DNA of 64,000 bases from an uncultured Nitrososphaerota archaeon (GCA_963824385.1 CAWGPD010000004.1:512001-576000), one strand, 5' to 3'. Shown: positions 1 through 64,000, counted from the first letter of the stretch. A program made the numbers and translations. Notes: a model not told the origin generated them from the letters alone.

Positions 1-1682
1 ATTGTATATCATCATGAATTACTTGTGGATCAGAAGTCAGCTTGAACCCTAGACAAAATTCCTCTAGATTGGTCAAGCGGGTAAATAATAGTGCTATATT
101 CCTCAAAAGCCATTACTACGCCTACTACAATTAATCCGAGTATACCAGCCAATGCAGCTTTATAGTAATTATTTGCCATTTTCTCCGCCTTTGTTGCGAC
201 TCTACTTCTTGATCTGCCTTTTTTAAATGTTGAATGAGATATGCTAAGATATGCAATATAAAGAAACCCAGTTACTTGAATGCCCAATATTGGAACAAAT
301 ATAGAATTATTGGAAAATATCGCAATAAACATACCCATTATGCCATATACTCCAAAGAATATCTCAAGAAGTGTAGTTTTGGTAAACGGAAGAGCATATG
401 CCTTGTCTCTCCAATCATCATCATTTTTTATTATTCCAAATTTTGGAGTACGTAAAAATTCATTTTTCTTTCCAAAAAATGCATCAAAGACTGCTACAGT
501 ATTGTTAACCGACATACCTGCAGAATAGACAATCAAATACAAATAAGAAAGTGCTTTTGATTTCCACTTTTTTTGATACATTCCTTGAATTACCATGATG
601 TATGCTACTGGCCCCATAGCTAGATATGCAATTACTGTTAATACTGGTAATCCACTTATGATGTAGAGATTTATTTTTGAAGCTAAAAGTATAGGCAAAA
701 TCAAAAACTGTGCAAGAACTAGTGGGTGCACAATATGTCTTGTAAGTTGAACAAAAGCCTGGATTTTCGTATCAACCGGAATTCTTTTGATTGTAACATC
801 TCCAAGTAATTTTATGGCACATTGAATAGAGCCTTTTGCCCATCGAAATTGTTGTCTTTTTGCAGAGTTCATTTGTACTGGAAGTTCTGCTTCTACCACA
901 ATCTCAGGAACAAAGACACATTTCCAACCTTTCATCTGAGCTCTATAACTAAGATCTAAATCCTCAACTAGTGTAGCAGTATGCCAACCACCTGAATCTT
1001 CAATACATTTCTTTCTCCAGATACCCGCAGTACCATTGAAACTCATAAACAGATGAGAATTGCTTTTTGCCTTTTGCTCTATTAAGAAGTGAAAATCAAG
1101 ACTAAGAGCTTGGGCCTTTGTCAGTGGAGAATATTTTTCATTAACATGGCCCCACCTACATTGGACCAATCCAATATTTGGTTTACAGAAATAGGACATT
1201 GCTCTTTTTAGAAACCATGTTGGGGGAATAAAATCAGCATCAAATATGGCAATGAAATCACCTTTTGCAGATTTCATTGCATTTCGAAGTGCACCTGCCT
1301 TGTATCCTTTCCTATCTGACCTTTGAATATGCTGTATATCAAATCCTTTCTTTTGATAGTCTGAAACTAGATTCTCAAGTAGAACTTGAGTCTCATCAGT
1401 TGAATCATCAAGTACTTGAATGGAGAGTTTGTCCTTTGGATAATCTAATGCACAGACTGCATGTATCAATCTAGCAGCAACATACTTTTCATTATATATT
1501 GGAAGTTGAAGAGTGACAGTCGGGATTTCTTTTAGTTCTATAAAGTCATTCTTTTTTTGATGTCTTGAAATTACTACTAGATAATAAAAATTGCACGTAT
1601 AAAGAGTGATAATCAGTGCAATCCATATGAAAACATTCCATAGAAATTGCGATAAAGGACTAGCAAGAATATGTGTCAGCAT
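1..1682 (-). CDS. GT2 cellulose-synthase-like glycosyltransferase (probably continues past the window edge; the stop at 30 looks like a +1 error near 38)
   Basis: QLPIYNE, KAGAL, FDADF, VEDLD and QQFRW motifs plus C-terminal TM helices; removing one base at 38 gives QATSDPQVIHDDIQ reading off the end. Confidence 0.9.
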
Positions 1683-1733
1683 TTAGAATTTTTCAACTCT
1701 GCAGTCTTTATAGCCGTACCGCTAAAAATTTCG

Positions 1734-2688
1734 CTATCCTTTCTTGGATATTTTTATTGCTTGAACAGGACATACGTTTTCACAAGCTAGACAAAATATG
1801 CAATCTGGTTCTCGTGCCATCAATGGTTTTTTATCAGAAGCCGGATTTCCTGCAAATTCAGCCCATTCGTAAACTTTCACAGGACATGCATCAATACATG
1901 CACCATCCCCTACACAAACATCATAATCAACTGATACAAATTCTCCCCAGATTCCCAGTATTTCATTACCCTTTCGGTGGCCGAATACTTTTATCTTGTG
2001 ATTAGATGGAGCAGTAAAAGTCTCAACGACTTTGAGTTTTGATTTAAAGTCCACATCAATTGGACCAGGCTTTGCTCCTGAAGGTGTCTCAGGCTCTGCT
2101 TCTTGTGCAACTTGTTGTCCTGGCGGAGGAGCCGCAGGCTTTGGTTTTGGTTTTGCATTTGGAACAATCTGAGACTAGTGGTGTGAGTTCCTCTAATTCT
2201 TTTAATGCTTGCTCAGGTGTTAATTGTTTCATTTTCACTCCATGCTCTACCATTTTGTCAGCAAGTACACTATTTCTTAGAATTGTATCAATAACCATTT
2301 TTGCATTGGCATCTGCTTTTCTCCTATAATCTTTAACCCAAAGTCCATCTCCATATTTTTCAACTGGATAAATTTGATAAATCATGTCCACGACTTCGCC
2401 AGTTACTATCTCGACTTGAACTTCAAGATCAATTTCCTTGTATCCACTATCATCTGGATCTGGTAAATTTTCTTCTTTCCAACGATACGTTGCATAAACT
2501 CTATCAGCAAATTTATCCATTTCAAAAACTTTCTTAAATCCACTAACTATAGAATCAATTTCATAGGCATCTTCTAGTTTTACTGGAAGACGATAAAGAC
2601 CTAGCTTGTAACTGTGTAAAGGATATACTCCTCTTTTAGATGTGGCTGATTGAACTGTATACACCTTATCCTTTAGCAGGAGGGACAT
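1734..2688 (-). CDS. Dicluster ferredoxin with a ~170-aa N-terminal domain (two ORFs joined across a +1 frameshift at ~2174)
   Basis: CVGDGACIDACP and CIFCLACENVCP motifs; repairing AGTCT to AGCT fuses 2089..2688 to 1734..2054 through a Pro/Ala-rich linker. Confidence 0.85.
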
Positions 2689-2725
2689 CTGATTTGTATA
2701 TGGAAAAAGAGTTTAAAAATGCTTC

Positions 2726-3058
2726 CTAATAATCAGGGCAAGTCTCTTCTCGGATCTTTCTATATTTTTGTTCCATCTCTGTTGCATGTTCAAGTACTTT
2801 TTCAAACTCATACTTGTTTTTTGGAAAGTACCAACGAATTCCTACTTTATGACCAATTCCATCCATATCATAGATCATTCCTTTGTCAGAATTTACACCA
2901 TATTTCTCGTCAATTGATCTCTCTTGTACGGTAAGACCACGTTTGGTCTTATCCTCCATTATAATATCAGAGTCACTATCAAGTATAGCATAGAATATAC
3001 CTTTTTTTAGAATTGGTGGTTCTTTACTTGTTTCGTTATTTTTCGATTGGGTTTCCAA
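2726..3058 (-). CDS. Hypothetical protein
   Basis: 110-aa ORF overlapping the stop of the upstream rhodanese on the same strand. Confidence 0.7.
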   Translation of the reverse strand: METQSKNNETSKEPPILKKGIFYAILDSDSDIIMEDKTKRGLTVQERSIDEKYGVNSDKGMIYDMDGIGHKVGIRWYFPKNKYEFEKVLEHATEMEQKYRKIREETCPDY

Positions 3059-3878
3059 TCATATTACCCCATTCAGTCCAAGAACCGTCATAATTTCTAA
3101 CCTGAGGATATCCTAGAAGATATTTCAGAACAAACCAAGTATGTGAAGATCTCTCTCCAATTCTACAATAACAAATGACATCTTTATCAGGTGTTACACC
3201 TTTTGTTTCATAAATTTTCTTGAGTTCTTCAACTGATTTGAAAGTACCATCAGTGTCATTAACTGCAGTTGCCCAAGGAATATTATTTGCATTAGGAATA
3301 TGTCCACCTCTCTGAGCATGCTCCATTGGGTATTCGGCTGGAGCAGTTACCTCTCCAGAAAATTCTTTTGGAGAACGTACATCGACTAGAACTGTATCAC
3401 TTTTTTCAAGAGCTCGTCTTACATCAAATAGATATGCTCGTAATCCTTCATTGGGTGGTTGTGCAACATAATTAGTTCTTGATATGGGCGGTTCGTCTTG
3501 GGTATAAGATTTATTTTCAATTTCCCATTTTTTCCTTCCACCGTTCATTATCTGTACTTTTTCATGTCCATAATACTTGAATACCCAAAACACAAAAGCT
3601 GCAAACCAATTGTTAAAGTCCCCGTACAAAATTACTTCAGATTGTGCAGTTATCCCATTTCTTGATAAAAGATCTTCAAATTGAGATTTGCTTATGATGT
3701 CACGTGTTATAGGATCATTAATGTCTCGCTTCCACCAGATTAGACTAGCTCCTTGTAGGTGGCCTTGTCGATAAGCATTTTCTGGATCATAATCAACTTC
3801 TATGACTTTGAACGATTTGTTGTTTAGATTATTTGCAACGGTTTGGGTATCAACTAAAACTTGGTGTGCATAATTCAT
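3036..3878 (-). CDS. Tandem-domain sulfurtransferase (rhodanese, CysA/SseA type)
   Basis: GHIPNA, active site YCRIGERS, C-terminal YDGSWTEW. Confidence 0.95.
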   Translation of the reverse strand: MNYAHQVLVDTQTVANNLNNKSFKVIEVDYDPENAYRQGHLQGASLIWWKRDINDPITRDIISKSQFEDLLSRNGITAQSEVILYGDFNNWFAAFVFWVFKYYGHEKVQIMNGGRKKWEIENKSYTQDEPPISRTNYVAQPPNEGLRAYLFDVRRALEKSDTVLVDVRSPKEFSGEVTAPAEYPMEHAQRGGHIPNANNIPWATAVNDTDGTFKSVEELKKIYETKGVTPDKDVICYCRIGERSSHTWFVLKYLLGYPQVRNYDGSWTEWGNMIGNPIEK

Positions 3879-3967
3879 TTCTATCTCTATTATAATGAAC
3901 TCATATGGTTCTTAATATTTTATACTCATCATATGCTTTTTAAGTGAAATTAGAATAGTAGTTTTAA

Positions 3968-4783
3968 TTGGAACTTCATAATGTAGCACTAGTAAGTAAG
4001 GTTGGTTCAAAAGAATCGGAGGACGCAGTAAAGAAAGTAGCCAAGAAATTACTTGCAAAAAAAATCAAAGTATACACTGTCTCTCCCGTAGATGTCGATG
4101 GCGCAAAAAAAGTTAATGATTTAGAAGATCTCAAGACTACAAAACTAGATTTAACGATTACATTAGGAGGTGATGGAACTACTCTTCGAACTTTTAGATA
4201 TTTAGAAAATGAGGTTCCAAATCTTGCAATTAATGTTGGAGGAAATAGAGGAATATTATCAGAGATAACATTGCCACAAATCGATACAGCTATTGATCAA
4301 ATTATTTCAGACAAGGTTTTTTTTGATAGAAGAATTAGAGTGGTTGCATCTTGTGGAGGCCAAGACTTTCCACCAGCACTAAATGAGATCTACATCAACA
4401 GAGTAAATTTGACAAAGACTTCGCTATTTGAGATTAGATTTCAAAGTGATACTGTAACGCAAAAAATGGATGGTGTAATTGTAGCAACTCCAAGTGGTTC
4501 TACAGGTCATTCCTATTCTCTTGGAGGACCGATACTTCATGAGAGTCTAAATGTACTTATCATAACACCTGTTGCACCTGTCAACAAATTACCATCAATT
4601 GTGGTACCTGATGAAAAAGTTGAGATAATTAGTAATCATGATTCAAATATCATCATGGATGCACAGGTTATCAAAACTGCTAGATTTGATGAAGTAATAA
4701 CAATCAAAAAATACAAAAAACAAGCAGTGTTTGTAAGACTAAAGAAACAAGGTCTTAGACAGATGAGTAAGCTTGGCTTCTAG
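3968..4783 (+). CDS. nadK: NAD(+) kinase
   Basis: LGGDGT, LNE and DGVIVATPSGSTGHSYSLGGP motifs. Confidence 0.95.
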   Translation: MELHNVALVSKVGSKESEDAVKKVAKKLLAKKIKVYTVSPVDVDGAKKVNDLEDLKTTKLDLTITLGGDGTTLRTFRYLENEVPNLAINVGGNRGILSEITLPQIDTAIDQIISDKVFFDRRIRVVASCGGQDFPPALNEIYINRVNLTKTSLFEIRFQSDTVTQKMDGVIVATPSGSTGHSYSLGGPILHESLNVLIITPVAPVNKLPSIVVPDEKVEIISNHDSNIIMDAQVIKTARFDEVITIKKYKKQAVFVRLKKQGLRQMSKLGF

Positions 4784-5291
4784 AGTTTTAGATGCCACGT
4801 CATTTTATGCCGGAATACCATTTTCTTCACAAGAGAAAAGTTTTACAACTCCTCTAGTTTTTGAAGAAATCAAACATATTAAAAAAAGTCATGATGCGGT
4901 CCAAGCTCTGATTGATTTAGACAGACTAAAAATTATTGAACCAGATCAAAAAAATACTAATTTTGTTTTAGAGAAGGCAAGAAATACAGGCGACTTGTCC
5001 GAGTTGTCAAAAGAAGACGTATCAGTACTTGCATTGTGCGTCCAATTAAATGGAGAACTGGTAACAGATGATTATACAGTATCAAATGTTGCTAAACATT
5101 TGAATTTGAAAGTCATTCCGATAATGACTAAAGGAATATCCAAGATATTAGATAGTGTGCATATTTGCCCTGCTTGTAACAAGGTATATGAAAAAATCTC
5201 AAATTGTCCCATTTGTGGAAGTAAATTAAAGAAAAAATCAGGCCAGAGGAAGTCTCCTTCCAACCCAATCAGCAAAAGACCCATCGTATAA
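4773..5291 (+). CDS. nob1: Nob1 PIN-domain endoribonuclease
   Basis: VLDATS, LSKED, TDDY plus zinc ribbon CPAC...CPICG. Confidence 0.9.
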   Translation: MASRVLDATSFYAGIPFSSQEKSFTTPLVFEEIKHIKKSHDAVQALIDLDRLKIIEPDQKNTNFVLEKARNTGDLSELSKEDVSVLALCVQLNGELVTDDYTVSNVAKHLNLKVIPIMTKGISKILDSVHICPACNKVYEKISNCPICGSKLKKKSGQRKSPSNPISKRPIV

Positions 5292-5996
5292 CTTTACATT
5301 ATCATATCCGGCCATTTTTAATTGAGTAAATACATTTGCAGCTCTGTGACCTAGGGCACAGTAACATACCAATTCTTTATCTTTTGGCATCTGTTGTTCA
5401 GTAAAAATTCGCAAAAGCTCATCTTTTTCTTTAAAAAGAGTTTCACCCTCACCCACACCTTCAGTAAAGGGAAAAAGTACCGCATTCAAGATTCTACCTG
5501 CTAGGAATTCTTGAGTAGACCTAGCATCAATTATCACTGCACTGTCAATTTTTTTATGAAGTTCTTCGGCTTCAATTCTGATTGAAGAATTTATTTTTGG
5601 AATGAATTTTACAAGTATTGGTTTTGGGATATCTCTAGTAATAGGAAGTTCTTTTTTCTGCCAAGTTCTTATACCTATGTCAAGAATTTTTGTTTTTTCA
5701 TGTCCAAAATATAGTAAGGTCCAATATATCCTAGCAGCAGATGGATCCAAGTAATCTCCATATATTACAACAGTTTTGGATTCATCAATTCCAAGTGAAC
5801 CAAATAGAGTTGCTGCCTGATCACTTTCAATTACAAGATTAACTCCATATTGATTAATTTCTATAACTTTTTCAACTCCGAGAGGTTGGGAATTTGGAAT
5901 ATGAGCATATGAATATGCAATACTACCACGAGAATCCAATATTACTAAATCAGGATCATTGTAATGTTCTGCCAACCATTGATGAGAAACTATCAA
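5238..5996 (-). CDS. Second tandem-domain sulfurtransferase (rhodanese)
   Basis: AHIPNS, YCALGHRA, LYDGSFADW. Confidence 0.9.
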   Translation of the reverse strand: MIVSHQWLAEHYNDPDLVILDSRGSIAYSYAHIPNSQPLGVEKVIEINQYGVNLVIESDQAATLFGSLGIDESKTVVIYGDYLDPSAARIYWTLLYFGHEKTKILDIGIRTWQKKELPITRDIPKPILVKFIPKINSSIRIEAEELHKKIDSAVIIDARSTQEFLAGRILNAVLFPFTEGVGEGETLFKEKDELLRIFTEQQMPKDKELVCYCALGHRAANVFTQLKMAGYDNVKLYDGSFADWVGRRLPLA

Positions 5997-6030
5997 TTAT
6001 TTTATGAGTCTAAACGATATATTTGAAGTG

Positions 6031-6717
6031 TCATATGTCATGTAATGTCTTTTGATCAGTCTTTTTTGCATTTTTACTTGCAGCGTCAAGTATTTTTCTA
6101 ATTTTTTGAGCACGTGTTTCTCCCATTCCATTTATTTTGGATAATTCTACTGACGAGGCGTTCAATGATCTACTTGCAGAACCAAATTTTTCTAGCATTC
6201 TAGATGCAAGTTTTTCTCCAACACCTGGCAAACTAGACAAGATTGACAATTGTTGTTGTTGCAAATCACCAGATTTCTTAATTTTTTTAAGGAAAGGTCC
6301 TTTCATTGTCCCTTGTCTTGCACACATTGATATTAACAACTTGGCAGTATGTGATGCATTAGGGGTCGGGATTACAGGTATTTTGAAATCTAACACTACT
6401 GAAGACATTGCCCCATAGAACACAAGCGGATTTTCTGTAATTTTATCAATTTCATCAACATTTCCTTCTATAATTATAGCAGGATGTTCAAAGTGTTCTT
6501 TTAGTCTATTGCATTGATCAAATAAACGTCCATCAAAAACTGATGAGATAAAATCACTAACACTTTTTCTTTCCACTATTGTTTCAGATGCAACAATATA
6601 ATCACCCACAGGCAGATTCATCATTTCTACTTTGACACCTACCTGTTTTAGCAGATCAGGGATTCCACTTTTTCGCTCCCTTTCATCAACTACCATTCGA
6701 AGATCTTCAATTTTCAT
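6031..6717 (-). CDS. xpf: XPF/ERCC4 structure-specific endonuclease (short form, nuclease plus HhH)
   Basis: VDERE, GDY, ERKS, LPGVG and INGMG HhH motifs; PIP-like tail QKTLHDI. Confidence 0.9.
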   Translation of the reverse strand: MKIEDLRMVVDERERKSGIPDLLKQVGVKVEMMNLPVGDYIVASETIVERKSVSDFISSVFDGRLFDQCNRLKEHFEHPAIIIEGNVDEIDKITENPLVFYGAMSSVVLDFKIPVIPTPNASHTAKLLISMCARQGTMKGPFLKKIKKSGDLQQQQLSILSSLPGVGEKLASRMLEKFGSASRSLNASSVELSKINGMGETRAQKIRKILDAASKNAKKTDQKTLHDI

Positions 6718-6743
6718 CAAACCGTTAAGTTTCTGCAAATATT

Positions 6744-7154
6744 TTATTTAGGAGTATCTGTCTTATTTTGTCCTGATTGAGGAGGACCTCTTAACATTTC
6801 TCTGATTTTAGTCTCAGCTTCTTTCAAATTTTCTTTTACTCGTACTTCTTGTTTTGTTAATACTGTAAGTCGGGTATTTACAAGTTCTTTCTTTTCTTGT
6901 AATTCTGAAACCAGACTAGTCTTATTAGATTTCACAAGAATTGATCCTGCAGTTTTGTAAACAATATCATCATCATTTGCTTTTACCAGTAATTCAAGTG
7001 CTCTTTCCGTCTCAAGATGTTCAGATTCAAGATGTTGTTTCTGAATCATTATAGATTGAAGATTTTGTTGTAATTGTTGTAATCTACCTACTTGTTCTTG
7101 TAACCAAGGAGGCATTTGTTGTTCGCCAGAAGACATGAATGTTTGACCTGCCAT
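6744..7154 (-). CDS. pfdB: Prefoldin beta subunit
   Basis: Coiled coils flanking the VYKTAGSILVK hairpin. Confidence 0.95.
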   Translation of the reverse strand: MAGQTFMSSGEQQMPPWLQEQVGRLQQLQQNLQSIMIQKQHLESEHLETERALELLVKANDDDIVYKTAGSILVKSNKTSLVSELQEKKELVNTRLTVLTKQEVRVKENLKEAETKIREMLRGPPQSGQNKTDTPK

Positions 7155-7159
7155 TTTGT

Positions 7160-7405
7160 TTATATCTTTACCGATTCAATTGAATCATTACTTGCCTGTA
7201 CAAGTCTCAAGGTAGAATTAAGATTAGCTCTTAGATGTGAAATTTCTTGTGCATCGATCATAATTGTAATTTTACCATCAAATGAGAAACTTGTGTGAGT
7301 GGGATTTTCATCATAAAATTTGTTATCAGTATCAATAGAGTGAAAGATTGCTTTTGTTTTTGTACCAGCAGAGATTTCTATCTTAGATTTATAGTTTGAT
7401 GTCAT
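7160..7405 (-). CDS. pcc1: KEOPS complex subunit Pcc1
   Basis: LRANLNSTLRLV motif; conserved position between rpl37ae and pfdB. Confidence 0.85.
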   Translation of the reverse strand: MTSNYKSKIEISAGTKTKAIFHSIDTDNKFYDENPTHTSFSFDGKITIMIDAQEISHLRANLNSTLRLVQASNDSIESVKI

Positions 7406-7604
7406 ATGCCAGACCTGCTACTTTAAAATTACATTTTTTACAGACCCAGATTCCTACTGCTTCTCTGCCAAATTTTTCAGAACCACATTCAGGACATTTT
7501 CTTTGTGCTTTTAGTTGTCTATGCACTGAAGTATATTTTTTTCTTGGCTTGAGGCCATATTTTTGACCCAGTCCTTTTAGTGAAGCGCTCTTACCTTTTG
7601 CCAT
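7389..7604 (-). CDS. rpl37ae: 50S ribosomal protein L37Ae (eL43)
   Basis: GQKYG, CPECG...GIWVCKKC. Confidence 0.95.
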   Translation of the reverse strand: MAKGKSASLKGLGQKYGLKPRKKYTSVHRQLKAQRKCPECGSEKFGREAVGIWVCKKCNFKVAGLAYDIKL

Positions 7605-7605
7605 A

Positions 7606-8409
7606 CTACATCAACTGCTCAAATTGCTTCCTTATTTTTCTTCCTACAGAAAGGGCGGTTTCAGAGCATTGAATGAGCTGTTCAGCAGTAAATCCATCAC
7701 TTCCACCCTTTTGTACTGCACAAATGTTACCATCAGAGTTTGTAGTAATTGTGATTCTTGCATCCATGCAGGATTCCTCATCCTTAGTTGGATCAACGAT
7801 TATGTAATCACCAATTCTTGCCATGGTTACTGATACTGGTAGTGTCTTAATCGGAGGTTTGGATGTTACGCCTTCTACAAGTACAGGAGCTTCGTCTTTA
7901 ACTTCATATTTAGGAACAGTACAAGAAAGAATACCAGCTACAGATGCATAAGAACAAGCATCAAACAAGTTTCCACCAGAATCAATGACACTACTATCAA
8001 TGAACATGCCAATAACTGATTTATTTTCAATTAGAACAAGTTTGTGCAAGTCAATCATTTCAGTTTCACGTATTCCCCTATCAACAACTCTTGCAAGTTC
8101 AATGACCTCTTCATTTGGTGGTCCAGGTTCTGCGTTTGGATCTGCCAATGGTAAAATTTCTGCAGTACAGATAAGAATTCCTTTATCACCAAGATCTGGA
8201 AATGGTTTATCAAGTTGTATCTTTACACCAGTTATAATTTCGGTATTTCCTAGTTTTACTCTAGCAGAACCATTAGCTTTTGGAATTACTCCTGTTTCAA
8301 TTGTCAAGTGTCTTTGTTCATCAAGAGATCTTCCATCAATTCTTTTTCCAGTTTTTAGAAGATCAAGAATTTTATCTCGTTTTAGTTGATCTAATATTTG
8401 AGAATTCAA
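7606..8409 (-). CDS. rrp42: Exosome subunit Rrp42
   Basis: RIDGR, KANGSA, ELARVVDRGIRE. Confidence 0.95.
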   Translation of the reverse strand: MNSQILDQLKRDKILDLLKTGKRIDGRSLDEQRHLTIETGVIPKANGSARVKLGNTEIITGVKIQLDKPFPDLGDKGILICTAEILPLADPNAEPGPPNEEVIELARVVDRGIRETEMIDLHKLVLIENKSVIGMFIDSSVIDSGGNLFDACSYASVAGILSCTVPKYEVKDEAPVLVEGVTSKPPIKTLPVSVTMARIGDYIIVDPTKDEESCMDARITITTNSDGNICAVQKGGSDGFTAEQLIQCSETALSVGRKIRKQFEQLM

Positions 8410-8411
8410 TT

Positions 8412-9140
8412 TTATTGCTCACCAGATTGGAAGTATTTTTCCATTAATGCCTTTCTTTGAATTTCATAAACACGTCTACAACCTACTAGTGCGGTTTGCA
8501 TACATGTTTTGAATTCCTCAGGTTTTAACATACCATCAAGTTGTAAAAGTGTAATTTTTCCTACATTTGGCATCAAGGCAACTGGCATGTCTGCCTGTCC
8601 CTCTTGATCTTCTTCATTATTGACATCTAAAACTATTCTATCTGCGACCTTACCTGCAGCACATGCAGATACCAAGTCACGCATTGGAATGCCTGCATCT
8701 GCAAGAGCTACAGATGCAGCATCAAGTGCAGCACATCTTGAACCACCATCTGCTTGAAGTACTTCAATAAACACATCAATTACAGTACGTGGATAGTCTT
8801 TTAGTATCACAGCTGGTTGTAATGCTTCTTTGATAACCTTAGAAATTTCAATTTCTCGTCTAGATGGCGCAGGATTCTTTCTTTCAGTAACAGAAAACGG
8901 TGACATGTGATATCTACAACGCAAAATTCCAGAATCTTGGTTTGCCATGTGTTTTGGATGAACATCCCTTGGACCAAAAACACCAGCTAAAATCTTGTTC
9001 TTTCCAAATTCAATATATGCAGAACCGTCTGCATTTTTTAGTACTCCTACTTTAATTGAGATATCTCTAAGCTCGTCTAGTTTTCTCCCGTCACATCTAA
9101 TTCCATCTTCAGTCATTAATTGTGTCATTATTTTCACCAT
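8412..9140 (-). CDS. rrp41: Exosome subunit Rrp41
   Basis: ADGSAYIEFG, SRREIEISKVI, ADGGSR. Confidence 0.97.
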   Translation of the reverse strand: MVKIMTQLMTEDGIRCDGRKLDELRDISIKVGVLKNADGSAYIEFGKNKILAGVFGPRDVHPKHMANQDSGILRCRYHMSPFSVTERKNPAPSRREIEISKVIKEALQPAVILKDYPRTVIDVFIEVLQADGGSRCAALDAASVALADAGIPMRDLVSACAAGKVADRIVLDVNNEEDQEGQADMPVALMPNVGKITLLQLDGMLKPEEFKTCMQTALVGCRRVYEIQRKALMEKYFQSGEQ

Positions 9141-9813
9141 CTGTTACCCCAAGCATAGATTTGACTCTTTCAGTCAAGTTCGGTGTATGCGCCAGGGCAT
9201 CGATCATTTTCACTGCTTCTACTGCCTTTAATAATCCCTCTGAATCTTCACATGAAATTACTATCCATCCATTTTGACCTATTGTTATAATTGCTTTAGT
9301 AGCCATTTCAATTGTTTGAATCATAGAACCACGTTTGCCAATTAATCGAGGTACTTTGCTTGGAGAAATCTCAACGAGTTCACCTGAATCGATCTTGCCA
9401 AGATCTCTATCTTGTACTGTCAAAAGTGGATCTCTTGATCTATCAAAATTAGCAATTCTAGTTGCAACCAAATCTCCGATATCTAATCTTTGTTTGAGTT
9501 CATCTTTAGTAGGAGAATAATCTCTACCAAAAACATCTTGGGCTGGCAAAAATCCCACAAAGCATGAATTTATGTCAAACTCCCAAGAAAGAGGAGAAGT
9601 TCCAATTACTTTTCCTATAACCAAGTCATTTGCCTTTGGCATATATCCACCAGTGAGAGGAATAACTTTTACAGAATTTTCAAAAATTTCAGAAATTCCA
9701 ACACATGTTGAAATCATTCTGTCACCATCTTGGTACACATTTTGTTCAGGTCGTAGAGGACCAGTTGCTATAACATCGCCAGGAATAACATATCGTCTTT
9801 TTACATCCATCAT
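9109..9813 (-). CDS. rrp4: Exosome RNA-binding subunit Rrp4
   Basis: S1 and KH domains; KVPRLIGKRGSM. Confidence 0.95.
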   Translation of the reverse strand: MMDVKRRYVIPGDVIATGPLRPEQNVYQDGDRMISTCVGISEIFENSVKVIPLTGGYMPKANDLVIGKVIGTSPLSWEFDINSCFVGFLPAQDVFGRDYSPTKDELKQRLDIGDLVATRIANFDRSRDPLLTVQDRDLGKIDSGELVEISPSKVPRLIGKRGSMIQTIEMATKAIITIGQNGWIVISCEDSEGLLKAVEAVKMIDALAHTPNLTERVKSMLGVTDGENNDTIND

Positions 9814-10500
9814 TTTGAAACCTCAATAGAAGCAGTACCCTTTGTTACCGATCCTAATCTGTCCATTACATTTGCTCTTGCCGCCGCCGGTATATCTAGT
9901 ATTACTTTGAGTCCACCGTTTGATTGCCATTCTTCTTTTTTCAAAGTTCCAAAGGACTTTAAAACAGAATAAGATTGTGCGGCAAATTGAGCCGGCACTA
10001 GAATTTCTAGAAGCATATTTTCAGACTTTAACGGAATTATCGATCGAAGTTGTTCTATTATTTCTTTTATCTGTTCATCAGTATTTCTAAAAGGATCAAC
10101 TGATACCCTTGCATCATCCATAGACTTGTTCTATCCTAAGTGGAGGATGCGGAAGATGGGATCTTGGATCAACATAGCTTTTAGCAATAAAGTCTACTAT
10201 TTGTTTACGTTTCTCAGACACCATCTTTCTTCGCTGATCAGTAGTAAGATTCAGTTCTCCTTTTTCAAGCATTATAGTAGCAATTACATTTGAGTCAGTG
10301 GTTTTGAATGCCTTCATAAGTTTCTCTGTAGATGCCCTTGTTCCTTTATTGGAATCAGTGTAAATCTCATCTGAAATCAATACTCCAGAGATGTCCTTAC
10401 GCTTACCTATCTTAAATTCCAAAGCAGGATCTGGTTTTACCAATATTTCGAACTTTTCTCCTTCTACTGAGAACCTCACGACTGTTACTTTGGTATCCAT
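9810..10500 (-). CDS. sbds: Ribosome maturation factor SBDS (frameshift at ~10124, probable sequencing error)
   Basis: KFEILVKPD, LTTDQRR, PHPPLRIEQ; repair gives EQAMDDARVSVDP. Confidence 0.92.
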
Positions 10501-10585
10501 AATTGGGGTACTCGTACACGGTATTTATCTATAAAGAAAAACTCGCTAGATTTTTATTTGGAATTTTAGTCCCTTTTCGTAAGAT

Positions 10586-11222
10586 TTGACTTCTTTAGAG
10601 ATTGTTGAGGAAAGTGGTAACAATATGGTTGTAAAATTGAAAGGCATACCTATTCAATATGCTAATGCACTTAGACGAATTTGCCTATCAGGAATTCCCA
10701 CATTTGCTATCGACGATGTTGTAATTATTGAAAATTCATCAGTTTTGCCTGATGAAGGAGTAGCTCATAGACTTGCAATGATGCCATTAAAAACAGATCT
10801 TGAGAGATTTATTGAGCCATCCGCATGTGACTGCCATAGTGAACTTGGTTGTAGTCGATGCAGAGTCTTACTTATGCTTGATTCCGGCAGTACAGATACA
10901 ACTCGTACAATAACTTCAGCAGAAATTAGCTCAGAAGATGAAGTTGTAAAGCCTGTTAGTCCTAACATTCCAATTGTTGCACTCAGCTCCTAGTCAGAAA
11001 TTAAAGGTTGAAGCATATGCAAGATTAGGCAGAGGCAGTGATCATGCCAAATGGAATTCTGCCACAGTCTCAGCCCTTACATCTACAAATAATCCCGATG
11101 AACATGTTTTATTGATAGAGACTACAGGTAGTTTGACCCCAAAAGAGGTTCTAAGAGCAGCCATTGAAGAGCTTGAAAAAAGATTAGGCGAATTCCAGAA
11201 GAACGTAGCCGCACTCGGTTGA
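10586..11222 (+). CDS. rpoD: RNA polymerase subunit Rpo3/D (frameshift at ~10984)
   Basis: ANALRR, NSSVLPDE.AHRL, IPIVAL[AP]SQKL, HAKW. Confidence 0.93.
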
Positions 11223-11262
11223 AGCATATATTATATTTGGGTAAAAGTGGGCATTATTACAC

Positions 11263-11610
11263 ATGACTAATCAAGTTGTTATTCAAATGGTAAAGACCTT
11301 GCGTAGCGCATCAAAGAAGAATAATGCACCCATCTGGGAAAAACTGGCAGAACTTGCCTTAAAACCAACTAGAGCCAAGAGAACACTCAACTTGGGCCAG
11401 ATCGATAAATTTGCATCAGACAATGATGTAATAATAGTTCCAGGAAAAATATTAGGAACAGGAAGCCTTTCACATAAAATAACATTATGTTCATTTTCAA
11501 TATCATCTAGCGGTGCAAAGAAGATAGTAGAGTCTGGTGGAAAGATATTAGATATCTCTCAAATTATCAAGAATCATCCAACAGGAAAAGGAGTGAAAAT
11601 CATTGGTTAA
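11263..11610 (+). CDS. rpl18e: 50S ribosomal protein L18e
   Basis: NAPIW, VPGKILGTG. Confidence 0.95.
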   Translation: MTNQVVIQMVKTLRSASKKNNAPIWEKLAELALKPTRAKRTLNLGQIDKFASDNDVIIVPGKILGTGSLSHKITLCSFSISSSGAKKIVESGGKILDISQIIKNHPTGKGVKIIG

Positions 11611-12083
11611 ACAAGTTACCGAAGTAAAATCATTAGAGAAGAATCCAGCTTCACAAACAATCATAGTGGATGGAACAAATTTAATTGCAGGTAGACTTTG
11701 TTCGCATGTTGCCAAACTACTCATAAAAGGAAATAGAGTATCAATTGTAAATTCTGAAAATATCATGATTTCGGGAGATAGAAAAGCAATCATAGAAGAA
11801 TATAGAAAGTTTTTGGAAGTAGCTAGTATCAATAATCCTAAATTTGGTCCATTTCATCCTCGTAGACCAGACACTATCATAAGCAGAATGGTAAGAGGAA
11901 TGCTACCAAAGAACAAGCCATCAGGTAAGACATCTTTGAAAAGATTAAGAGCTTATCTCGGAGTACCAAATGAATTAAGAATCAAAGAAGACAACACAGT
12001 TCGATGATGCAAAAATTAGAAGACCTTCTCCATATTATACAACTCTGGGAGAATTAGGTAAGATGGTTGGGTGGCACGAATAA
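11603..12083 (+). CDS. rpl13: 50S ribosomal protein L13 (frameshift at ~11980)
   Basis: DGTNLIAGRL, GPFHPRRPD, VRGMLP; repaired C-terminus ...TLGELGKMVGWHE*. Confidence 0.93.
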
Positions 12084-12526
12084 TGGTAAAGTTGGAAAGC
12101 TATTATGCATCTAGAAAGACTGCACGAGCACATGCATTTATCACAAAAGGAGTAGGTCGTGTTAGAATTAACAATGTTCCAGTAGAAATGGTTCAACAAG
12201 AAGTAGCACGAGAAATAATGTTAGGACCTTTAGAAGTTGCAGGAGATCTTAGAAACAAAATAGATGTTTCAGTCAAAGTCAAAGGCGGTGGTTTTGTTGG
12301 ACAATCATATGCAAGTGCAATTGCAATTTCAAGAGCCATGACAGGATGGACAAAGACTAGAAAAGAACCAAAGGATCACCCACTTACAAGAACTGTGAGA
12401 GAAGATCTTAGAAAACGATTAACAGAATTCGACAAACATTTGCTAAGCGGTGATGATAGACGCAAGGAACCAAAGAAATTTGGCGGTCCTGGTGCTAGAA
12501 GAAGAAAACAGAAATCGTATAGATAG
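12083..12526 (+). CDS. rps9: 30S ribosomal protein S9
   Basis: RKTARA, GGGFVGQ, KKFGGPGARRRKQKSYR. Confidence 0.97.
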   Translation: MVKLESYYASRKTARAHAFITKGVGRVRINNVPVEMVQQEVAREIMLGPLEVAGDLRNKIDVSVKVKGGGFVGQSYASAIAISRAMTGWTKTRKEPKDHPLTRTVREDLRKRLTEFDKHLLSGDDRRKEPKKFGGPGARRRKQKSYR

Positions 12527-12528
12527 TC

Positions 12529-13263
12529 TTGAAAGCTGTAATTCTGGCAGGAGGCCGTGGAACACGTGGAAGGCCATTTACAGATTACATTCCAAAAGCA
12601 ATGATTCCAGTACAGGGAAGACCTCTCATTTATCATGTTGTTAGATATCTTTCCAAGTTTGATATTATTGATAGCATAATCATACTAGGGGATTTCTCAG
12701 GAATTGGAAAACAGATAGAGAAATATTTTGAAAATCACATTTCAGTTAAAAAACCAATAAAATTCATACAAGATTCACAGAGTGGAACAGGTGGAGACCT
12801 CATTCACCTAAGCACGGCAATTGGAAAGAATAAAGAGTTCATTTTGTGGTTTGTTGACAATCTATGCCCTGTTGACATAAACAAGATGTATCGTTTTCAC
12901 ATGGACTCCAAGACTACTGCTACAATAGCTGTGAGAAGATATAGAAAAGAAGAAACAGGATTTGCGATAGTAAATAATGGAATCATTGATGAATTTAAAG
13001 AAAAACCTACAATTGAATTACAGATGGCAGAATGTCTAGGGATATATATCATAAATTCTGAAATAATAAATAAAATAAAAATTAAAAAACAAAAAAAGAA
13101 AGATCTGAATTTGTCTTATGATATTTTGCAACCATTATCCAAAAAAAGAAAGATTGCAGCTTATGATATAGGAAAAACCCAGTGGTTAGACATAGATTCT
13201 CCAACACGTGTTGATAGAAACAAAGAATTAGTTGATTCCATAATAAAGAAATGCGGCACTTAG
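12529..13263 (+). CDS. Sugar-phosphate nucleotidyltransferase family protein
   Basis: ILAGGRGTR...PKAMIP, FKEKP, WLDID. Confidence 0.9.
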   Translation: MKAVILAGGRGTRGRPFTDYIPKAMIPVQGRPLIYHVVRYLSKFDIIDSIIILGDFSGIGKQIEKYFENHISVKKPIKFIQDSQSGTGGDLIHLSTAIGKNKEFILWFVDNLCPVDINKMYRFHMDSKTTATIAVRRYRKEETGFAIVNNGIIDEFKEKPTIELQMAECLGIYIINSEIINKIKIKKQKKKDLNLSYDILQPLSKKRKIAAYDIGKTQWLDIDSPTRVDRNKELVDSIIKKCGT

Positions 13264-13832
13264 ATTTTGTGAGAACGTTCGTATTTCGTAATTTGACTTT
13301 CGTGTTGTAAAGTCATTGCAATATCATCGAGACCTTCAAGTAGAATCTTTTTCCAATGATGCTCAATATCAAATGAGACATGTGTGGAATTTACCACGAT
13401 TGTTTGATTTTCCAAATCTACTTCAATTTCAGATTTTGTTGAAAATAATTTCTGTAGTATTTCATCTGATACCCTAATTGGTAAAATTCCATTTTTGAAA
13501 CAATTATTATAAAATATATCAGCAAAAGATGTAGAGATTATCACCTTAAACCCAAAATCATCAAGTGCCCACACTGCATGTTCCCTGCTAGAACCGCAGC
13601 CAAAGTTATCTCTAGCAAGTAAGATCTTGGAATTCTTGTATGTCGGATCATTTAAGACGAAATCTTTTCTTAGAATACCACTTTGGTCATACCTCCAGTC
13701 ATAAAACAAGTATTGACCAAAACCAGTTCTCTGAATTAGTTTTAGAAATTGTTTTGGAACCATTTGATCAGTATCAACATTAACCTTGTCAAGTGGTGTA
13801 ACTATGCTTTTTATCTTCTGGAATGGTTCCAT
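13260..13832 (-). CDS. leuD: 3-isopropylmalate dehydratase small subunit (bacterial type)
   Basis: NVDTDQMVPKQFLK, NFGCGSSREHA. Confidence 0.95.
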   Translation of the reverse strand: MEPFQKIKSIVTPLDKVNVDTDQMVPKQFLKLIQRTGFGQYLFYDWRYDQSGILRKDFVLNDPTYKNSKILLARDNFGCGSSREHAVWALDDFGFKVIISTSFADIFYNNCFKNGILPIRVSDEILQKLFSTKSEIEVDLENQTIVVNSTHVSFDIEHHWKKILLEGLDDIAMTLQHESQITKYERSHKI

Positions 13833-13833
13833 T

Positions 13834-15246
13834 CTAATTCAGATCCAATTCTCTTACATCTATAAAATGACCATTAATTGCAGCTGCAGCAGCCATTACA
13901 GGACTTACAAGGTGTGTCCTCCCACCAGAACCTTGTCTTCCTTCAAAGTTTCTGTTTGAGGTACTAGCACATCTCTCACCTGCTGCTAAAATATCAGGAT
14001 TCATGCCAAGACACATGCTACAGCCAGATTCTCTCCATTCAAATCCAGCATCTTTGAATATTTTATCAAGACCCATCTCTTCTGCATTTTTCTTTACTAG
14101 TTGTGACCCAGGTACTACCATTGCTCGCACTTTTGATGAAACCTTTTTTCCTTTTACAACTTTTGCTGCTTCCATCAAGTCTTCTAATCTTGCATTAGTG
14201 CATGATCCAATGAATACTCTATCAATTACAATATCCACAATAGGAGTGCCAGGTTTAAGATCCATATACTGGAGTGCCTTTGTTGCACCTTTCACTTCTT
14301 CTGGATTTCCTTTACCATATTCTTCTGGGAATGGTACACTCTCGGTTACATCAGATGTCATGGCAGGATTAGTTCCCCAGCTAACCTGAGGTGCAATGTT
14401 TTCTGCACTTAGGGTAAAGGATTTATCAAATTTTGCTCCGCTGTCTGTTTTTAGATTTTCACGCCAATCATTTACAAGTTCATCGTAATTATTTGGAGTA
14501 TATTTTCGTCCTTTAAGATACTGGAAAGTTTTTTCGTCAGGTGCAATCAATCCAGCACGTGCTCCTGCCTCTATAGACATGTTACATATTGTCATTCTCT
14601 GCTCCATTGTCAATTCAGATATAGTGTCACCACGGTATTCAATTACAGTTCCAGTTCCTCCCGCAGTTCCAATTTTTCTAATAATTGACAAGATTATGTC
14701 TTTTGCAGTTACAGCATGTGGATTCTTTCTTTTTCCTTGGATTTTGATTTCAAAAGTTTTCGGTTTTTCCATCATAATACATTGTGTTGCTAAGACATGT
14801 TCAACATCACTTGTACCAATTCCAAATGCAAGCGAGCCAAAAGCACCATGTGTTGATGTATGACTATCACCACAGACGATTGTTGTTCCCGGAAGGGTAA
14901 TTCCTAATTCTGGACCTATTACGTGCACAATACCTTGATTTGGACTATGAATGTCAAAGAGAGTAATTCCAAATTCTTTACAATTTCTTTCAAGGACTTT
15001 GATTTGCACAGATGATGTCTGATCTAAGATAGGTAATGATCTATCACTTGTAGGTACGTTATGATCCATTGTTGCATATGTAAGATCAGGACGTCTTACT
15101 TTTCTTGAATTAAGGCGTAAACCATCAAAAGCTTGAGGAGATGTAACTTCATGAATAAGATGTCTGTCTACATAAAGTAGAGAACGTCCATCTTCATCTA
15201 CAACAATATGCGAGTCCCATATTTTTTCAAATAATGTTTTTGACAT
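13834..15246 (-). CDS. leuC: 3-isopropylmalate dehydratase large subunit (bacterial type)
   Basis: [42 protein letters not shown]. Confidence 0.96.
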
Positions 15247-15294
15247 TCAGATCATCTTAATCAAAACCGGAGATATAATGGTATTATATTCAAT

Positions 15295-15777
15295 CTAAGG
15301 TTTGTAATTGAATAGCCCGCCAGCTTCTATTATTTTACCTATCAATTCTGGAAAAGGCTTCATTTTGTAAATTTTATTTTTGGTTAGGTTTTTAATTTCG
15401 TTTTTAGATATATCTACTTCAAGTGAATCTGTATCAGATATATCATGATATGCACTTTCATCAATTTCAATTGGGAGTAAGAAGACTCCGTCTACAGCAT
15501 TTCTATAAAAAATTCTTGCAAAAGACAAAGCCAATACTGCCTTTACTCCAGAATAAGATAGAGCTATAGGAGCATGTTCTCTAGAAGAGCCACAGCCAAA
15601 GTTTTTTCCTGCGACAATAAAATCACCGGGTTTAACCCGTTTATGAAAATCCTTGTCAAGTCCTTCCATGGCATGTTTTGCCAACTCGGCATAATCATGA
15701 ATCTTAAGATAAGGACCTGGTAAAATTACATCAGTATCTATGTTATCTCGTTCATATTTTATTACAGAGCCTTTCAT
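15295..15777 (-). CDS. Archaeal-type (homo)aconitase/isopropylmalate dehydratase small subunit (HacB/LeuD family)
   Basis: NIDTDVILPGPYLK, NFGCGSSREHAP, 160 aa. Confidence 0.88.
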   Translation of the reverse strand: MKGSVIKYERDNIDTDVILPGPYLKIHDYAELAKHAMEGLDKDFHKRVKPGDFIVAGKNFGCGSSREHAPIALSYSGVKAVLALSFARIFYRNAVDGVFLLPIEIDESAYHDISDTDSLEVDISKNEIKNLTKNKIYKMKPFPELIGKIIEAGGLFNYKP

Positions 15778-17048
15778 TTCAAATCCCTCGGATCAGTAAT
15801 CTTTCCTGTTATAGCAGATGCTGCTGCAACAAGTGGAGATGCAAGATATGTCTGAGATTCCACATGCCCCATTCTTCCTGGAAAGTTTCTGTTTGTAGTA
15901 CTGATACAAATTTCATCTTTTGCCAATACTCCCATATGAGCACCGCAGCAGGCGCCACAGGTAGGAGGTCCTACAACTACTCCAGCATCTAAGAAAATTT
16001 TCAACAATCCTTCTTCCATGGCTTTTCTAAATATCGATATTGCCGCAGGTAACACCTCAGTTCTTATTTTTACAGTTCGTCCCTTGAGAATTTTTGCTGC
16101 AGCTCGTAAATCTTCTAGCTTTGCACCAGTGCATGAACCAATGTATGCTTTATCAAGTTCAATTGAAGACAAGTCACGTGCAATAGCAATATTTTCAGGA
16201 GAGAATGGTTTTGCTACAGTTGGTTCTATTTCTGAACCTTCATACTCGTAAATTTTTTCATATTGAGCATCTGCATCACTATGAACTTCGTCATATTTTG
16301 TAGCTCCTTTTGCTGCAAGATAATCTCGTAATTTTTGGTCTGGTTCAACTATACCACTCTTGGCACCTGCTTCGGTTGTCATATTTGTTAGTGTCAATCT
16401 ACCTTCAACTGACATTTCGGATATGCCTGTACCTCCAAATTGCATTGTCTTGTATGCTGCACCATCATTTCCAATGTCTCCAATTATTTTCAATATCAAA
16501 TCTTTTGCCATCACATGATCTGGAAGTTTTCCATTTCACTTAAAGTATAATGTCTCAGGTACCTTGAACCAAATTTTACCATTTAATAAAACATATGCAA
16601 CATCTGTATGTCCAAGACCTGCCGCAAATGCCCCAAGAGCACCTGTAGTATTTGTGTGAGAATCTCCTCCAACATACACTTCTCCTGGAAGCACCATGGC
16701 TTCCTCGTGAGACAAAGTATGACATATGCCATATTGACCCATTCCATATTTGAAATGCTTCTTAATTCCAAATTGTTTTGTAAAGTTTGTTAGTGATACA
16801 ATATTTTGTGCTGATATTTTATCGGCTGCAGGTACAAAGTGATCTTCTGCAACCCACACTCTATCTGGATTCCATAATTTTTCAATTTTCATTCCAGTCT
16901 TCTTCAATTTTTCAAAAACTGCTATTACTCCTGGTCCAGATACATCGTGAATCATCACCTTATCAACATTAACAAAAATCACGTCTCCGGGGGAAACCTT
17001 TGATTTTCCAGAAGCACGGGCTAGGATCTTTTCAGTAATATTCAACAT
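15774..17048 (-). CDS. Archaeal-type (homo)aconitase/isopropylmalate dehydratase large subunit (HacA/LeuC family); in-frame TGA at 16536-16538
   Basis: ITEKILA, GICH, DSHT, GSCTG, CGACCG, RNFPGRMG; the two ORFs are in the same frame. Confidence 0.88.
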
Positions 17049-17117
17049 AAAAAATCAACTTGCAAGAAATTAAAATGTTTGCAGAACCCTAAATAGTAAT
17101 TATTATTTAAAACAGAC

Positions 17118-17888
17118 ATGCCTCTTACAGTTTTACCTATAAAATCCACATTAAAAAAAGAACAATTCGATTTGTTTGAAAGCCTTGTAATAGATTTGAA
17201 TGATGCTAATATGGTTCCTGTAAATGGCGATGTAATAGTTATTTCAAGCAAGTATGTTGCAAATTCACAGGACAGAATTTTAGAGTATGGTAAAGTTATG
17301 CCTTCATTTGATGCAGAAAAAATTGGCAAGAAATTCCACATGAAACCCACGATAACAGAAATAATTCTTAGGGAGTCAGATACAATATTTGGTGGAATTC
17401 CAGGATTTGTTATCACATCGTCAGACAATATTATGGCACCAAATGCAGGAATAGATAAATCCAATACACAGAGTGGAACTGTAATTTTATATCCAAACGA
17501 GCCATATCTTGTGGCAGAACATCTCAGAAGAAAATTTCTGTTAAAGTATAATGTACATGTTGGAATAATCATCACAGACAGCAGACTAATGCCTGGAAGA
17601 GTTGGAACTGTAGGAGTTGCAATAGCTTGTTCAGGTATTGAGCCAACTTCTGATCTTCGAGGAGAAAAGGATTTGTATGGTAATTCTCTCAAAGTTACTT
17701 TTCAAGCCATAGCAGATGATCTTGCATCAATAGCAAATCTAAAGATGGGTGAAGGTTCAGATGCAACTCCATATGCGTTAATTAGAGATTCTGATGCGAT
17801 ACTCACTGATAGAAAAATAAGAGAAAATGACATGGCTATATCGTATGAACAATGTGTCTATGTTCGTGGACTAGGAACGAGAATTTAA
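17118..17888 (+). CDS. cofE: Coenzyme F420-0:gamma-glutamyl ligase
   Basis: VISSK, NAGIDKSN, ITDS, DLRGEKDLYG, MGEG. Confidence 0.9.
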   Translation: MPLTVLPIKSTLKKEQFDLFESLVIDLNDANMVPVNGDVIVISSKYVANSQDRILEYGKVMPSFDAEKIGKKFHMKPTITEIILRESDTIFGGIPGFVITSSDNIMAPNAGIDKSNTQSGTVILYPNEPYLVAEHLRRKFLLKYNVHVGIIITDSRLMPGRVGTVGVAIACSGIEPTSDLRGEKDLYGNSLKVTFQAIADDLASIANLKMGEGSDATPYALIRDSDAILTDRKIRENDMAISYEQCVYVRGLGTRI

Positions 17889-17929
17889 GACAACTATAGT
17901 TTTAATATGACTAAAATGGACGCAGAGTC

Positions 17930-18481
17930 ATGGTAGAGTTTCTTACAAGATATCCCAAAACCATGTATTTTGTAGATGGCAACAAGAGCAAGGTCAAGGT
18001 TGACACAAAAGGAGTAGAACAACTCACCATAGTAGTAAAGAAAAGCGTCGAGGAACTATTGAAGATATTTTCTCACGAAGGTTTCACTCATGTAAAATTT
18101 GAACACAAACAGGAAGCGCAGATTGGCAGTGGTTTGTCTCTTAAGCTAAAAAAACCATGGGAGATGCATGTAAGACTATTAGAAATGAAAAAAGGCCTTG
18201 TTGCAATACAGGCAGAAGTAGAAGTATCACGTGATTATCTACAGCATCTCTTTTGTCAGAGAACTCCAGTATTTTATGAGGTAGAAACACTGCTAAAAAA
18301 ACATCAGATAGAATACAAAATTTGGAACGAACGAATAAGAAAGTATGTCAATACAGTCATCGATAACTACAAAGTCAAACTTGCCACTCCAAGTTTTCCA
18401 GTATTAGCATGGAAACCTATGGTATATGCGATTTCAACAATAGGCATATTGTATCTTTTCAAGTATATCATGACAGTTTAG
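17930..18481 (+). CDS. Hypothetical protein with a C-terminal TM helix
   Basis: 183-aa ORF with a hydrophobic tail. Confidence 0.7.
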   Translation: MVEFLTRYPKTMYFVDGNKSKVKVDTKGVEQLTIVVKKSVEELLKIFSHEGFTHVKFEHKQEAQIGSGLSLKLKKPWEMHVRLLEMKKGLVAIQAEVEVSRDYLQHLFCQRTPVFYEVETLLKKHQIEYKIWNERIRKYVNTVIDNYKVKLATPSFPVLAWKPMVYAISTIGILYLFKYIMTV

Positions 18482-18516
18482 AACCTTTAATTAGAAATTT
18501 TCACCATTGTCTGTAA

Positions 18517-19050
18517 ATGAGTACAACCAAACTTCCACTTTCTCTAAGATTTTATGGTATTTCTCCATGGGAGCTTGAAATTTTTTACACTCTATTACAT
18601 AACATGTTCAGTGTAAATGAAGATCCCAATGCTAACCAAGATGAAGATTTTACAACGATGATGAATATTACATTTCCAATAGAGTTCAATGAAACATTTT
18701 TCAAATGGTTTGGAACTCCACGATGGGACAAAGTCAAGGGAATAATAAAAGAAATGAAACGCAGAAGAGGAGGAGGGAATAGTTTACGTGTATACTTAAA
18801 ATTCACAGGAAAGCCAGATATTACATTTACAATAGATCTAGACGACAGACGTTCATTTGACACTGCTGTTGATAAGATTGACTTTGTCCTAGAATTGTTA
18901 CCATATCATCTTGATCCCAAAAAATTACCCAAAGAAATTACCGAAGTTTCATATCAATTTGATTACATCAGTGGAAAATGGAATGTTAGAGCAGGTCCAG
19001 TAGGAGAACAAACATATCAATTTTCAGAAAATGAATGGAAGATTACTTGA
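18517..19050 (+). CDS. Hypothetical protein
   Basis: 177-aa ORF filling the gap, with a TATA-like sequence upstream. Confidence 0.7.
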   Translation: MSTTKLPLSLRFYGISPWELEIFYTLLHNMFSVNEDPNANQDEDFTTMMNITFPIEFNETFFKWFGTPRWDKVKGIIKEMKRRRGGGNSLRVYLKFTGKPDITFTIDLDDRRSFDTAVDKIDFVLELLPYHLDPKKLPKEITEVSYQFDYISGKWNVRAGPVGEQTYQFSENEWKIT

Positions 19051-19477
19051 TTTCTTTTTCAAGAGGTTCTAACATAGAATGCAGTTCACGGTATTTTTTT
19101 TCAATAAAATCTAGTGATTCTTCCAGTTTCTTTGATTTCCCATACTTGTATCTGATTAATTCTCTATGTCTCCAAAAATTTTTCCCCTCTCCTATTGATA
19201 CAGTACTAAAATAATCAGGACCTTTGAGTTTATCAGGAATCTTAATACTATATGGAAAAAGAAATTCTGCCATAAACCATTCATCGCCATCAGGATAATC
19301 AGAACCCGTATCAATATCAAAGAAGAGATGTAGTAAATTAGTTTGCATTAGTCCATCATCTCTAATTGTGGGATGTTTCACGTTTGATTTTTTAAAATCA
19401 AGTTTTACCAAGTTGGGTTCGAAATATCCATCAATTATAGATTTACGAAATATCTTGTTTACTTCTTCCAGATTCAA
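19043..19477 (-). CDS. Hypothetical protein
   Basis: 144-aa ORF, convergent with an 8-bp overlap. Confidence 0.65.
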   Translation of the reverse strand: MNLEEVNKIFRKSIIDGYFEPNLVKLDFKKSNVKHPTIRDDGLMQTNLLHLFFDIDTGSDYPDGDEWFMAEFLFPYSIKIPDKLKGPDYFSTVSIGEGKNFWRHRELIRYKYGKSKKLEESLDFIEKKYRELHSMLEPLEKEIK

Positions 19478-19550
19478 AGTAGAATTACTCTTTTTACGAA
19501 GATGCTAATAACTTATTTCATTATTTGAGATACTACTGTGTTTCCAAAAG

Positions 19551-20516
19551 TTAGATTTCTAGCTTGTCAAGCATTTTAGATATATCAGATATTGACTTGC
19601 CTCCAGCAGAAATTTCTTGATATGCGGGAGGATTTTCAAGATAGTTTGGAATTCGGTCTAACATTCTTTGGTCATATGATTGTGCTATATCATTTTGGTA
19701 AAATATTCCTGTTGGGATCTTTGAATCCCATTCGTTAGATTTTATCAATGCTTGAGTTAGTTTTTCATTTTCTTCTTCTGGCGAGTCAATATGTACAACT
19801 GGATCATACCCCACATCCTCAAGCTTGTAGATTCTAGGTCTTGGCCTATTTGTCATTTCATCAATGTTATCCATTCCTGAGAACCAATCTCTTGTATTGA
19901 TATCATTGTAAGTAGGACATGGTTGTAAAACATCAAGAAATGAAAGACCTCTGTGTTTTATTGCTGCAATAATCAAGTCCTTGAGCTGTCTAACATCATA
20001 TGCATAACCTCTTGCAACAAATGTAAATCCACTTGCAATAGCTAATGCAATAGGATTTACTGATTGATTGACATTGGGTTCTGGGAGAGATTTGGTCTTC
20101 AATCCAAGTTTTAGTGTAGGAGACGCTTGTCCTTTTGTAAGACCGTACACTCCATTATTAAAAATAAGATAAGTCATGTCCACATTTCTTCTACCTGCTG
20201 CGACAAAATGTCCTGCTCCAATTCCCAATCCATCACCGTCTCCACCTACTGCAACAACAGTCATCTCAGGATTTGCAAGTTTTGCACCCTGTGAAAATGG
20301 AAGTACTCTACCATGCAAAGTATGAACACCATACACATTAAGATAATGAGATGTTTTTCCAGAACATCCAACTCCAGAAAATATCGCAGCTTTATGTCTT
20401 GGAATTTCCATTTCTGCCATTGCCATTTGAATTGCACTAACAATTCCAAAATCTCCACATCCTGGACACCAATCATTGTGTACTTCAGTCTTGTAATCTG
20501 CTACATTAGACACCAT
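19551..20516 (-). CDS. 2-oxoacid:ferredoxin oxidoreductase beta subunit
   Basis: WCPGCGD, GVGCS, GGDGD TPP motif, YGLTKGQASPT, PCPTYN. Confidence 0.95.
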   Translation of the reverse strand: MVSNVADYKTEVHNDWCPGCGDFGIVSAIQMAMAEMEIPRHKAAIFSGVGCSGKTSHYLNVYGVHTLHGRVLPFSQGAKLANPEMTVVAVGGDGDGLGIGAGHFVAAGRRNVDMTYLIFNNGVYGLTKGQASPTLKLGLKTKSLPEPNVNQSVNPIALAIASGFTFVARGYAYDVRQLKDLIIAAIKHRGLSFLDVLQPCPTYNDINTRDWFSGMDNIDEMTNRPRPRIYKLEDVGYDPVVHIDSPEEENEKLTQALIKSNEWDSKIPTGIFYQNDIAQSYDQRMLDRIPNYLENPPAYQEISAGGKSISDISKMLDKLEI

Positions 20517-22419
20517 ATTTTAGCACCTGTTTTTTCTCCGCTTTGTTGTCGATAATTTTCTTGATAGAATCAAAGAGTTCATCACATGTCATTGGTCTTC
20601 CAGTGTATTTTAATATGTAATAGTCAACTTTTCTGTCTAGATATTCATTAAGTAATGAGCCCATTTGGCCAGATTGATTTGCTTCAATATCAATTATTTT
20701 TTTAACTCCTGAAAGCAAGGACTGGATGTATTTTGTTGGAAATGGATGAAGCATCTTAATTTGAATAAACCCAACCTTATAGCCTGCTTTATTGAGCATT
20801 TCAATGGCATCTAAAATAGGTCCTTTTGTTGAACCCCAGCTAAGAATACAATAATCTGATACTCCATAGTTTATTGCCTGATCTTCTTTAGGAATTTGTT
20901 CTAGCGCAAGTTCCATTTTACGTTCACGTTTATCCATTTTATAGATACGATTTTCTGGGTCTTCTGATATGTGACCTGATTCATCACTTTCATCTCCAGT
21001 ATTCCAAAATATTCCATTTTCAAGCCCAAGTCTTGATCTTGGAGATATACCGTCTGGTGATGGAGTGAATCTTTTATAATCAGGCTCTTCAATTTTTTGA
21101 AGAAGTTTTCCTCGTTCTATTGTAATTTTAGTTGGATCAAATCTTTTCACTGTAGAAACTGTACTTGCAATAAATTTGTCCATCATGTGAATTACAGGAA
21201 TTTGATAAATGTCTGCAAAGTTGAAACATTTTGCAGTATCGTAAAATCCTTCCTCTGTGTCACCTGACGCATATACAATTCTTGGAAAGTCACCATGTCC
21301 AGCATGAATTGCAAATTGTAAATCATCTTGTCCATGTCTTGTAGGAAGACCTGTTGAGGGACCACTTCTTTGATACAAAGTTAATACAAGTGGGACTTCG
21401 TTTATCCCAGCCCAACCAAGAGCTTCTGCCATAAGAGAGAAACCTGGACCAGATGTACTTGTCGAAGATCTTGCTCCTGTCAAGGACGCACCAATTACCA
21501 TGCCAATTGCAGATATCTCATCTTCTGTTTGTACAACTAGAGTTGAACCAGGTCTGTTGTTTTCAACCTCAATAATTTCATTTGATTCCAAAAATACACT
21601 TTCATCTGATGCTGGAGTAATTGGATAGTATGATTGGAACCTACAACCACATGCTATCTTTCCAAGACTAGTAGATTGAAAGCCTTGGGCTAGCATGATA
21701 TGGTCTTCTTTTGTAATTGGAGATAATTGATATTTGAATTTAGAATATTTTACCGTAGAAAAATTATATGCATAATTTGCTGCAGTTTTATTCATTTCTG
21801 CAATCTCTGCTTTTCTTGAAAATATAGAACCAACTGATTTCAATAATGTTTCAGGAGGTAGTCCTAGCAACCCAATAGATATAGAGACAGCAAGGACATT
21901 TTGCATACGAAACATTCCACGCAATTTTGGGTTATTGGTTTCATCTGATAAATTACCTAGAATTTCCTTAAATGAGACAGGATATAGTGTAACGCCCCTC
22001 TCCTTTGCTGCATCAAGTGCTCCTTGTATTGTAAACGGTTTATTTTTGGATGAAAGGTATGTCTCAAGACGTTTCTTGAATTGTGCATCAAGTGTATGTA
22101 CTTCATCTGTTTTTATTGCAGATAGATCAGATTCATACACTATAGCACCATCATCAAATACAGCATCTGCGTGCCGAAATATGGTCTCAGCATCAAAGCC
22201 CACTAGCATTGTAATTCCACTAACATTTGATCTAACTATTTTATCAGAAACCCTAACTCCAAAGTAACTGTGCTCACCTTTGATATTAGAATAAAATTCT
22301 CTTTTACCAAATACTTTCAGACCACAACCTGCACATGCACCAGCAAAAATATTTGCCGCAGTCTCTACACCGCCTCCCTGAGGACCACCAATAACCCAAG
22401 TTAGATCAATAGAGGACAT
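20506..22419 (-). CDS. 2-oxoacid:ferredoxin oxidoreductase alpha subunit (gamma-alpha fusion)
   Basis: GGPQGGG, YPITPAS, EDEISA, TSGPG, QRSGPSTGLPT. Confidence 0.95.
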   Translation of the reverse strand: MSSIDLTWVIGGPQGGGVETAANIFAGACAGCGLKVFGKREFYSNIKGEHSYFGVRVSDKIVRSNVSGITMLVGFDAETIFRHADAVFDDGAIVYESDLSAIKTDEVHTLDAQFKKRLETYLSSKNKPFTIQGALDAAKERGVTLYPVSFKEILGNLSDETNNPKLRGMFRMQNVLAVSISIGLLGLPPETLLKSVGSIFSRKAEIAEMNKTAANYAYNFSTVKYSKFKYQLSPITKEDHIMLAQGFQSTSLGKIACGCRFQSYYPITPASDESVFLESNEIIEVENNRPGSTLVVQTEDEISAIGMVIGASLTGARSSTSTSGPGFSLMAEALGWAGINEVPLVLTLYQRSGPSTGLPTRHGQDDLQFAIHAGHGDFPRIVYASGDTEEGFYDTAKCFNFADIYQIPVIHMMDKFIASTVSTVKRFDPTKITIERGKLLQKIEEPDYKRFTPSPDGISPRSRLGLENGIFWNTGDESDESGHISEDPENRIYKMDKRERKMELALEQIPKEDQAINYGVSDYCILSWGSTKGPILDAIEMLNKAGYKVGFIQIKMLHPFPTKYIQSLLSGVKKIIDIEANQSGQMGSLLNEYLDRKVDYYILKYTGRPMTCDELFDSIKKIIDNKAEKKQVLKYGV

Positions 22420-22480
22420 GATGCGTCTAGACGCTCATCAAATATTAATAATTCTATGATTTTTTTGAAAAGACGGTATA

Positions 22481-22621
22481 CTAACCGCCAGTTGCAGCAT
22501 CAAATAAGGCGCATTCACATTTATCACGTTCACCACAAAATGGGCAAACACATACACATTTTTCTAAAGGATTCCTACATTGGACACAAATAGCAAACTC
22601 ATCTTTGTGTTTCAATTGCAT
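22481..22621 (-). CDS. Cys-rich microprotein, 46 aa (below the ORF-track cutoff)
   Basis: Hand translation MQLKHKDEFAICVQCRNPLEKCVCVCPFCGERDKCECALFDAATGG*; 8 Cys; fills the intergenic gap. Confidence 0.75.
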   Translation of the reverse strand: MQLKHKDEFAICVQCRNPLEKCVCVCPFCGERDKCECALFDAATGG

Positions 22622-22754
22622 ATCATTACTTTGATTAATTATAAATGAGTTGTTGTAAAGGCGTAAAATGAATTAATTATGTGGATTTTTACTTGGGAAC
22701 AGTTGATTTTTCATCATGATACGCTTAAAATTGTCATTTACTCATTGAAAATAG

Positions 22755-23713
22755 TTGAAAATATTACTTACGCGAAGGCTTCATGATTTTGCTGTAAAGG
22801 AACTCAAAAAGAAATACGTTGTAGAAATCCACACTGGAAAGATTCCTATGCCAAAAAAATTACTGATATCAAAAATCAAGGATAAAGATGGCCTAATCTG
22901 TTACCCTTATGATTTCATAGATGCTGACGTAATTAATGCCGGGATTAAACTTAAGGCAATTTCTACCTATAGCGTTGGTTATGATCATATAGACATCAAG
23001 ACTGCTACGAGTAGAGGTATTACAGTTGGTTATACGCCAGAAGTATTGACCCGAGCTACTGCAGATATGACTATGGCTTTGATGTTATCTCTTTTTAGAA
23101 GAATACCTGAAGGTAACCAGATAATTCGCAAGGATAAATGGAATATAATATTTGGTCCCTATGATTTTCTTGGAACAGATCTATATCAAAAAACTCTAGG
23201 CATATTTGGAATGGGAAGAATAGGAAAAGCAGTAGCAAAAAGAGTGCAGGTTTTGAGATGAAGGTAATTTATCATAACAGAACTAGATTATCAATCAAGG
23301 AGGAAAAAAAAATAGGAGTAAAATACGTATCATTGAATAATCTTTTTAGAACAAGTGATGTTGTAAGTATTCATTCTCCGCATACACCTCAAACACATGA
23401 AATTGTGAATTTAAAATTATTAAAGAAAATGAAAAGAACTTCATTTTTAATTAATACTGCGCGTGGCAAAATAATTAATGAAAAAGATCTTGCAATTGCA
23501 TTACAAAGAAAAATAATTGCAGGAGCTGGACTTGATGTATTCCAAAAGGAGCCAATTAATTCCAAACATCCAATTGTAAAAACAAATAATTCTATACTAA
23601 CACCTCATAGTGGAAGTGCTACGATTGAAACTAGAAAAGAAATGGCAGAGATTGCAGTCAAGAATCTAGTACTTTCACTTGCTGGCAAAAAACCAATTTA
23701 CCAAATTAAATGA
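22755..23713 (+). CDS. D-2-hydroxyacid dehydrogenase (glyoxylate/hydroxypyruvate reductase-like; -1 frameshift at ~23244)
   Basis: VGYDHID, GIFGMGRIG, INTARG, AGLDVF, TPHSGS. Confidence 0.9.
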
Positions 23714-23732
23714 TATAATAATTAATTTAAAA

Positions 23733-23993
23733 TTAAAGCTCAATTAGATCATTTGGATCTATTTTGATACAACTAGTGCCTACAGGTTTTAAGCCAGTAA
23801 AATTAATAGTTCCTTGGGGAACTTTACCTTCTTTTTGGAGAGACTCTAACTTTTCAGTAAATGCATTTTTGTGCCCATCACATGCAACACCAACCATGTA
23901 TTCTCCATCTTCAGATTGGATAGAAATTACAAATTCAGGCGGCATTGGGCAATCCTTGCCCATTTTTCTAATAGAACAATGTTCAGGGAACAC
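23733..23993 (-). CDS. Small hypothetical protein, possibly Zn-binding
   Basis: CS-x7-C ... CDGH pattern in 86 aa. Confidence 0.65.
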   Translation of the reverse strand: MFPEHCSIRKMGKDCPMPPEFVISIQSEDGEYMVGVACDGHKNAFTEKLESLQKEGKVPQGTINFTGLKPVGTSCIKIDPNDLIEL

Positions 23994-24040
23994 AGATTCA
24001 TTTTTTGTTTTCAGAATATTAATCTTGATTCAAGTTATTT

Positions 24041-25330
24041 TCAGACAATAGTTTCAAAATCCCAAATAGAATCAGTCTTTCTGGGCTTATACTGTAATAG
24101 TCCTTTTTCCTGCATGGATTTTACTACAAATGCAGAATATGCAGGAGCCCCGGTTGCACCAGGAGAGTTGTAGTTTAGAACATGATATGAGTTTGGACCG
24201 GTAAGTTCTAGCACGTCTGGCAAGAAGTTTCCATCAGGAGTTATGATAGGAGTTCTAATTCCAGCAGTGCCTCGTTCAGAAAAGAACTCGGGTTTTACCT
24301 TTGGCATAAATTCTTGTACACGCTCAATCATGACAGTTTTTGACAAGGAACTCAGCCACTCCTTTGCCACCAAATTCATAAAATCTGCATTAAGAAGTAA
24401 TTTTCTTGTACTACCTGTTACTACCTCTGTGAGTTTAGAAATTAATGTTTCAACATCTCCTACATAGCCAGAATAAGTTTCAGGGCTTGGCACAGGAACT
24501 GCATTTGGGCCAACCTCACTTTTTCCATCAGATCTAATAATCCAATGAGGATCAAGAAAAGGAAAATCAGGATATTTTGGAACAGAGTAAACATTGGTCT
24601 TGACTAGATTAGAATATTGTTCACTTGCAATCCAGTATTCCCCTCTAAAATGAAGACTGGAATAATTATTTGCCAATCCAAACTTTTTTGCAATATCAAG
24701 GGAATAACCACCAGCACAGTTGACTATAATCTTTGAACTAATTTTTTCCTTATTTTGAAATGCAAGTTCTGTGGAACCATCTAGTTCTTCAATTGATTCT
24801 AGTTTTTTATTTAACAAAAATTTAGTCCCATTTCTTTGGGATTCTTCTTTTAGTTTTCTTGTAAATTCGCCATAATCAACCACCGCGTCAGTTTTACAAT
24901 GAATTGCAGAGTGACATCTGATATTTGGCTCTCTTTGGGCGACTTTATTACTATTTAGTAGTTCAATATCTTTCTCTGACATGCAATTTTTTTGACCCCA
25001 ATCCATATACTTTTCAAGAATTTTGTGTTGGTTTTCATCAAGTGCAACTTCCATGGTACCAACCATATTCCATGGCAATCCCTTTTTTTGGGCAAATGTC
25101 TTCCACATTTCATGAGAAAGAAATGCAGCTCTTGCAATTTTCCCTTTTTTGTCAGGATTAAGATAAAACGGAGAATGAACTACTCCCGTATTACGACTGC
25201 TAGTATGCATTGCAACGTCAGATTCTTTCTCAATTACTGCAACTTTTGCATCGTACAAATTTGAAATCCAATACGATATTGAAGTTCCAAGTAAACCTCC
25301 TCCAATTATTGCAATATCATATTTTTCCAA
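24041..25330 (-). CDS. FAD-dependent oxidoreductase, L-2-hydroxyglutarate oxidase (LhgO)-like
   Basis: IIGGG, HTSSRNTGVVH, FRGEY, PFLDPH, SPGAT. Confidence 0.85.
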   Translation of the reverse strand: MEKYDIAIIGGGLLGTSISYWISNLYDAKVAVIEKESDVAMHTSSRNTGVVHSPFYLNPDKKGKIARAAFLSHEMWKTFAQKKGLPWNMVGTMEVALDENQHKILEKYMDWGQKNCMSEKDIELLNSNKVAQREPNIRCHSAIHCKTDAVVDYGEFTRKLKEESQRNGTKFLLNKKLESIEELDGSTELAFQNKEKISSKIIVNCAGGYSLDIAKKFGLANNYSSLHFRGEYWIASEQYSNLVKTNVYSVPKYPDFPFLDPHWIIRSDGKSEVGPNAVPVPSPETYSGYVGDVETLISKLTEVVTGSTRKLLLNADFMNLVAKEWLSSLSKTVMIERVQEFMPKVKPEFFSERGTAGIRTPIITPDGNFLPDVLELTGPNSYHVLNYNSPGATGAPAYSAFVVKSMQEKGLLQYKPRKTDSIWDFETIV

Positions 25331-25373
25331 TGATCTGAAAATACCATAGAGAGATTAATGGATTTGTAAAAGG

Positions 25374-25472
25374 CGCCGGGAGAGAGATTTGAACTCTCGA
25401 ACCCTTGCGAGTACGCGCTTTATGGTTTACTAATTTCCAGGCGCGCGCCCTACCAGGCTAGGCGACCCCGGC
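25374..25472 (-). tRNA. tRNA-Ser(GGA) with a 15-nt intron at 37/38 (25420-25434)
   Basis: Reverse complement GCCGGGGTCGCCTAGCCTGGTAGGGCGCGCGC-CTGGAA[ATTAGTAAACCATAA]A-GCGCG...GAGAGTTCAAATCTCTCTCCCGGCG; long variable arm, G73. Confidence 0.93.
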
Positions 25473-25531
25473 ATTTATCTCGCCAATTCAATTTCGTTGT
25501 AAAACCGACTATATATTACTGTAAGAGATGA

Positions 25532-26215
25532 TCAGTTCACAAACTTTTTTCTGTAAATAACAGCAACTATTGTAGACCCTATGAAGGGAGCAGTCCAGTA
25601 TAACCAAAGATCATTAAGATATCCAGATATTATTGCAGGTGCTAATGCCCTTGCTGGATTCATGGAAGCTCCTGAAATAAACGCCAAAAAGAAGATATCA
25701 AGACCCACCATTGTACCGATTACAATTCCACCAAATCCTTTTAGTCCTTTTGTATGAACAACCACCATAATTACAGCCATCAGTAATGCAGTAGCTATAA
25801 TCTCAACACTCACAATGAGAGGAATAGGAAAATAATAATCTGGGGCGTTTGCTCCAAGATTTGCTTCCGTTCCTATAATGTATTTTACAAAGATACTACC
25901 TAACAGTGCGCCGATTATCTCTGCAACAAGATATAGCGGAAAGAGATTTTTTGGCATGTGTTTTGTAATAAAAAATCCGACAGTTACTGCAGGATTAAAG
26001 TGAGCCATGGATATTTTCCCAAATGCATATACCATTACCGCTACTGCAACCGCTGGAGCCAAAGCTACAAACCATAGACCAAATATTCCAGAATATTTTA
26101 CAGCCAATACAACAGAACCTGTTGCAAATACTACTACAATAAATGTACCAATTAATTCAGCAAAGAATCTTTTTTGGTTTGAGGATAATCTGTTTGCTAT
26201 TCTAGAGTTTTGCAA
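25532..26215 (-). CDS. MIP family aquaporin, putative arsenite channel
   Basis: HFNPAVT and SMNPARA motifs; last gene of the ars cluster. Confidence 0.92.
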   Translation of the reverse strand: MQNSRIANRLSSNQKRFFAELIGTFIVVVFATGSVVLAVKYSGIFGLWFVALAPAVAVAVMVYAFGKISMAHFNPAVTVGFFITKHMPKNLFPLYLVAEIIGALLGSIFVKYIIGTEANLGANAPDYYFPIPLIVSVEIIATALLMAVIMVVVHTKGLKGFGGIVIGTMVGLDIFFLAFISGASMNPARALAPAIISGYLNDLWLYWTAPFIGSTIVAVIYRKKFVN

Positions 26216-26619
26216 AGTTGTCTCACCTTTAGTTCAATTGTATCTCTAATCTCTCTGACTTTATCAATTGATTTACCCTTAGGATCTTCAATATTCCAGT
26301 CAACAGAATGTTTCACAAAAAGTGCAGGACATTCAGTTTTATCCATACATCCCATGTTTATGTTTAGAATCGAATCTGAAATAATCTCATTAGTTAGCAC
26401 CTTGGGTTTCTGTTTGCCAAGGTCTATGCCAATTTCTTTCATTGCTTCTACTGCAATAGGATTAATTTCTGGTGTGGGTTTTGTTCCAGCACTTACTGCT
26501 TCATATCCATTTGGTGCATATTTCCTAAAGAAACCTTCTGCCATCTGGCTTCGTCCAGCATTTTCAACGCAAACAAATAGAATCTTTTTTTTGTCATTTG
26601 ATTTCCCAAAAAAATTCAT
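26197..26619 (-). CDS. arsC: Arsenate reductase (LMW-PTP fold, thioredoxin-type)
   Basis: P-loop CVENAGRSQMAE, MGCMDKTECP resolving Cys pair, WNIEDP. Confidence 0.88.
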   Translation of the reverse strand: MNFFGKSNDKKKILFVCVENAGRSQMAEGFFRKYAPNGYEAVSAGTKPTPEINPIAVEAMKEIGIDLGKQKPKVLTNEIISDSILNINMGCMDKTECPALFVKHSVDWNIEDPKGKSIDKVREIRDTIELKVRQLCKTLE

Positions 26620-26625
26620 AAAAAA

Positions 26626-27384
26626 TCACTTTATTGCTTTAATTACAAGACTGGTGATTTTTCTGCCATTTACTTTTTCACCTTCCAGGTACACCCGCTG
26701 ATCTAGAACACTGACATCGTGAAATCCTGCTTTCTTGATACTTTCGATATAATGTTCTTGTGTTAATGCACCATCAATACAACTGCACCATTGCTCTGCA
26801 TTGACTTGGTCTTGTTCTATCTCCTTATCGGTTACTAGATCAGAGATTACCATTCTTCCACCTTTTTTTAATATTCTATAAACTTCCTTAAACGCACTTG
26901 TCTTATCTGAAGTAAGATTAATCACACAGTTACTGATTACAACATCAATGGCTTCATCATTAACTGGAATATTTTTTTCAATGTCTCCTTTTCTAAATTC
27001 TACATTTGTATAATTGCCGACTAGTGCATATGTTCTTGCTTTATCCAACATTTCATCAGTCATGTCAATGCCAATTACTTTGCCTGATTTTGTTACCTTG
27101 TTTGCAGACAGGAATGCATCAATTCCTGCACCTGAACCAAGATCTAGAACCGTTTCACCTTCCTTAAGATCTGCAAATTTTATTGGTGCACCACACCCGA
27201 CACCTAAAATAGATTCTTGTGGAATTGATTCTAATTCTTTTGGATCATAGCCAATTATTTTTGTAGCATCAATAACAGAATCATTTGTACTACATTCGCC
27301 GGGCATGCAACAACAGTCAGAGTTGCCAGTCAATGCAATCTTGCCATATCGCTCCTTTACCTTTTCTTTTATTACATCATTCAT
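26626..27384 (-). CDS. arsM: Arsenite S-adenosylmethionine methyltransferase
   Basis: GVGCGAP, LDLGSGAGID, ISNCVINL, WCSCIDGAL; N-terminal CCC. Confidence 0.92.
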   Translation of the reverse strand: MNDVIKEKVKERYGKIALTGNSDCCCMPGECSTNDSVIDATKIIGYDPKELESIPQESILGVGCGAPIKFADLKEGETVLDLGSGAGIDAFLSANKVTKSGKVIGIDMTDEMLDKARTYALVGNYTNVEFRKGDIEKNIPVNDEAIDVVISNCVINLTSDKTSAFKEVYRILKKGGRMVISDLVTDKEIEQDQVNAEQWCSCIDGALTQEHYIESIKKAGFHDVSVLDQRVYLEGEKVNGRKITSLVIKAIK

Positions 27385-27801
27385 TTTAATCCCTTGACAA
27401 GTTCTTTTACTCTAATTTCTATCCCATCTCTTATCTCTCGAACTTTCTCTATTGGCTTGTCTTTAGGATCCTCAATTCCCCAATCTACATACCTACCAAG
27501 AATAAGAGTTGGACATTCTGCAGTATCCATGCATCCCATATTCACCTTCAATTCTGCACCTCGGATTTGTTCATCAGATAACCTCTTTGCCTTGTGATTG
27601 CTGATATCTACTCCAGTCTTCTTTCATTACCTCTATTGCAAGTGGATTAACATATGATTTTGGAACAGAACCACCACTCATTGCACTCCAACCCTTTGGG
27701 GCATATTTTCTAAAGAAACCTTCTGCCATCTGACTTCGTCCAGCATTTTCTATGCATGCAAACAAGACATATTTTTCTGGTTTTTTCCCAAACAATCCCA
27801 T
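27381..27801 (-). CDS. arsC: Second arsenate reductase (frameshift at ~27617)
   Basis: CIENAGRSQMAE; after repair ...MGCMDTAECP...WGIEDP...KGLK*, with the stop overlapping the arsM ATG (ATGA). Confidence 0.85.
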
Positions 27802-27808
27802 TGTATCT

Positions 27809-27872
27809 CTGACATTAGTTTAGTCAGTAAACCATTTAAGTTGTCAAGGATAAACAATTACAGTTAGTGTAA
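27809..27872. promoter_or_regulatory. Divergent arsC/hxlR promoter region with two short palindromes (candidate operators)
   Basis: CTGAC-N9-GTCAG at 27809-27827 and TTACA-N5-TGTAA at 27858-27872. Confidence 0.4.
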
Positions 27873-27874
27873 AG

Positions 27875-28255
27875 ATGGAAACTAAAAGAAAATCACTTCC
27901 AATGGTTAAAGATAGTTGTAGTTTTGAAGGATATGATGCCTCTTCATTAATGTCTGAAACATCAAAGCTGAGAAAAATAATTACAAAAAGGGGCACACTT
28001 GAAATTCTAATTCCATTATGTTGTACGACAGAACCAGTACGCCATAAAGAATTCAAACAGGCATTAAAGGGGATAAGCAGTAAGACTCTTGCCATCAGAT
28101 TAAAAGAACTTGAAAAAAGTGGAGTGTTAGAAAGATTATCTTATAATGAAATTCCTCCTAGGGTGGAATACAAGCTAACTAACAAAGGGCAAGAACTTGT
28201 TGAGTCCATGATTAATCTTTTGCAATGGATGAAAAAATGGTCTAAATCAAAATAG
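27875..28255 (+). CDS. HxlR-family winged-helix transcriptional regulator
   Basis: GISSKTLAIRLKELE, YNEIPPRVEYKLT.KG; Cys15, Cys49, Cys50. Confidence 0.9.
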   Translation: METKRKSLPMVKDSCSFEGYDASSLMSETSKLRKIITKRGTLEILIPLCCTTEPVRHKEFKQALKGISSKTLAIRLKELEKSGVLERLSYNEIPPRVEYKLTNKGQELVESMINLLQWMKKWSKSK

Positions 28256-28291
28256 ATATTGCCTAGAATTGAGTGTTTTTCATTTTAAAGA

Positions 28292-28741
28292 TTATTTCAA
28301 TAGATTTATGGCAACAGATTTTGTCAATGAGACTCCTGTATCCTCAATGGTATTTGATACTATCTTGTATCTTCCCTGATATGCGTTTCCGCCATCAGAT
28401 TTTGTTTGATTCCAGACAAATGTTTTTTCTTCTTTTGGTTCTAATGTAGAGATTACCTGTGAAGACAAGGGGGAATAGACTAGAATTCCATCAAGCCTAG
28501 TTATCTTTAATCCATAAGAAGTGTCAGAAAATGTAAGAGGTAGGGTTCCTGAATTTATGATTCTAATGTGAACCGGTTCTCCAATATGATAGTTAATTTT
28601 ATCAGGAATGAGAGTAAGAGATGGGCCGTTCTCATATACAAGAGTTGGAACCTGATTTGCAATTTGAGAAAGATAATATCCCAAGAAGCCAGCTGATACT
28701 ACTCCCACTATGAAAAAGATTGCAGCGCCTTTTGGTATCAC
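28292..28741 (-). CDS. Membrane-anchored Ig-like protein (resembles the BsuPI domain)
   Basis: N-terminal TM helix; NSGTLPLTF...LEPKEEKTFVWNQ...GRYKI beta-sandwich pattern. Confidence 0.6.
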   Translation of the reverse strand: MIPKGAAIFFIVGVVSAGFLGYYLSQIANQVPTLVYENGPSLTLIPDKINYHIGEPVHIRIINSGTLPLTFSDTSYGLKITRLDGILVYSPLSSQVISTLEPKEEKTFVWNQTKSDGGNAYQGRYKIVSNTIEDTGVSLTKSVAINLLK

Positions 28742-28766
28742 TTGAAAAATTTAATTTGATTCCTTT

Positions 28767-29765
28767 TTAATTGTTAACTACGGGCTTTGTTCTCCAACTT
28801 TTTGGATATGTGTTTGGAGCCATGATAATTCTCTTAATCTTAAAGGCAAAGCCTTTGGTATTTTCAATAATCTCATCTTCATTCAGAGTTGCTTCTGCAA
28901 GAGCTACAACCTCTCCTTTTTGTGTGTATATTGCAACAAAATCTCCACGCTTCAGTCCAGGAGATATTTCAAGAATACCAGGTATTGCAAGTTGAGCTCC
29001 ATGACACAGAGCATCTACTGCAGAATCTCTTATTACAACTGATTTTATCTCGCTTAGAGTAAATTCTATTGGCATCATTATTCTTCTTAGTTTTTTATCA
29101 TCACCATTTTCTTTCCACAAAGCATAGGCATCGACAAGATCGTGTATTTTTACTAAATTAGAATCCTCATTGAAGTGTCCCACCCTACTTCTTCGGAGCT
29201 CAATCATTGTTGCACCTTCACCAAGAATCTCTCCCATATCATAGAAAATTTTTCGGACATAGGTTCCTGCTTCACACAAAATTCGTAAAAGTAGCAATCT
29301 TTCCTTTTGTTCTATGACTTCAATTTCATACACATGTCTAATTCTGGTTTGTCTTGATACAGCAGATCTCTGCGGTGGTTTTTGAAATATTTTACCAGTA
29401 AGTTGTTTGAGTACATCAGCCAATTTTTCTTTGGGTGGAAGTGTATGCAGTCTTCCAAGAGCATGATATTCTTTTGGACCAAGTAATAAAACTATGAGAG
29501 CCTTTGTTGCTTCTCCTAGTCCTATTGGTAAAAGTCCAGATACTTGCGGGTCAAGTGTTCCACTATGACCTGCTTTTGGAACATTCAATATTTTCTTTAC
29601 CCATGCTACAGTTTCATGACTTGTAGGACCATTTGGTTTGTCTAACAAAATAAAACCATAGTTGAGAAGCTGCTCTATTGATCTCTGGTCATAATACGTA
29701 CCATGGGCATCATTTGTGATGTCCTGGTCGATTACTCTAAGATTTTGTAATTGTTTGAGTGTCAT
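28767..29765 (-). CDS. cbf5: H/ACA pseudouridine synthase Cbf5
   Basis: DKPNGPTSHE, GHSGTLDP, QKPP, CEAGTY, PUA domain. Confidence 0.96.
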   Translation of the reverse strand: MTLKQLQNLRVIDQDITNDAHGTYYDQRSIEQLLNYGFILLDKPNGPTSHETVAWVKKILNVPKAGHSGTLDPQVSGLLPIGLGEATKALIVLLLGPKEYHALGRLHTLPPKEKLADVLKQLTGKIFQKPPQRSAVSRQTRIRHVYEIEVIEQKERLLLLRILCEAGTYVRKIFYDMGEILGEGATMIELRRSRVGHFNEDSNLVKIHDLVDAYALWKENGDDKKLRRIMMPIEFTLSEIKSVVIRDSAVDALCHGAQLAIPGILEISPGLKRGDFVAIYTQKGEVVALAEATLNEDEIIENTKGFAFKIKRIIMAPNTYPKSWRTKPVVNN

Positions 29766-30321
29766 AGTAGTATTTCACTGCATTTTTTGCCTGTTCAAGA
29801 ACTTGTTCAGGTCCAAGATCATCTGTATTTATTATTTTATCAAAGACAGAAAGGTCTTCTCCAAAATTAAAATCATAAAGCTTCTTGTATAATGTCTTAT
29901 TTTCATCGTATCTCTTTTTTACTATTCCCAATGCGTCTTGTAATGATATACTATCTCGCATTGTCATTCTTTTTGCACTATTTTCATGAGAACCTGCAAG
30001 CCAAATTTTAATTCCGTCTTTAACTAACCAAGGCAATGTGTCACTTGTTATGATTACATCTTCAGTTAGAAATATTTTTTTTAATTTTTCGTCAACTTCT
30101 TTATCAAATTCTGAATTTGCTTTTCTGATATTAAGAAAACTCATTCCTTCTGACGTATCCCAAAAATCATCATTATCTGTTTCAAAGCCTTGTTCCTTGG
30201 CCATTTCTTTTAGCACATCACCACCGCTAAGATATTTCAAGCCAAATTCTTCTCCCAATCCTTTTGCTATGGTAGTCTTTCCTATGGCTGGTGGACCAGA
30301 AATTATAACTGAACGAAGCAA
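29737..30321 (-). CDS. cmk: Cytidylate kinase
   Basis: ISGPPAIGKTT, SGGD; operon position. Confidence 0.9.
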   Translation of the reverse strand: MLRSVIISGPPAIGKTTIAKGLGEEFGLKYLSGGDVLKEMAKEQGFETDNDDFWDTSEGMSFLNIRKANSEFDKEVDEKLKKIFLTEDVIITSDTLPWLVKDGIKIWLAGSHENSAKRMTMRDSISLQDALGIVKKRYDENKTLYKKLYDFNFGEDLSVFDKIINTDDLGPEQVLEQAKNAVKYYYDTQTITKS

Positions 30322-30322
30322 T

Positions 30323-30956
30323 TTAACTTGTATCCATTGTAGTTTTTGTAACTCTCATTATGATACCACTAAAGGAGGCAGACGATAAGAAGTACCATGC
30401 CCAGAAATACAAATCGTTTACATGATGACAAATGTTGGGATTACCAGGAATTTGAGAAGATGCTACTTTTGCCGCAGTACAAGTTAATTCAAAAAATCCT
30501 CCAGGTATAATGTTTAACGATATTGGTGCAACAGACTACTGTATAGGAAAATAGTGGAGGAAGCACAAAATAGAATACTAGAATCAATGGGAGAAAAGTA
30601 ATCATCATAGGTCTCATATTCATTTGCATAACTTCCATGTTCATCTTGTTCATGTATGCAGATTTCTTGTTAAGCTCATCAGTTTTTTCTTGATCTTTTG
30701 ATTTGAATGCAGCCATTCTTTCCTTTTGCCAAGCTCTTGTTTCTTTGAGTAATCTTTTCAATTTATCTTGGTCAACCATCTTTCGTTTTATTATAGCATT
30801 AAGCAGATTAAGACCAATAGAGATACACATTATTCCTAAAGCAGCTGGAACCATTCCCTTTACTATCGGATTTGCACTTCCCATTGGACCCCTGTTTAGA
30901 CCTGGGATTTGTAGTGCTATTGTATTTATGAAATCAAAGAATATACTATGTTCCAT
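30323..30956 (-). CDS. EMC3/TMCO1 (DUF106, Oxa1 superfamily) membrane protein (frameshift at ~30535)
   Basis: TM-coiled coil-MRPMMITFLP; repaired C-terminus ...LYFWAWYFLSS... Confidence 0.85.
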
Positions 30957-31536
30957 TGTTAAACCCCATTGCACTTAGGATACCTCTAGCCGCTTCATCA
31001 ACCTTACCCTCAGTATTAAGAACCATCTTGATTGGTGAGCCACAAAGTATTGAACAAGTAGACAACATTGCACTTGTAACATCAAGTTCTTTTTTTATTG
31101 CATCAATTGATACTATATCTCTAGTTCGGGTAGTGTCTGTCATTCTACGATTATAGATCTCTTCGGGTCTTGCCGATATCATAATAAAACTATCAGGATT
31201 GAGTATCTCTAAAACATTTTGTGGAAGTCCAGGATAGAATCCCTCCTGCGTAGAAATGAATGCATGAGTATCTACAATCACTACATCATCAGAGATTGAA
31301 GCTATTGTTCTTGCTGCCATAGATTGCAATTCTCTTTGCTCTTTAACTGAAAGTTTTCTTAGATCATCCCTATTCTGAACTCCTTTCTTTTTAGCTTCAT
31401 CAAACATCACGGTTCCAAAAATTGAGACGCTTACTTTGACATTTTTCTCTTTTAATAATTCCACTACGCGTGATACAACTGTAGTCTTTCCAACACCTGG
31501 AATTCCTACAATTATTACTCGATTACTTTCTGCCAA
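30946..31536 (-). CDS. adkA: Archaeal adenylate kinase
   Basis: GIPGVGKTT, FGTVM, RDDLRKL, DTH, GFYPGLP. Confidence 0.95.
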   Translation of the reverse strand: MAESNRVIIVGIPGVGKTTVVSRVVELLKEKNVKVSVSIFGTVMFDEAKKKGVQNRDDLRKLSVKEQRELQSMAARTIASISDDVVIVDTHAFISTQEGFYPGLPQNVLEILNPDSFIMISARPEEIYNRRMTDTTRTRDIVSIDAIKKELDVTSAMLSTCSILCGSPIKMVLNTEGKVDEAARGILSAMGFNNGT

Positions 31537-32964
31537 GTAATGCACCCAGTGAAGGCATTACTTCTTCGACTCTTTCTCGAACAAGTAAATTGTAATAGTT
31601 AATCAGAATATCAACTGTCAACAACATTCCTGTCCCTGATCCAAATGTTCCTAGTACATCAGAAGTACCAGCTAACAATCCAAGTATCATAGAACCAATT
31701 ATAGTAACGGATGGAATATATTTTTGAAGTAGATTTTCTACTGGTTGATTTGAACGTCTAAAACCTGGAATTTGTACGTCAGCGTCAAGTAAGTTTTTGG
31801 CTGCACTCTTTGCAGAAAGACCACCAAGCTCAATCCATAACCTACCAAATAAGACTACAATTCCTATCATAAATAGAATATACAAAACAGACTCTCATTG
31901 GATCTAATGCAACAATATCCAAACCACGTGGTGCTGTAACATAGTACAGTATACCACCTGTTGGAGTGGATGGTGATGTAGGATCAAACATTCCTAAGAA
32001 ATTCAGGAACGGGTTTGCATTTCTTGGGTTAAAGTTGGCCCACATAATTTGTCCCATAAACACTGCGTTAGCAGTAAGAGCAGAAGCCAAAATTACTGGA
32101 ATGTTTGAAACATACATTAACTTGATTGGATATACAGCTGAGAATCCCCTATATTTTGTAGATACGATTGGGATTTCTATCTTGATTCCTTGAGTATAGA
32201 CAAGAATCAGTAATACTCCAGCTGTTATCAATAAACCAAATATGCCAGGCAATTGATTAGACCGGAAGAATAGATTAGTAAAATCATGATGAAGTGCACC
32301 ATGTATAATATTTGCAAATACACCTACTGGACCTCCATCTCCTGCAGGAACTGGACTGAATATACTCCAAATTACTTGTTGGGCTACACCTGCAGCAATA
32401 AACAAACTAATTCCACTTCCAAGTCCCCATCCTTTTTGTACTAATTCGTCCAACAACATGATTATCACAGATGCACCGATTAACTGTCCTATCAGAATGA
32501 AGATAGACTTCATGGTTGGGCATCCTTGGTCCATAAACTGCCATACCATACAGTGATGACTCGGCAATGATTACTATGTAAGTGACAATCTTGGTGGCTG
32601 TTTGATATAGTTCTCTGTCTTCTGGTTTCTTGAAGTCAAGATGGAATATCTCAGAACCTTTTAGAAGTTGCATTAAGAGTCCAGCAGTAACAATAGGTCC
32701 AATTCCAAGTTCTATCAATGTACCTTGCTGTGAAGCAAAAATTACTCTAGCAAATGCAAGAAAATCAAAGGATGGTGTTGAAGCTCCATAAAGAGGAGTT
32801 TGTCCCATAATCATGTAAATAAATAATGCTATTCCACACCACATCAAACGGACTTGTAATGGGATTTTCTTTTTTGGTTTTGGTACTTGTGGGATGTAGA
32901 CTTCAGCTTTTGAAATAATAGTTTTTAAAAAACCGCCAGAGGCTTTACCTTCTTCTGCTGTCAC
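31523..32964 (-). CDS. secY: Preprotein translocase SecY/Sec61alpha (two frameshifts, ~32507 and ~31891)
   Basis: ELGIGPIVTAG, KGWGLGSGISLFIA, YPIKLMYVSNIPVI, QIPGFR, GSGTGMLL. Confidence 0.95.
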
Positions 32965-33383
32965 GCTACTGCTTGCACCTCTCCACCAGATTGTTTTATT
33001 TTTTCTTCGGCAGAAGCAGAGAATTTTTCCACCTTAACAACATAAGCATTCTTAGTCTGTCCTCCCCCTAACAGCTTATCATAGCCTAGTTCAGTAAGGT
33101 CTATCAGTTTCTTGCCCCCTTCCTGTTTCCCAAATTTTGCAAAGATATCATCTAAATCTCTTACACTAGCCCATTTACGAACTAGATTTGGATGTGGTGG
33201 ATGAGTAGAATCATGACCGAAATGTTTTGGATCAGTCATTAGCATTCTTATGAAATGATGTTTATGCAAACCTGATTGGCCAAGTCCTCCTTTATGGCCA
33301 CTTGCTCTGTGTTGACCAATCTGTCCCCAACCACAGTGTCTACTTCCCCTGTATTTTCTTGTCTTTCTGAATCTTGTTGGCAT
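32961..33383 (-). CDS. rpl15: 50S ribosomal protein L15
   Basis: RKYRGSR.CGWG, GYDKLLGGG. Confidence 0.95.
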   Translation of the reverse strand: MPTRFRKTRKYRGSRHCGWGQIGQHRASGHKGGLGQSGLHKHHFIRMLMTDPKHFGHDSTHPPHPNLVRKWASVRDLDDIFAKFGKQEGGKKLIDLTELGYDKLLGGGQTKNAYVVKVEKFSASAEEKIKQSGGEVQAVA

Positions 33384-33384
33384 T

Positions 33385-33852
33385 TTACATCATTAACCTC
33401 ACTTGTGCTAAGAGTTCTTTATGACTACCAAGGACTCCCCCTTCGCCATACATCTTCTTGGTATTTCGTTTGAATCCATGTTTTGGCGGTGATAAAGCAA
33501 ACCATGGTTTAAGTGGTTTTAATTTAGATAATGTAGCAGTTCCCTCAGCAATTGACTTTGCGAGGTCATCTGTATTTTTGAATCCTAATTTTGTCATGTC
33601 TTCTGGAGTGATTTTTTTATAACCACCCTTACGTGCCTTTTTCTCCAATCACTCTTTGGTGGTTTGTACATCGATTTCTTGCCATGAGACATAATGTTTA
33701 ATCTTATCAAGCATACCTTTTGTGTTATCTTTTTCTGGAATTATTGTGGCACGGAATCTTTTGTCCAAGTGTAGAAGATCCATTGTAGTATCAGCCCAAT
33801 AAGGAACATTAACCGTTCCCTTCATTCTGACTATTAAGAAAGCTTTACCCAT
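33385..33852 (-). CDS. rpl30: 50S ribosomal protein L30 (uL30; in-frame TGA at 33649-33651)
   Basis: IVRMKG, GMLDKIKHYVSW, FALSPPKHG; both halves are in frame. Confidence 0.92.
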
Positions 33853-33860
33853 ATCTTCAT

Positions 33861-34497
33861 TCAACCCTGACTAAATGTTTGTCTCAAGCAGTCCAAAACA
33901 GACTCGTGATGTAGATGTCATGGTGTTTGTTGACCCTGTACTTTTTGTCCAAGCATCCTTCAAACCTGCTAATTTCAAAAGATTTCTAATATTTCCACCC
34001 GCTACAAGTCCTAGACCTCTTGGTCCTGGAATAACTTCTATTGTAACACTTCCACCTCGGCCCCTAATTTTGAATGGAACAGAATGTGGTTGTTCACATC
34101 TACATTCCCAACTTCCGCAACCAAGTTTTACTGGACTGACATTAAGATAAGCTTGATTTGTTGCTTTTTCAATTGCAATTCTCATTTGTTTTGATTTTCC
34201 TTGTCCTATTCCTAACCAACCATTTTCATCACCTGCTGCAACAAGTGCTTTAAATCGCGTATATTCACCGTTGGTTGTTTGTTTTTGAACAATTCCAACA
34301 TCAATTACTTCTGTTTTAATTCCTGGTAATAATTTTTTAATGATTCCAGCCTCTTGAATTCGATAACCGTTTTCATAAATTTCTTTCATTGTCGTAATCT
34401 TTTCAGTTGCAACTAGTGTTCCCAGTTTGGTCCTTGGAACCCACACCTGTTCTGGTTCTCTTCTTGGTGGTCTTGATCTTTGTTCTGTTCTACTCAT
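33861..34497 (-). CDS. rps5: 30S ribosomal protein S5 (frameshift at ~33902)
   Basis: WVPRTKLG, GCGSWEC.C..PHS, PRGLGL. Confidence 0.95.
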
Positions 34498-34982
34498 TTG
34501 GATTTAACCTCACTATCAATTGCAGATCTTACTTTATCGATCTCATTTGCAACTTTAAGATGCTTACCACTAATCCTCTCTTCAGATGGAAAAGTTTCTG
34601 CGTCTGCGGGTACGTCTAGTCCAGCATCTATTATTCCTTTCAATGCTGCCGCAATTCTTTGGGTATATTTTCTAGTACCAGTATAAAGTACTGCACTCTT
34701 GACTCCACTTGCAAGTGCTTTCTTACCTGCCAGATAACCAGTAAGATATGCTGCTGGAATACTCTTTCTTGAACCCTTCCAGCCCTTATTGATGAGTGAT
34801 CTGGAATGAGCTGATGAAAGAACCTTATCACCAGCCATTTCTGGCTTGTGAATTTGTACAAGTGTGTTTTCATTTGAGATCTGAACTGTGATAAAGTCTC
34901 GTCTACCCATCAAGAGATGTCTTCTCTTTTTGTAGTTGGTCTTCTCGTCCCGAGATCTACGTAATATTTGTGAATATGCCAT
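34494..34982 (-). CDS. rpl18: 50S ribosomal protein L18
   Basis: KTNYKKR, SAHSR, PAAYLTG. Confidence 0.95.
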   Translation of the reverse strand: MAYSQILRRSRDEKTNYKKRRHLLMGRRDFITVQISNENTLVQIHKPEMAGDKVLSSAHSRSLINKGWKGSRKSIPAAYLTGYLAGKKALASGVKSAVLYTGTRKYTQRIAAALKGIIDAGLDVPADAETFPSEERISGKHLKVANEIDKVRSAIDSEVKSK

Positions 34983-35031
34983 ATGTACTAATTCCTATTT
35001 ACAAAAAATTTTGGTGAAGCTCTTATAAACG

Positions 35032-35945
35032 TTAGACTTGGAGTAGAAAAGCCATTAGTGCTTTTTGTGCATGAAGTCTATTTTCTGCTTCATCCCATAT
35101 TACGGATTGTGGACCATCAAGTACTTCACTTGTAACCTCTTGACCTCTTTTTGCTGGAAGACAATGCAAGAAAATTGCATCATGATTTGCTTTTTTCATT
35201 AAATTTGAGTTTACTTGAAAGCGAGGCAGAAAATCTTTTGCTCTATCCGTTGCTTGATGATGAATTGAAACAAAGGTATCTGTTACCACAACATCGGCAT
35301 TCTTTACAGCCAGTTCAGGATTACTATGTAATTGAATATTAATGAATTTTTTTGATTCTTTAATTACATTCGGATTTGGCTCATAACCTTTAGGAGTTGC
35401 AATGTTAATATCAATAGATACTTTCGCACATCCATAAATCATGGAATTACAAACATTATTTCCGTCTCCTATCCATGCAATTTTCAATCCATTAAGTTTT
35501 TTCTTTTTCTCTTTAATTGTCATAAGATCTGCCAATATTTGACACGGATGAAAGGAATCAGAGAGTCCATTTATTACAGGCACAGTAGAATTTTTGGCCA
35601 ATATTTCTACTTCGTCATGTAAATACACTCTAGCCATTATCAAATCAACATATCGTGAGAGTGTCTTACTGTATCTTCTATTGTCTCACCTCTTTTTATT
35701 TGGAGATCATCTGCAGACAAATTGAGAGCATGTCCACCTAGTTGAAACATTCCAGTTTCAAAGCTGACTCTAGTACGAGTAGATGGTTTCTGGAAAATCA
35801 TTGCAAGTGATTTATTTTTTAATAGTGGTTTGGAAATTCCTTTTTTAATATCCTTCTTTAATTTGATAGCATTTTCTAATATTTCTAATAACTCATGTTT
35901 ACTAAGCTCATTGAGTGTAAGTAGATCTTTTGTTTTTACTTTCAT
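35032..35945 (-). CDS. argF: Ornithine carbamoyltransferase (-1 frameshift at ~35669)
   Basis: [30 protein letters not shown]. Confidence 0.95.
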
Positions 35946-37436
35946 TTCTTCACCCATCCAAATAACGAGCGCTTCTTCTTAGGCCTTTTCATCATCTATT
36001 TCTGCAATCTCTTCTTTTGTAGTTTTTGATTCGACTTGTTGTTCTTGTTTTTTTGGTCGTCCTTGAGAAATCCATTTTTTAATATCTGATGCAAGTTTCC
36101 TTGCTTGTTCATCATTTTCAGGAGGAGGTGCATCAAAGAAGTCTGAATAATTTTCAATGTCTTTTGTTGAAATTCCTGCAAACGGATCTTCTTCTAAAAT
36201 TTGTTTTTCCTGTTCCTTATCAACAATGATTTTTGATTTTAGTTCAACTTTAGGTTCTGGTTTTAGTTCAACTTTAGGTTCTGGTTTTAGTTCAACTTTA
36301 GGTTCTGGTTTTAGTTCAACTTTAGGTTCTGGTTTTAGTTCAACTTTAGGTTCTGGTTTTAGTTCAACTTTAGGTTCTGGTTTTAGTTCAACTTTAGGTT
36401 CTGGTTTTAGTTCAACTTTAGGTTCTGGTTTTAGTTCAACTTTAGGTTCTGGTTTTAGTTCAACTTTAGGTTCTGGTTTTAGTTCAACTTTAGACTCCAT
36501 GAGTTTTTTCTGAACGTCTTCAATAATTTCTGCATGACCAAAGAGAGTTTCTAAAAATATATCTTTGTCAAAAGATTTCAGATCTTTATACTCTTGTCCA
36601 ACACCTAGGTAAAGAATTGGACTAGATGTTACTTTAACGATAGAAATAGCAGCTCCACCACGAGCGTCCGCGTCACTTTTTGTAAGTATGGCCCCATCAA
36701 ACTTTGTATAATTATGAAATTCTCTTGCTTGACTTACGGTGTCATTACCAGCCAATGAATCACCTACAAATAATTTAAGATCAGGATTTACTACTTTGTT
36801 AATTTTAGATATTTGATCCATCAAATTCTTACTAGTTTGCATTCTTCCAGCTGTATCAATTAATATACAATCTATTTTATGAGATTTGGAATAAAGCACT
36901 GCATCTCGAGCTACTGCTGCTGGATCTGATCCATAGTTTTGAGAGATAACTTTGATGTTCAATCTTTTTCCATGTTCACCTATCTGTTCAATTGCACCCG
37001 CTCTGTAAGTATCAGCTGCAGCAATCACAACCGAATATTTGTTCTCTCGCAAAAGATTTGCAATCTTTGCGATTGTGGTAGTTTTTCCGGTTCCGTTAAT
37101 ACCCATAAATGAGATAATGTATGGTTCTCCCTTGTCCTTCTTTTTTTGAATGTTAGATAAAATATCAACAGTGCCTGCTACATCAAACATATTTGAAATG
37201 CTTTTTCGAAGTTCTTGTTTTACAACTTCGGCAATCTTGTCCTTGTTAACGGTAGCACCGATTAATTGTTTTTTCAAGTCATCTTTTAGGGCATCAATTA
37301 CTTCTGTTGCAACATCAGATTCCAGTAATGCAACCTCAAGTTCAAACAAAACTTCGTCAATATCTTTTTCCTTTAGTTCCTTTTCTCCAAAACTTTTAAC
37401 CGCTACAGAAAATGCATTTCGTAGTTTTTCAAACAT
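35942..37436 (-). CDS. ftsY: SRP receptor FtsY with a long C-terminal extension (probable frameshift near 35982)
   Basis: [32 protein letters not shown]; repaired tail [14 protein letters not shown] overlaps the argF ATG. Confidence 0.93.
36237..36493. repeat. Perfect 24-bp tandem repeat, 10 full copies plus a partial, encoding (KVELKPEP)n in FtsY
   Basis: Unit TTTTAGTTCAACTTTAGGTTCTGG repeated without mismatch. Confidence 0.97.
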
Positions 37437-37447
37437 AATGTACTGCC

Positions 37448-37876
37448 TTACTGCGTAGGACTACGATTTGATTGTATAAGTTTGTTCATTTCGTGTTGTC
37501 CCTGTTCAAGTTTCATGGAAACTTCTTGTCGTTGTGATGCTAATTGTTGCAGTACCATCTCAAGTTCCTTAATTCTAGATTCCATGTAGTTTATTGCAGA
37601 TTCTTTATTTTGTTCCAATGAAGCACCTGCGCCTATATTTACAATCATTTTTTGATCAGGATTTATTTTTGCTTTTACATATACTCCCAAACCCACTGGT
37701 ACAAGAGTCTCATATTCTGCGTTACCTGTTAGCGCTTTCATCGATTCAACGGCATTTGTTGCCTCTTGTAAAAGTCTCATCACTGTTTCTTCCTGTTGTA
37801 ACAAATCATTTAGATAAGCTTCTAGAGATTGCATCTGTTGCAACAAGGCTTGAGCATGTTCTTCACTCATTTGCAA
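37448..37876 (-). CDS. pfdA: Prefoldin alpha subunit
   Basis: LVPVGLGVYV, VNIGAG, coiled coils. Confidence 0.95.
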   Translation of the reverse strand: MQMSEEHAQALLQQMQSLEAYLNDLLQQEETVMRLLQEATNAVESMKALTGNAEYETLVPVGLGVYVKAKINPDQKMIVNIGAGASLEQNKESAINYMESRIKELEMVLQQLASQRQEVSMKLEQGQHEMNKLIQSNRSPTQ

Positions 37877-37940
37877 AAAATTCTCTTAATGACTATAAAT
37901 TCATTCTGAAAACATAGAATAAAATAAAAAGAAGAAGAAA

Positions 37941-38566
37941 TTATGCTTTTATCTTTGAAAGTCTTGCATCTACTTCATCCCAGTTTATTACATTCCACCA
38001 AGCATTTACATAATCTGCGCGTCGATTTTGGTATTTCAGATAATATGCGTGCTCCCAAACATCTAATCCCATTAATGGGATCAAACCTTTGGTTCGTGGA
38101 CTTGTTTGATTTGGCATTGTAGTAAACTCAACTTTCTTTGTCTGTGGATTGTAGGTTAACCAACCCCAACCACTTCCTTGAATAGCAATCGTATCCTTTA
38201 CGAATTTTTCTTTGAAACTATCAAAGTTTCCAAACACAGAATTGATAGGCTTCTTCTAAGCTTACCTCCTGGTTTTCCACCACCGCTTGGTTTCATATTA
38301 TTCCAGAATAGAGCATGGTTCTCATAACCTCCTCCATGGAAATTCACTGCACCTCTAACATTTTCTGGAACTTGATTCAAGTTTGAAAGTAACTTGGTTA
38401 GTTCCATCTCTTGCAATTCAGTGCTCAGATTTGCTAATGCATTATTCAAGCCATCAGTATATGCTTGATGATGTTTCGTGTGATGAATTTCCATTGTTCT
38501 GGCGTCAATGTGTGGCTCCAAAGAATCGTATGAATATGGTACTTTTGGAAGTTCATATTTTGCCAT
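37941..38566 (-). CDS. sod: Fe/Mn superoxide dismutase (two +1 lesions at ~38249 and ~38260)
   Basis: HHTKHH, NHALFW, QGSGWGW, DVWEHAYY. Confidence 0.95.
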
Positions 38567-38642
38567 AAGAATTCCAAGTTTTTCTTGCCATTTATGGCTT
38601 TGGTTGCAAATGCATTTTATCTGGTCTTGATGAAGACACCAT

Positions 38643-40679
38643 GTGATAGAGAAATCGTTAATTTTTTCTCTTGTTTTTGTGTTATGCATTTCATATTTTA
38701 TTTCATATTCTATTGAAGATGAGCAAAGTCTTCTTTCAAAGAGTATACAATTGGTTGGTGTTCAAATCCCAAGACAACATGGGTTAAACGGTCAAGGAGT
38801 AAAGGTGGGCATCATAGATACAGGAATTGATTTTAATCATCCAGATTTACGTGGGTATGGTCCTTTGGGAAGAGTTGTAGGAGGATACAATTATGTTGAT
38901 ACAAATGAAGAACCATTAGATACTAATGGTCACGGTACAGAAGTTGCTGGCATAATTGGTGCCAATGGTAATTTTTCAGGAATGGCTCCAAAATCTCAGT
39001 TATTCTCATACAAAGTATCGTCTACAGGGGAAGGTGTTTCCTCAGAATATATCATTCAGGCTATTTCTCAGGCCATAGATGACAAGATGAATGTGATAAA
39101 CATAAGTCTTGGAGTGAACAGAACAAATGACGGATTAGAAAATGCAGTAGATGAGGCAGTAAAAAAAGGAATTGTCGTTGTGACTGCAGCCGGAAATAAT
39201 GGCCCAGATAATGAAACAATTGGAAGTCCTGGAAGAGATGTTAATGTGATAACAGTTGGAGCGTCATATAATAACATAACATCAAGTCTTGTGTCAACTT
39301 TTGAGATTGAAAGTAAACAATATGATGCAATACCAATGCTTGGTGTAAGTGCTTTACAAAAGTCCATTGAAGGCAAGATAATTTATGGCGGATATGGAAG
39401 ATTAAAGGATCTTGAAAATATCAATGTCAAAGGAGCCATATTACTTGAGCAAAGAGGTAGTGATACAAAAGGTGAGAAGGTATTTTTTTCAGAAAAAGAG
39501 AAAAATGCTGCAGACCGTGGTGCAATTGGATTAGTAGTATTCAACAACAAAAGCGGAATTTTTTTTGGTGATCTCATAGGACCTAATTCTACTAGAGGTT
39601 ATCAGCCAAGAATACCAGTCATTTCAATATCAGGTGAAGATGGGCTCGAATTGAAATCAACATTAAGTAATAACACCATAGGCCACTTTAACATATTTTA
39701 TCATCCAGATTTTGTAGCACCATTTAGTTCACGTGGACCAGTCTCAATTTTTTATGTAAAGCCTGATCTTGTTGCTCCAGGAGTTTTTGTAAATACTACA
39801 ACGCTTGGTGGAAAATACAACATAACAAGTGGAACAAGCATAGCTGCACCACATGTTACTGGTGCTGTTGCCATATTATTACAAAAGTATCCTAATTTAG
39901 ATCCAGAATCAATAGCATCACTCATAACAACAACAACTGATCCCGTTACAGATGCTTATGGGAATATACTTCCACTAGAAGTTGCTGGCAGTGGAAGATT
40001 AAATGTCACCAGTGCAGAATCTGCAAATTTAATAATCATTCCACGTAGTTTAGAGTTCAATCTATCTTATGATCACCCTAATGAAACTAAGACTTTGAAA
40101 TTACGTGTAATTAATGATTCATTTATTCCAAAGGTTAAAAGTTAGATTTTCATCAAGTGAATCAAGTCTTGCTTTCAATTATGCCGTAATCAATAATACA
40201 ATAAATGCTCAAATTACAGATAACATAAAAAAGATAGGCAATTATGAAGGATTTATCATAGTCGATGATTCAAAAACTTTGTATCGAATTCCTGTTCTCA
40301 TTCATTTAACAAAGGGAACATTAAACGTAAATCAAAATAATGGACAGATAAATTTTTCAATAGATTATCCTGAAAAATGGTCATATGCAAAGATTTCTTT
40401 AATCAAATCGGATTCACATGATGTGAAAACAACCGCAATCACTCCAGACAATAATAGAACTCTAACTGTTCATAGTACAGGCGAATATTGGATCCAGCTG
40501 ACATCAAAATAGGAAATAAAACTGATTATGCATATCAAACATTGATGGTAAATCAGGTTTCAGAAAATATCGATTTTGAAGATATTCTACATATTCACAT
40601 TAAACAAGTAATGATTATTTCCTCAATTCTAATTATTGCAGTCATGGTTGGATCAGTAGTAAGACGTAGACAGAATTAG
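38643..40679 (+). CDS. S8 subtilisin-like protease with PA domain, N-terminal signal/anchor and C-terminal TM (frameshifts at ~40135 and ~40496)
   Basis: IIDTG, HGTEVAG, AAGN, FSSRGP, KPDLVAPG, SGTSIAAPHV. Confidence 0.9.
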
Positions 40680-42280
40680 GTATGCGGTCCAGCATTTTGT
40701 ATTTCTAAAGAAACATTACCAAATTTTTTGAAGTTATCTACAAACATTTGAGCTAGTTTTTTTGCAGATGCATCATAAGCAGCTTTATCAGACCAAGTAT
40801 TTCTTGGATTCAATACATCAGATGGAACATCAGGACATGTAGTTGGAACATCCAAATTAAAGACAGGATCGTGTCTATAATTTACCTTATCCAACTCACC
40901 TGAAAGTGCAGCAGTAACCATACTTCTAGTATAATGAATGTTCATTCTTTTTCCAATTCCATATGGTCCACCTGACCAACCAGTATTTATCAAATAAACC
41001 ACTGTCTTGTGTTTTGTAATTTTTTCACCTAGCAATTTTGCATAAACTGATGCATGTCTAGACATGAAAGGAGCACCAAAACATTCTGAAAAGGTTGCTT
41101 TTGGTTCAGTAATTCCTCTTTCAGTACCTGCAAGTTTACTTGTATACCCAGACATAAAGTGATACATGGCCCCTTCTTTTGTCAGTCTAGCTATGGGTGG
41201 CAATACACCAAATGCGTCAGCAGTTAGAAATACTATGACTTGTGGATTTCCTCCAAGACTTGGTATTACTGCACCTGGAATGTAATCAAGGGGGTAAGCC
41301 GCTCGTGTATTTTCAGTTATACTTCCATCATGGAAATTTGGCATCATAGTATTTTTGTCAATCACAACATTTTCTAGAACTGCACCAGATCTTATTGCAT
41401 CCCAGATTTGTGGTTCAGCTTCTTTATTGAGGTTTATACACTTTGCATAGCACCCACCTTCAAAATTAAAAACTCCTTTATCTGACCATCCATGTTCATC
41501 ATCACCTATCAGATTACGATTTGAATCTGCAGATAGTGTAGTTTTTCCTGTACCTGAAAGACCAAAGAATAAAGATGTGTCACCATTTTTTCCAATATTA
41601 GCAGAACAGTGCATTGGAAAAACACCACGTGATGGCAAAATGTAATTCATTACTGAAAACATAGTCTTCTTTATTTCTCCAGCATATGATGTATCTCCAA
41701 TTAAAACAATTTTTTTTGTATAATTAAGAAGAATGAATGCATCTGATCGTGTACCGTCTATTTCAGGTATTGCCTTGAAATCATTTAATGCAATAACTGT
41801 ATACTCGGGTTTATGTACTTCAAGCTCTGAAACAGTTGGTCTAATGAAGAGTTGTCGTACAAAAAGACTCTGCCATGGATGATCAGTTATGATTCGAATT
41901 GCCAATCTATGTTCTGGGTCCGCTCCTACAAATCCATCAAAGATGAAAATATCTTTACCGTCAATGTATTTTTTCATCTTTTCAAATATTTTATCGAATT
42001 TATCTTCTGAAAATGGGTGATTAATTTTACCCCAATCAACAGTATTGTGGGTTTGTTCATCATCTATTATAAAACGATCATCTGGAGACCTTCCTGTATA
42101 TTTGCCAGTTTTTACTGCCATAGCCCCATTTGCAGTAAGAATTCCCTCATTCTTTTCTTCAATTAAATCAATTAAGGTCTTGACTGGCAAATTTCGCTGT
42201 ATCTTTGAAGGCATAATTCCCATTTGCTCCAATTGAGATACAACATGACGCGTGATCGTAGGTTCCAAATCCTCTATCAT
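40676..42280 (-). CDS. pckA: Phosphoenolpyruvate carboxykinase (ATP)
   Basis: TGRSP, YAGEIKK, GLSGTGKTT, IGDDEHGW, NFEGGCYAK; start uncertain (42280 or 42328). Confidence 0.96.
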   Translation of the reverse strand: MIEDLEPTITRHVVSQLEQMGIMPSKIQRNLPVKTLIDLIEEKNEGILTANGAMAVKTGKYTGRSPDDRFIIDDEQTHNTVDWGKINHPFSEDKFDKIFEKMKKYIDGKDIFIFDGFVGADPEHRLAIRIITDHPWQSLFVRQLFIRPTVSELEVHKPEYTVIALNDFKAIPEIDGTRSDAFILLNYTKKIVLIGDTSYAGEIKKTMFSVMNYILPSRGVFPMHCSANIGKNGDTSLFFGLSGTGKTTLSADSNRNLIGDDEHGWSDKGVFNFEGGCYAKCINLNKEAEPQIWDAIRSGAVLENVVIDKNTMMPNFHDGSITENTRAAYPLDYIPGAVIPSLGGNPQVIVFLTADAFGVLPPIARLTKEGAMYHFMSGYTSKLAGTERGITEPKATFSECFGAPFMSRHASVYAKLLGEKITKHKTVVYLINTGWSGGPYGIGKRMNIHYTRSMVTAALSGELDKVNYRHDPVFNLDVPTTCPDVPSDVLNPRNTWSDKAAYDASAKKLAQMFVDNFKKFGNVSLEIQNAGPHT

Positions 42281-42381
42281 CGGGTAAGACGATTCCTTAT
42301 GAAATTCCTTATTATCTCTTCGGATCATAAATCATGAAACAAGAAACGTATTTATTGTAAAATTTAGTCAGAGTCGTGTAC

Positions 42382-42783
42382 ATGCCGATCAATAAAGAAG
42401 CTCTTGAACTTAGAAAGAAGATAGCTGAGCATAGACCAGCCTTTGTAAGACAAGAGAGCTGGAGATATTCAAGACTTGCAGAGACATGGAGAAAACCCAA
42501 AGGCATGGATAATCATCAAAGAAAACAGAAGAAAGGATGGCCAGCTTTAGTACGAATTGGATACGGCGGACCAAAAATAGCAAGAGGACTACATCCTTCA
42601 GGATTTACAGATAATTTAGTTTACAACTTAAAAGACTTGGAGAGACTTGATCCAAAGAAAGACGGAATTAGATTTGCTCATGGAGTAGGAAAAAAGAAAA
42701 GAACTGAAATAATTACAAAAGCAATAGAGAAAAACTTCAAAGTATTCAATGCAAGGGTGTCAGCTAGTGGTAGTAAATCTTAA
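42382..42783 (+). CDS. rpl32e: 50S ribosomal protein L32e
   Basis: WRKPKG, IGYG, RGLHPSG. Confidence 0.95.
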   Translation: MPINKEALELRKKIAEHRPAFVRQESWRYSRLAETWRKPKGMDNHQRKQKKGWPALVRIGYGGPKIARGLHPSGFTDNLVYNLKDLERLDPKKDGIRFAHGVGKKKRTEIITKAIEKNFKVFNARVSASGSKS

Positions 42784-43216
42784 ATCAAAAAGGCTACTTG
42801 TCTCCAGGATTCTTGGAGTAGGAGCTGGTAGAGTAAGATTTGATCCAGAATATCTAGATGATGTAACAGATGCAATCACTCGTGACAACATTAGAAGTCT
42901 GATAACTGCAGGAACAATCCAAATAAAACCAATTGTAGGAACTTCAAAAGGAAGAGCACATTTTAAGAAATCTCAAAGACGTAAACGTGGAACCAAACAA
43001 GGTTCCAAGAAGGGAAGAAAGGGATCAAGAATAGGAAAGAAGGAAGTGTATGTCAAGAGAATAAGAGCAATGAGACACCAACTGAAAGTTTCAAAATCAA
43101 GAAAAGAAATAACAAATCCAAGCTATTGGAAACTTTACAAACAAGTCGGTGGAAATCAGGTAAGAAACTTGGCTCACCTTCGTAGCCTAATAGAAGAAGT
43201 TCGTACCAAGAAATAG
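42767..43216 (+). CDS. rpl19e: 50S ribosomal protein L19e
   Basis: DAITRDNIR, GSKKG, LYKQVGG; GTG start. Confidence 0.93.
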   Translation: MVVNLKSKRLLVSRILGVGAGRVRFDPEYLDDVTDAITRDNIRSLITAGTIQIKPIVGTSKGRAHFKKSQRRKRGTKQGSKKGRKGSRIGKKEVYVKRIRAMRHQLKVSKSRKEITNPSYWKLYKQVGGNQVRNLAHLRSLIEEVRTKK

Positions 43217-43218
43217 AT

Positions 43219-43515
43219 TCAAAATCTATAGATTTTATCAGAATCTAGAATTTTTCCGTTCTTTATTTTAATTCCTTCCTTAGATAACATGTTAGTCTTA
43301 ATTTTTTCACCCCAAGCATAACCTCCAATTTTACCATTAGACAAAATTACTCGATGACAGGGAACAATAACTGGAAACGGATTTTTATTCATTATTCTCC
43401 CAATAGTTCGTTGCCCATTTTTCAGACCCACTGCTTTTGCAAGCTCAGAATAAGTTGTTACCTTCCCTTTTGGCACTTGTAAAAGTTTTCTATATACCTC
43501 ATTTTCAAGATTCAA
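43219..43515 (-). CDS. ogt: O6-alkylguanine-DNA alkyltransferase (DNA-binding/catalytic domain only)
   Basis: VPKGKVTTY, PCHRV active site. Confidence 0.9.
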   Translation of the reverse strand: MNLENEVYRKLLQVPKGKVTTYSELAKAVGLKNGQRTIGRIMNKNPFPVIVPCHRVILSNGKIGGYAWGEKIKTNMLSKEGIKIKNGKILDSDKIYRF

Positions 43516-44288
43516 ATCTTTATCATCTCCAAATTAGTTGAATTTATCATCTCAATAATTTTTTGTTTGTTCTTTCCAAGTCCACTCCAGTCTACTAATG
43601 CAAATTTAGCATCACTATTTCGCGCCACAATATGATCAAAAAGATCTTTGTCGAGTTCATCTAAACCATGTTTTGGAATAACAGTTCCCAGTGCAAAATC
43701 ACCTTCGAGTAATTCTTTATTGAATTTACTAGGATAGTGTGTACCTCCAAAACATATGGCTACCTCACATTTCTTTTGTGGTTCAGACATTTCTTTTAGG
43801 ACTACTTTTGCTACACTTTCACACAAATTTTTATCAGTCCATTCTTTTTCAGTTGTGCCTATTTCAATGAATAAGGTAGGCTTACTCAAGGCCGTAGGTC
43901 CGTGATGAGTTGCCTCTATTGTTATATCAAATTTTGAAAAATTATCCCTTTCTTCCCATAATCGTTTCATATATGATTTTTGGAGATGCGGATGAGGTAT
44001 TGCCACCTGCCTTGGAAATCCACCAAACATTGCATCCCCGAAATTTCCTGTGCTATGGCATGTCAACGCAAGCGTTCCACTCTCAGATGCGTGTTTTGAT
44101 AAAAACACATAACCATCATAAGAATATTTTTCTTCAAGCCAATCAGCAGATATTACCGGAGTCGGTATGATTACAAGGTCAAAATCATTTCCATGATAAA
44201 TCTCATCTTCTTTTTTCATTTGTTTTGAAATAAATGATGCCATGTTAGAACCCGCAGGATCAGATTGGTATGCTACGAGTAATTGCAT
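43512..44288 (-). CDS. dtdA: D-aminoacyl-tRNA deacylase (DTD2)
   Basis: FLSKH, HSTGN, EATHHGPT, FIEIG, GGTHY. Confidence 0.93.
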   Translation of the reverse strand: MQLLVAYQSDPAGSNMASFISKQMKKEDEIYHGNDFDLVIIPTPVISADWLEEKYSYDGYVFLSKHASESGTLALTCHSTGNFGDAMFGGFPRQVAIPHPHLQKSYMKRLWEERDNFSKFDITIEATHHGPTALSKPTLFIEIGTTEKEWTDKNLCESVAKVVLKEMSEPQKKCEVAICFGGTHYPSKFNKELLEGDFALGTVIPKHGLDELDKDLFDHIVARNSDAKFALVDWSGLGKNKQKIIEMINSTNLEMIKI

Positions 44289-44327
44289 AAAATAAGAATT
44301 ATAAGGACACTTTATTAACGTCCTCCA

Positions 44328-44513
44328 ATGGTGAAGATAGACCCAAAACAGATGCTAAAGGACATGGTCAACACCATGAAACTAGCCAAAAAGTCAGACA
44401 AGGAAGATTACATGGAACATTTGAGGTTAGTAGTTCTTGGCATGGCTACACTTGGTGCCATTGGGTTCATAATTCAATTCACATTTGCTGTTATCAATTT
44501 AGGACATAGATAA
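44328..44513 (+). CDS. secE: Protein translocase subunit SecE/Sec61gamma
   Basis: LAKKSDKEDY followed by TM LGAIGFII; upstream of spt5. Confidence 0.9.
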   Translation: MVKIDPKQMLKDMVNTMKLAKKSDKEDYMEHLRLVVLGMATLGAIGFIIQFTFAVINLGHR

Positions 44514-44514
44514 A

Positions 44515-44970
44515 ATGGCACAAGAAACAAAATCGCACTTTTTTGCAGTTAGAACTACAGGGGGTCAAGAAAAGGTTGTTATGGGTTTACTAGAAAACAG
44601 AATTAAACTAAAAAAACTTAACATACAGTCAGTTCTTCTTCTAGAGAATCTCAAAGGATATGTTGTTGTAGAGGCCATAGATGCCAACGCAGCATTTGAT
44701 GCATTACAAGGAATCAGACACATTAGAGGTCAACTAAGAGGAGAATTAACATTCAAAGATATTGAAGGATATTTGGTAAAGAAATCTACAGTTTCAGAAT
44801 TAGTCGTGGATCAAGTTGTTGAGATTATTGGCGGTCCTTTCAAAGGGATGAAAGCCACAGTTACAAGAGTAGATCAGGATAAAGAAGAGGCCACTGTAAT
44901 TTTACTTGATGCACCATATCAATTACCAGTTACTGTTGATGCAAACTATCTTAAACCATCAACTCATTAG
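44515..44970 (+). CDS. spt5: Transcription elongation factor Spt5
   Basis: RTTGGQE, KGYVVVE, KOW motif GPFKG. Confidence 0.95.
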   Translation: MAQETKSHFFAVRTTGGQEKVVMGLLENRIKLKKLNIQSVLLLENLKGYVVVEAIDANAAFDALQGIRHIRGQLRGELTFKDIEGYLVKKSTVSELVVDQVVEIIGGPFKGMKATVTRVDQDKEEATVILLDAPYQLPVTVDANYLKPSTH

Positions 44971-45009
44971 CAAGGATTAAATTTACAGTTAAGAGGGAAG
45001 AAAAATATC

Positions 45010-45492
45010 ATGGTAGATATGCAAAGTGTTTCAGCACTTGTCACTGGAGGCCAAGCTAGTGCTGGTCCTCCATTAGGTCCAACATTGGGACCACTGGGTG
45101 TAAATATTTTACAAATAGTCACGGCAATAAATGAAAAAACTAAAGATTTCGAGGGAATGAAAGTCCCAGTTACAGTCAATGTAGACAAGAAGACAAAAAC
45201 ATGGACCGTAGAAGTAGGAATTCCATCTGCGGCAGCTTTAATTTTAAAAGAGGCGGGTATTCAAAAAGGTTCAGGAACTTCTGGTGCAACATGGGTTGGA
45301 GAAATATCACCTGACTCAGTTATCAAAGTTGCAAAGTTAAAAATAGATTCATCCTATGCACTAAATATCAAATCTGCCGCAAAAGAAATAATCGGAACTT
45401 GTTTAGCACTGGGAATAAAAATAGATGGTAAAAATCCTAAAGAGGCAACAGCAGAATTAGAAGCTGGTAAGTGGGACAGTAAATTTAAGTAA
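45010..45492 (+). CDS. rpl11: 50S ribosomal protein L11
   Basis: GPPLGPTLGPLG, GMKVPV. Confidence 0.96.
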   Translation: MVDMQSVSALVTGGQASAGPPLGPTLGPLGVNILQIVTAINEKTKDFEGMKVPVTVNVDKKTKTWTVEVGIPSAAALILKEAGIQKGSGTSGATWVGEISPDSVIKVAKLKIDSSYALNIKSAAKEIIGTCLALGIKIDGKNPKEATAELEAGKWDSKFK

Positions 45493-45493
45493 A

Positions 45494-45952
45494 TTATTCA
45501 ATTACAGAATAAATCGGATCTTTATCAGTTCTTTGTAGTTCAACAAAAGTTTCAGTATTTAGTATTCCTTCTATCTTACCTATCTTCTCTATAGCCACAG
45601 TATGTAATTCTTCAAGATTCTGTGCTCTTAGAGTCAATAGAATATCAAAGCGTCCAGTGACCTCAGATATTGCAACTATTTCAGGAGTTTTTATCAATGC
45701 TTTATGGATCTGGTCCTTTAACTTTGGATCCCTGTTAATACCCATAGTAGCTCTTACTCCAATACCAATCAGAGACTCGTCAACAACAATAGTAAATTTC
45801 TTGATTAATTTTTTCTTAACAAGTCTCTTTATTCTACTATATAGAACCGAAGTATTTACTCCGAGTTTTTTTGAGAGATTAGGAACTGAAGCATTACCGT
45901 CAAGGCTAAGTTCAGTAATTATTTTCATATCCAAATCATCGAATTTGTGCAA
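45494..45952 (-). CDS. Lrp/AsnC family transcriptional regulator
   Basis: DDLDMKII HTH, VTGRFD RAM domain. Confidence 0.92.
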   Translation of the reverse strand: MHKFDDLDMKIITELSLDGNASVPNLSKKLGVNTSVLYSRIKRLVKKKLIKKFTIVVDESLIGIGVRATMGINRDPKLKDQIHKALIKTPEIVAISEVTGRFDILLTLRAQNLEELHTVAIEKIGKIEGILNTETFVELQRTDKDPIYSVIE

Positions 45953-46088
45953 CTTTGCGACTTGTTTTTATTAGTATTTAATAAATGTAAGTTCCTTTTG
46001 TCAAATGTGTTCTTATTTCAAGATAAGTTCAACAACATGAAAATTTTAGAATGTTAGTATTTCTCGAATGATTTTGTCGCTAAAGGAT

Positions 46089-46096
46089 TTTAAATA
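46089..46096 (+). promoter_or_regulatory. Archaeal TATA box for rpl1 (probably a leaderless transcript)
   Basis: TTTAAATA preceded by a purine-rich BRE-like TAAAGGA, about 23 nt before the ATG at 46119. Confidence 0.55.
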
Positions 46097-46118
46097 GGCA
46101 AATTAGGAAGATTTCGTA

Positions 46119-46778
46119 ATGATTACAGAGTCCCAGATATCTCAAATGATAACAGAGGCTAAAAAGAGTACAAAGGCAAGAAAATTTAAGCAGTCAATAG
46201 AGCTTATCATGACTTTCAGAGATGTAGATGTAAAGAAAGGATTTGCAATAACTGAGACAGTTCAGTTACCAAAAAAGATGAGTCAATCAGCTAAAATTTG
46301 TGTAATTGCTTCTGGAGATCTTGGTGTAAAAGCAAAGAGTGCAAATGCAGACATGGTAATAGACAGCACACAGATAACACAAATGGGTACAAACAAGAGA
46401 GAATCACGCAAATTAATTAATGGTTATGACTTTTTCCTTGCAGATACTTCAGTTATGGCAAATGTCGGTAAGACATTAGGTCAATTCATGGGTCCTAGAG
46501 GCAAAATGCCAACACCACTTCCATTCAATGCTCCAATTGATTCAATATTAGAAAGATTCAGAACTTCAATCAAAGTTAAATTGAAAAATTCTCTTTCATT
46601 AGCATGTAAGATAGGCGATGAAACCATGTCTGATGAAGATTTACTTGCAAATGCTAATGCGGTAATTAGTACAATAGAAAAGAAATTACCAAGCGGTGAT
46701 AAAAACATCAAGAGAATAATGATCAAGACAAGCATGGGAAAAATAATTAAACCAGTACAGCAACCAGGAACGAAGTAA
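46119..46778 (+). CDS. rpl1: 50S ribosomal protein L1
   Basis: RKFKQS, GPRGKMP, KTSMG. Confidence 0.96.
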   Translation: MITESQISQMITEAKKSTKARKFKQSIELIMTFRDVDVKKGFAITETVQLPKKMSQSAKICVIASGDLGVKAKSANADMVIDSTQITQMGTNKRESRKLINGYDFFLADTSVMANVGKTLGQFMGPRGKMPTPLPFNAPIDSILERFRTSIKVKLKNSLSLACKIGDETMSDEDLLANANAVISTIEKKLPSGDKNIKRIMIKTSMGKIIKPVQQPGTK

Positions 46779-46779
46779 G

Positions 46780-47646
46780 ATGCATCAGAATAGAACAAAA
46801 TACCCTCAAAAGAAAATGCAGATGTATCAGCAACTTCAAGAATTACCAAGCAAATACAAAGTTGTAGCATTAGTTAGAATGGAAAAAGTAAGATCTTCAC
46901 AATTATTACCATTAAGAAAAAAATTCAAAGGAGAAGTAGAAATTGTAAGCATCAAAGACAAAGTTGCACAAAAATCACTTGCTACGCTAAAGATTCCAGG
47001 ACTTGAGAAACTTGCTGAAAAATTAGTTGGACAATGTGTTTTGATGTTTACAAATATGAGTCCAATCAGATTGAATATTTTACTAGGTAAAAACAAAATA
47101 ATGATGGCTGCAAGAGGTGGAGACAAAGCAAGTATAGACGTTATAATCAAAGCAGGTAACACGGGAATTACCCCTGGTCCAATTCTTACAGATTTCAAAG
47201 AAGCTGGAGTTTCAACAAAAATTGATCAAGGAACAGTTTGGATAACCAAGGATTCAGTAGCTGCAAAGAAAGGTGACACCATATCTGCAAAATTAGCTAC
47301 CTTACTTAGTAAGCTTGATGTCAAGGCAGTAGAGGCAGGCATAGTACTAAACTCCGCTTTAGAGGAGAAGATAGTTTACAATCAGGATGAATTAACAGTA
47401 GACCTAGAAAAATACAGAGCGGCTTTTGCTCAGGCCCATCAAGAAGCATTAGCATTATCCATAGAGATAGGATATGTAACCAAGGAGAATGTCAACATCA
47501 TACTTTCAAGAGCTGCTCAACAGGCAAGATCACTTGCAATAGAATCAGGGTTCCTTACTGAAGACACTAAGGAATCAACTATTCAGAGAGCTCATGGACA
47601 AGCCAAATCACTATCAACAAAGCTAAAGAACTACAGCGCTCAATAA
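46780..47646 (+). CDS. rpl10: 50S ribosomal protein L10/P0
   Basis: AARGG, GNTGITPGP; follows rpl1. Confidence 0.94.
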   Translation: MHQNRTKYPQKKMQMYQQLQELPSKYKVVALVRMEKVRSSQLLPLRKKFKGEVEIVSIKDKVAQKSLATLKIPGLEKLAEKLVGQCVLMFTNMSPIRLNILLGKNKIMMAARGGDKASIDVIIKAGNTGITPGPILTDFKEAGVSTKIDQGTVWITKDSVAAKKGDTISAKLATLLSKLDVKAVEAGIVLNSALEEKIVYNQDELTVDLEKYRAAFAQAHQEALALSIEIGYVTKENVNIILSRAAQQARSLAIESGFLTEDTKESTIQRAHGQAKSLSTKLKNYSAQ

Positions 47647-47653
47647 CTCAAAA

Positions 47654-48286
47654 TCATCCACGCACTTTGGGTAAATTCCAATTGTATTTCATAGCAACTA
47701 GTCTTAGTATAGTAGTAACTATGATTGAACCAATTGTTGCCACTTCAATTTGAAATTTAGTAATTAAAAGAATGTAAAAAATCACAACACCTAGAAAACT
47801 TGCTGACGCATAGAGCTCTTTAACAAAAACCATAGGTATTTCATTTACAAACATATCTCGCAAAATTCCTCCTCCTACAGCTGTCACCATTCCTGCCATG
47901 GCCATAGCAAGAAAGTTCATTCCAAATAATTGATATGCCAATGTAGCGCCAATTGCAGTAAATACGCCCAACCCAAGTGCGTCAAATTTTAAAAATAAAT
48001 TCCAGTGTTTTTGCATTTTAGGATAGAGAAAGAATATGACAACACCTGTTGTGGTAGTAATAATTACATAATATGGATCAGAGATTGAATGAGGAGGAAA
48101 ATGACCAAGTATGATATCCCGTATAGTTCCTCCCGCAACACCGGTTATTGTTGCAAGAATTATAATTCCTACAATGTCTGCTTTGTGTTCTATTGCTTTG
48201 AATGCACCTGTCACAGCAAAGGCCATAGTTCCAAACAAATCCAATATCAAGACAATAAATTGAATTGGAGAAGAGAGTTCAGTCAA
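47654..48286 (-). CDS. Trimeric intracellular cation channel (TRIC/UPF0126) family protein
   Basis: FAVTGA, GGTIRD, DALGL, GGGILRD, ELYA. Confidence 0.9.
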   Translation of the reverse strand: MTELSSPIQFIVLILDLFGTMAFAVTGAFKAIEHKADIVGIIILATITGVAGGTIRDIILGHFPPHSISDPYYVIITTTTGVVIFFLYPKMQKHWNLFLKFDALGLGVFTAIGATLAYQLFGMNFLAMAMAGMVTAVGGGILRDMFVNEIPMVFVKELYASASFLGVVIFYILLITKFQIEVATIGSIIVTTILRLVAMKYNWNLPKVRG

Positions 48287-48358
48287 ATAACAAATTAACC
48301 AAGACTATAGTAAATAATGTTTTTAAGAAATTACAAAAAGGGGGATAAAATTACAGTT

Positions 48359-48658
48359 TTAACCGAATAGTGCAGAAAGACCTTCCATAGCCTGTTCTTC
48401 GGTCTTTGCAGATGGCAGTTCAGCTTCCTTCTTTCCTTCTGCTGCTCCTCCACCTGATGGTGCGGCTGGTGCAGCGACTGCTACTGGGGCAGCTTTGATT
48501 GCTTCCTCAATGTCCACATCTGCTAGTGCAGCTACAAGTGCCTTTACTTGTGCCTCATTTACTTCAGCACCAGAAGCCTTTACAACATTAGCAATATTTG
48601 CTTCATTGATTTCCTTCTTTTGTTTGTGCAAAAGCAATGCAGCGTATACGTATTCCAT
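48359..48658 (-). CDS. rpl12: 50S ribosomal protein P1/L12
   Basis: [11 protein letters not shown]...EGLSALFG. Confidence 0.96.
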
Positions 48659-48734
48659 TGTAAACAAATTTTGCAAGAGGCATAATATAAAACTATGGAG
48701 TTTTTAGGAAAAATAAATAAAAAAAATACCTTTT

Positions 48735-49256
48735 CTAGTTTAAGATCTTAAGACCTCTACATATTGAATACATGTATTTCTTTAGATCTTTATCATAAAG
48801 TGTATCCATTCTTTGTTTTAGAAGTCGCTTTGCCTGATCTCGCTCTGTACCATTAGGTAAAGACAGAACATTGTTAATCAATTCAGGAATTGATTCTCGA
48901 ACCCAACCAGAAATGATATTATGAATATTTTTGTGGATTTTGTAAACGTCATTGGTATCAACATCAAATACTCCAGTAAAATTATTGAATTCAACTCTAT
49001 AGATCAAGGCAAAGATACACTCCTTCGGATTAGGATTTTTTAGGATTTCAACTGATTGAGGACCTGCCTTTCCTTGTGAGATCTTATTCTTCAAACCTAC
49101 AGGATTTATCACAATTCCATTAATCCCAATGTTACTGTTTTCTACTCCTGTTACAATACCTACAATGATATCTCTATACTCACCATTGGGCTGGGATGCA
49201 AAGGCAAAGTCTCCTTCTTTCCAGCCCTTCTTTTGAAACATGAGAAACTTTTCCAA
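48735..49256 (-). CDS. Hypothetical protein
   Basis: 173-aa ORF upstream of rpl12. Confidence 0.7.
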   Translation of the reverse strand: MEKFLMFQKKGWKEGDFAFASQPNGEYRDIIVGIVTGVENSNIGINGIVINPVGLKNKISQGKAGPQSVEILKNPNPKECIFALIYRVEFNNFTGVFDVDTNDVYKIHKNIHNIISGWVRESIPELINNVLSLPNGTERDQAKRLLKQRMDTLYDKDLKKYMYSICRGLKILN

Positions 49257-49318
49257 TAAATCATATTTAATGTGTTGCTTCAGAATGCTTAATATCAGTC
49301 AGAAGAAAAAATTGTGAA

Positions 49319-52027
49319 ATGGACAAAGATCAAATCCTTTCAAAGTTTTCCACCGATCCAGAAAGATACTATAAAGTTTCATTATTTGAAAATGAGGGAT
49401 TTAGAAGAAAATCATGTAGTAAATGTCGAAGATATTTTTGGACTTTAGATGACAATATGAGTTTGTGTCCGGATCATATAGAAAATAGTTATTCTTTCAT
49501 TGGTGATCCTCCCACAAACAAGAGATTTGATTATACACAAGCATGGAAAGAAGTAGAATCATTCTTTGTTCAGAATAATCATAAATCAGTTGGAAGGTAT
49601 CCAGTAGTTTGCAGATGGCGTGATGATCTTTATTTTACGATTGCATCAATTGTTGATTTTCAGAGAGTAATGGGTTCCAAAGTTGTCTTTGAATTTCCTG
49701 CCAATCCGTTAATTGTCCCTCAAACTTGTCTCAGATTCAAAGATATTGAGAATGTTGGAGTAACTGGGAGGCATTTTTCTAGTTTTTGTATGATAGGACA
49801 ACACAGTATACCAAATTCACAAGGATATTGGAAGGATAGATGTGTAGAACTTGATTTTAAACTTCTTACAGATAGATTAGGAATTAATAAAAAGGAAATA
49901 GTATTTGTTGAAGATGTCTGGGCAGGAGGAGGATCTTTTGGTTCGTCACTTGAATATTTTGTAAGAGGTTTAGAACTTGGTAATGCAGTATTTACGGAAT
50001 TCCAGGGAGATTTGAATAATTATTCTGTTTTAGATCAAAAAATTATCGACATGGGAGCAGGCCTTGAAAGATTCGCATGGATAACAATGGGAACTCCAAC
50101 TGCGTATGATTGCTGTTTTGGACCAATAACAAACTACATGATACAAAAAATAGGTATCAATATGGATTCAAGCATAATTTCAAAATATTTCATGGCAGTT
50201 GCAAAAGCTCTATCAGAATCAGAAGATATATCAATAGTCAGAAAAACCGCTGCAAGAATTGCAGGTTTAGATGAAACAAAACAGGATAAGATAATTTCAC
50301 CACTTGAAGGCATATACATGATAGCAGATCATTTGAGAACCCTCATTTTTGCAATTTCTGATGGTGCATTACCAAGTAATGTTGGAGGAGGCTATAACTT
50401 GAGAATGATTCTAAGGAGAACACTTGCTACGATTGATAGATTTGGCTGGAATTTTGATCTCAATGACTTGATTGATCTACACATAGATTATCTAAAATCA
50501 ACGTACCCAGAGCTTGAGCAAACTCGTAATGATGTTAAAACAATAATCGAGGTAGAAAAGAATCGTTACAATGAATCTAGAGTTAGAATGAAAAACATGG
50601 CAATAACTATCAAGACACAGAATAAGAAATTAACAGTAGATGATCTCATTCGCTTGTACGAGTCAGATGGTATAACACCAGATTTCCTCAAAGAATATCA
50701 GATAATTCCAGAAATTCCTTCAACGTTTTATGAAAGATTAACAGATTTGCACCAATCTGAGAAAATTGAAAAAAAACAAGATCTGAATTTGGAGGGAATA
50801 CCCGATACAGAATTGCTATATTACAAAGATAATCCTCATGAATTTGAAGCCAAAGTTCTTCGAGTTATAAATAATAAATTTGTCATACTAGATAAAACGT
50901 CATTTTATGCAAGAGGAGGCGGTCAAGAGCCAGATCATGGAATAATTTCAGAATCAAATGTAATAGATGTTACAAAACATGGTAATGTTGTATTACATGA
51001 GATTAAAGATTCTACACCAAAAGAAGGTACAATTGTAAAATGTAAAATTGATTCTACAAGAAGATTTGGAATAACACGTAATCATACAAGTACTCACGTG
51101 CTAAATGCATCTTCAAGAAACATACTGGGTTCATGGATATGGCAACATTCTGCATTCAAGGATGTGGATTATGCAAGACTTGACATTACTCACCATTCAA
51201 ATCTCACAGAAGAAGAAATAATGAAGATAGAAGATCTTGCAAACATCACCATAAGAAAAAATATTCCTATATTAATCAATCAGTTTGAAAGAGGTGAAGC
51301 TGAACAAGAATATGGTTTTAGAATTTATCAAGGAGGAGTAGTTCCAGTAAAACTAGTACGAATTGTCAACATAGAAGGATTTGATGTGGAAGCTTGTGGT
51401 GGAACTCATGTTCAAAAAACAGGTGAATTGGGATTAATAAAAATTACAAAAGCTGAGAGAATCCAAGATGGAGTAGTAAGACTAGAATTTGTTTCGGGGG
51501 AGGCCGCACTAAAGTATACTCAAAGTCAAGATAGAAAGATTTCACACATAGTAAAATCACTTGGTTCAAGCAAAGAAAAAATGTTGGAATCGTTTGAACA
51601 TGTAATGAAGGATTCTGATGATGCAAAAAGAAAATTAAAGCAATTAATGAAAAGAACTTCAGAGTCATCTGCAAAAGAGGCAATTTCTCAGGCAAAGAAT
51701 ATCGGACAGGTGAAACTTTACAGTACAGTTGAGGAAGAACTTGATGAAGAATTCCACATATCTACAGGAGAGATAGCAACCAAGATTGAAAAATCGTTGA
51801 TCTACTGTGCATTAATAATAAAAAATGAAACAATAAAAATAATTGCGTTTTGTGGTTCTGAAGCTATTTCAATCAAGAAAGCAGGAGATCTAGTAAAGGA
51901 TGTATCCAAAGTACTTGGTGGCTCTGGAGGTGGAAGAGATACTTTTGGTCAGGGAGGAGGAAAAGATCTATCAAAAATAAAAGATGCTCTTCTGACTATA
52001 GAAAAATCAGTTATTGGAGAGAGATAG
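49319..52027 (+). CDS. alaS: Alanyl-tRNA synthetase
   Basis: RWRDDLYFTIASI, GLELGN, editing motifs HTSTH and CGGTH, GGSGGG. Confidence 0.97.
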   Translation: MDKDQILSKFSTDPERYYKVSLFENEGFRRKSCSKCRRYFWTLDDNMSLCPDHIENSYSFIGDPPTNKRFDYTQAWKEVESFFVQNNHKSVGRYPVVCRWRDDLYFTIASIVDFQRVMGSKVVFEFPANPLIVPQTCLRFKDIENVGVTGRHFSSFCMIGQHSIPNSQGYWKDRCVELDFKLLTDRLGINKKEIVFVEDVWAGGGSFGSSLEYFVRGLELGNAVFTEFQGDLNNYSVLDQKIIDMGAGLERFAWITMGTPTAYDCCFGPITNYMIQKIGINMDSSIISKYFMAVAKALSESEDISIVRKTAARIAGLDETKQDKIISPLEGIYMIADHLRTLIFAISDGALPSNVGGGYNLRMILRRTLATIDRFGWNFDLNDLIDLHIDYLKSTYPELEQTRNDVKTIIEVEKNRYNESRVRMKNMAITIKTQNKKLTVDDLIRLYESDGITPDFLKEYQIIPEIPSTFYERLTDLHQSEKIEKKQDLNLEGIPDTELLYYKDNPHEFEAKVLRVINNKFVILDKTSFYARGGGQEPDHGIISESNVIDVTKHGNVVLHEIKDSTPKEGTIVKCKIDSTRRFGITRNHTSTHVLNASSRNILGSWIWQHSAFKDVDYARLDITHHSNLTEEEIMKIEDLANITIRKNIPILINQFERGEAEQEYGFRIYQGGVVPVKLVRIVNIEGFDVEACGGTHVQKTGELGLIKITKAERIQDGVVRLEFVSGEAALKYTQSQDRKISHIVKSLGSSKEKMLESFEHVMKDSDDAKRKLKQLMKRTSESSAKEAISQAKNIGQVKLYSTVEEELDEEFHISTGEIATKIEKSLIYCALIIKNETIKIIAFCGSEAISIKKAGDLVKDVSKVLGGSGGGRDTFGQGGGKDLSKIKDALLTIEKSVIGER

Positions 52028-52030
52028 TAA

Positions 52031-54902
52031 ATGGACTGGACTTCACTTGAAGAAAAATGGAGACATATATGGGAAACTGAGAAATATTTTGAGACTGATC
52101 CTAATAATAAAAAAAAATTCTTTGTAACTGTAGCTTATCCATACCCCAATTCTCCGCAACATGTGGGACATGGTAGAACATACACACTAGCAGATGTTCA
52201 TGCAAGATTTATGCGCATGATGGGTTACAATGTATTATTTCCAATGGGGTTTCACTATACAGGAACTCCCATACTTGGCATGGCAAGAAGAGTTCAAGAC
52301 AATGACATAAAATTATTAGAAACATTTCGTAATATATACAAGGTTCCAGATGAGAAGATAAGAGAATTTACAGAGCCAATAAAAATTGCAGATTATTTCC
52401 ACCAAGAGATAAAGGCAGGAATGAAAGAGATGGGATATTCAATAGATTGGAGAAGAGAATTTACTACAGTAGATCCTGTGTATAGCAAATTTATTGAGTG
52501 GCAGTTTAAAAAATTAAAAGAAAAGAATCTGATAATTCAGGGCACCCACCCTGTAGGATGGTGTCCAAAGGATCAGAATCCAGTCTCTCAACATGATACT
52601 CAGGGAGATGTAGAGCCAAGTTTTACAGAATACACAATCATCAAATTCAAGTATGAAAAATATATCATTCCCACTGCAACATTACGACCTGAGACTATTT
52701 TTGGAGTAACAAACATTTGGATAAATCCAGAATTTATTTATGAAATCATCCAAGTAAATGATGAAGAGTGGATAGTAACAAGCGAATGCGCAAGAAAGTT
52801 AGAATTTCATAATAAAAAAATAACAAGATTAGATAAAATATCAGGAAATGAACTAATAGGTAAAAAAGTTCAGGTTCCTGAAAGAAATGATCAAGTTCTA
52901 ATTCTACCTGCAAGTTTTGTCAAAAGTGAGAATGGTACAGGCATAGTAATGTCAGTTCCAGCACATGCTCCTTTTGATTATCAAGCTTTAGAAGATTTGA
53001 AAAAAGAATTTACAAAATATCCTCATCTTTCTGAGATTCAAAAAATTAAAGTCTATACCAATAATTGCAACAGAAGGCTATGGGGAAATTCCTGCTCAAG
53101 ATGTAATAATCAGACTTCAAATTGAAAATCAGAATAATCCCAGATTAGAAGAAGCAACCAAAGAGATATACTCAAAGGAATTTTACAGTGGCAAATTAAA
53201 ACAGAATACTGGAAAATTTGCAAATAAAACAGTCTCAGAGGCAAAAGATGAAGTGAAAAAATGGATGCTACAAACTGGAAATGCAGATATTCTCTATGAA
53301 TTAAACGAGTCGCCCATAAGATGCAGGTGTGGTGTAGAATGTGTAGTAAAAATACTCAACAATCAATGGTTTCTTAACTATTCAGATCCGGAATGGAAAA
53401 CAAAAGTTCACTCATGGATAAATGAGATGAAAATTCTGCCAGAAGAAATTAGAAATGAATTCAATAATGTTGTAGATTGGCTCCGAGAGAGAGCATGTGC
53501 AAGACAACATGGATTAGGAACAAAATTACCATGGGACAAGAACTGGATAATAGAGAGTCTCTCAGATTCAGTGATTTACATGGCATATTACACAATAGCA
53601 AAATATGTAAACAGTAAAGAAATTACAGCAGAAAACACATCTGATATTTTTTTCGATCATGTGTTTCTGAACGAAGGTAGTTCAGAGATGGTCTCGTCTC
53701 AATGTAAAATAACATCAAACCTACTTGAGAAGATAAAAAATGAATTCCAGTATTTTTATCCAGTTAATGCAAGACACTCAGGTAGAGATCTAGTACCAAA
53801 TCATCTGACATTTTTTATTTTCAACCACATAGCAATATTTCCCAAGAAATACTGGCCTGAAGAAATTGTGGTCAATGGTTCAGTTTTAATGGATGGAAAA
53901 AAGATGTCAAAGTCTGAAGGAAATATAATTCCGCTTAGAGATGCCATAAGAATTCACGGTGCGGATTCTATAAGACTTGCAATTTTAATTTCAGCAGAGC
54001 TATTACAAGATGCAGATTTCAACCAAGAAGCAGTCAAAGGAATAAAGAACAAGTTAGAAAGTATGTTAGATGAATGCTCAAAATACAAATCTGTTCAGAA
54101 TGTCAAACTTGAACAGGAAGATAGATGGATAAAAAGCAAGATTGAACAATTGACTTTCATGACAACTTCATCAATACAAAAAATGAGATTAAGAGAAGCA
54201 TTACATTTCATACTCTACGAGTTTGAGTCAGATCTTCAGTGGTATATGAAACGAGTTACCGCAAAGAAACGTGAAGATTTCTCAGGAATCTTGCATGAAA
54301 TATTTTCTACAAGAGTAGCAATGATGTCACCTTTTGCTCCATATGTGTCAGAAGAAATGTGGTATAGATTAGGAAATCCAGGTATTGTATCAAAGTCTTC
54401 CTGGCCCACATATCATGCTGATAGTATTGACTTTGAATCAATTCAATCTGAAAATCTACTAAAAAATACGATGGATGATATAAAAAATATAATCAAGGTC
54501 ACAAAGATTATTCCTAAAAAAATAATAATTTACACACCAGCACCATGGAAAGTAAAGGCCTATCAGAAAATTTTATCTAAAGTTGTTGAAGGTGAGGTAA
54601 ACATAGGCACTTTAATAAAATCACTTATTGCAGACAAAGAAACAGAGGAAATAAAGAAAGATCCTGATTTTGTTAAAAAAACAGTTAATGATATTTTATC
54701 AGAGTCACAAAAAGAGAGAGAATCAAAAAATAGAATTGGCTTAATTGATGAAAAGAAAATTCTTTCTGAGCTAGATTCACTTGTACAAGCTGAATTTGGA
54801 ATTATGTCCCAAGTATTTGCAGAATCGGATCAAGACAAATATGATCCAAAAAATAAATCAAGAACAGCTAGACCATACAAACCAGCCATCTTAATAGAAT
54901 AA
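52031..54902 (+). CDS. leuS: Leucyl-tRNA synthetase (frameshift at ~53052)
   Basis: YPYPNS..HVGH, TLRPET, GTGIVMSVPAHAP, KMSKS. Confidence 0.96.
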
Positions 54903-54947
54903 CAATTGCCGCATGTTTTTATTAGGTAATTTAGGGTGTAAGATCGT

Positions 54948-55955
54948 TTGAAGATTGCAGTAGTTGGAATAGGAGTTGCAGGGGCATATCTCCTTGCGAG
55001 GTTGAAGAATCAACATGAAGTAGTAGGTTTTGAAAGATCTACACTGGAGAACCATGATTCCATATGTGCGTGGGGTACATCAAAAGCTCCGATGCAAGAA
55101 TTTTCTAAAAAAGTTGGACTTGATTTTAATGATTATGTAATTCACGATGGAAAACAGATGTATGTTGACATGGGTTTAGAAAGATTCCAAATTAAACTCA
55201 AAGGACTTTGTACGTACAATAAGATTGGATTGATAAAAGACATGGCAAAAGGATGTAAGATACATTATGGAGCTGCTCCAAAATTGCAGGATTTAGAACC
55301 TGAATTTGATATGATTATAGATTCTACAGGTTTTCATAGGTCATACTTACCAAGACTTGAAAAAGATTTCCATCTGCCAACTTTTCAATACAAAGTACAA
55401 TACGAAGACAAGGTACCATTTGATGATTTTTATCTTAAACCATTTTCTTCCATCAGCGGATATTTTTGGTATTTCCCCCTGGGTGATAAAATTGCCCATA
55501 TTGGTGCTGGAGATAAAAATAGAAATCACATTGTAGAAACTAATGCATTCTTAAAAAAATACGGAGGTAAAGTTCTAAAGACAGTCGGAAGACCGATACG
55601 TCTTGCCACCCCTAATCTTTGCGAACCGTTCTATCATGGAAAGGTGGTTGGAGTTGGAGAATCAATAGGGACAGTTTACCCACTACTGGGTGAAGGAATA
55701 ATTCCAAGTATGACTTGTGGTGATATTTTTGTTGAAACATTAGGAAATAATGAAAGATATAGACAATTGGTACTTGAAAAATTTGCCATTTATTCCAAGG
55801 TATTGGATTTTGTAAGAAACAAGATGGAAAGCAAGTTTGGAATAATGAAGAATTTTTTCGATATGTTATCCATCTATAGATATATGAAGAAAAATGAGAG
55901 CAGATTTGGAATGGAGATCAAAATGACAGATATGATGAAGGTAGCAAAGGCTTAG
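54948..55955 (+). CDS. FAD-dependent oxidoreductase, geranylgeranyl reductase-like
   Basis: GIGVAG, CAWG, GYFWYFP, VGESIG.V.PLLGEGI. Confidence 0.8.
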   Translation: MKIAVVGIGVAGAYLLARLKNQHEVVGFERSTLENHDSICAWGTSKAPMQEFSKKVGLDFNDYVIHDGKQMYVDMGLERFQIKLKGLCTYNKIGLIKDMAKGCKIHYGAAPKLQDLEPEFDMIIDSTGFHRSYLPRLEKDFHLPTFQYKVQYEDKVPFDDFYLKPFSSISGYFWYFPLGDKIAHIGAGDKNRNHIVETNAFLKKYGGKVLKTVGRPIRLATPNLCEPFYHGKVVGVGESIGTVYPLLGEGIIPSMTCGDIFVETLGNNERYRQLVLEKFAIYSKVLDFVRNKMESKFGIMKNFFDMLSIYRYMKKNESRFGMEIKMTDMMKVAKA

Positions 55956-55957
55956 AA

Positions 55958-56659
55958 TTACATACTTACATAACCGAAATTTTCTCTTGTTGTTCTATTT
56001 GAATTCATAGTGTAATCATAGATCATTTTGGAATATTCTAGTAAAACTTCTTTCATGTCATCAAGAGATTTTGCAAAATAAAATCCTGGACAATCCCCAG
56101 TAAATTGAAATGTAGCATGCACTCTGGCGTTTCCTTTTTCATTTTCAAGCCATGATGAGAATGGGTAAAGATAACACACTCCTGGTCTAGATGGATGAAG
56201 TCCACAGTAACCTTTTTCATCAAGAAATCTACATTTGATATAAGTTCCATCTTCTGACTCTTTTTCATCTTCTTTACGTTTTAGATTTATCATGGTCATT
56301 ACCACTGAATTTCCTCCAGGCCCCTTCTCTTCCCAAGTAGAGATATTGGTCTCTTTTTTTATAAAATCAGAGACTTTGTCATAATGTAGATTCTTGCTTA
56401 TTGTTATTAGATCATTACTTGTTAGTGGAAGTCTTCCTTGTCTGTTACAGCAATTATGGCAGTCTGGCCAGTAGCATTTCCACAATACATAGCCATTTTC
56501 ATCTCCAAGATATGGAATATGAAAAATTACATCATTTACTTTAACTTGAAAATCTGTAACATCTGTTTTTTTACCTAGAATAAAATCTAGAATAATAGGC
56601 TCAATTTTCCAGTTTTTTGATAATAGTTCTAATGCTTCTTCTATTTTTGATACCATCAA
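55958..56659 (-). CDS. YkgJ/UPF0153 family cysteine-cluster protein
   Basis: C-x4-C-x2-CC ... CRFL...CGLHPSRPGVCYLYPF. Confidence 0.85.
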   Translation of the reverse strand: MMVSKIEEALELLSKNWKIEPIILDFILGKKTDVTDFQVKVNDVIFHIPYLGDENGYVLWKCYWPDCHNCCNRQGRLPLTSNDLITISKNLHYDKVSDFIKKETNISTWEEKGPGGNSVVMTMINLKRKEDEKESEDGTYIKCRFLDEKGYCGLHPSRPGVCYLYPFSSWLENEKGNARVHATFQFTGDCPGFYFAKSLDDMKEVLLEYSKMIYDYTMNSNRTTRENFGYVSM

Positions 56660-56696
56660 CTAATAAATGGAGATCGGAACTTTTTGAACGTTATCA

Positions 56697-57017
56697 ATGT
56701 TAGAAGAGAAGGGAAAGTATGCATCTGCTACTCAAAATCGAAGATTTGTCTGGGAAAAAGTCATGTGGCCATTAATTTTAGAATTAAATACGATTAGCTT
56801 TTCCACTCTACAATACAAGAAAAAACGTGATCAAGTATGTAAGGAATTAAACATTCCATCATCCCGGATTGCAGGAGGTTTTGTCTCACTTTTATTAAAA
56901 GGAATTTTATACAAAGAAAACAAAATCTACTCTATTCATTATAGATTGATTCCTTACATGAGACTTGGGGCAAATTGCGATTATGCTACTGCAGTCCGTG
57001 AGGCAAGTACAAAATAA
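56697..57017 (+). CDS. Hypothetical protein, possible winged helix
   Basis: 106-aa ORF; LLKGILYKENKIYSI wing-like segment. Confidence 0.65.
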   Translation: MLEEKGKYASATQNRRFVWEKVMWPLILELNTISFSTLQYKKKRDQVCKELNIPSSRIAGGFVSLLLKGILYKENKIYSIHYRLIPYMRLGANCDYATAVREASTK

Positions 57018-57048
57018 TATATTCTCAAGAAATACCAGTCGTCTCGGT

Positions 57049-57151
57049 AGCCCGATAGTCTAGCGGTCAAACAATTTTGGATCAGGGATCTCAGGCTCTG
57101 GATCTTACGAGAGGACACCTGGGGACGGCAGTTCGAATCTGCCTCGGGCTA
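57049..57151 (+). tRNA. tRNA-Gln(CTG) with two introns (D-loop 57071-57085; anticodon 37/38 at 57102-57116)
   Basis: Spliced AGCCCGA TA GTCT AGCGGTCAA GGAT C TCAGG CTCTGGA CCTGG GGAC GGCAG TTCGAAT CTGCC TCGGGCT A; A1-U72 pair typical of archaeal Gln. Confidence 0.9.
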
Positions 57152-57175
57152 TCTATAATTTTTAAAAAATGTCTT

Positions 57176-57775
57176 CTATCTAGAAGCCATTGCGATTCTT
57201 TCTAATTCATTCTTCTTCTTAACAGAAGGAGCATTCATGTCATTTGCAGAAGCAAGTATCAGATGTTCTGCAAGATTTTCCTCTACTGCTTTAGGATTAG
57301 AAAATGATGCATCTCTAACACCTTCTGCTATGAATCTCAATGCTAGATCAACTCTTCTTAGTGGAGCAACATCTACTGAAACGTGATAAACAGTTCCACC
57401 ATAAACTATTCTAGTTGTATCTTCATTTGGTGCAGAATGTTCTACTGCTCTAATCAAGACTTCAACTGGATTTTTCCCAGTTTTAAGATGTATAATTTCA
57501 AATGCTGCTTTTACTGTATTGATTGCACGAACTTTCTTTCCACCCATTCTACCAGTGTTTTTTGCATATTTCTTTCCAAAGTGAGATAATTTGTTAATTA
57601 GTCGTTCAGTAATGTTGACTTCGGATTTATTAAATCGTTTAAGTGCTGATCTTCCAAAAGACAGAGGCATTATTCCTTGTTTAAGAGATATTACATTTTT
57701 CAGACCAGGATCTTTAACATCAATGTTAGAGATATCCCATTTTCTAAAAAGTAAAAGATTCTGTGTTTCTGTCAT
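57176..57775 (-). CDS. rps7: 30S ribosomal protein S7
   Basis: LFRKWD, DPGL, VDVAPLRRVD, KKKNELERIA. Confidence 0.96.
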   Translation of the reverse strand: MTETQNLLLFRKWDISNIDVKDPGLKNVISLKQGIMPLSFGRSALKRFNKSEVNITERLINKLSHFGKKYAKNTGRMGGKKVRAINTVKAAFEIIHLKTGKNPVEVLIRAVEHSAPNEDTTRIVYGGTVYHVSVDVAPLRRVDLALRFIAEGVRDASFSNPKAVEENLAEHLILASANDMNAPSVKKKNELERIAMASR

Positions 57776-57778
57776 TTT

Positions 57779-58216
57779 CTATCTCCTAGGTTTCTCTTTC
57801 TTTCCGTAAACAAGTTCTTTAAGTGAAGTTCCATTTACCTTGAATACTTTCCATCTTACACCAGGAATATCACCAAGTGCGCCTCCCATGGATGCTCCCA
57901 TACCTTCTACATGTACTTCGTCATGTTCATCAACAAAATTAAGTGCACCGTCTCTTGGAAGGAAAGCAGTAACTGTTTTACCATTCTTTATGAGTTGAAC
58001 TCTAACACATTTTCTTACAGCAGAGTTGGGCTGCTTTGCTTCTATTCCAACTTTTTCTAAAACTATACCACGAGTCTGTGGTGCACCACCAAGTGGGCTG
58101 GCCTTCTTGTCAAGACCCAATTCTCTTCTCTTGTAAGTACCTATAGACCATTTTTGGCGTTTTCTTTTATCCTTTAGAACTCTTCCTGCAAATAGACCTA
58201 GTGGTGATTTTGCCAT
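57779..58216 (-). CDS. rps12: 30S ribosomal protein S12
   Basis: [24 protein letters not shown]. Confidence 0.97.
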
Positions 58217-58221
58217 ACCAT

Positions 58222-58680
58222 TTACTCCATTATTCTCTCCGGACTTTGTATAAGAACACTAGAAATTTGGAAGTATCTCTTGGCTAATAGTCTTGCTTTT
58301 TCTGCATTGCGGCCTTCTCTGCCAACTACAATTCCTTTCTTCTTTGCATCAACTAGAACAATTGCTTGAAGTGAACCGTCCAATCTTTTATTTATTTTTA
58401 CTTCAGAAACTAGTTTTGGATTGAGCATGTTCTTAAGAAATTCTGATGGCTCTTCAGAATATTCTACAAGTTCAACATTTCTTTTTACTACATTTTGTAA
58501 ATTCTTAATCGTAGAACCACCTTTACCAATAGCTAACCCCATCTTACCTTGATTTACTACAAAAATGACTCGATCCTGCTTTTCATCTTCAATACAATCT
58601 CTAGCAGTAACTCCAGTCACATTCTGAAAAAGTGACATTAATTTTAATTGATCTGTTGTTAGTTTGATTGTTTCCGTCAT
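58222..58680 (-). CDS. nusA: NusA-like KH-domain protein
   Basis: [17 protein letters not shown]. Confidence 0.93.
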
Positions 58681-58754
58681 GCCTTTTTTAAACTCGATCT
58701 CTTTGTGGGACATTTAAATCTTGATAGAAAGCACATGAGGAAAATGACATTTGA

Positions 58755-59072
58755 TTATTTCGTCTCTATTTCGAGTTCTTTTGTAATTGCTTTAAGATTA
58801 GTATCGCTTAGAGTCTTAAGCGATAGTGCAGAAATTCTGAATTGTGTTCCACATAGTCTACCAAGTTCAACGGAGGAGCCATTATAATTCAAAGTTGGAA
58901 CCTTTGAACTTTTAGCCACTTCTTGTATTTTTTCAAGCGTTTCTTCTGAAACCGAATGTGATAGGAGAATTAGTTTTGAATTTTTAATTGTACTAATTGC
59001 TTCTTTAGTACCAAAAGAGCATTTACCATCCTCAATTGCATCTTTGATTACTTTTTCTAATAGTTTAACCAT
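58755..59072 (-). CDS. rpl30e: 50S ribosomal protein L30e
   Basis: [11 protein letters not shown]; position after rpoA. Confidence 0.9.
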
Positions 59073-62000
59073 CTTGAACCACTCTCATGTAAAGATCAAC
59101 TGTTCCCGTGCCTATTGGAATATTTGCACCCACTATAACATTTTCTGTTACTCCCTTGAGTTCTTCAACTTCTCCTGCTAGTGCAGCTTCAGCAATTGTT
59201 GGAACTGTAATTTCAAATGCAGCTCTTGCAAGTACACTTGTCTTTGTTCCAGCAATTCCATGTCTTCCAATTTGTTGTAAATATCCTCTTGAACACATTA
59301 AATCAGATACTAACATGAGATATCTCACATCAACTTCTAGACCTTGATCAGATAGGGTAGAATTTAGTTCATTTATCAATGAATTTCGTGCAGCCTCTAT
59401 ACCCAAGACTACCTGCTATTTCAAAGATATTGTTTGTTCTGATATTTTTCTTATCTATACCATCTATCTCCCATACTTTTGCTATGTTAGAGCCAGAAGT
59501 TTGTATGACCCATTCTTCTCCTTGTTGTACGATTGTTACTCGTTCGACATCAGTAACACCTTTTACAGTAGTTGAAAGTATTTTGTTTCTCATTGCAAGA
59601 ACAGTTTGAGTATCAGATTCTTCTGGTAGTGTCAAGGTGATAGAATTTCCACTTGGTTCAATTTCGAATTTTTTCTTGGAAGACTGTAATGCGTCTACTA
59701 CATTCTCAATTGTACATGCTCTTTCTCTTAGCTTATCTTGATTAAGATTGAGTTTAATCTTTGTAGAATAATCAGTTTCAGTACTAGTGATCAATGCACT
59801 AATTTTTGTATGTAAGATTTCTCTGGCTACTTTAATTGCTTTTTCTTTTGATTTTTTATAATTTTCTTCCAGGTAGATATCCATTGTTGGTGTTACGGGT
59901 TTCTTTCTTGCATCTACAAGTTCAATTAATCTTGGAAGTCCTAGAGTTACGTTTCTTTCTCTGATACCTGCAAAGTGGAATGTTCTAAGTGTCATCTGAG
60001 TACCTGGTTCGCCTATTGATTGGGCTGTAACTACACCAACTGCTTGACCAGGTTCAACTTTTGCATTATCATAAAGTTCTAATGCTTTTTTACAGACTTT
60101 ATCAACACCATCTCTGCTAAGTTTTGATTCAAGTAAAGATTCGAGTACAGTTTTTGATAAACGTGGATTGAATGTCTTTGCATATTTTTTAACTAGTTCT
60201 GTAATTTCTTCCTTAGAAGCTTTCTTTCCAGAATCAATGATGCTCTCAGATTCTACCAATCTAGCAATTCTAAATGCCTCACCATGATCACTTTTTGCTA
60301 CGTCTATTCCATCTTCACCATAGAGGAATTGGATTATGTGACCATGAGGATCTCGTACTGTTCCATCATATTCTAGTTTAAGATGTTCAAGTGCATTGAT
60401 GAGTCTTCTTTGCATGTAACCACTTTGCTGTGTTCTAACTGCAGTATCGACAAGACCTTCTCTACCTCCCATAGCATGGAAGAAAAATTCTAGTGTTGAC
60501 AATCCCTCCCTATAATTGGATTTTACAAATCCCTTACCGTCTGGATTTGCATCATGTTCTTTGAAGTGTGGTAATGCTCTGTTACTGTAACCTTTGAGAA
60601 TTCTTCTACCTCTAATTGATTGTTGACCTAATGCACCTGCCATCTGACCAATGTTTAATGAAGAACCTCTAGCACCTGTTGTTGCCATTATTCTTCCTGC
60701 ATTAGTTTCATCAAAAGATTTGTCTGCAGAGTTTCCAGCTTTATCTCTTGCTTTTGAGAGTTCATTTACGATTTGAGCTTCTAATGCCTCTTCAGCAGAA
60801 AGACCTCTGCTAAGTTGTAGAGTACCCTTCTTTGCTTGAGATATGAAATCATATACTTTATCATATGATTCCTGAATGTTTTCAAGAATTCCATCTTTTG
60901 TCTTTGTTGCAAGTTCAAGATCAGCATAACCATAACTAAATCCATATCCAGTGATGAATTGTTTTAACATTATCAAGATGGAGTTAAGGAAATTCTTTGC
61001 CTCTTCATATCCATAATCTTTGGTAATTCTATGTAGAACACTATCAGGTTCTTCTGCACCAATTGATGCTTTGTCAATCACACCACTTACTAGTTGACCA
61101 TTTTTAATTACAACATCTTTTACAGGACCCTTTGTTCCCTTGGACCATTTTGAAGTAATAACATAATTGAAGTCCTTTGGTAAGAAAAGCGAGAAGAGTT
61201 GTTTACCGCTATAAAGTGAACCACCTTTTGCTTTAACTGCTGGCTCTGGGAATGTTCCAGTGTAACCACCCAACATTGCAAGATTTGCAAATTCTTGTGG
61301 TGTTAAAGTAGTACCATCTTTAGTAAGCAAATATGCTCCAGTAATGAAATCGCGTAATGCACCTATGATAGGACCTCCATATCTTGGAGAGATTAATTGG
61401 TCTTGAACACGCATTAAGAGTATAGCTTCTGCTCTTGCTTCTTCACTTTGAGGAACGTGAAGATTCATCTCATCGCCATCAAAGTCAGCGTTGTAAGGAG
61501 GACAGACTGATGGATGTAGTCTAAAGGTCTTGCCAGGTAATACTCTAACATAATGACCCATGATTGACATTTGGTGCAATGATGGTTGTCTGTTAAACAT
61601 TACAATATCACCATCAGAAAGATGTCTTTCTACAAGATATCCAATTTCAATATTATTTGCAATGGTTTCTCTATCTTCAACGAAATCAAGTCTAATTTTT
61701 ACTCCATCAGGTCTTACAATATAGTTAGCTCCTGGGAACTTACTTGGTCCGTTTACGACAAGTTTTTTCAGTCTTTCAATGTTCCATTCAGTAACAACTT
61801 CTGGAATTGTAAGTTTAGTTGCAACTGCTTCTGGAACTCCCACTTCAGAGATTTCCAAGTTTGGATCAGGTGAGATAACAGTTCTACTTGAAAAGTCAAC
61901 TCTTTTTCCTGATAATGAACCTCTGAATCTTCCTTCTTTACCTTTTAATCTTTGAGTGAGAGTTTTGAGAGGTCTTCCTGATCTGTGATGAGCTTGTGGA

Positions 62001-62860
62001 ATTCCTGATACTTCATTATCAAAGTAAGTTGTAACGTGATATTGTAAAAGATCAACCAAGTCTTGTACGATAAGTGGAGGCGTTCCAGCTTCTTTACTCT
62101 CTTTGAGTCTTTGATTTACTCTGATAATATCAACAAGTTTGTGAGTCAAATCATCTTCAGATCTGATTCCTGTTTCTAGAATAATTGACGGTCTTACTGT
62201 AACTGGAGGAACCGGAAGAACTTGTAAAATAAACCACTCTGGTCTTGCTGTAGTGGGATCATATCCCAACAATTTAAGATCCTCATCAATCATGTGCGAG
62301 AATCTTTCTCTAATTGTAATTGGGAGTAATCTATTCTCACCAGACTCAGTTCTTTCTATGAAGATAGTTGGTTTTGTAAATATCATTTCATACTGTGACT
62401 TGCCACAGTGAGGACATGTCTTTTCTTTCTTGGCTCTTTCAATAATTTCAGTTGGAATATGTTTAATCGAGATTACAGTATACGCTGCTTCCTTTTTCAT
62501 AATTTGATGATATTCTTCTAATTCTTCTTGAGGAAGTTTTAGTCTGGCACATGATCTACATGTTGTAATCAAAAGTTTGTAGATATTATCTATGAATGCA
62601 ATATGTAAAACAGGTTCTGCAAGTTCAATGTGACCAAAGTGACCTGGGCATCGTGCAACTGTATTACCACATGTAAGACATTTCTGTCCTGGCTCAAGTG
62701 TACCAAGTCTTCCATCCATCAAACCTCCCTGTACTGACATTCCATCTTCATCATAAGTCTCAGGTGCAGTAATTTCTGCAACAGAATATTTTCTAATCTC
62801 TGTTGGAGACCATACAGAGAACTTTATTCCATCAATTACTTTTATTGTCTCAAGTGCCAT
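59065..62860 (-). CDS. rpoA: RNA polymerase subunit Rpo1 (unsplit A'+A''; frameshift at ~59408)
   Basis: [24 protein letters not shown] and [11 protein letters not shown] in one ORF; C-terminal GIEAAR...ARAAFE in the shifted frame. Confidence 0.96.
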
Positions 62861-64000
62861 TACACTCTCTCCTTTATCAAAAGTCTTGGTGCCACATCAA
62901 GACTCATCATTTCTTGTAGAAGTAGCTTGAATGCATATGCAACAGAGATGGAGGTAACTTTTGCTTTATCTCCACAGACTCTACATACAAATCTTCTTTG
63001 TTTAATATCATAATAAGAAACCAATCCACATCTTTCACATATGTAGATATCCGCTTTGTCAGATTCATCAAGTAATCTATCTTTTAGCATCATAGATGCA
63101 CCATATGCAATAAGACAGTCTCGCTCCATTTCACCAAATCTCAAACCACCGCCTCTTGCACGTCCTTCTGTTGGTTGTTTTGTTAACATTTGCACTTGAC
63201 CTCTTGCTCTTGCATGAATTTTGTCTGCTACCATGTGGTGAAGTTTTTGATAATATACAACTCCAATGAAAACATCTACTGCAAATGGCTTTCCTGTTCT
63301 TCCATCATACATTACTTCTTTTCCAGAATACTTGAATCCATTTTGTTCTAAAACTCCTTTTACATCTTCAAGTTTTTCTCCAACAAAAGCAGAACCATCC
63401 ATCTTACTTCCACGTAATGCAGCAGCTTTTCCTGTTACAGATTCTAGGAACATTCCAACTGTCATTCTGGATGGGAAAGCATGTGGATTAATCATAACAT
63501 CTGGCACAACACCATCTGCAGTATATGGAAGATCTTCATGATTTACAAGTAATCCAACGACACCCTTCTGACCATGTCTCGAAGCAAATTTGTCACCGAT
63601 TTCTGGAATTCGAAGATCTCTTACTCTAATCTTATACATTCTTCCTCCGTCATGAGATTGAGTCATGACAACAGTATCAACTACTCCATTTTCAGATGGT
63701 CTTACACCAATTGATGTATCTCTTCGATATGGTCCCTTTACTTCAAACTCTCTATACTCTTCCATGAATCTGGGTGGACTTGTTTTTCCAATTAGTATAT
63801 CCCCACCTTGTACTGTTGATTCGGTTGCAATTACACCATCTTCTTCTAATAATCTATATGCCTTGTCTCCTCTAAATCCACGAATATTTCCTTCTGCAGT
63901 TGGAATCTCAAAATTATCTCTCATGCCACCAGGATATTGTTTTGCTTCAGCTTCATAGATTCGGTAGAAGAATGTCCTACCAAGTCCTCTATCAATTGAA
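62860..64000 (-). CDS. rpoB: RNA polymerase subunit Rpo2/B (3' part; starts beyond the window)
   Basis: GDKFASRHGQKG, NPHAFPSRMT, GLRFGEMERD. Confidence 0.97.
   Translation of the reverse strand, partial: SIDRGLGRTFFYRIYEAEAKQYPGGMRDNFEIPTAEGNIRGFRGDKAYRLLEEDGVIATESTVQGGDILIGKTSPPRFMEEYREFEVKGPYRRDTSIGVRPSENGVVDTVVMTQSHDGGRMYKIRVRDLRIPEIGDKFASRHGQKGVVGLLVNHEDLPYTADGVVPDVMINPHAFPSRMTVGMFLESVTGKAAALRGSKMDGSAFVGEKLEDVKGVLEQNGFKYSGKEVMYDGRTGKPFAVDVFIGVVYYQKLHHMVADKIHARARGQVQMLTKQPTEGRARGGGLRFGEMERDCLIAYGASMMLKDRLLDESDKADIYICERCGLVSYYDIKQRRFVCRVCGDKAKVTSISVAYAFKLLLQEMMSLDVAPRLLIKERV

Follow-up and report, generated by a model that had tools for sequence, protein, structure and literature searches.

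Consensus errors concentrated at AGCT in a soil Nitrosotalea genome assembly and the methylation system that may underlie them

About 21 lesions interrupt conserved genes in a 64,000-nucleotide stretch of an archaeal genome, and an earlier note on this DNA had placed 18 of them on the palindrome AGCT and one on GATC. Are these lesions mutations of the organism or errors of its assembly, and why do they fall on these words? The stretch (hereafter the window, positions 512001-576000 of CAWGPD010000004.1) is carried by contig C4 of genome G000, an assembly of 5 contigs with 86% completeness. The source organism is a soil Nitrosotalea. The five contigs and the error pattern point to a long-read sequencing platform, most likely nanopore.

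At each of the 21 coordinates the assembly reads as the earlier note describes and differs from intact relatives of 85-94% identity (Table 1). On recount, 19 of the 21 lie at or beside AGCT, if the motif at 53050 is taken to be AGCT, one lies on GATC, the reading of all five covering relatives, and one on neither. The last is 35982, one of two sites previously left ambiguous; the other, 40135, proved to be an AGCT site. Contigs of four sequencing runs of the same strain (X1, X3, X6 and X8; Logan, four studies, apparently short-read) were compared with window positions 22000-41500, and the lesions do not persist in them: all 13 in this tested stretch are repaired. These 13 are assembly errors, not mutations.

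Table 1. Lesions in the window. Site, lesion position; span and strand, extent and orientation of the affected word. The last column names the runs whose contigs carry the corrected reading or, where these are the sole basis, the relatives. Pfam, gene identity supported by a Pfam match.
Site	Span	Strand	Lesion	Gene and effect	Basis
38	38..42	-	Extra C immediately 5' of AGCT	Glycosyltransferase-2 gene 30..1682 (minus), near 3' end; Pfam	C absent in 3/4 covering relatives
2172	2172..2176	-	AGACT for AGCT	4Fe-4S ferredoxin-domain gene, frameshift; Fer4 in downstream piece	A missing in 4/4 relatives, AGCT in 2
10122	10122..10126	-	AGACT for AGCT	SBDS, split; Pfam	AGCT in 4/4 relatives
10984	10984..10988	+	Extra C before AGCT	RNA polymerase subunit D (Rpb3-like), split; Pfam	C absent in 5/5 relatives
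11979	11979..11983	+	GAATC for GATC	Ribosomal protein L13, frameshift; Pfam	GATC in 5/5 relatives
16537	16536..16540	-	Two-letter substitution at AGCT (plus strand TCACT)	Aconitase-family gene, false TGA stop; Pfam	AGCT in 5/5 relatives
23243	23243..23245	+	AGCT minus C	2-hydroxyacid dehydrogenase, split	X1, X3, X8
27615	27615..27619	-	AGTCT for AGCT	LMWPc/ArsC-family gene; Pfam	X1, X3, X6, X8
30042-30043	30041..30045	-	Two-letter substitution at AGCT	Within cytidylate kinase gene	X1, X3, X6, X8 (new)
30326	30325..30328	-	AACT for AGCT	Substitution just 5' of cytidylate kinase ORF start	X1, X3, X6, X8 (new)
30533	30533..30537	-	AGACT for AGCT	EMC3/TMCO1-like gene; Pfam	4/4 runs
31889	31889..31893	-	AGACT for AGCT	secY	4/4 runs
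32505	32505..32509	-	AGACT for AGCT	secY	X1, X3
33650	33649..33653	-	Two-letter substitution at AGCT	Ribosomal protein L30, false TGA stop; Pfam	X1, X3, X8
33900	33900..33904	-	AGACT for AGCT	Ribosomal protein S5	4/4 runs
35668	35668..35670	-	AGCT minus one base	Carbamoyltransferase (argF-like); Pfam	X1, X3, X6
35982	35981..35986	-	Extra C in AGGCT; sole non-AGCT indel error in tested stretch	SRP54-family gene, near 3' end	X1, X3
38247	38247..38251	-	AGGCT for AGCT	Superoxide dismutase; Pfam	X1, X3, X6
38258	38259..38263	-	Extra T 3' of AGCT	Superoxide dismutase	X1, X3, X6
40135	40132..40136	+	AGGTT for AGCT (extra base and substitution)	Subtilase-family gene	X1, X3
40496	40495..40499	+	A lost immediately 5' of AGCT (GATC abuts)	Same subtilase-family gene	X1, X3, X8
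53050	53050..53054	+	AGTCT (for AGCT, presumed)	Leucyl-tRNA synthetase, frameshift; Pfam	One base fewer in 5/5 relatives, AGCT in 0/5
59406	59406..59410	-	AGACT for AGCT	RNA polymerase Rpb1-like large subunit; Pfam	One base fewer in 5/5 relatives, AGCT in 4/5

Errors in the tested stretch are concentrated at AGCT. Comparison with X1 (19,039 bases) gives 18 differences, 14 of them at AGCT, including the two that are new in Table 1, and 11 of these 14 involve indels. AGCT sites with 2-base flanks make up 2.4% of the stretch, and the binomial probability is 3e-22 for 14 of 15 (three non-AGCT substitutions dropped) or, calculated by hand, about 1e-19 for 14 of 18. Substitutions relative to X1, X3 and X6 at 36722, 37266 and 38190 do not fall on a motif; 36722 and 37266 are natural alleles, as X8 has the assembly letter at both and all relatives share it at 36722. 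A one-base difference at 28740, common to relative G024 and at first read as a shared error, is real variation since X1 matches the assembly there, and 34992 was likewise assigned to real variation.

The same bias is seen across about 1.1 Mb of G000 alignable to relatives. Frameshifts assigned to G000 itself restore or touch AGCT in 72 of 161 cases against relative G015 (2.7 expected) and in 29 of 53 against G041 (0.9 expected; 93% identity, 315 kb covered by about 335 kb of G041 sequence). When 136 strand-merged 4-mers were ranked at frameshifts genome-wide, blind to the earlier list of lesions, AGCT came first, so that an enrichment noticed by eye holds in an unbiased alignment. It accounts for 70 of 148 extra-base lesions (3.6 expected), and the error spectrum is strand-symmetric around it, 70 of the 148 extra bases being A or T at its centre and 22 being C before or G behind it. 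Homopolymer length does not explain the errors, because runs of four or more contain only 6 of 184 one-base lesions. GATC is a second motif, found at 11 of the 40 remaining lesions (1.3 expected) by a tight junction test; it is the weaker claim because a loose 17-base word count gave no enrichment (14 versus 12.0). None of the 59 GATC sites in the tested stretch is miscalled, and neither motif fits 28 of the 148 extra-base lesions. In other congener assemblies with few contigs, AGCT-type lesions make up 7/7 (G024), 3/3 (G067), 2/2 (G076) and, genome-wide, 10/50 (G015). Whole-genome 4-mer bias was uninformative as a reference-free test, AGCT in the G000 assembly showing no depletion by Markov expectation (observed/expected 1.01), and 4-mer retention at aligned columns, driven mostly by CG-rich words, was equally uninformative. 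AGCT counts in G000 are not depleted against G015 (2666 versus 2675) and are depleted against G041 (782 versus 914).

A methyltransferase encoded outside the window had been postulated, and a fitting gene is present. An intact PF01555 gene (E 2.8e-42) lies at C4:401980-402828, about 110 kb before the window, and encodes a protein in which the catalytic motif SPPY comes ahead of DPFVGSG, a motif of the FxGxG type, as is the arrangement in beta-class N4/N6 methyltransferases of this kind. SPPY is typical of m4C enzymes. Scanned genes within 1.5 kb encode 3-dehydroquinate synthase II, Alba and type I dehydroquinase, and an ORF of 101 aa lies there as well; with no restriction enzyme among the scanned neighbours, the gene ranks as an orphan. 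It is matched in 58 of 60 congeners, most at 76-96% identity, and is thus persistent at a threshold of >=75% of a taxon; at 37 of 39 Nitrosotalea loci it stands directly behind the chromatin gene alba. The G000 enzyme is 89% identical to a protein of Nitrosotalea okcheonensis, which we take to be strain CS, and 50-52% identical to a protein present in 6/6 genomes of family f15. It is a candidate member of HG19 (cluster 383), given its identity to the N. okcheonensis protein, the CS row of Table S3 in PMC10609329 and a shared distribution in f15. Homology and the published table together predict that this enzyme makes m4C at AGCT, and that the product of a Dam-family gene at C3:101675-102422 acts on GATC; both genes are present in G000. 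A further PF01555 match, on C2, was rejected as a DNA methyltransferase, being TIGR01177/Trm14-like and probably an RNA methyltransferase.

We consider it very probable that the living organism carries unbroken copies of these genes and that methylation accounts for the lesions. The orphan beta-class enzyme would place N4-methylcytosine at AGCT on both strands and the Dam-like enzyme N6-methyladenine at GATC, so that the sequenced sample was presumably methylated. Native DNA would have been sequenced in long reads, most likely by nanopore; a modified base would shift the signal and mislead the base caller in the same way in most reads, and the mistake would persist in the consensus.

The deposited sequence does contain the lesion letters, and eight sites are judged from relatives only, as would suit true mutations of the source strain, or programmed frameshifting, at AGCT; yet that reading is refuted for the 13 repaired sites, and a joint loss of secY (hit twice), L13, L30, S5, leucyl-tRNA synthetase and two RNA polymerase subunits is impossible. 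Fragmented, presumably short-read relatives carry 0-1 such lesions per genome, and we give real mutation virtually no credence. A base-calling or polishing weakness in the sequence context of AGCT, with no DNA modification involved, deserves more attention, given that modification in the sample is deduced and that only about a quarter of tested AGCT sites (14/57) are wrong. Sites 23243, 30042 and 30326 also fail in independent assemblies: at the equivalent of 23243, G024 shows an AGACT of its own, and relatives read AGCT at 13 of 15 loci corresponding to 30041..30045, the remaining two, both from G024, reading AGTCT. Because the errors are partial and recur at the same sites, flanking context does matter. 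Context alone is nevertheless improbable, since G000 has two DNA methyltransferase genes whose predicted motifs coincide exactly with the two enriched words, and both motifs are reported to be methylated in relatives.

A modification of AGCT by other means, whether phosphorothioate, 5-methylcytosine or an enzyme whose gene is missing from the assembly, seems to us slightly less probable still. According to PMC11610603 the type of modification is not readable from errors, an m5C enzyme acting on AGCT is tabulated for Methanocella in a review, and the assembly is incomplete. Against this, neither PF00145 (m5C) nor DndD is matched in G000, a weak argument in an 86%-complete genome, a six-frame scan of G000 places amino-methyltransferase catalytic motifs in two methyltransferase genes only, and the published assignment for Nitrosotalea is m4C.

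The finding is mainly a quality warning, G000 being a species-representative genome. Its alignable part of roughly 1.1 Mb holds no fewer than 189 false frameshifts, and extrapolation puts the total at probably several hundred to a thousand; the 86% completeness of the assembly has probably been lowered by consensus errors. False stops and false amino-acid changes are also present and are invisible to frameshift filters. Claims of gene loss and pseudogenes are therefore unsafe for G000 and for similar assemblies (G024, G067, G076 and G015).

The marine ammonia oxidisers to which the earlier note had looked for a precedent are not the right setting for this soil organism. The core PF01555 enzyme of Nitrosopumilus-type genera carries DPPF instead of SPPY and is 24-27% identical to the G000 enzyme, which rules out orthology; a DPPF (HG11-type) enzyme has no match in G000 and occurs in 1 of 60 congeners. 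In one class-wide draw, families f1, f9 and f15 contribute 95 genomes, every one of which carries one of the two enzymes; the SPPY enzyme is present in 17/17 f1 genomes without a DPPF enzyme, and the sole genome with both has stops within its DPPF match. Across the 95 genomes the SPPY and DPPF candidates replace each other almost perfectly. Although the pattern seems new, PMC10609329 already attributes AGCT specificity to HG11, HG16 or HG19 and suggests that they share an epigenetic role. We tentatively raise the possibility, without favouring it, that N4-methylation of AGCT serves the chromosome in a way that mesophilic ammonia-oxidising archaea cannot do without, and that it is maintained by strict one-for-one enzyme replacement; the position of alba directly before the SPPY gene in Nitrosotalea hints at a chromatin or cell-cycle role. 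If this is true, the assembly errors would be the first evidence of enzyme activity in Nitrosotalea, and active methylomes could be mapped from public long-read archaeal assemblies without raw signal.

The G000 errors are an artefact of a known kind, very probably modification-mediated nanopore consensus error. The idea that errors can serve as a methylome readout has been published before: Modpolish (PMC10687267) and Hammerhead (PMC11610603) find recurrent consensus errors at modified motifs via close relatives or short reads, and have already read motifs from nanopore error sites, among them GCAGC and GCTGG in Listeria and 16 motifs in eight bacteria. Those studies concern mainly substitutions in bacterial isolates, whereas the G000 errors are archaeal and chiefly gene-breaking one-base indels (11/14) at AGCT, a word absent from the main text of both papers. 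Methylation of these motifs in related archaea is also established, AGCT being 96% and GATC 98% methylated by SMRT in a Nitrosarchaeum genome (PMC6329791). M.Nca01I and M.NspBD3I (PMC11033074, PMC6329791) are AGCT m4C enzymes of ammonia-oxidising archaea, with the target and modification predicted for the G000 enzyme; the distribution of the DPPF clade suggests that they belong to it. In PMC10609329 the persistent orphan AGCT m4C enzymes are HG19 (Nitrososphaerales, Nitrosotalea CS) and HG11 (Nitrosopumilales), with HG3 as the Dam-like group, and its main text does not use the word 'displace'. Its Table S3 gives Nitrosotalea species CS, the one Nitrosotalea genome in that survey and one with no PacBio data marked, the orphan methyltransferases HG19 (AGCT, m4C) and HG3 (GATC, m6A). 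G000 shares this motif pair, and its error footprint indirectly supports activity of the AGCT methyltransferase predicted in this genus.

The window spans positions 512001-576000 of contig C4 in the source genome (G000; 1,677,330 bases in five contigs, 86% complete). Proteins and records of Nitrosotalea are its nearest named homologues, amoA is present, and the public sequencing runs that contain at least half of its words carry the label soil metagenome or metagenome. The organism is a soil ammonia-oxidising archaeon and not a marine one.

An earlier note on this DNA had described about 21 lesions that break conserved genes. Blind to its list, the window was aligned to loci of nine congeners (85-94% identity), and every frame-changing indel supported by 60% or more of the genomes covering its position was listed, giving 30 rows. 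Local multiple alignments of 25 sites placed all 21 noted lesions at departures from the relatives, and Pfam confirms the gene assignments (SBDS, Rpb3-like subunit, L13, aconitase family, 2-hydroxyacid dehydrogenase, LMWPc, EMC3, SecY, L30, S5, carbamoyltransferase, SRP54, superoxide dismutase, subtilase, LeuRS, Rpb1 and Fer4).

The lesions are errors of the assembly. Same-strain contigs from four of 23 public runs (X1, X3, X6 and X8; four studies) were compared over window positions 22000-41500, picked for containing 13 of the 21 lesions, and all 13 are repaired, each by at least two runs. X1 may be the source sample; the other three come from other studies. The eight long contigs of X1 span 19,039 bases, and nine letters and 12 gaps set them apart from the assembly, forming 18 sites, a complete list for those contigs: 14 lie at AGCT (11 with an indel, three pure substitutions), one is an extra C in AGGCT, and three are substitutions off any motif, two of them natural alleles. 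Within the stretch, 14 of 57 true AGCT sites are miscalled, a rate of 25% that is inflated because the stretch was chosen for its lesion content. Of the 59 GATC sites none is itself miscalled (one lesion adjoins both motifs). Some AGCT substitutions leave the frame intact, and false amino-acid changes are therefore also concealed in the assembly. Since X1 agrees with the assembly at the compensated indel pair, this pair reflects a genuine short change of frame or a local rewrite. The clustered substitutions may mark a short stretch of recombination between strains.

Features of the window, the source genome and a relative (bare positions are window coordinates; L numbers are extracted loci)
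Position	Feature	Observation
23243	Lesion	Also fails in G024
27019-27024	Compensated indel pair	One base gained and one lost at a distance of five bases, against three of three relatives
30042-30043	AGCT substitution error	No frame break; 30042 also fails in G024
30326	AGCT substitution error	No frame break; also fails in G024, G061 and G067
35984	Extra C in AGGCT	Differs from X1
36722, 37266, 38190	Substitutions against X1, X3 and X6	Within 1.5 kb; rest of 19 kb identical save errors
C4:401980-402828 (L076 1429-2280)	PF01555 DNA methyltransferase gene	Intact; SPPY before the SAM-binding motif
L076 2383-2682	alba	Directly precedes the PF01555 gene, same strand
C3:101675-102422 (L182 1347-2214)	Dam-family gene	Directly behind amoA
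G015:C3 (L124 7872-9996)	Second SPPY-clade gene	Roughly 50% identity; in two pieces; adjoins a third methyltransferase-like gene

Genome-wide, the errors concentrate at AGCT and weakly at GATC. The source genome was compared with nearly all of its relative G015 (1,077,174 aligned bases) and with a portion of G041 (315,278 bases), and indels with clean flanks were sorted by whose reading frame is broken. Against G015, 534 of 4,353 indels passed: 165 break G000 only and 53 G015 only, while in 288 neither frame was open and in 28 both were. AGCT falls in the repaired 10-base context of 72 of 161 one-base G000 frameshifts (2.7 expected) and GATC in 15 (3.7 expected); against G041 the counts are 29 of 53 (0.9 expected) and 3. 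Merging both gave 189 frameshifts, 184 of them one-base. When all 136 strand-merged 4-mers were scored at the junction, removal of the extra base restored AGCT in 70 of 148 cases (3.6 expected), and GATC ranked first among 40 non-AGCT cases with 11 (1.3 expected). The spectrum is symmetric around the palindrome, with 70 A/T insertions at its centre and 22 of C before or G behind it; the remainder comprises 5 doublings, 9 other neighbours, 14 that fall on or next to GATC-like words and 28 unexplained. Loss of C or G is consistent with 16 of 36 missing-base lesions. Runs of four or more hold just 6 of the 184, in keeping with the view that homopolymer length is mostly not at fault. Aligned AGCT counts are 782 in G000 and 914 in G041, and 2666 in G000 and 2675 in G015. 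Against a whole-genome Markov expectation CTTA/TAAG (0.67), GATC (0.73), GTAC (0.77) and GAATTC (0.70) are under-represented but AGCT is not.

Other assemblies of the genus carry private frameshifts in the window region (G024 7, G067 3, G076 2, G015 2), of which 7, 3, 2 and 1 are AGCT-repairable; G003 has one, and none passed the filter there in G002, G004, G014, G017, G018, G023, G041, G061 or G074. Genome-wide, 10 of 50 one-base frameshifts of G015's own lie at AGCT (0.8 expected). As the same sites fail in several assemblies, the AGCT error is systematic and context-dependent. Its types occur in the low-contig G024, G067, G076, G015 and G061 (L002, L009, L023, L033, L047, L150, L152, L154), and the methyltransferase gene copy of G061 is itself frameshifted.

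The note had placed the responsible methyltransferase outside the window, and the one intact PF01555 DNA methyltransferase gene of G000, predicted from homology and a published table to be AGCT-specific, does lie elsewhere on the contig. Next to it lie alba and two shikimate-pathway genes, with no restriction enzyme recognised, and 58 of 60 congeners have a match to the enzyme. The alba gene is within 1.5 kb in 37 of 39 loci, and dehydroquinate synthase II is likewise a neighbour of the family f15 homologue (L230). The Dam-family gene appears, from its frame and a G015 alignment, to be split in the assembly next to an AGCT with G after it, an error type second only to the commonest. Neither an m5C methylase nor DndD was found in the 86% complete genome. 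The G015 gene pair is perhaps a mobile restriction-modification locus.

In 120 genomes drawn once from the class (at least 90% complete; matches at E <= 1e-40), this SPPY enzyme was compared with the DPPF enzyme of Nitrosopumilus-type genera, 24-27% identical to it. Family f1 (86 genomes) has 18 SPPY and 69 DPPF matches, f9 (3 genomes) has 0 and 3 (the latter at 46-48% identity), and f15 (6 genomes) has 6 and 0; the other 25 genomes gave 0 and 1. All 17 f1 genomes without DPPF have SPPY. G136 has both, its DPPF match being partial with four internal stops that may themselves be assembly error. Within the genus, G044 also carries both. Across the 95 genomes of the three families the clades are thus almost perfectly mutually exclusive (L225, L226, L227 and L233 compared), as non-orthologous replacement of a single function would predict. 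The result refines a known pattern and does not establish a new one, because related genomes are not independent and AGCT is already described in a published survey as served by different groups.

The errors are very probably caused by m4C and m6A methylation of DNA sequenced on a nanopore platform. Papers on AGCT errors in archaeal assemblies, or on the methylome of a Nitrosotalea, were not found, which is not proof, as the search reached few subscription papers. In print, a Nitrosarchaeum genome with two methyltransferases has m4C at 96% of AGCT and m6A at 98% of GATC sites (PMC6329791), AGCT is modified in two marine thaumarchaeal genomes (bioRxiv 10.1101/2021.05.08.442635), M.Nca01I, M.NspBD3I and M.TarMY3I are listed as AGCT m4C enzymes (PMC11033074), and motifs have been derived from nanopore errors (PMC10687267, PMC11610603). 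HG11 and HG19 are defined as persistent AGCT orphans (PMC10609329); Nitrosotalea species CS shares cluster 383 with strain MY3, which has PacBio data, and this cluster would, by column counting, be the HG19 column of that table. Neither the class of artefact nor the motifs nor the enzyme groups are new.
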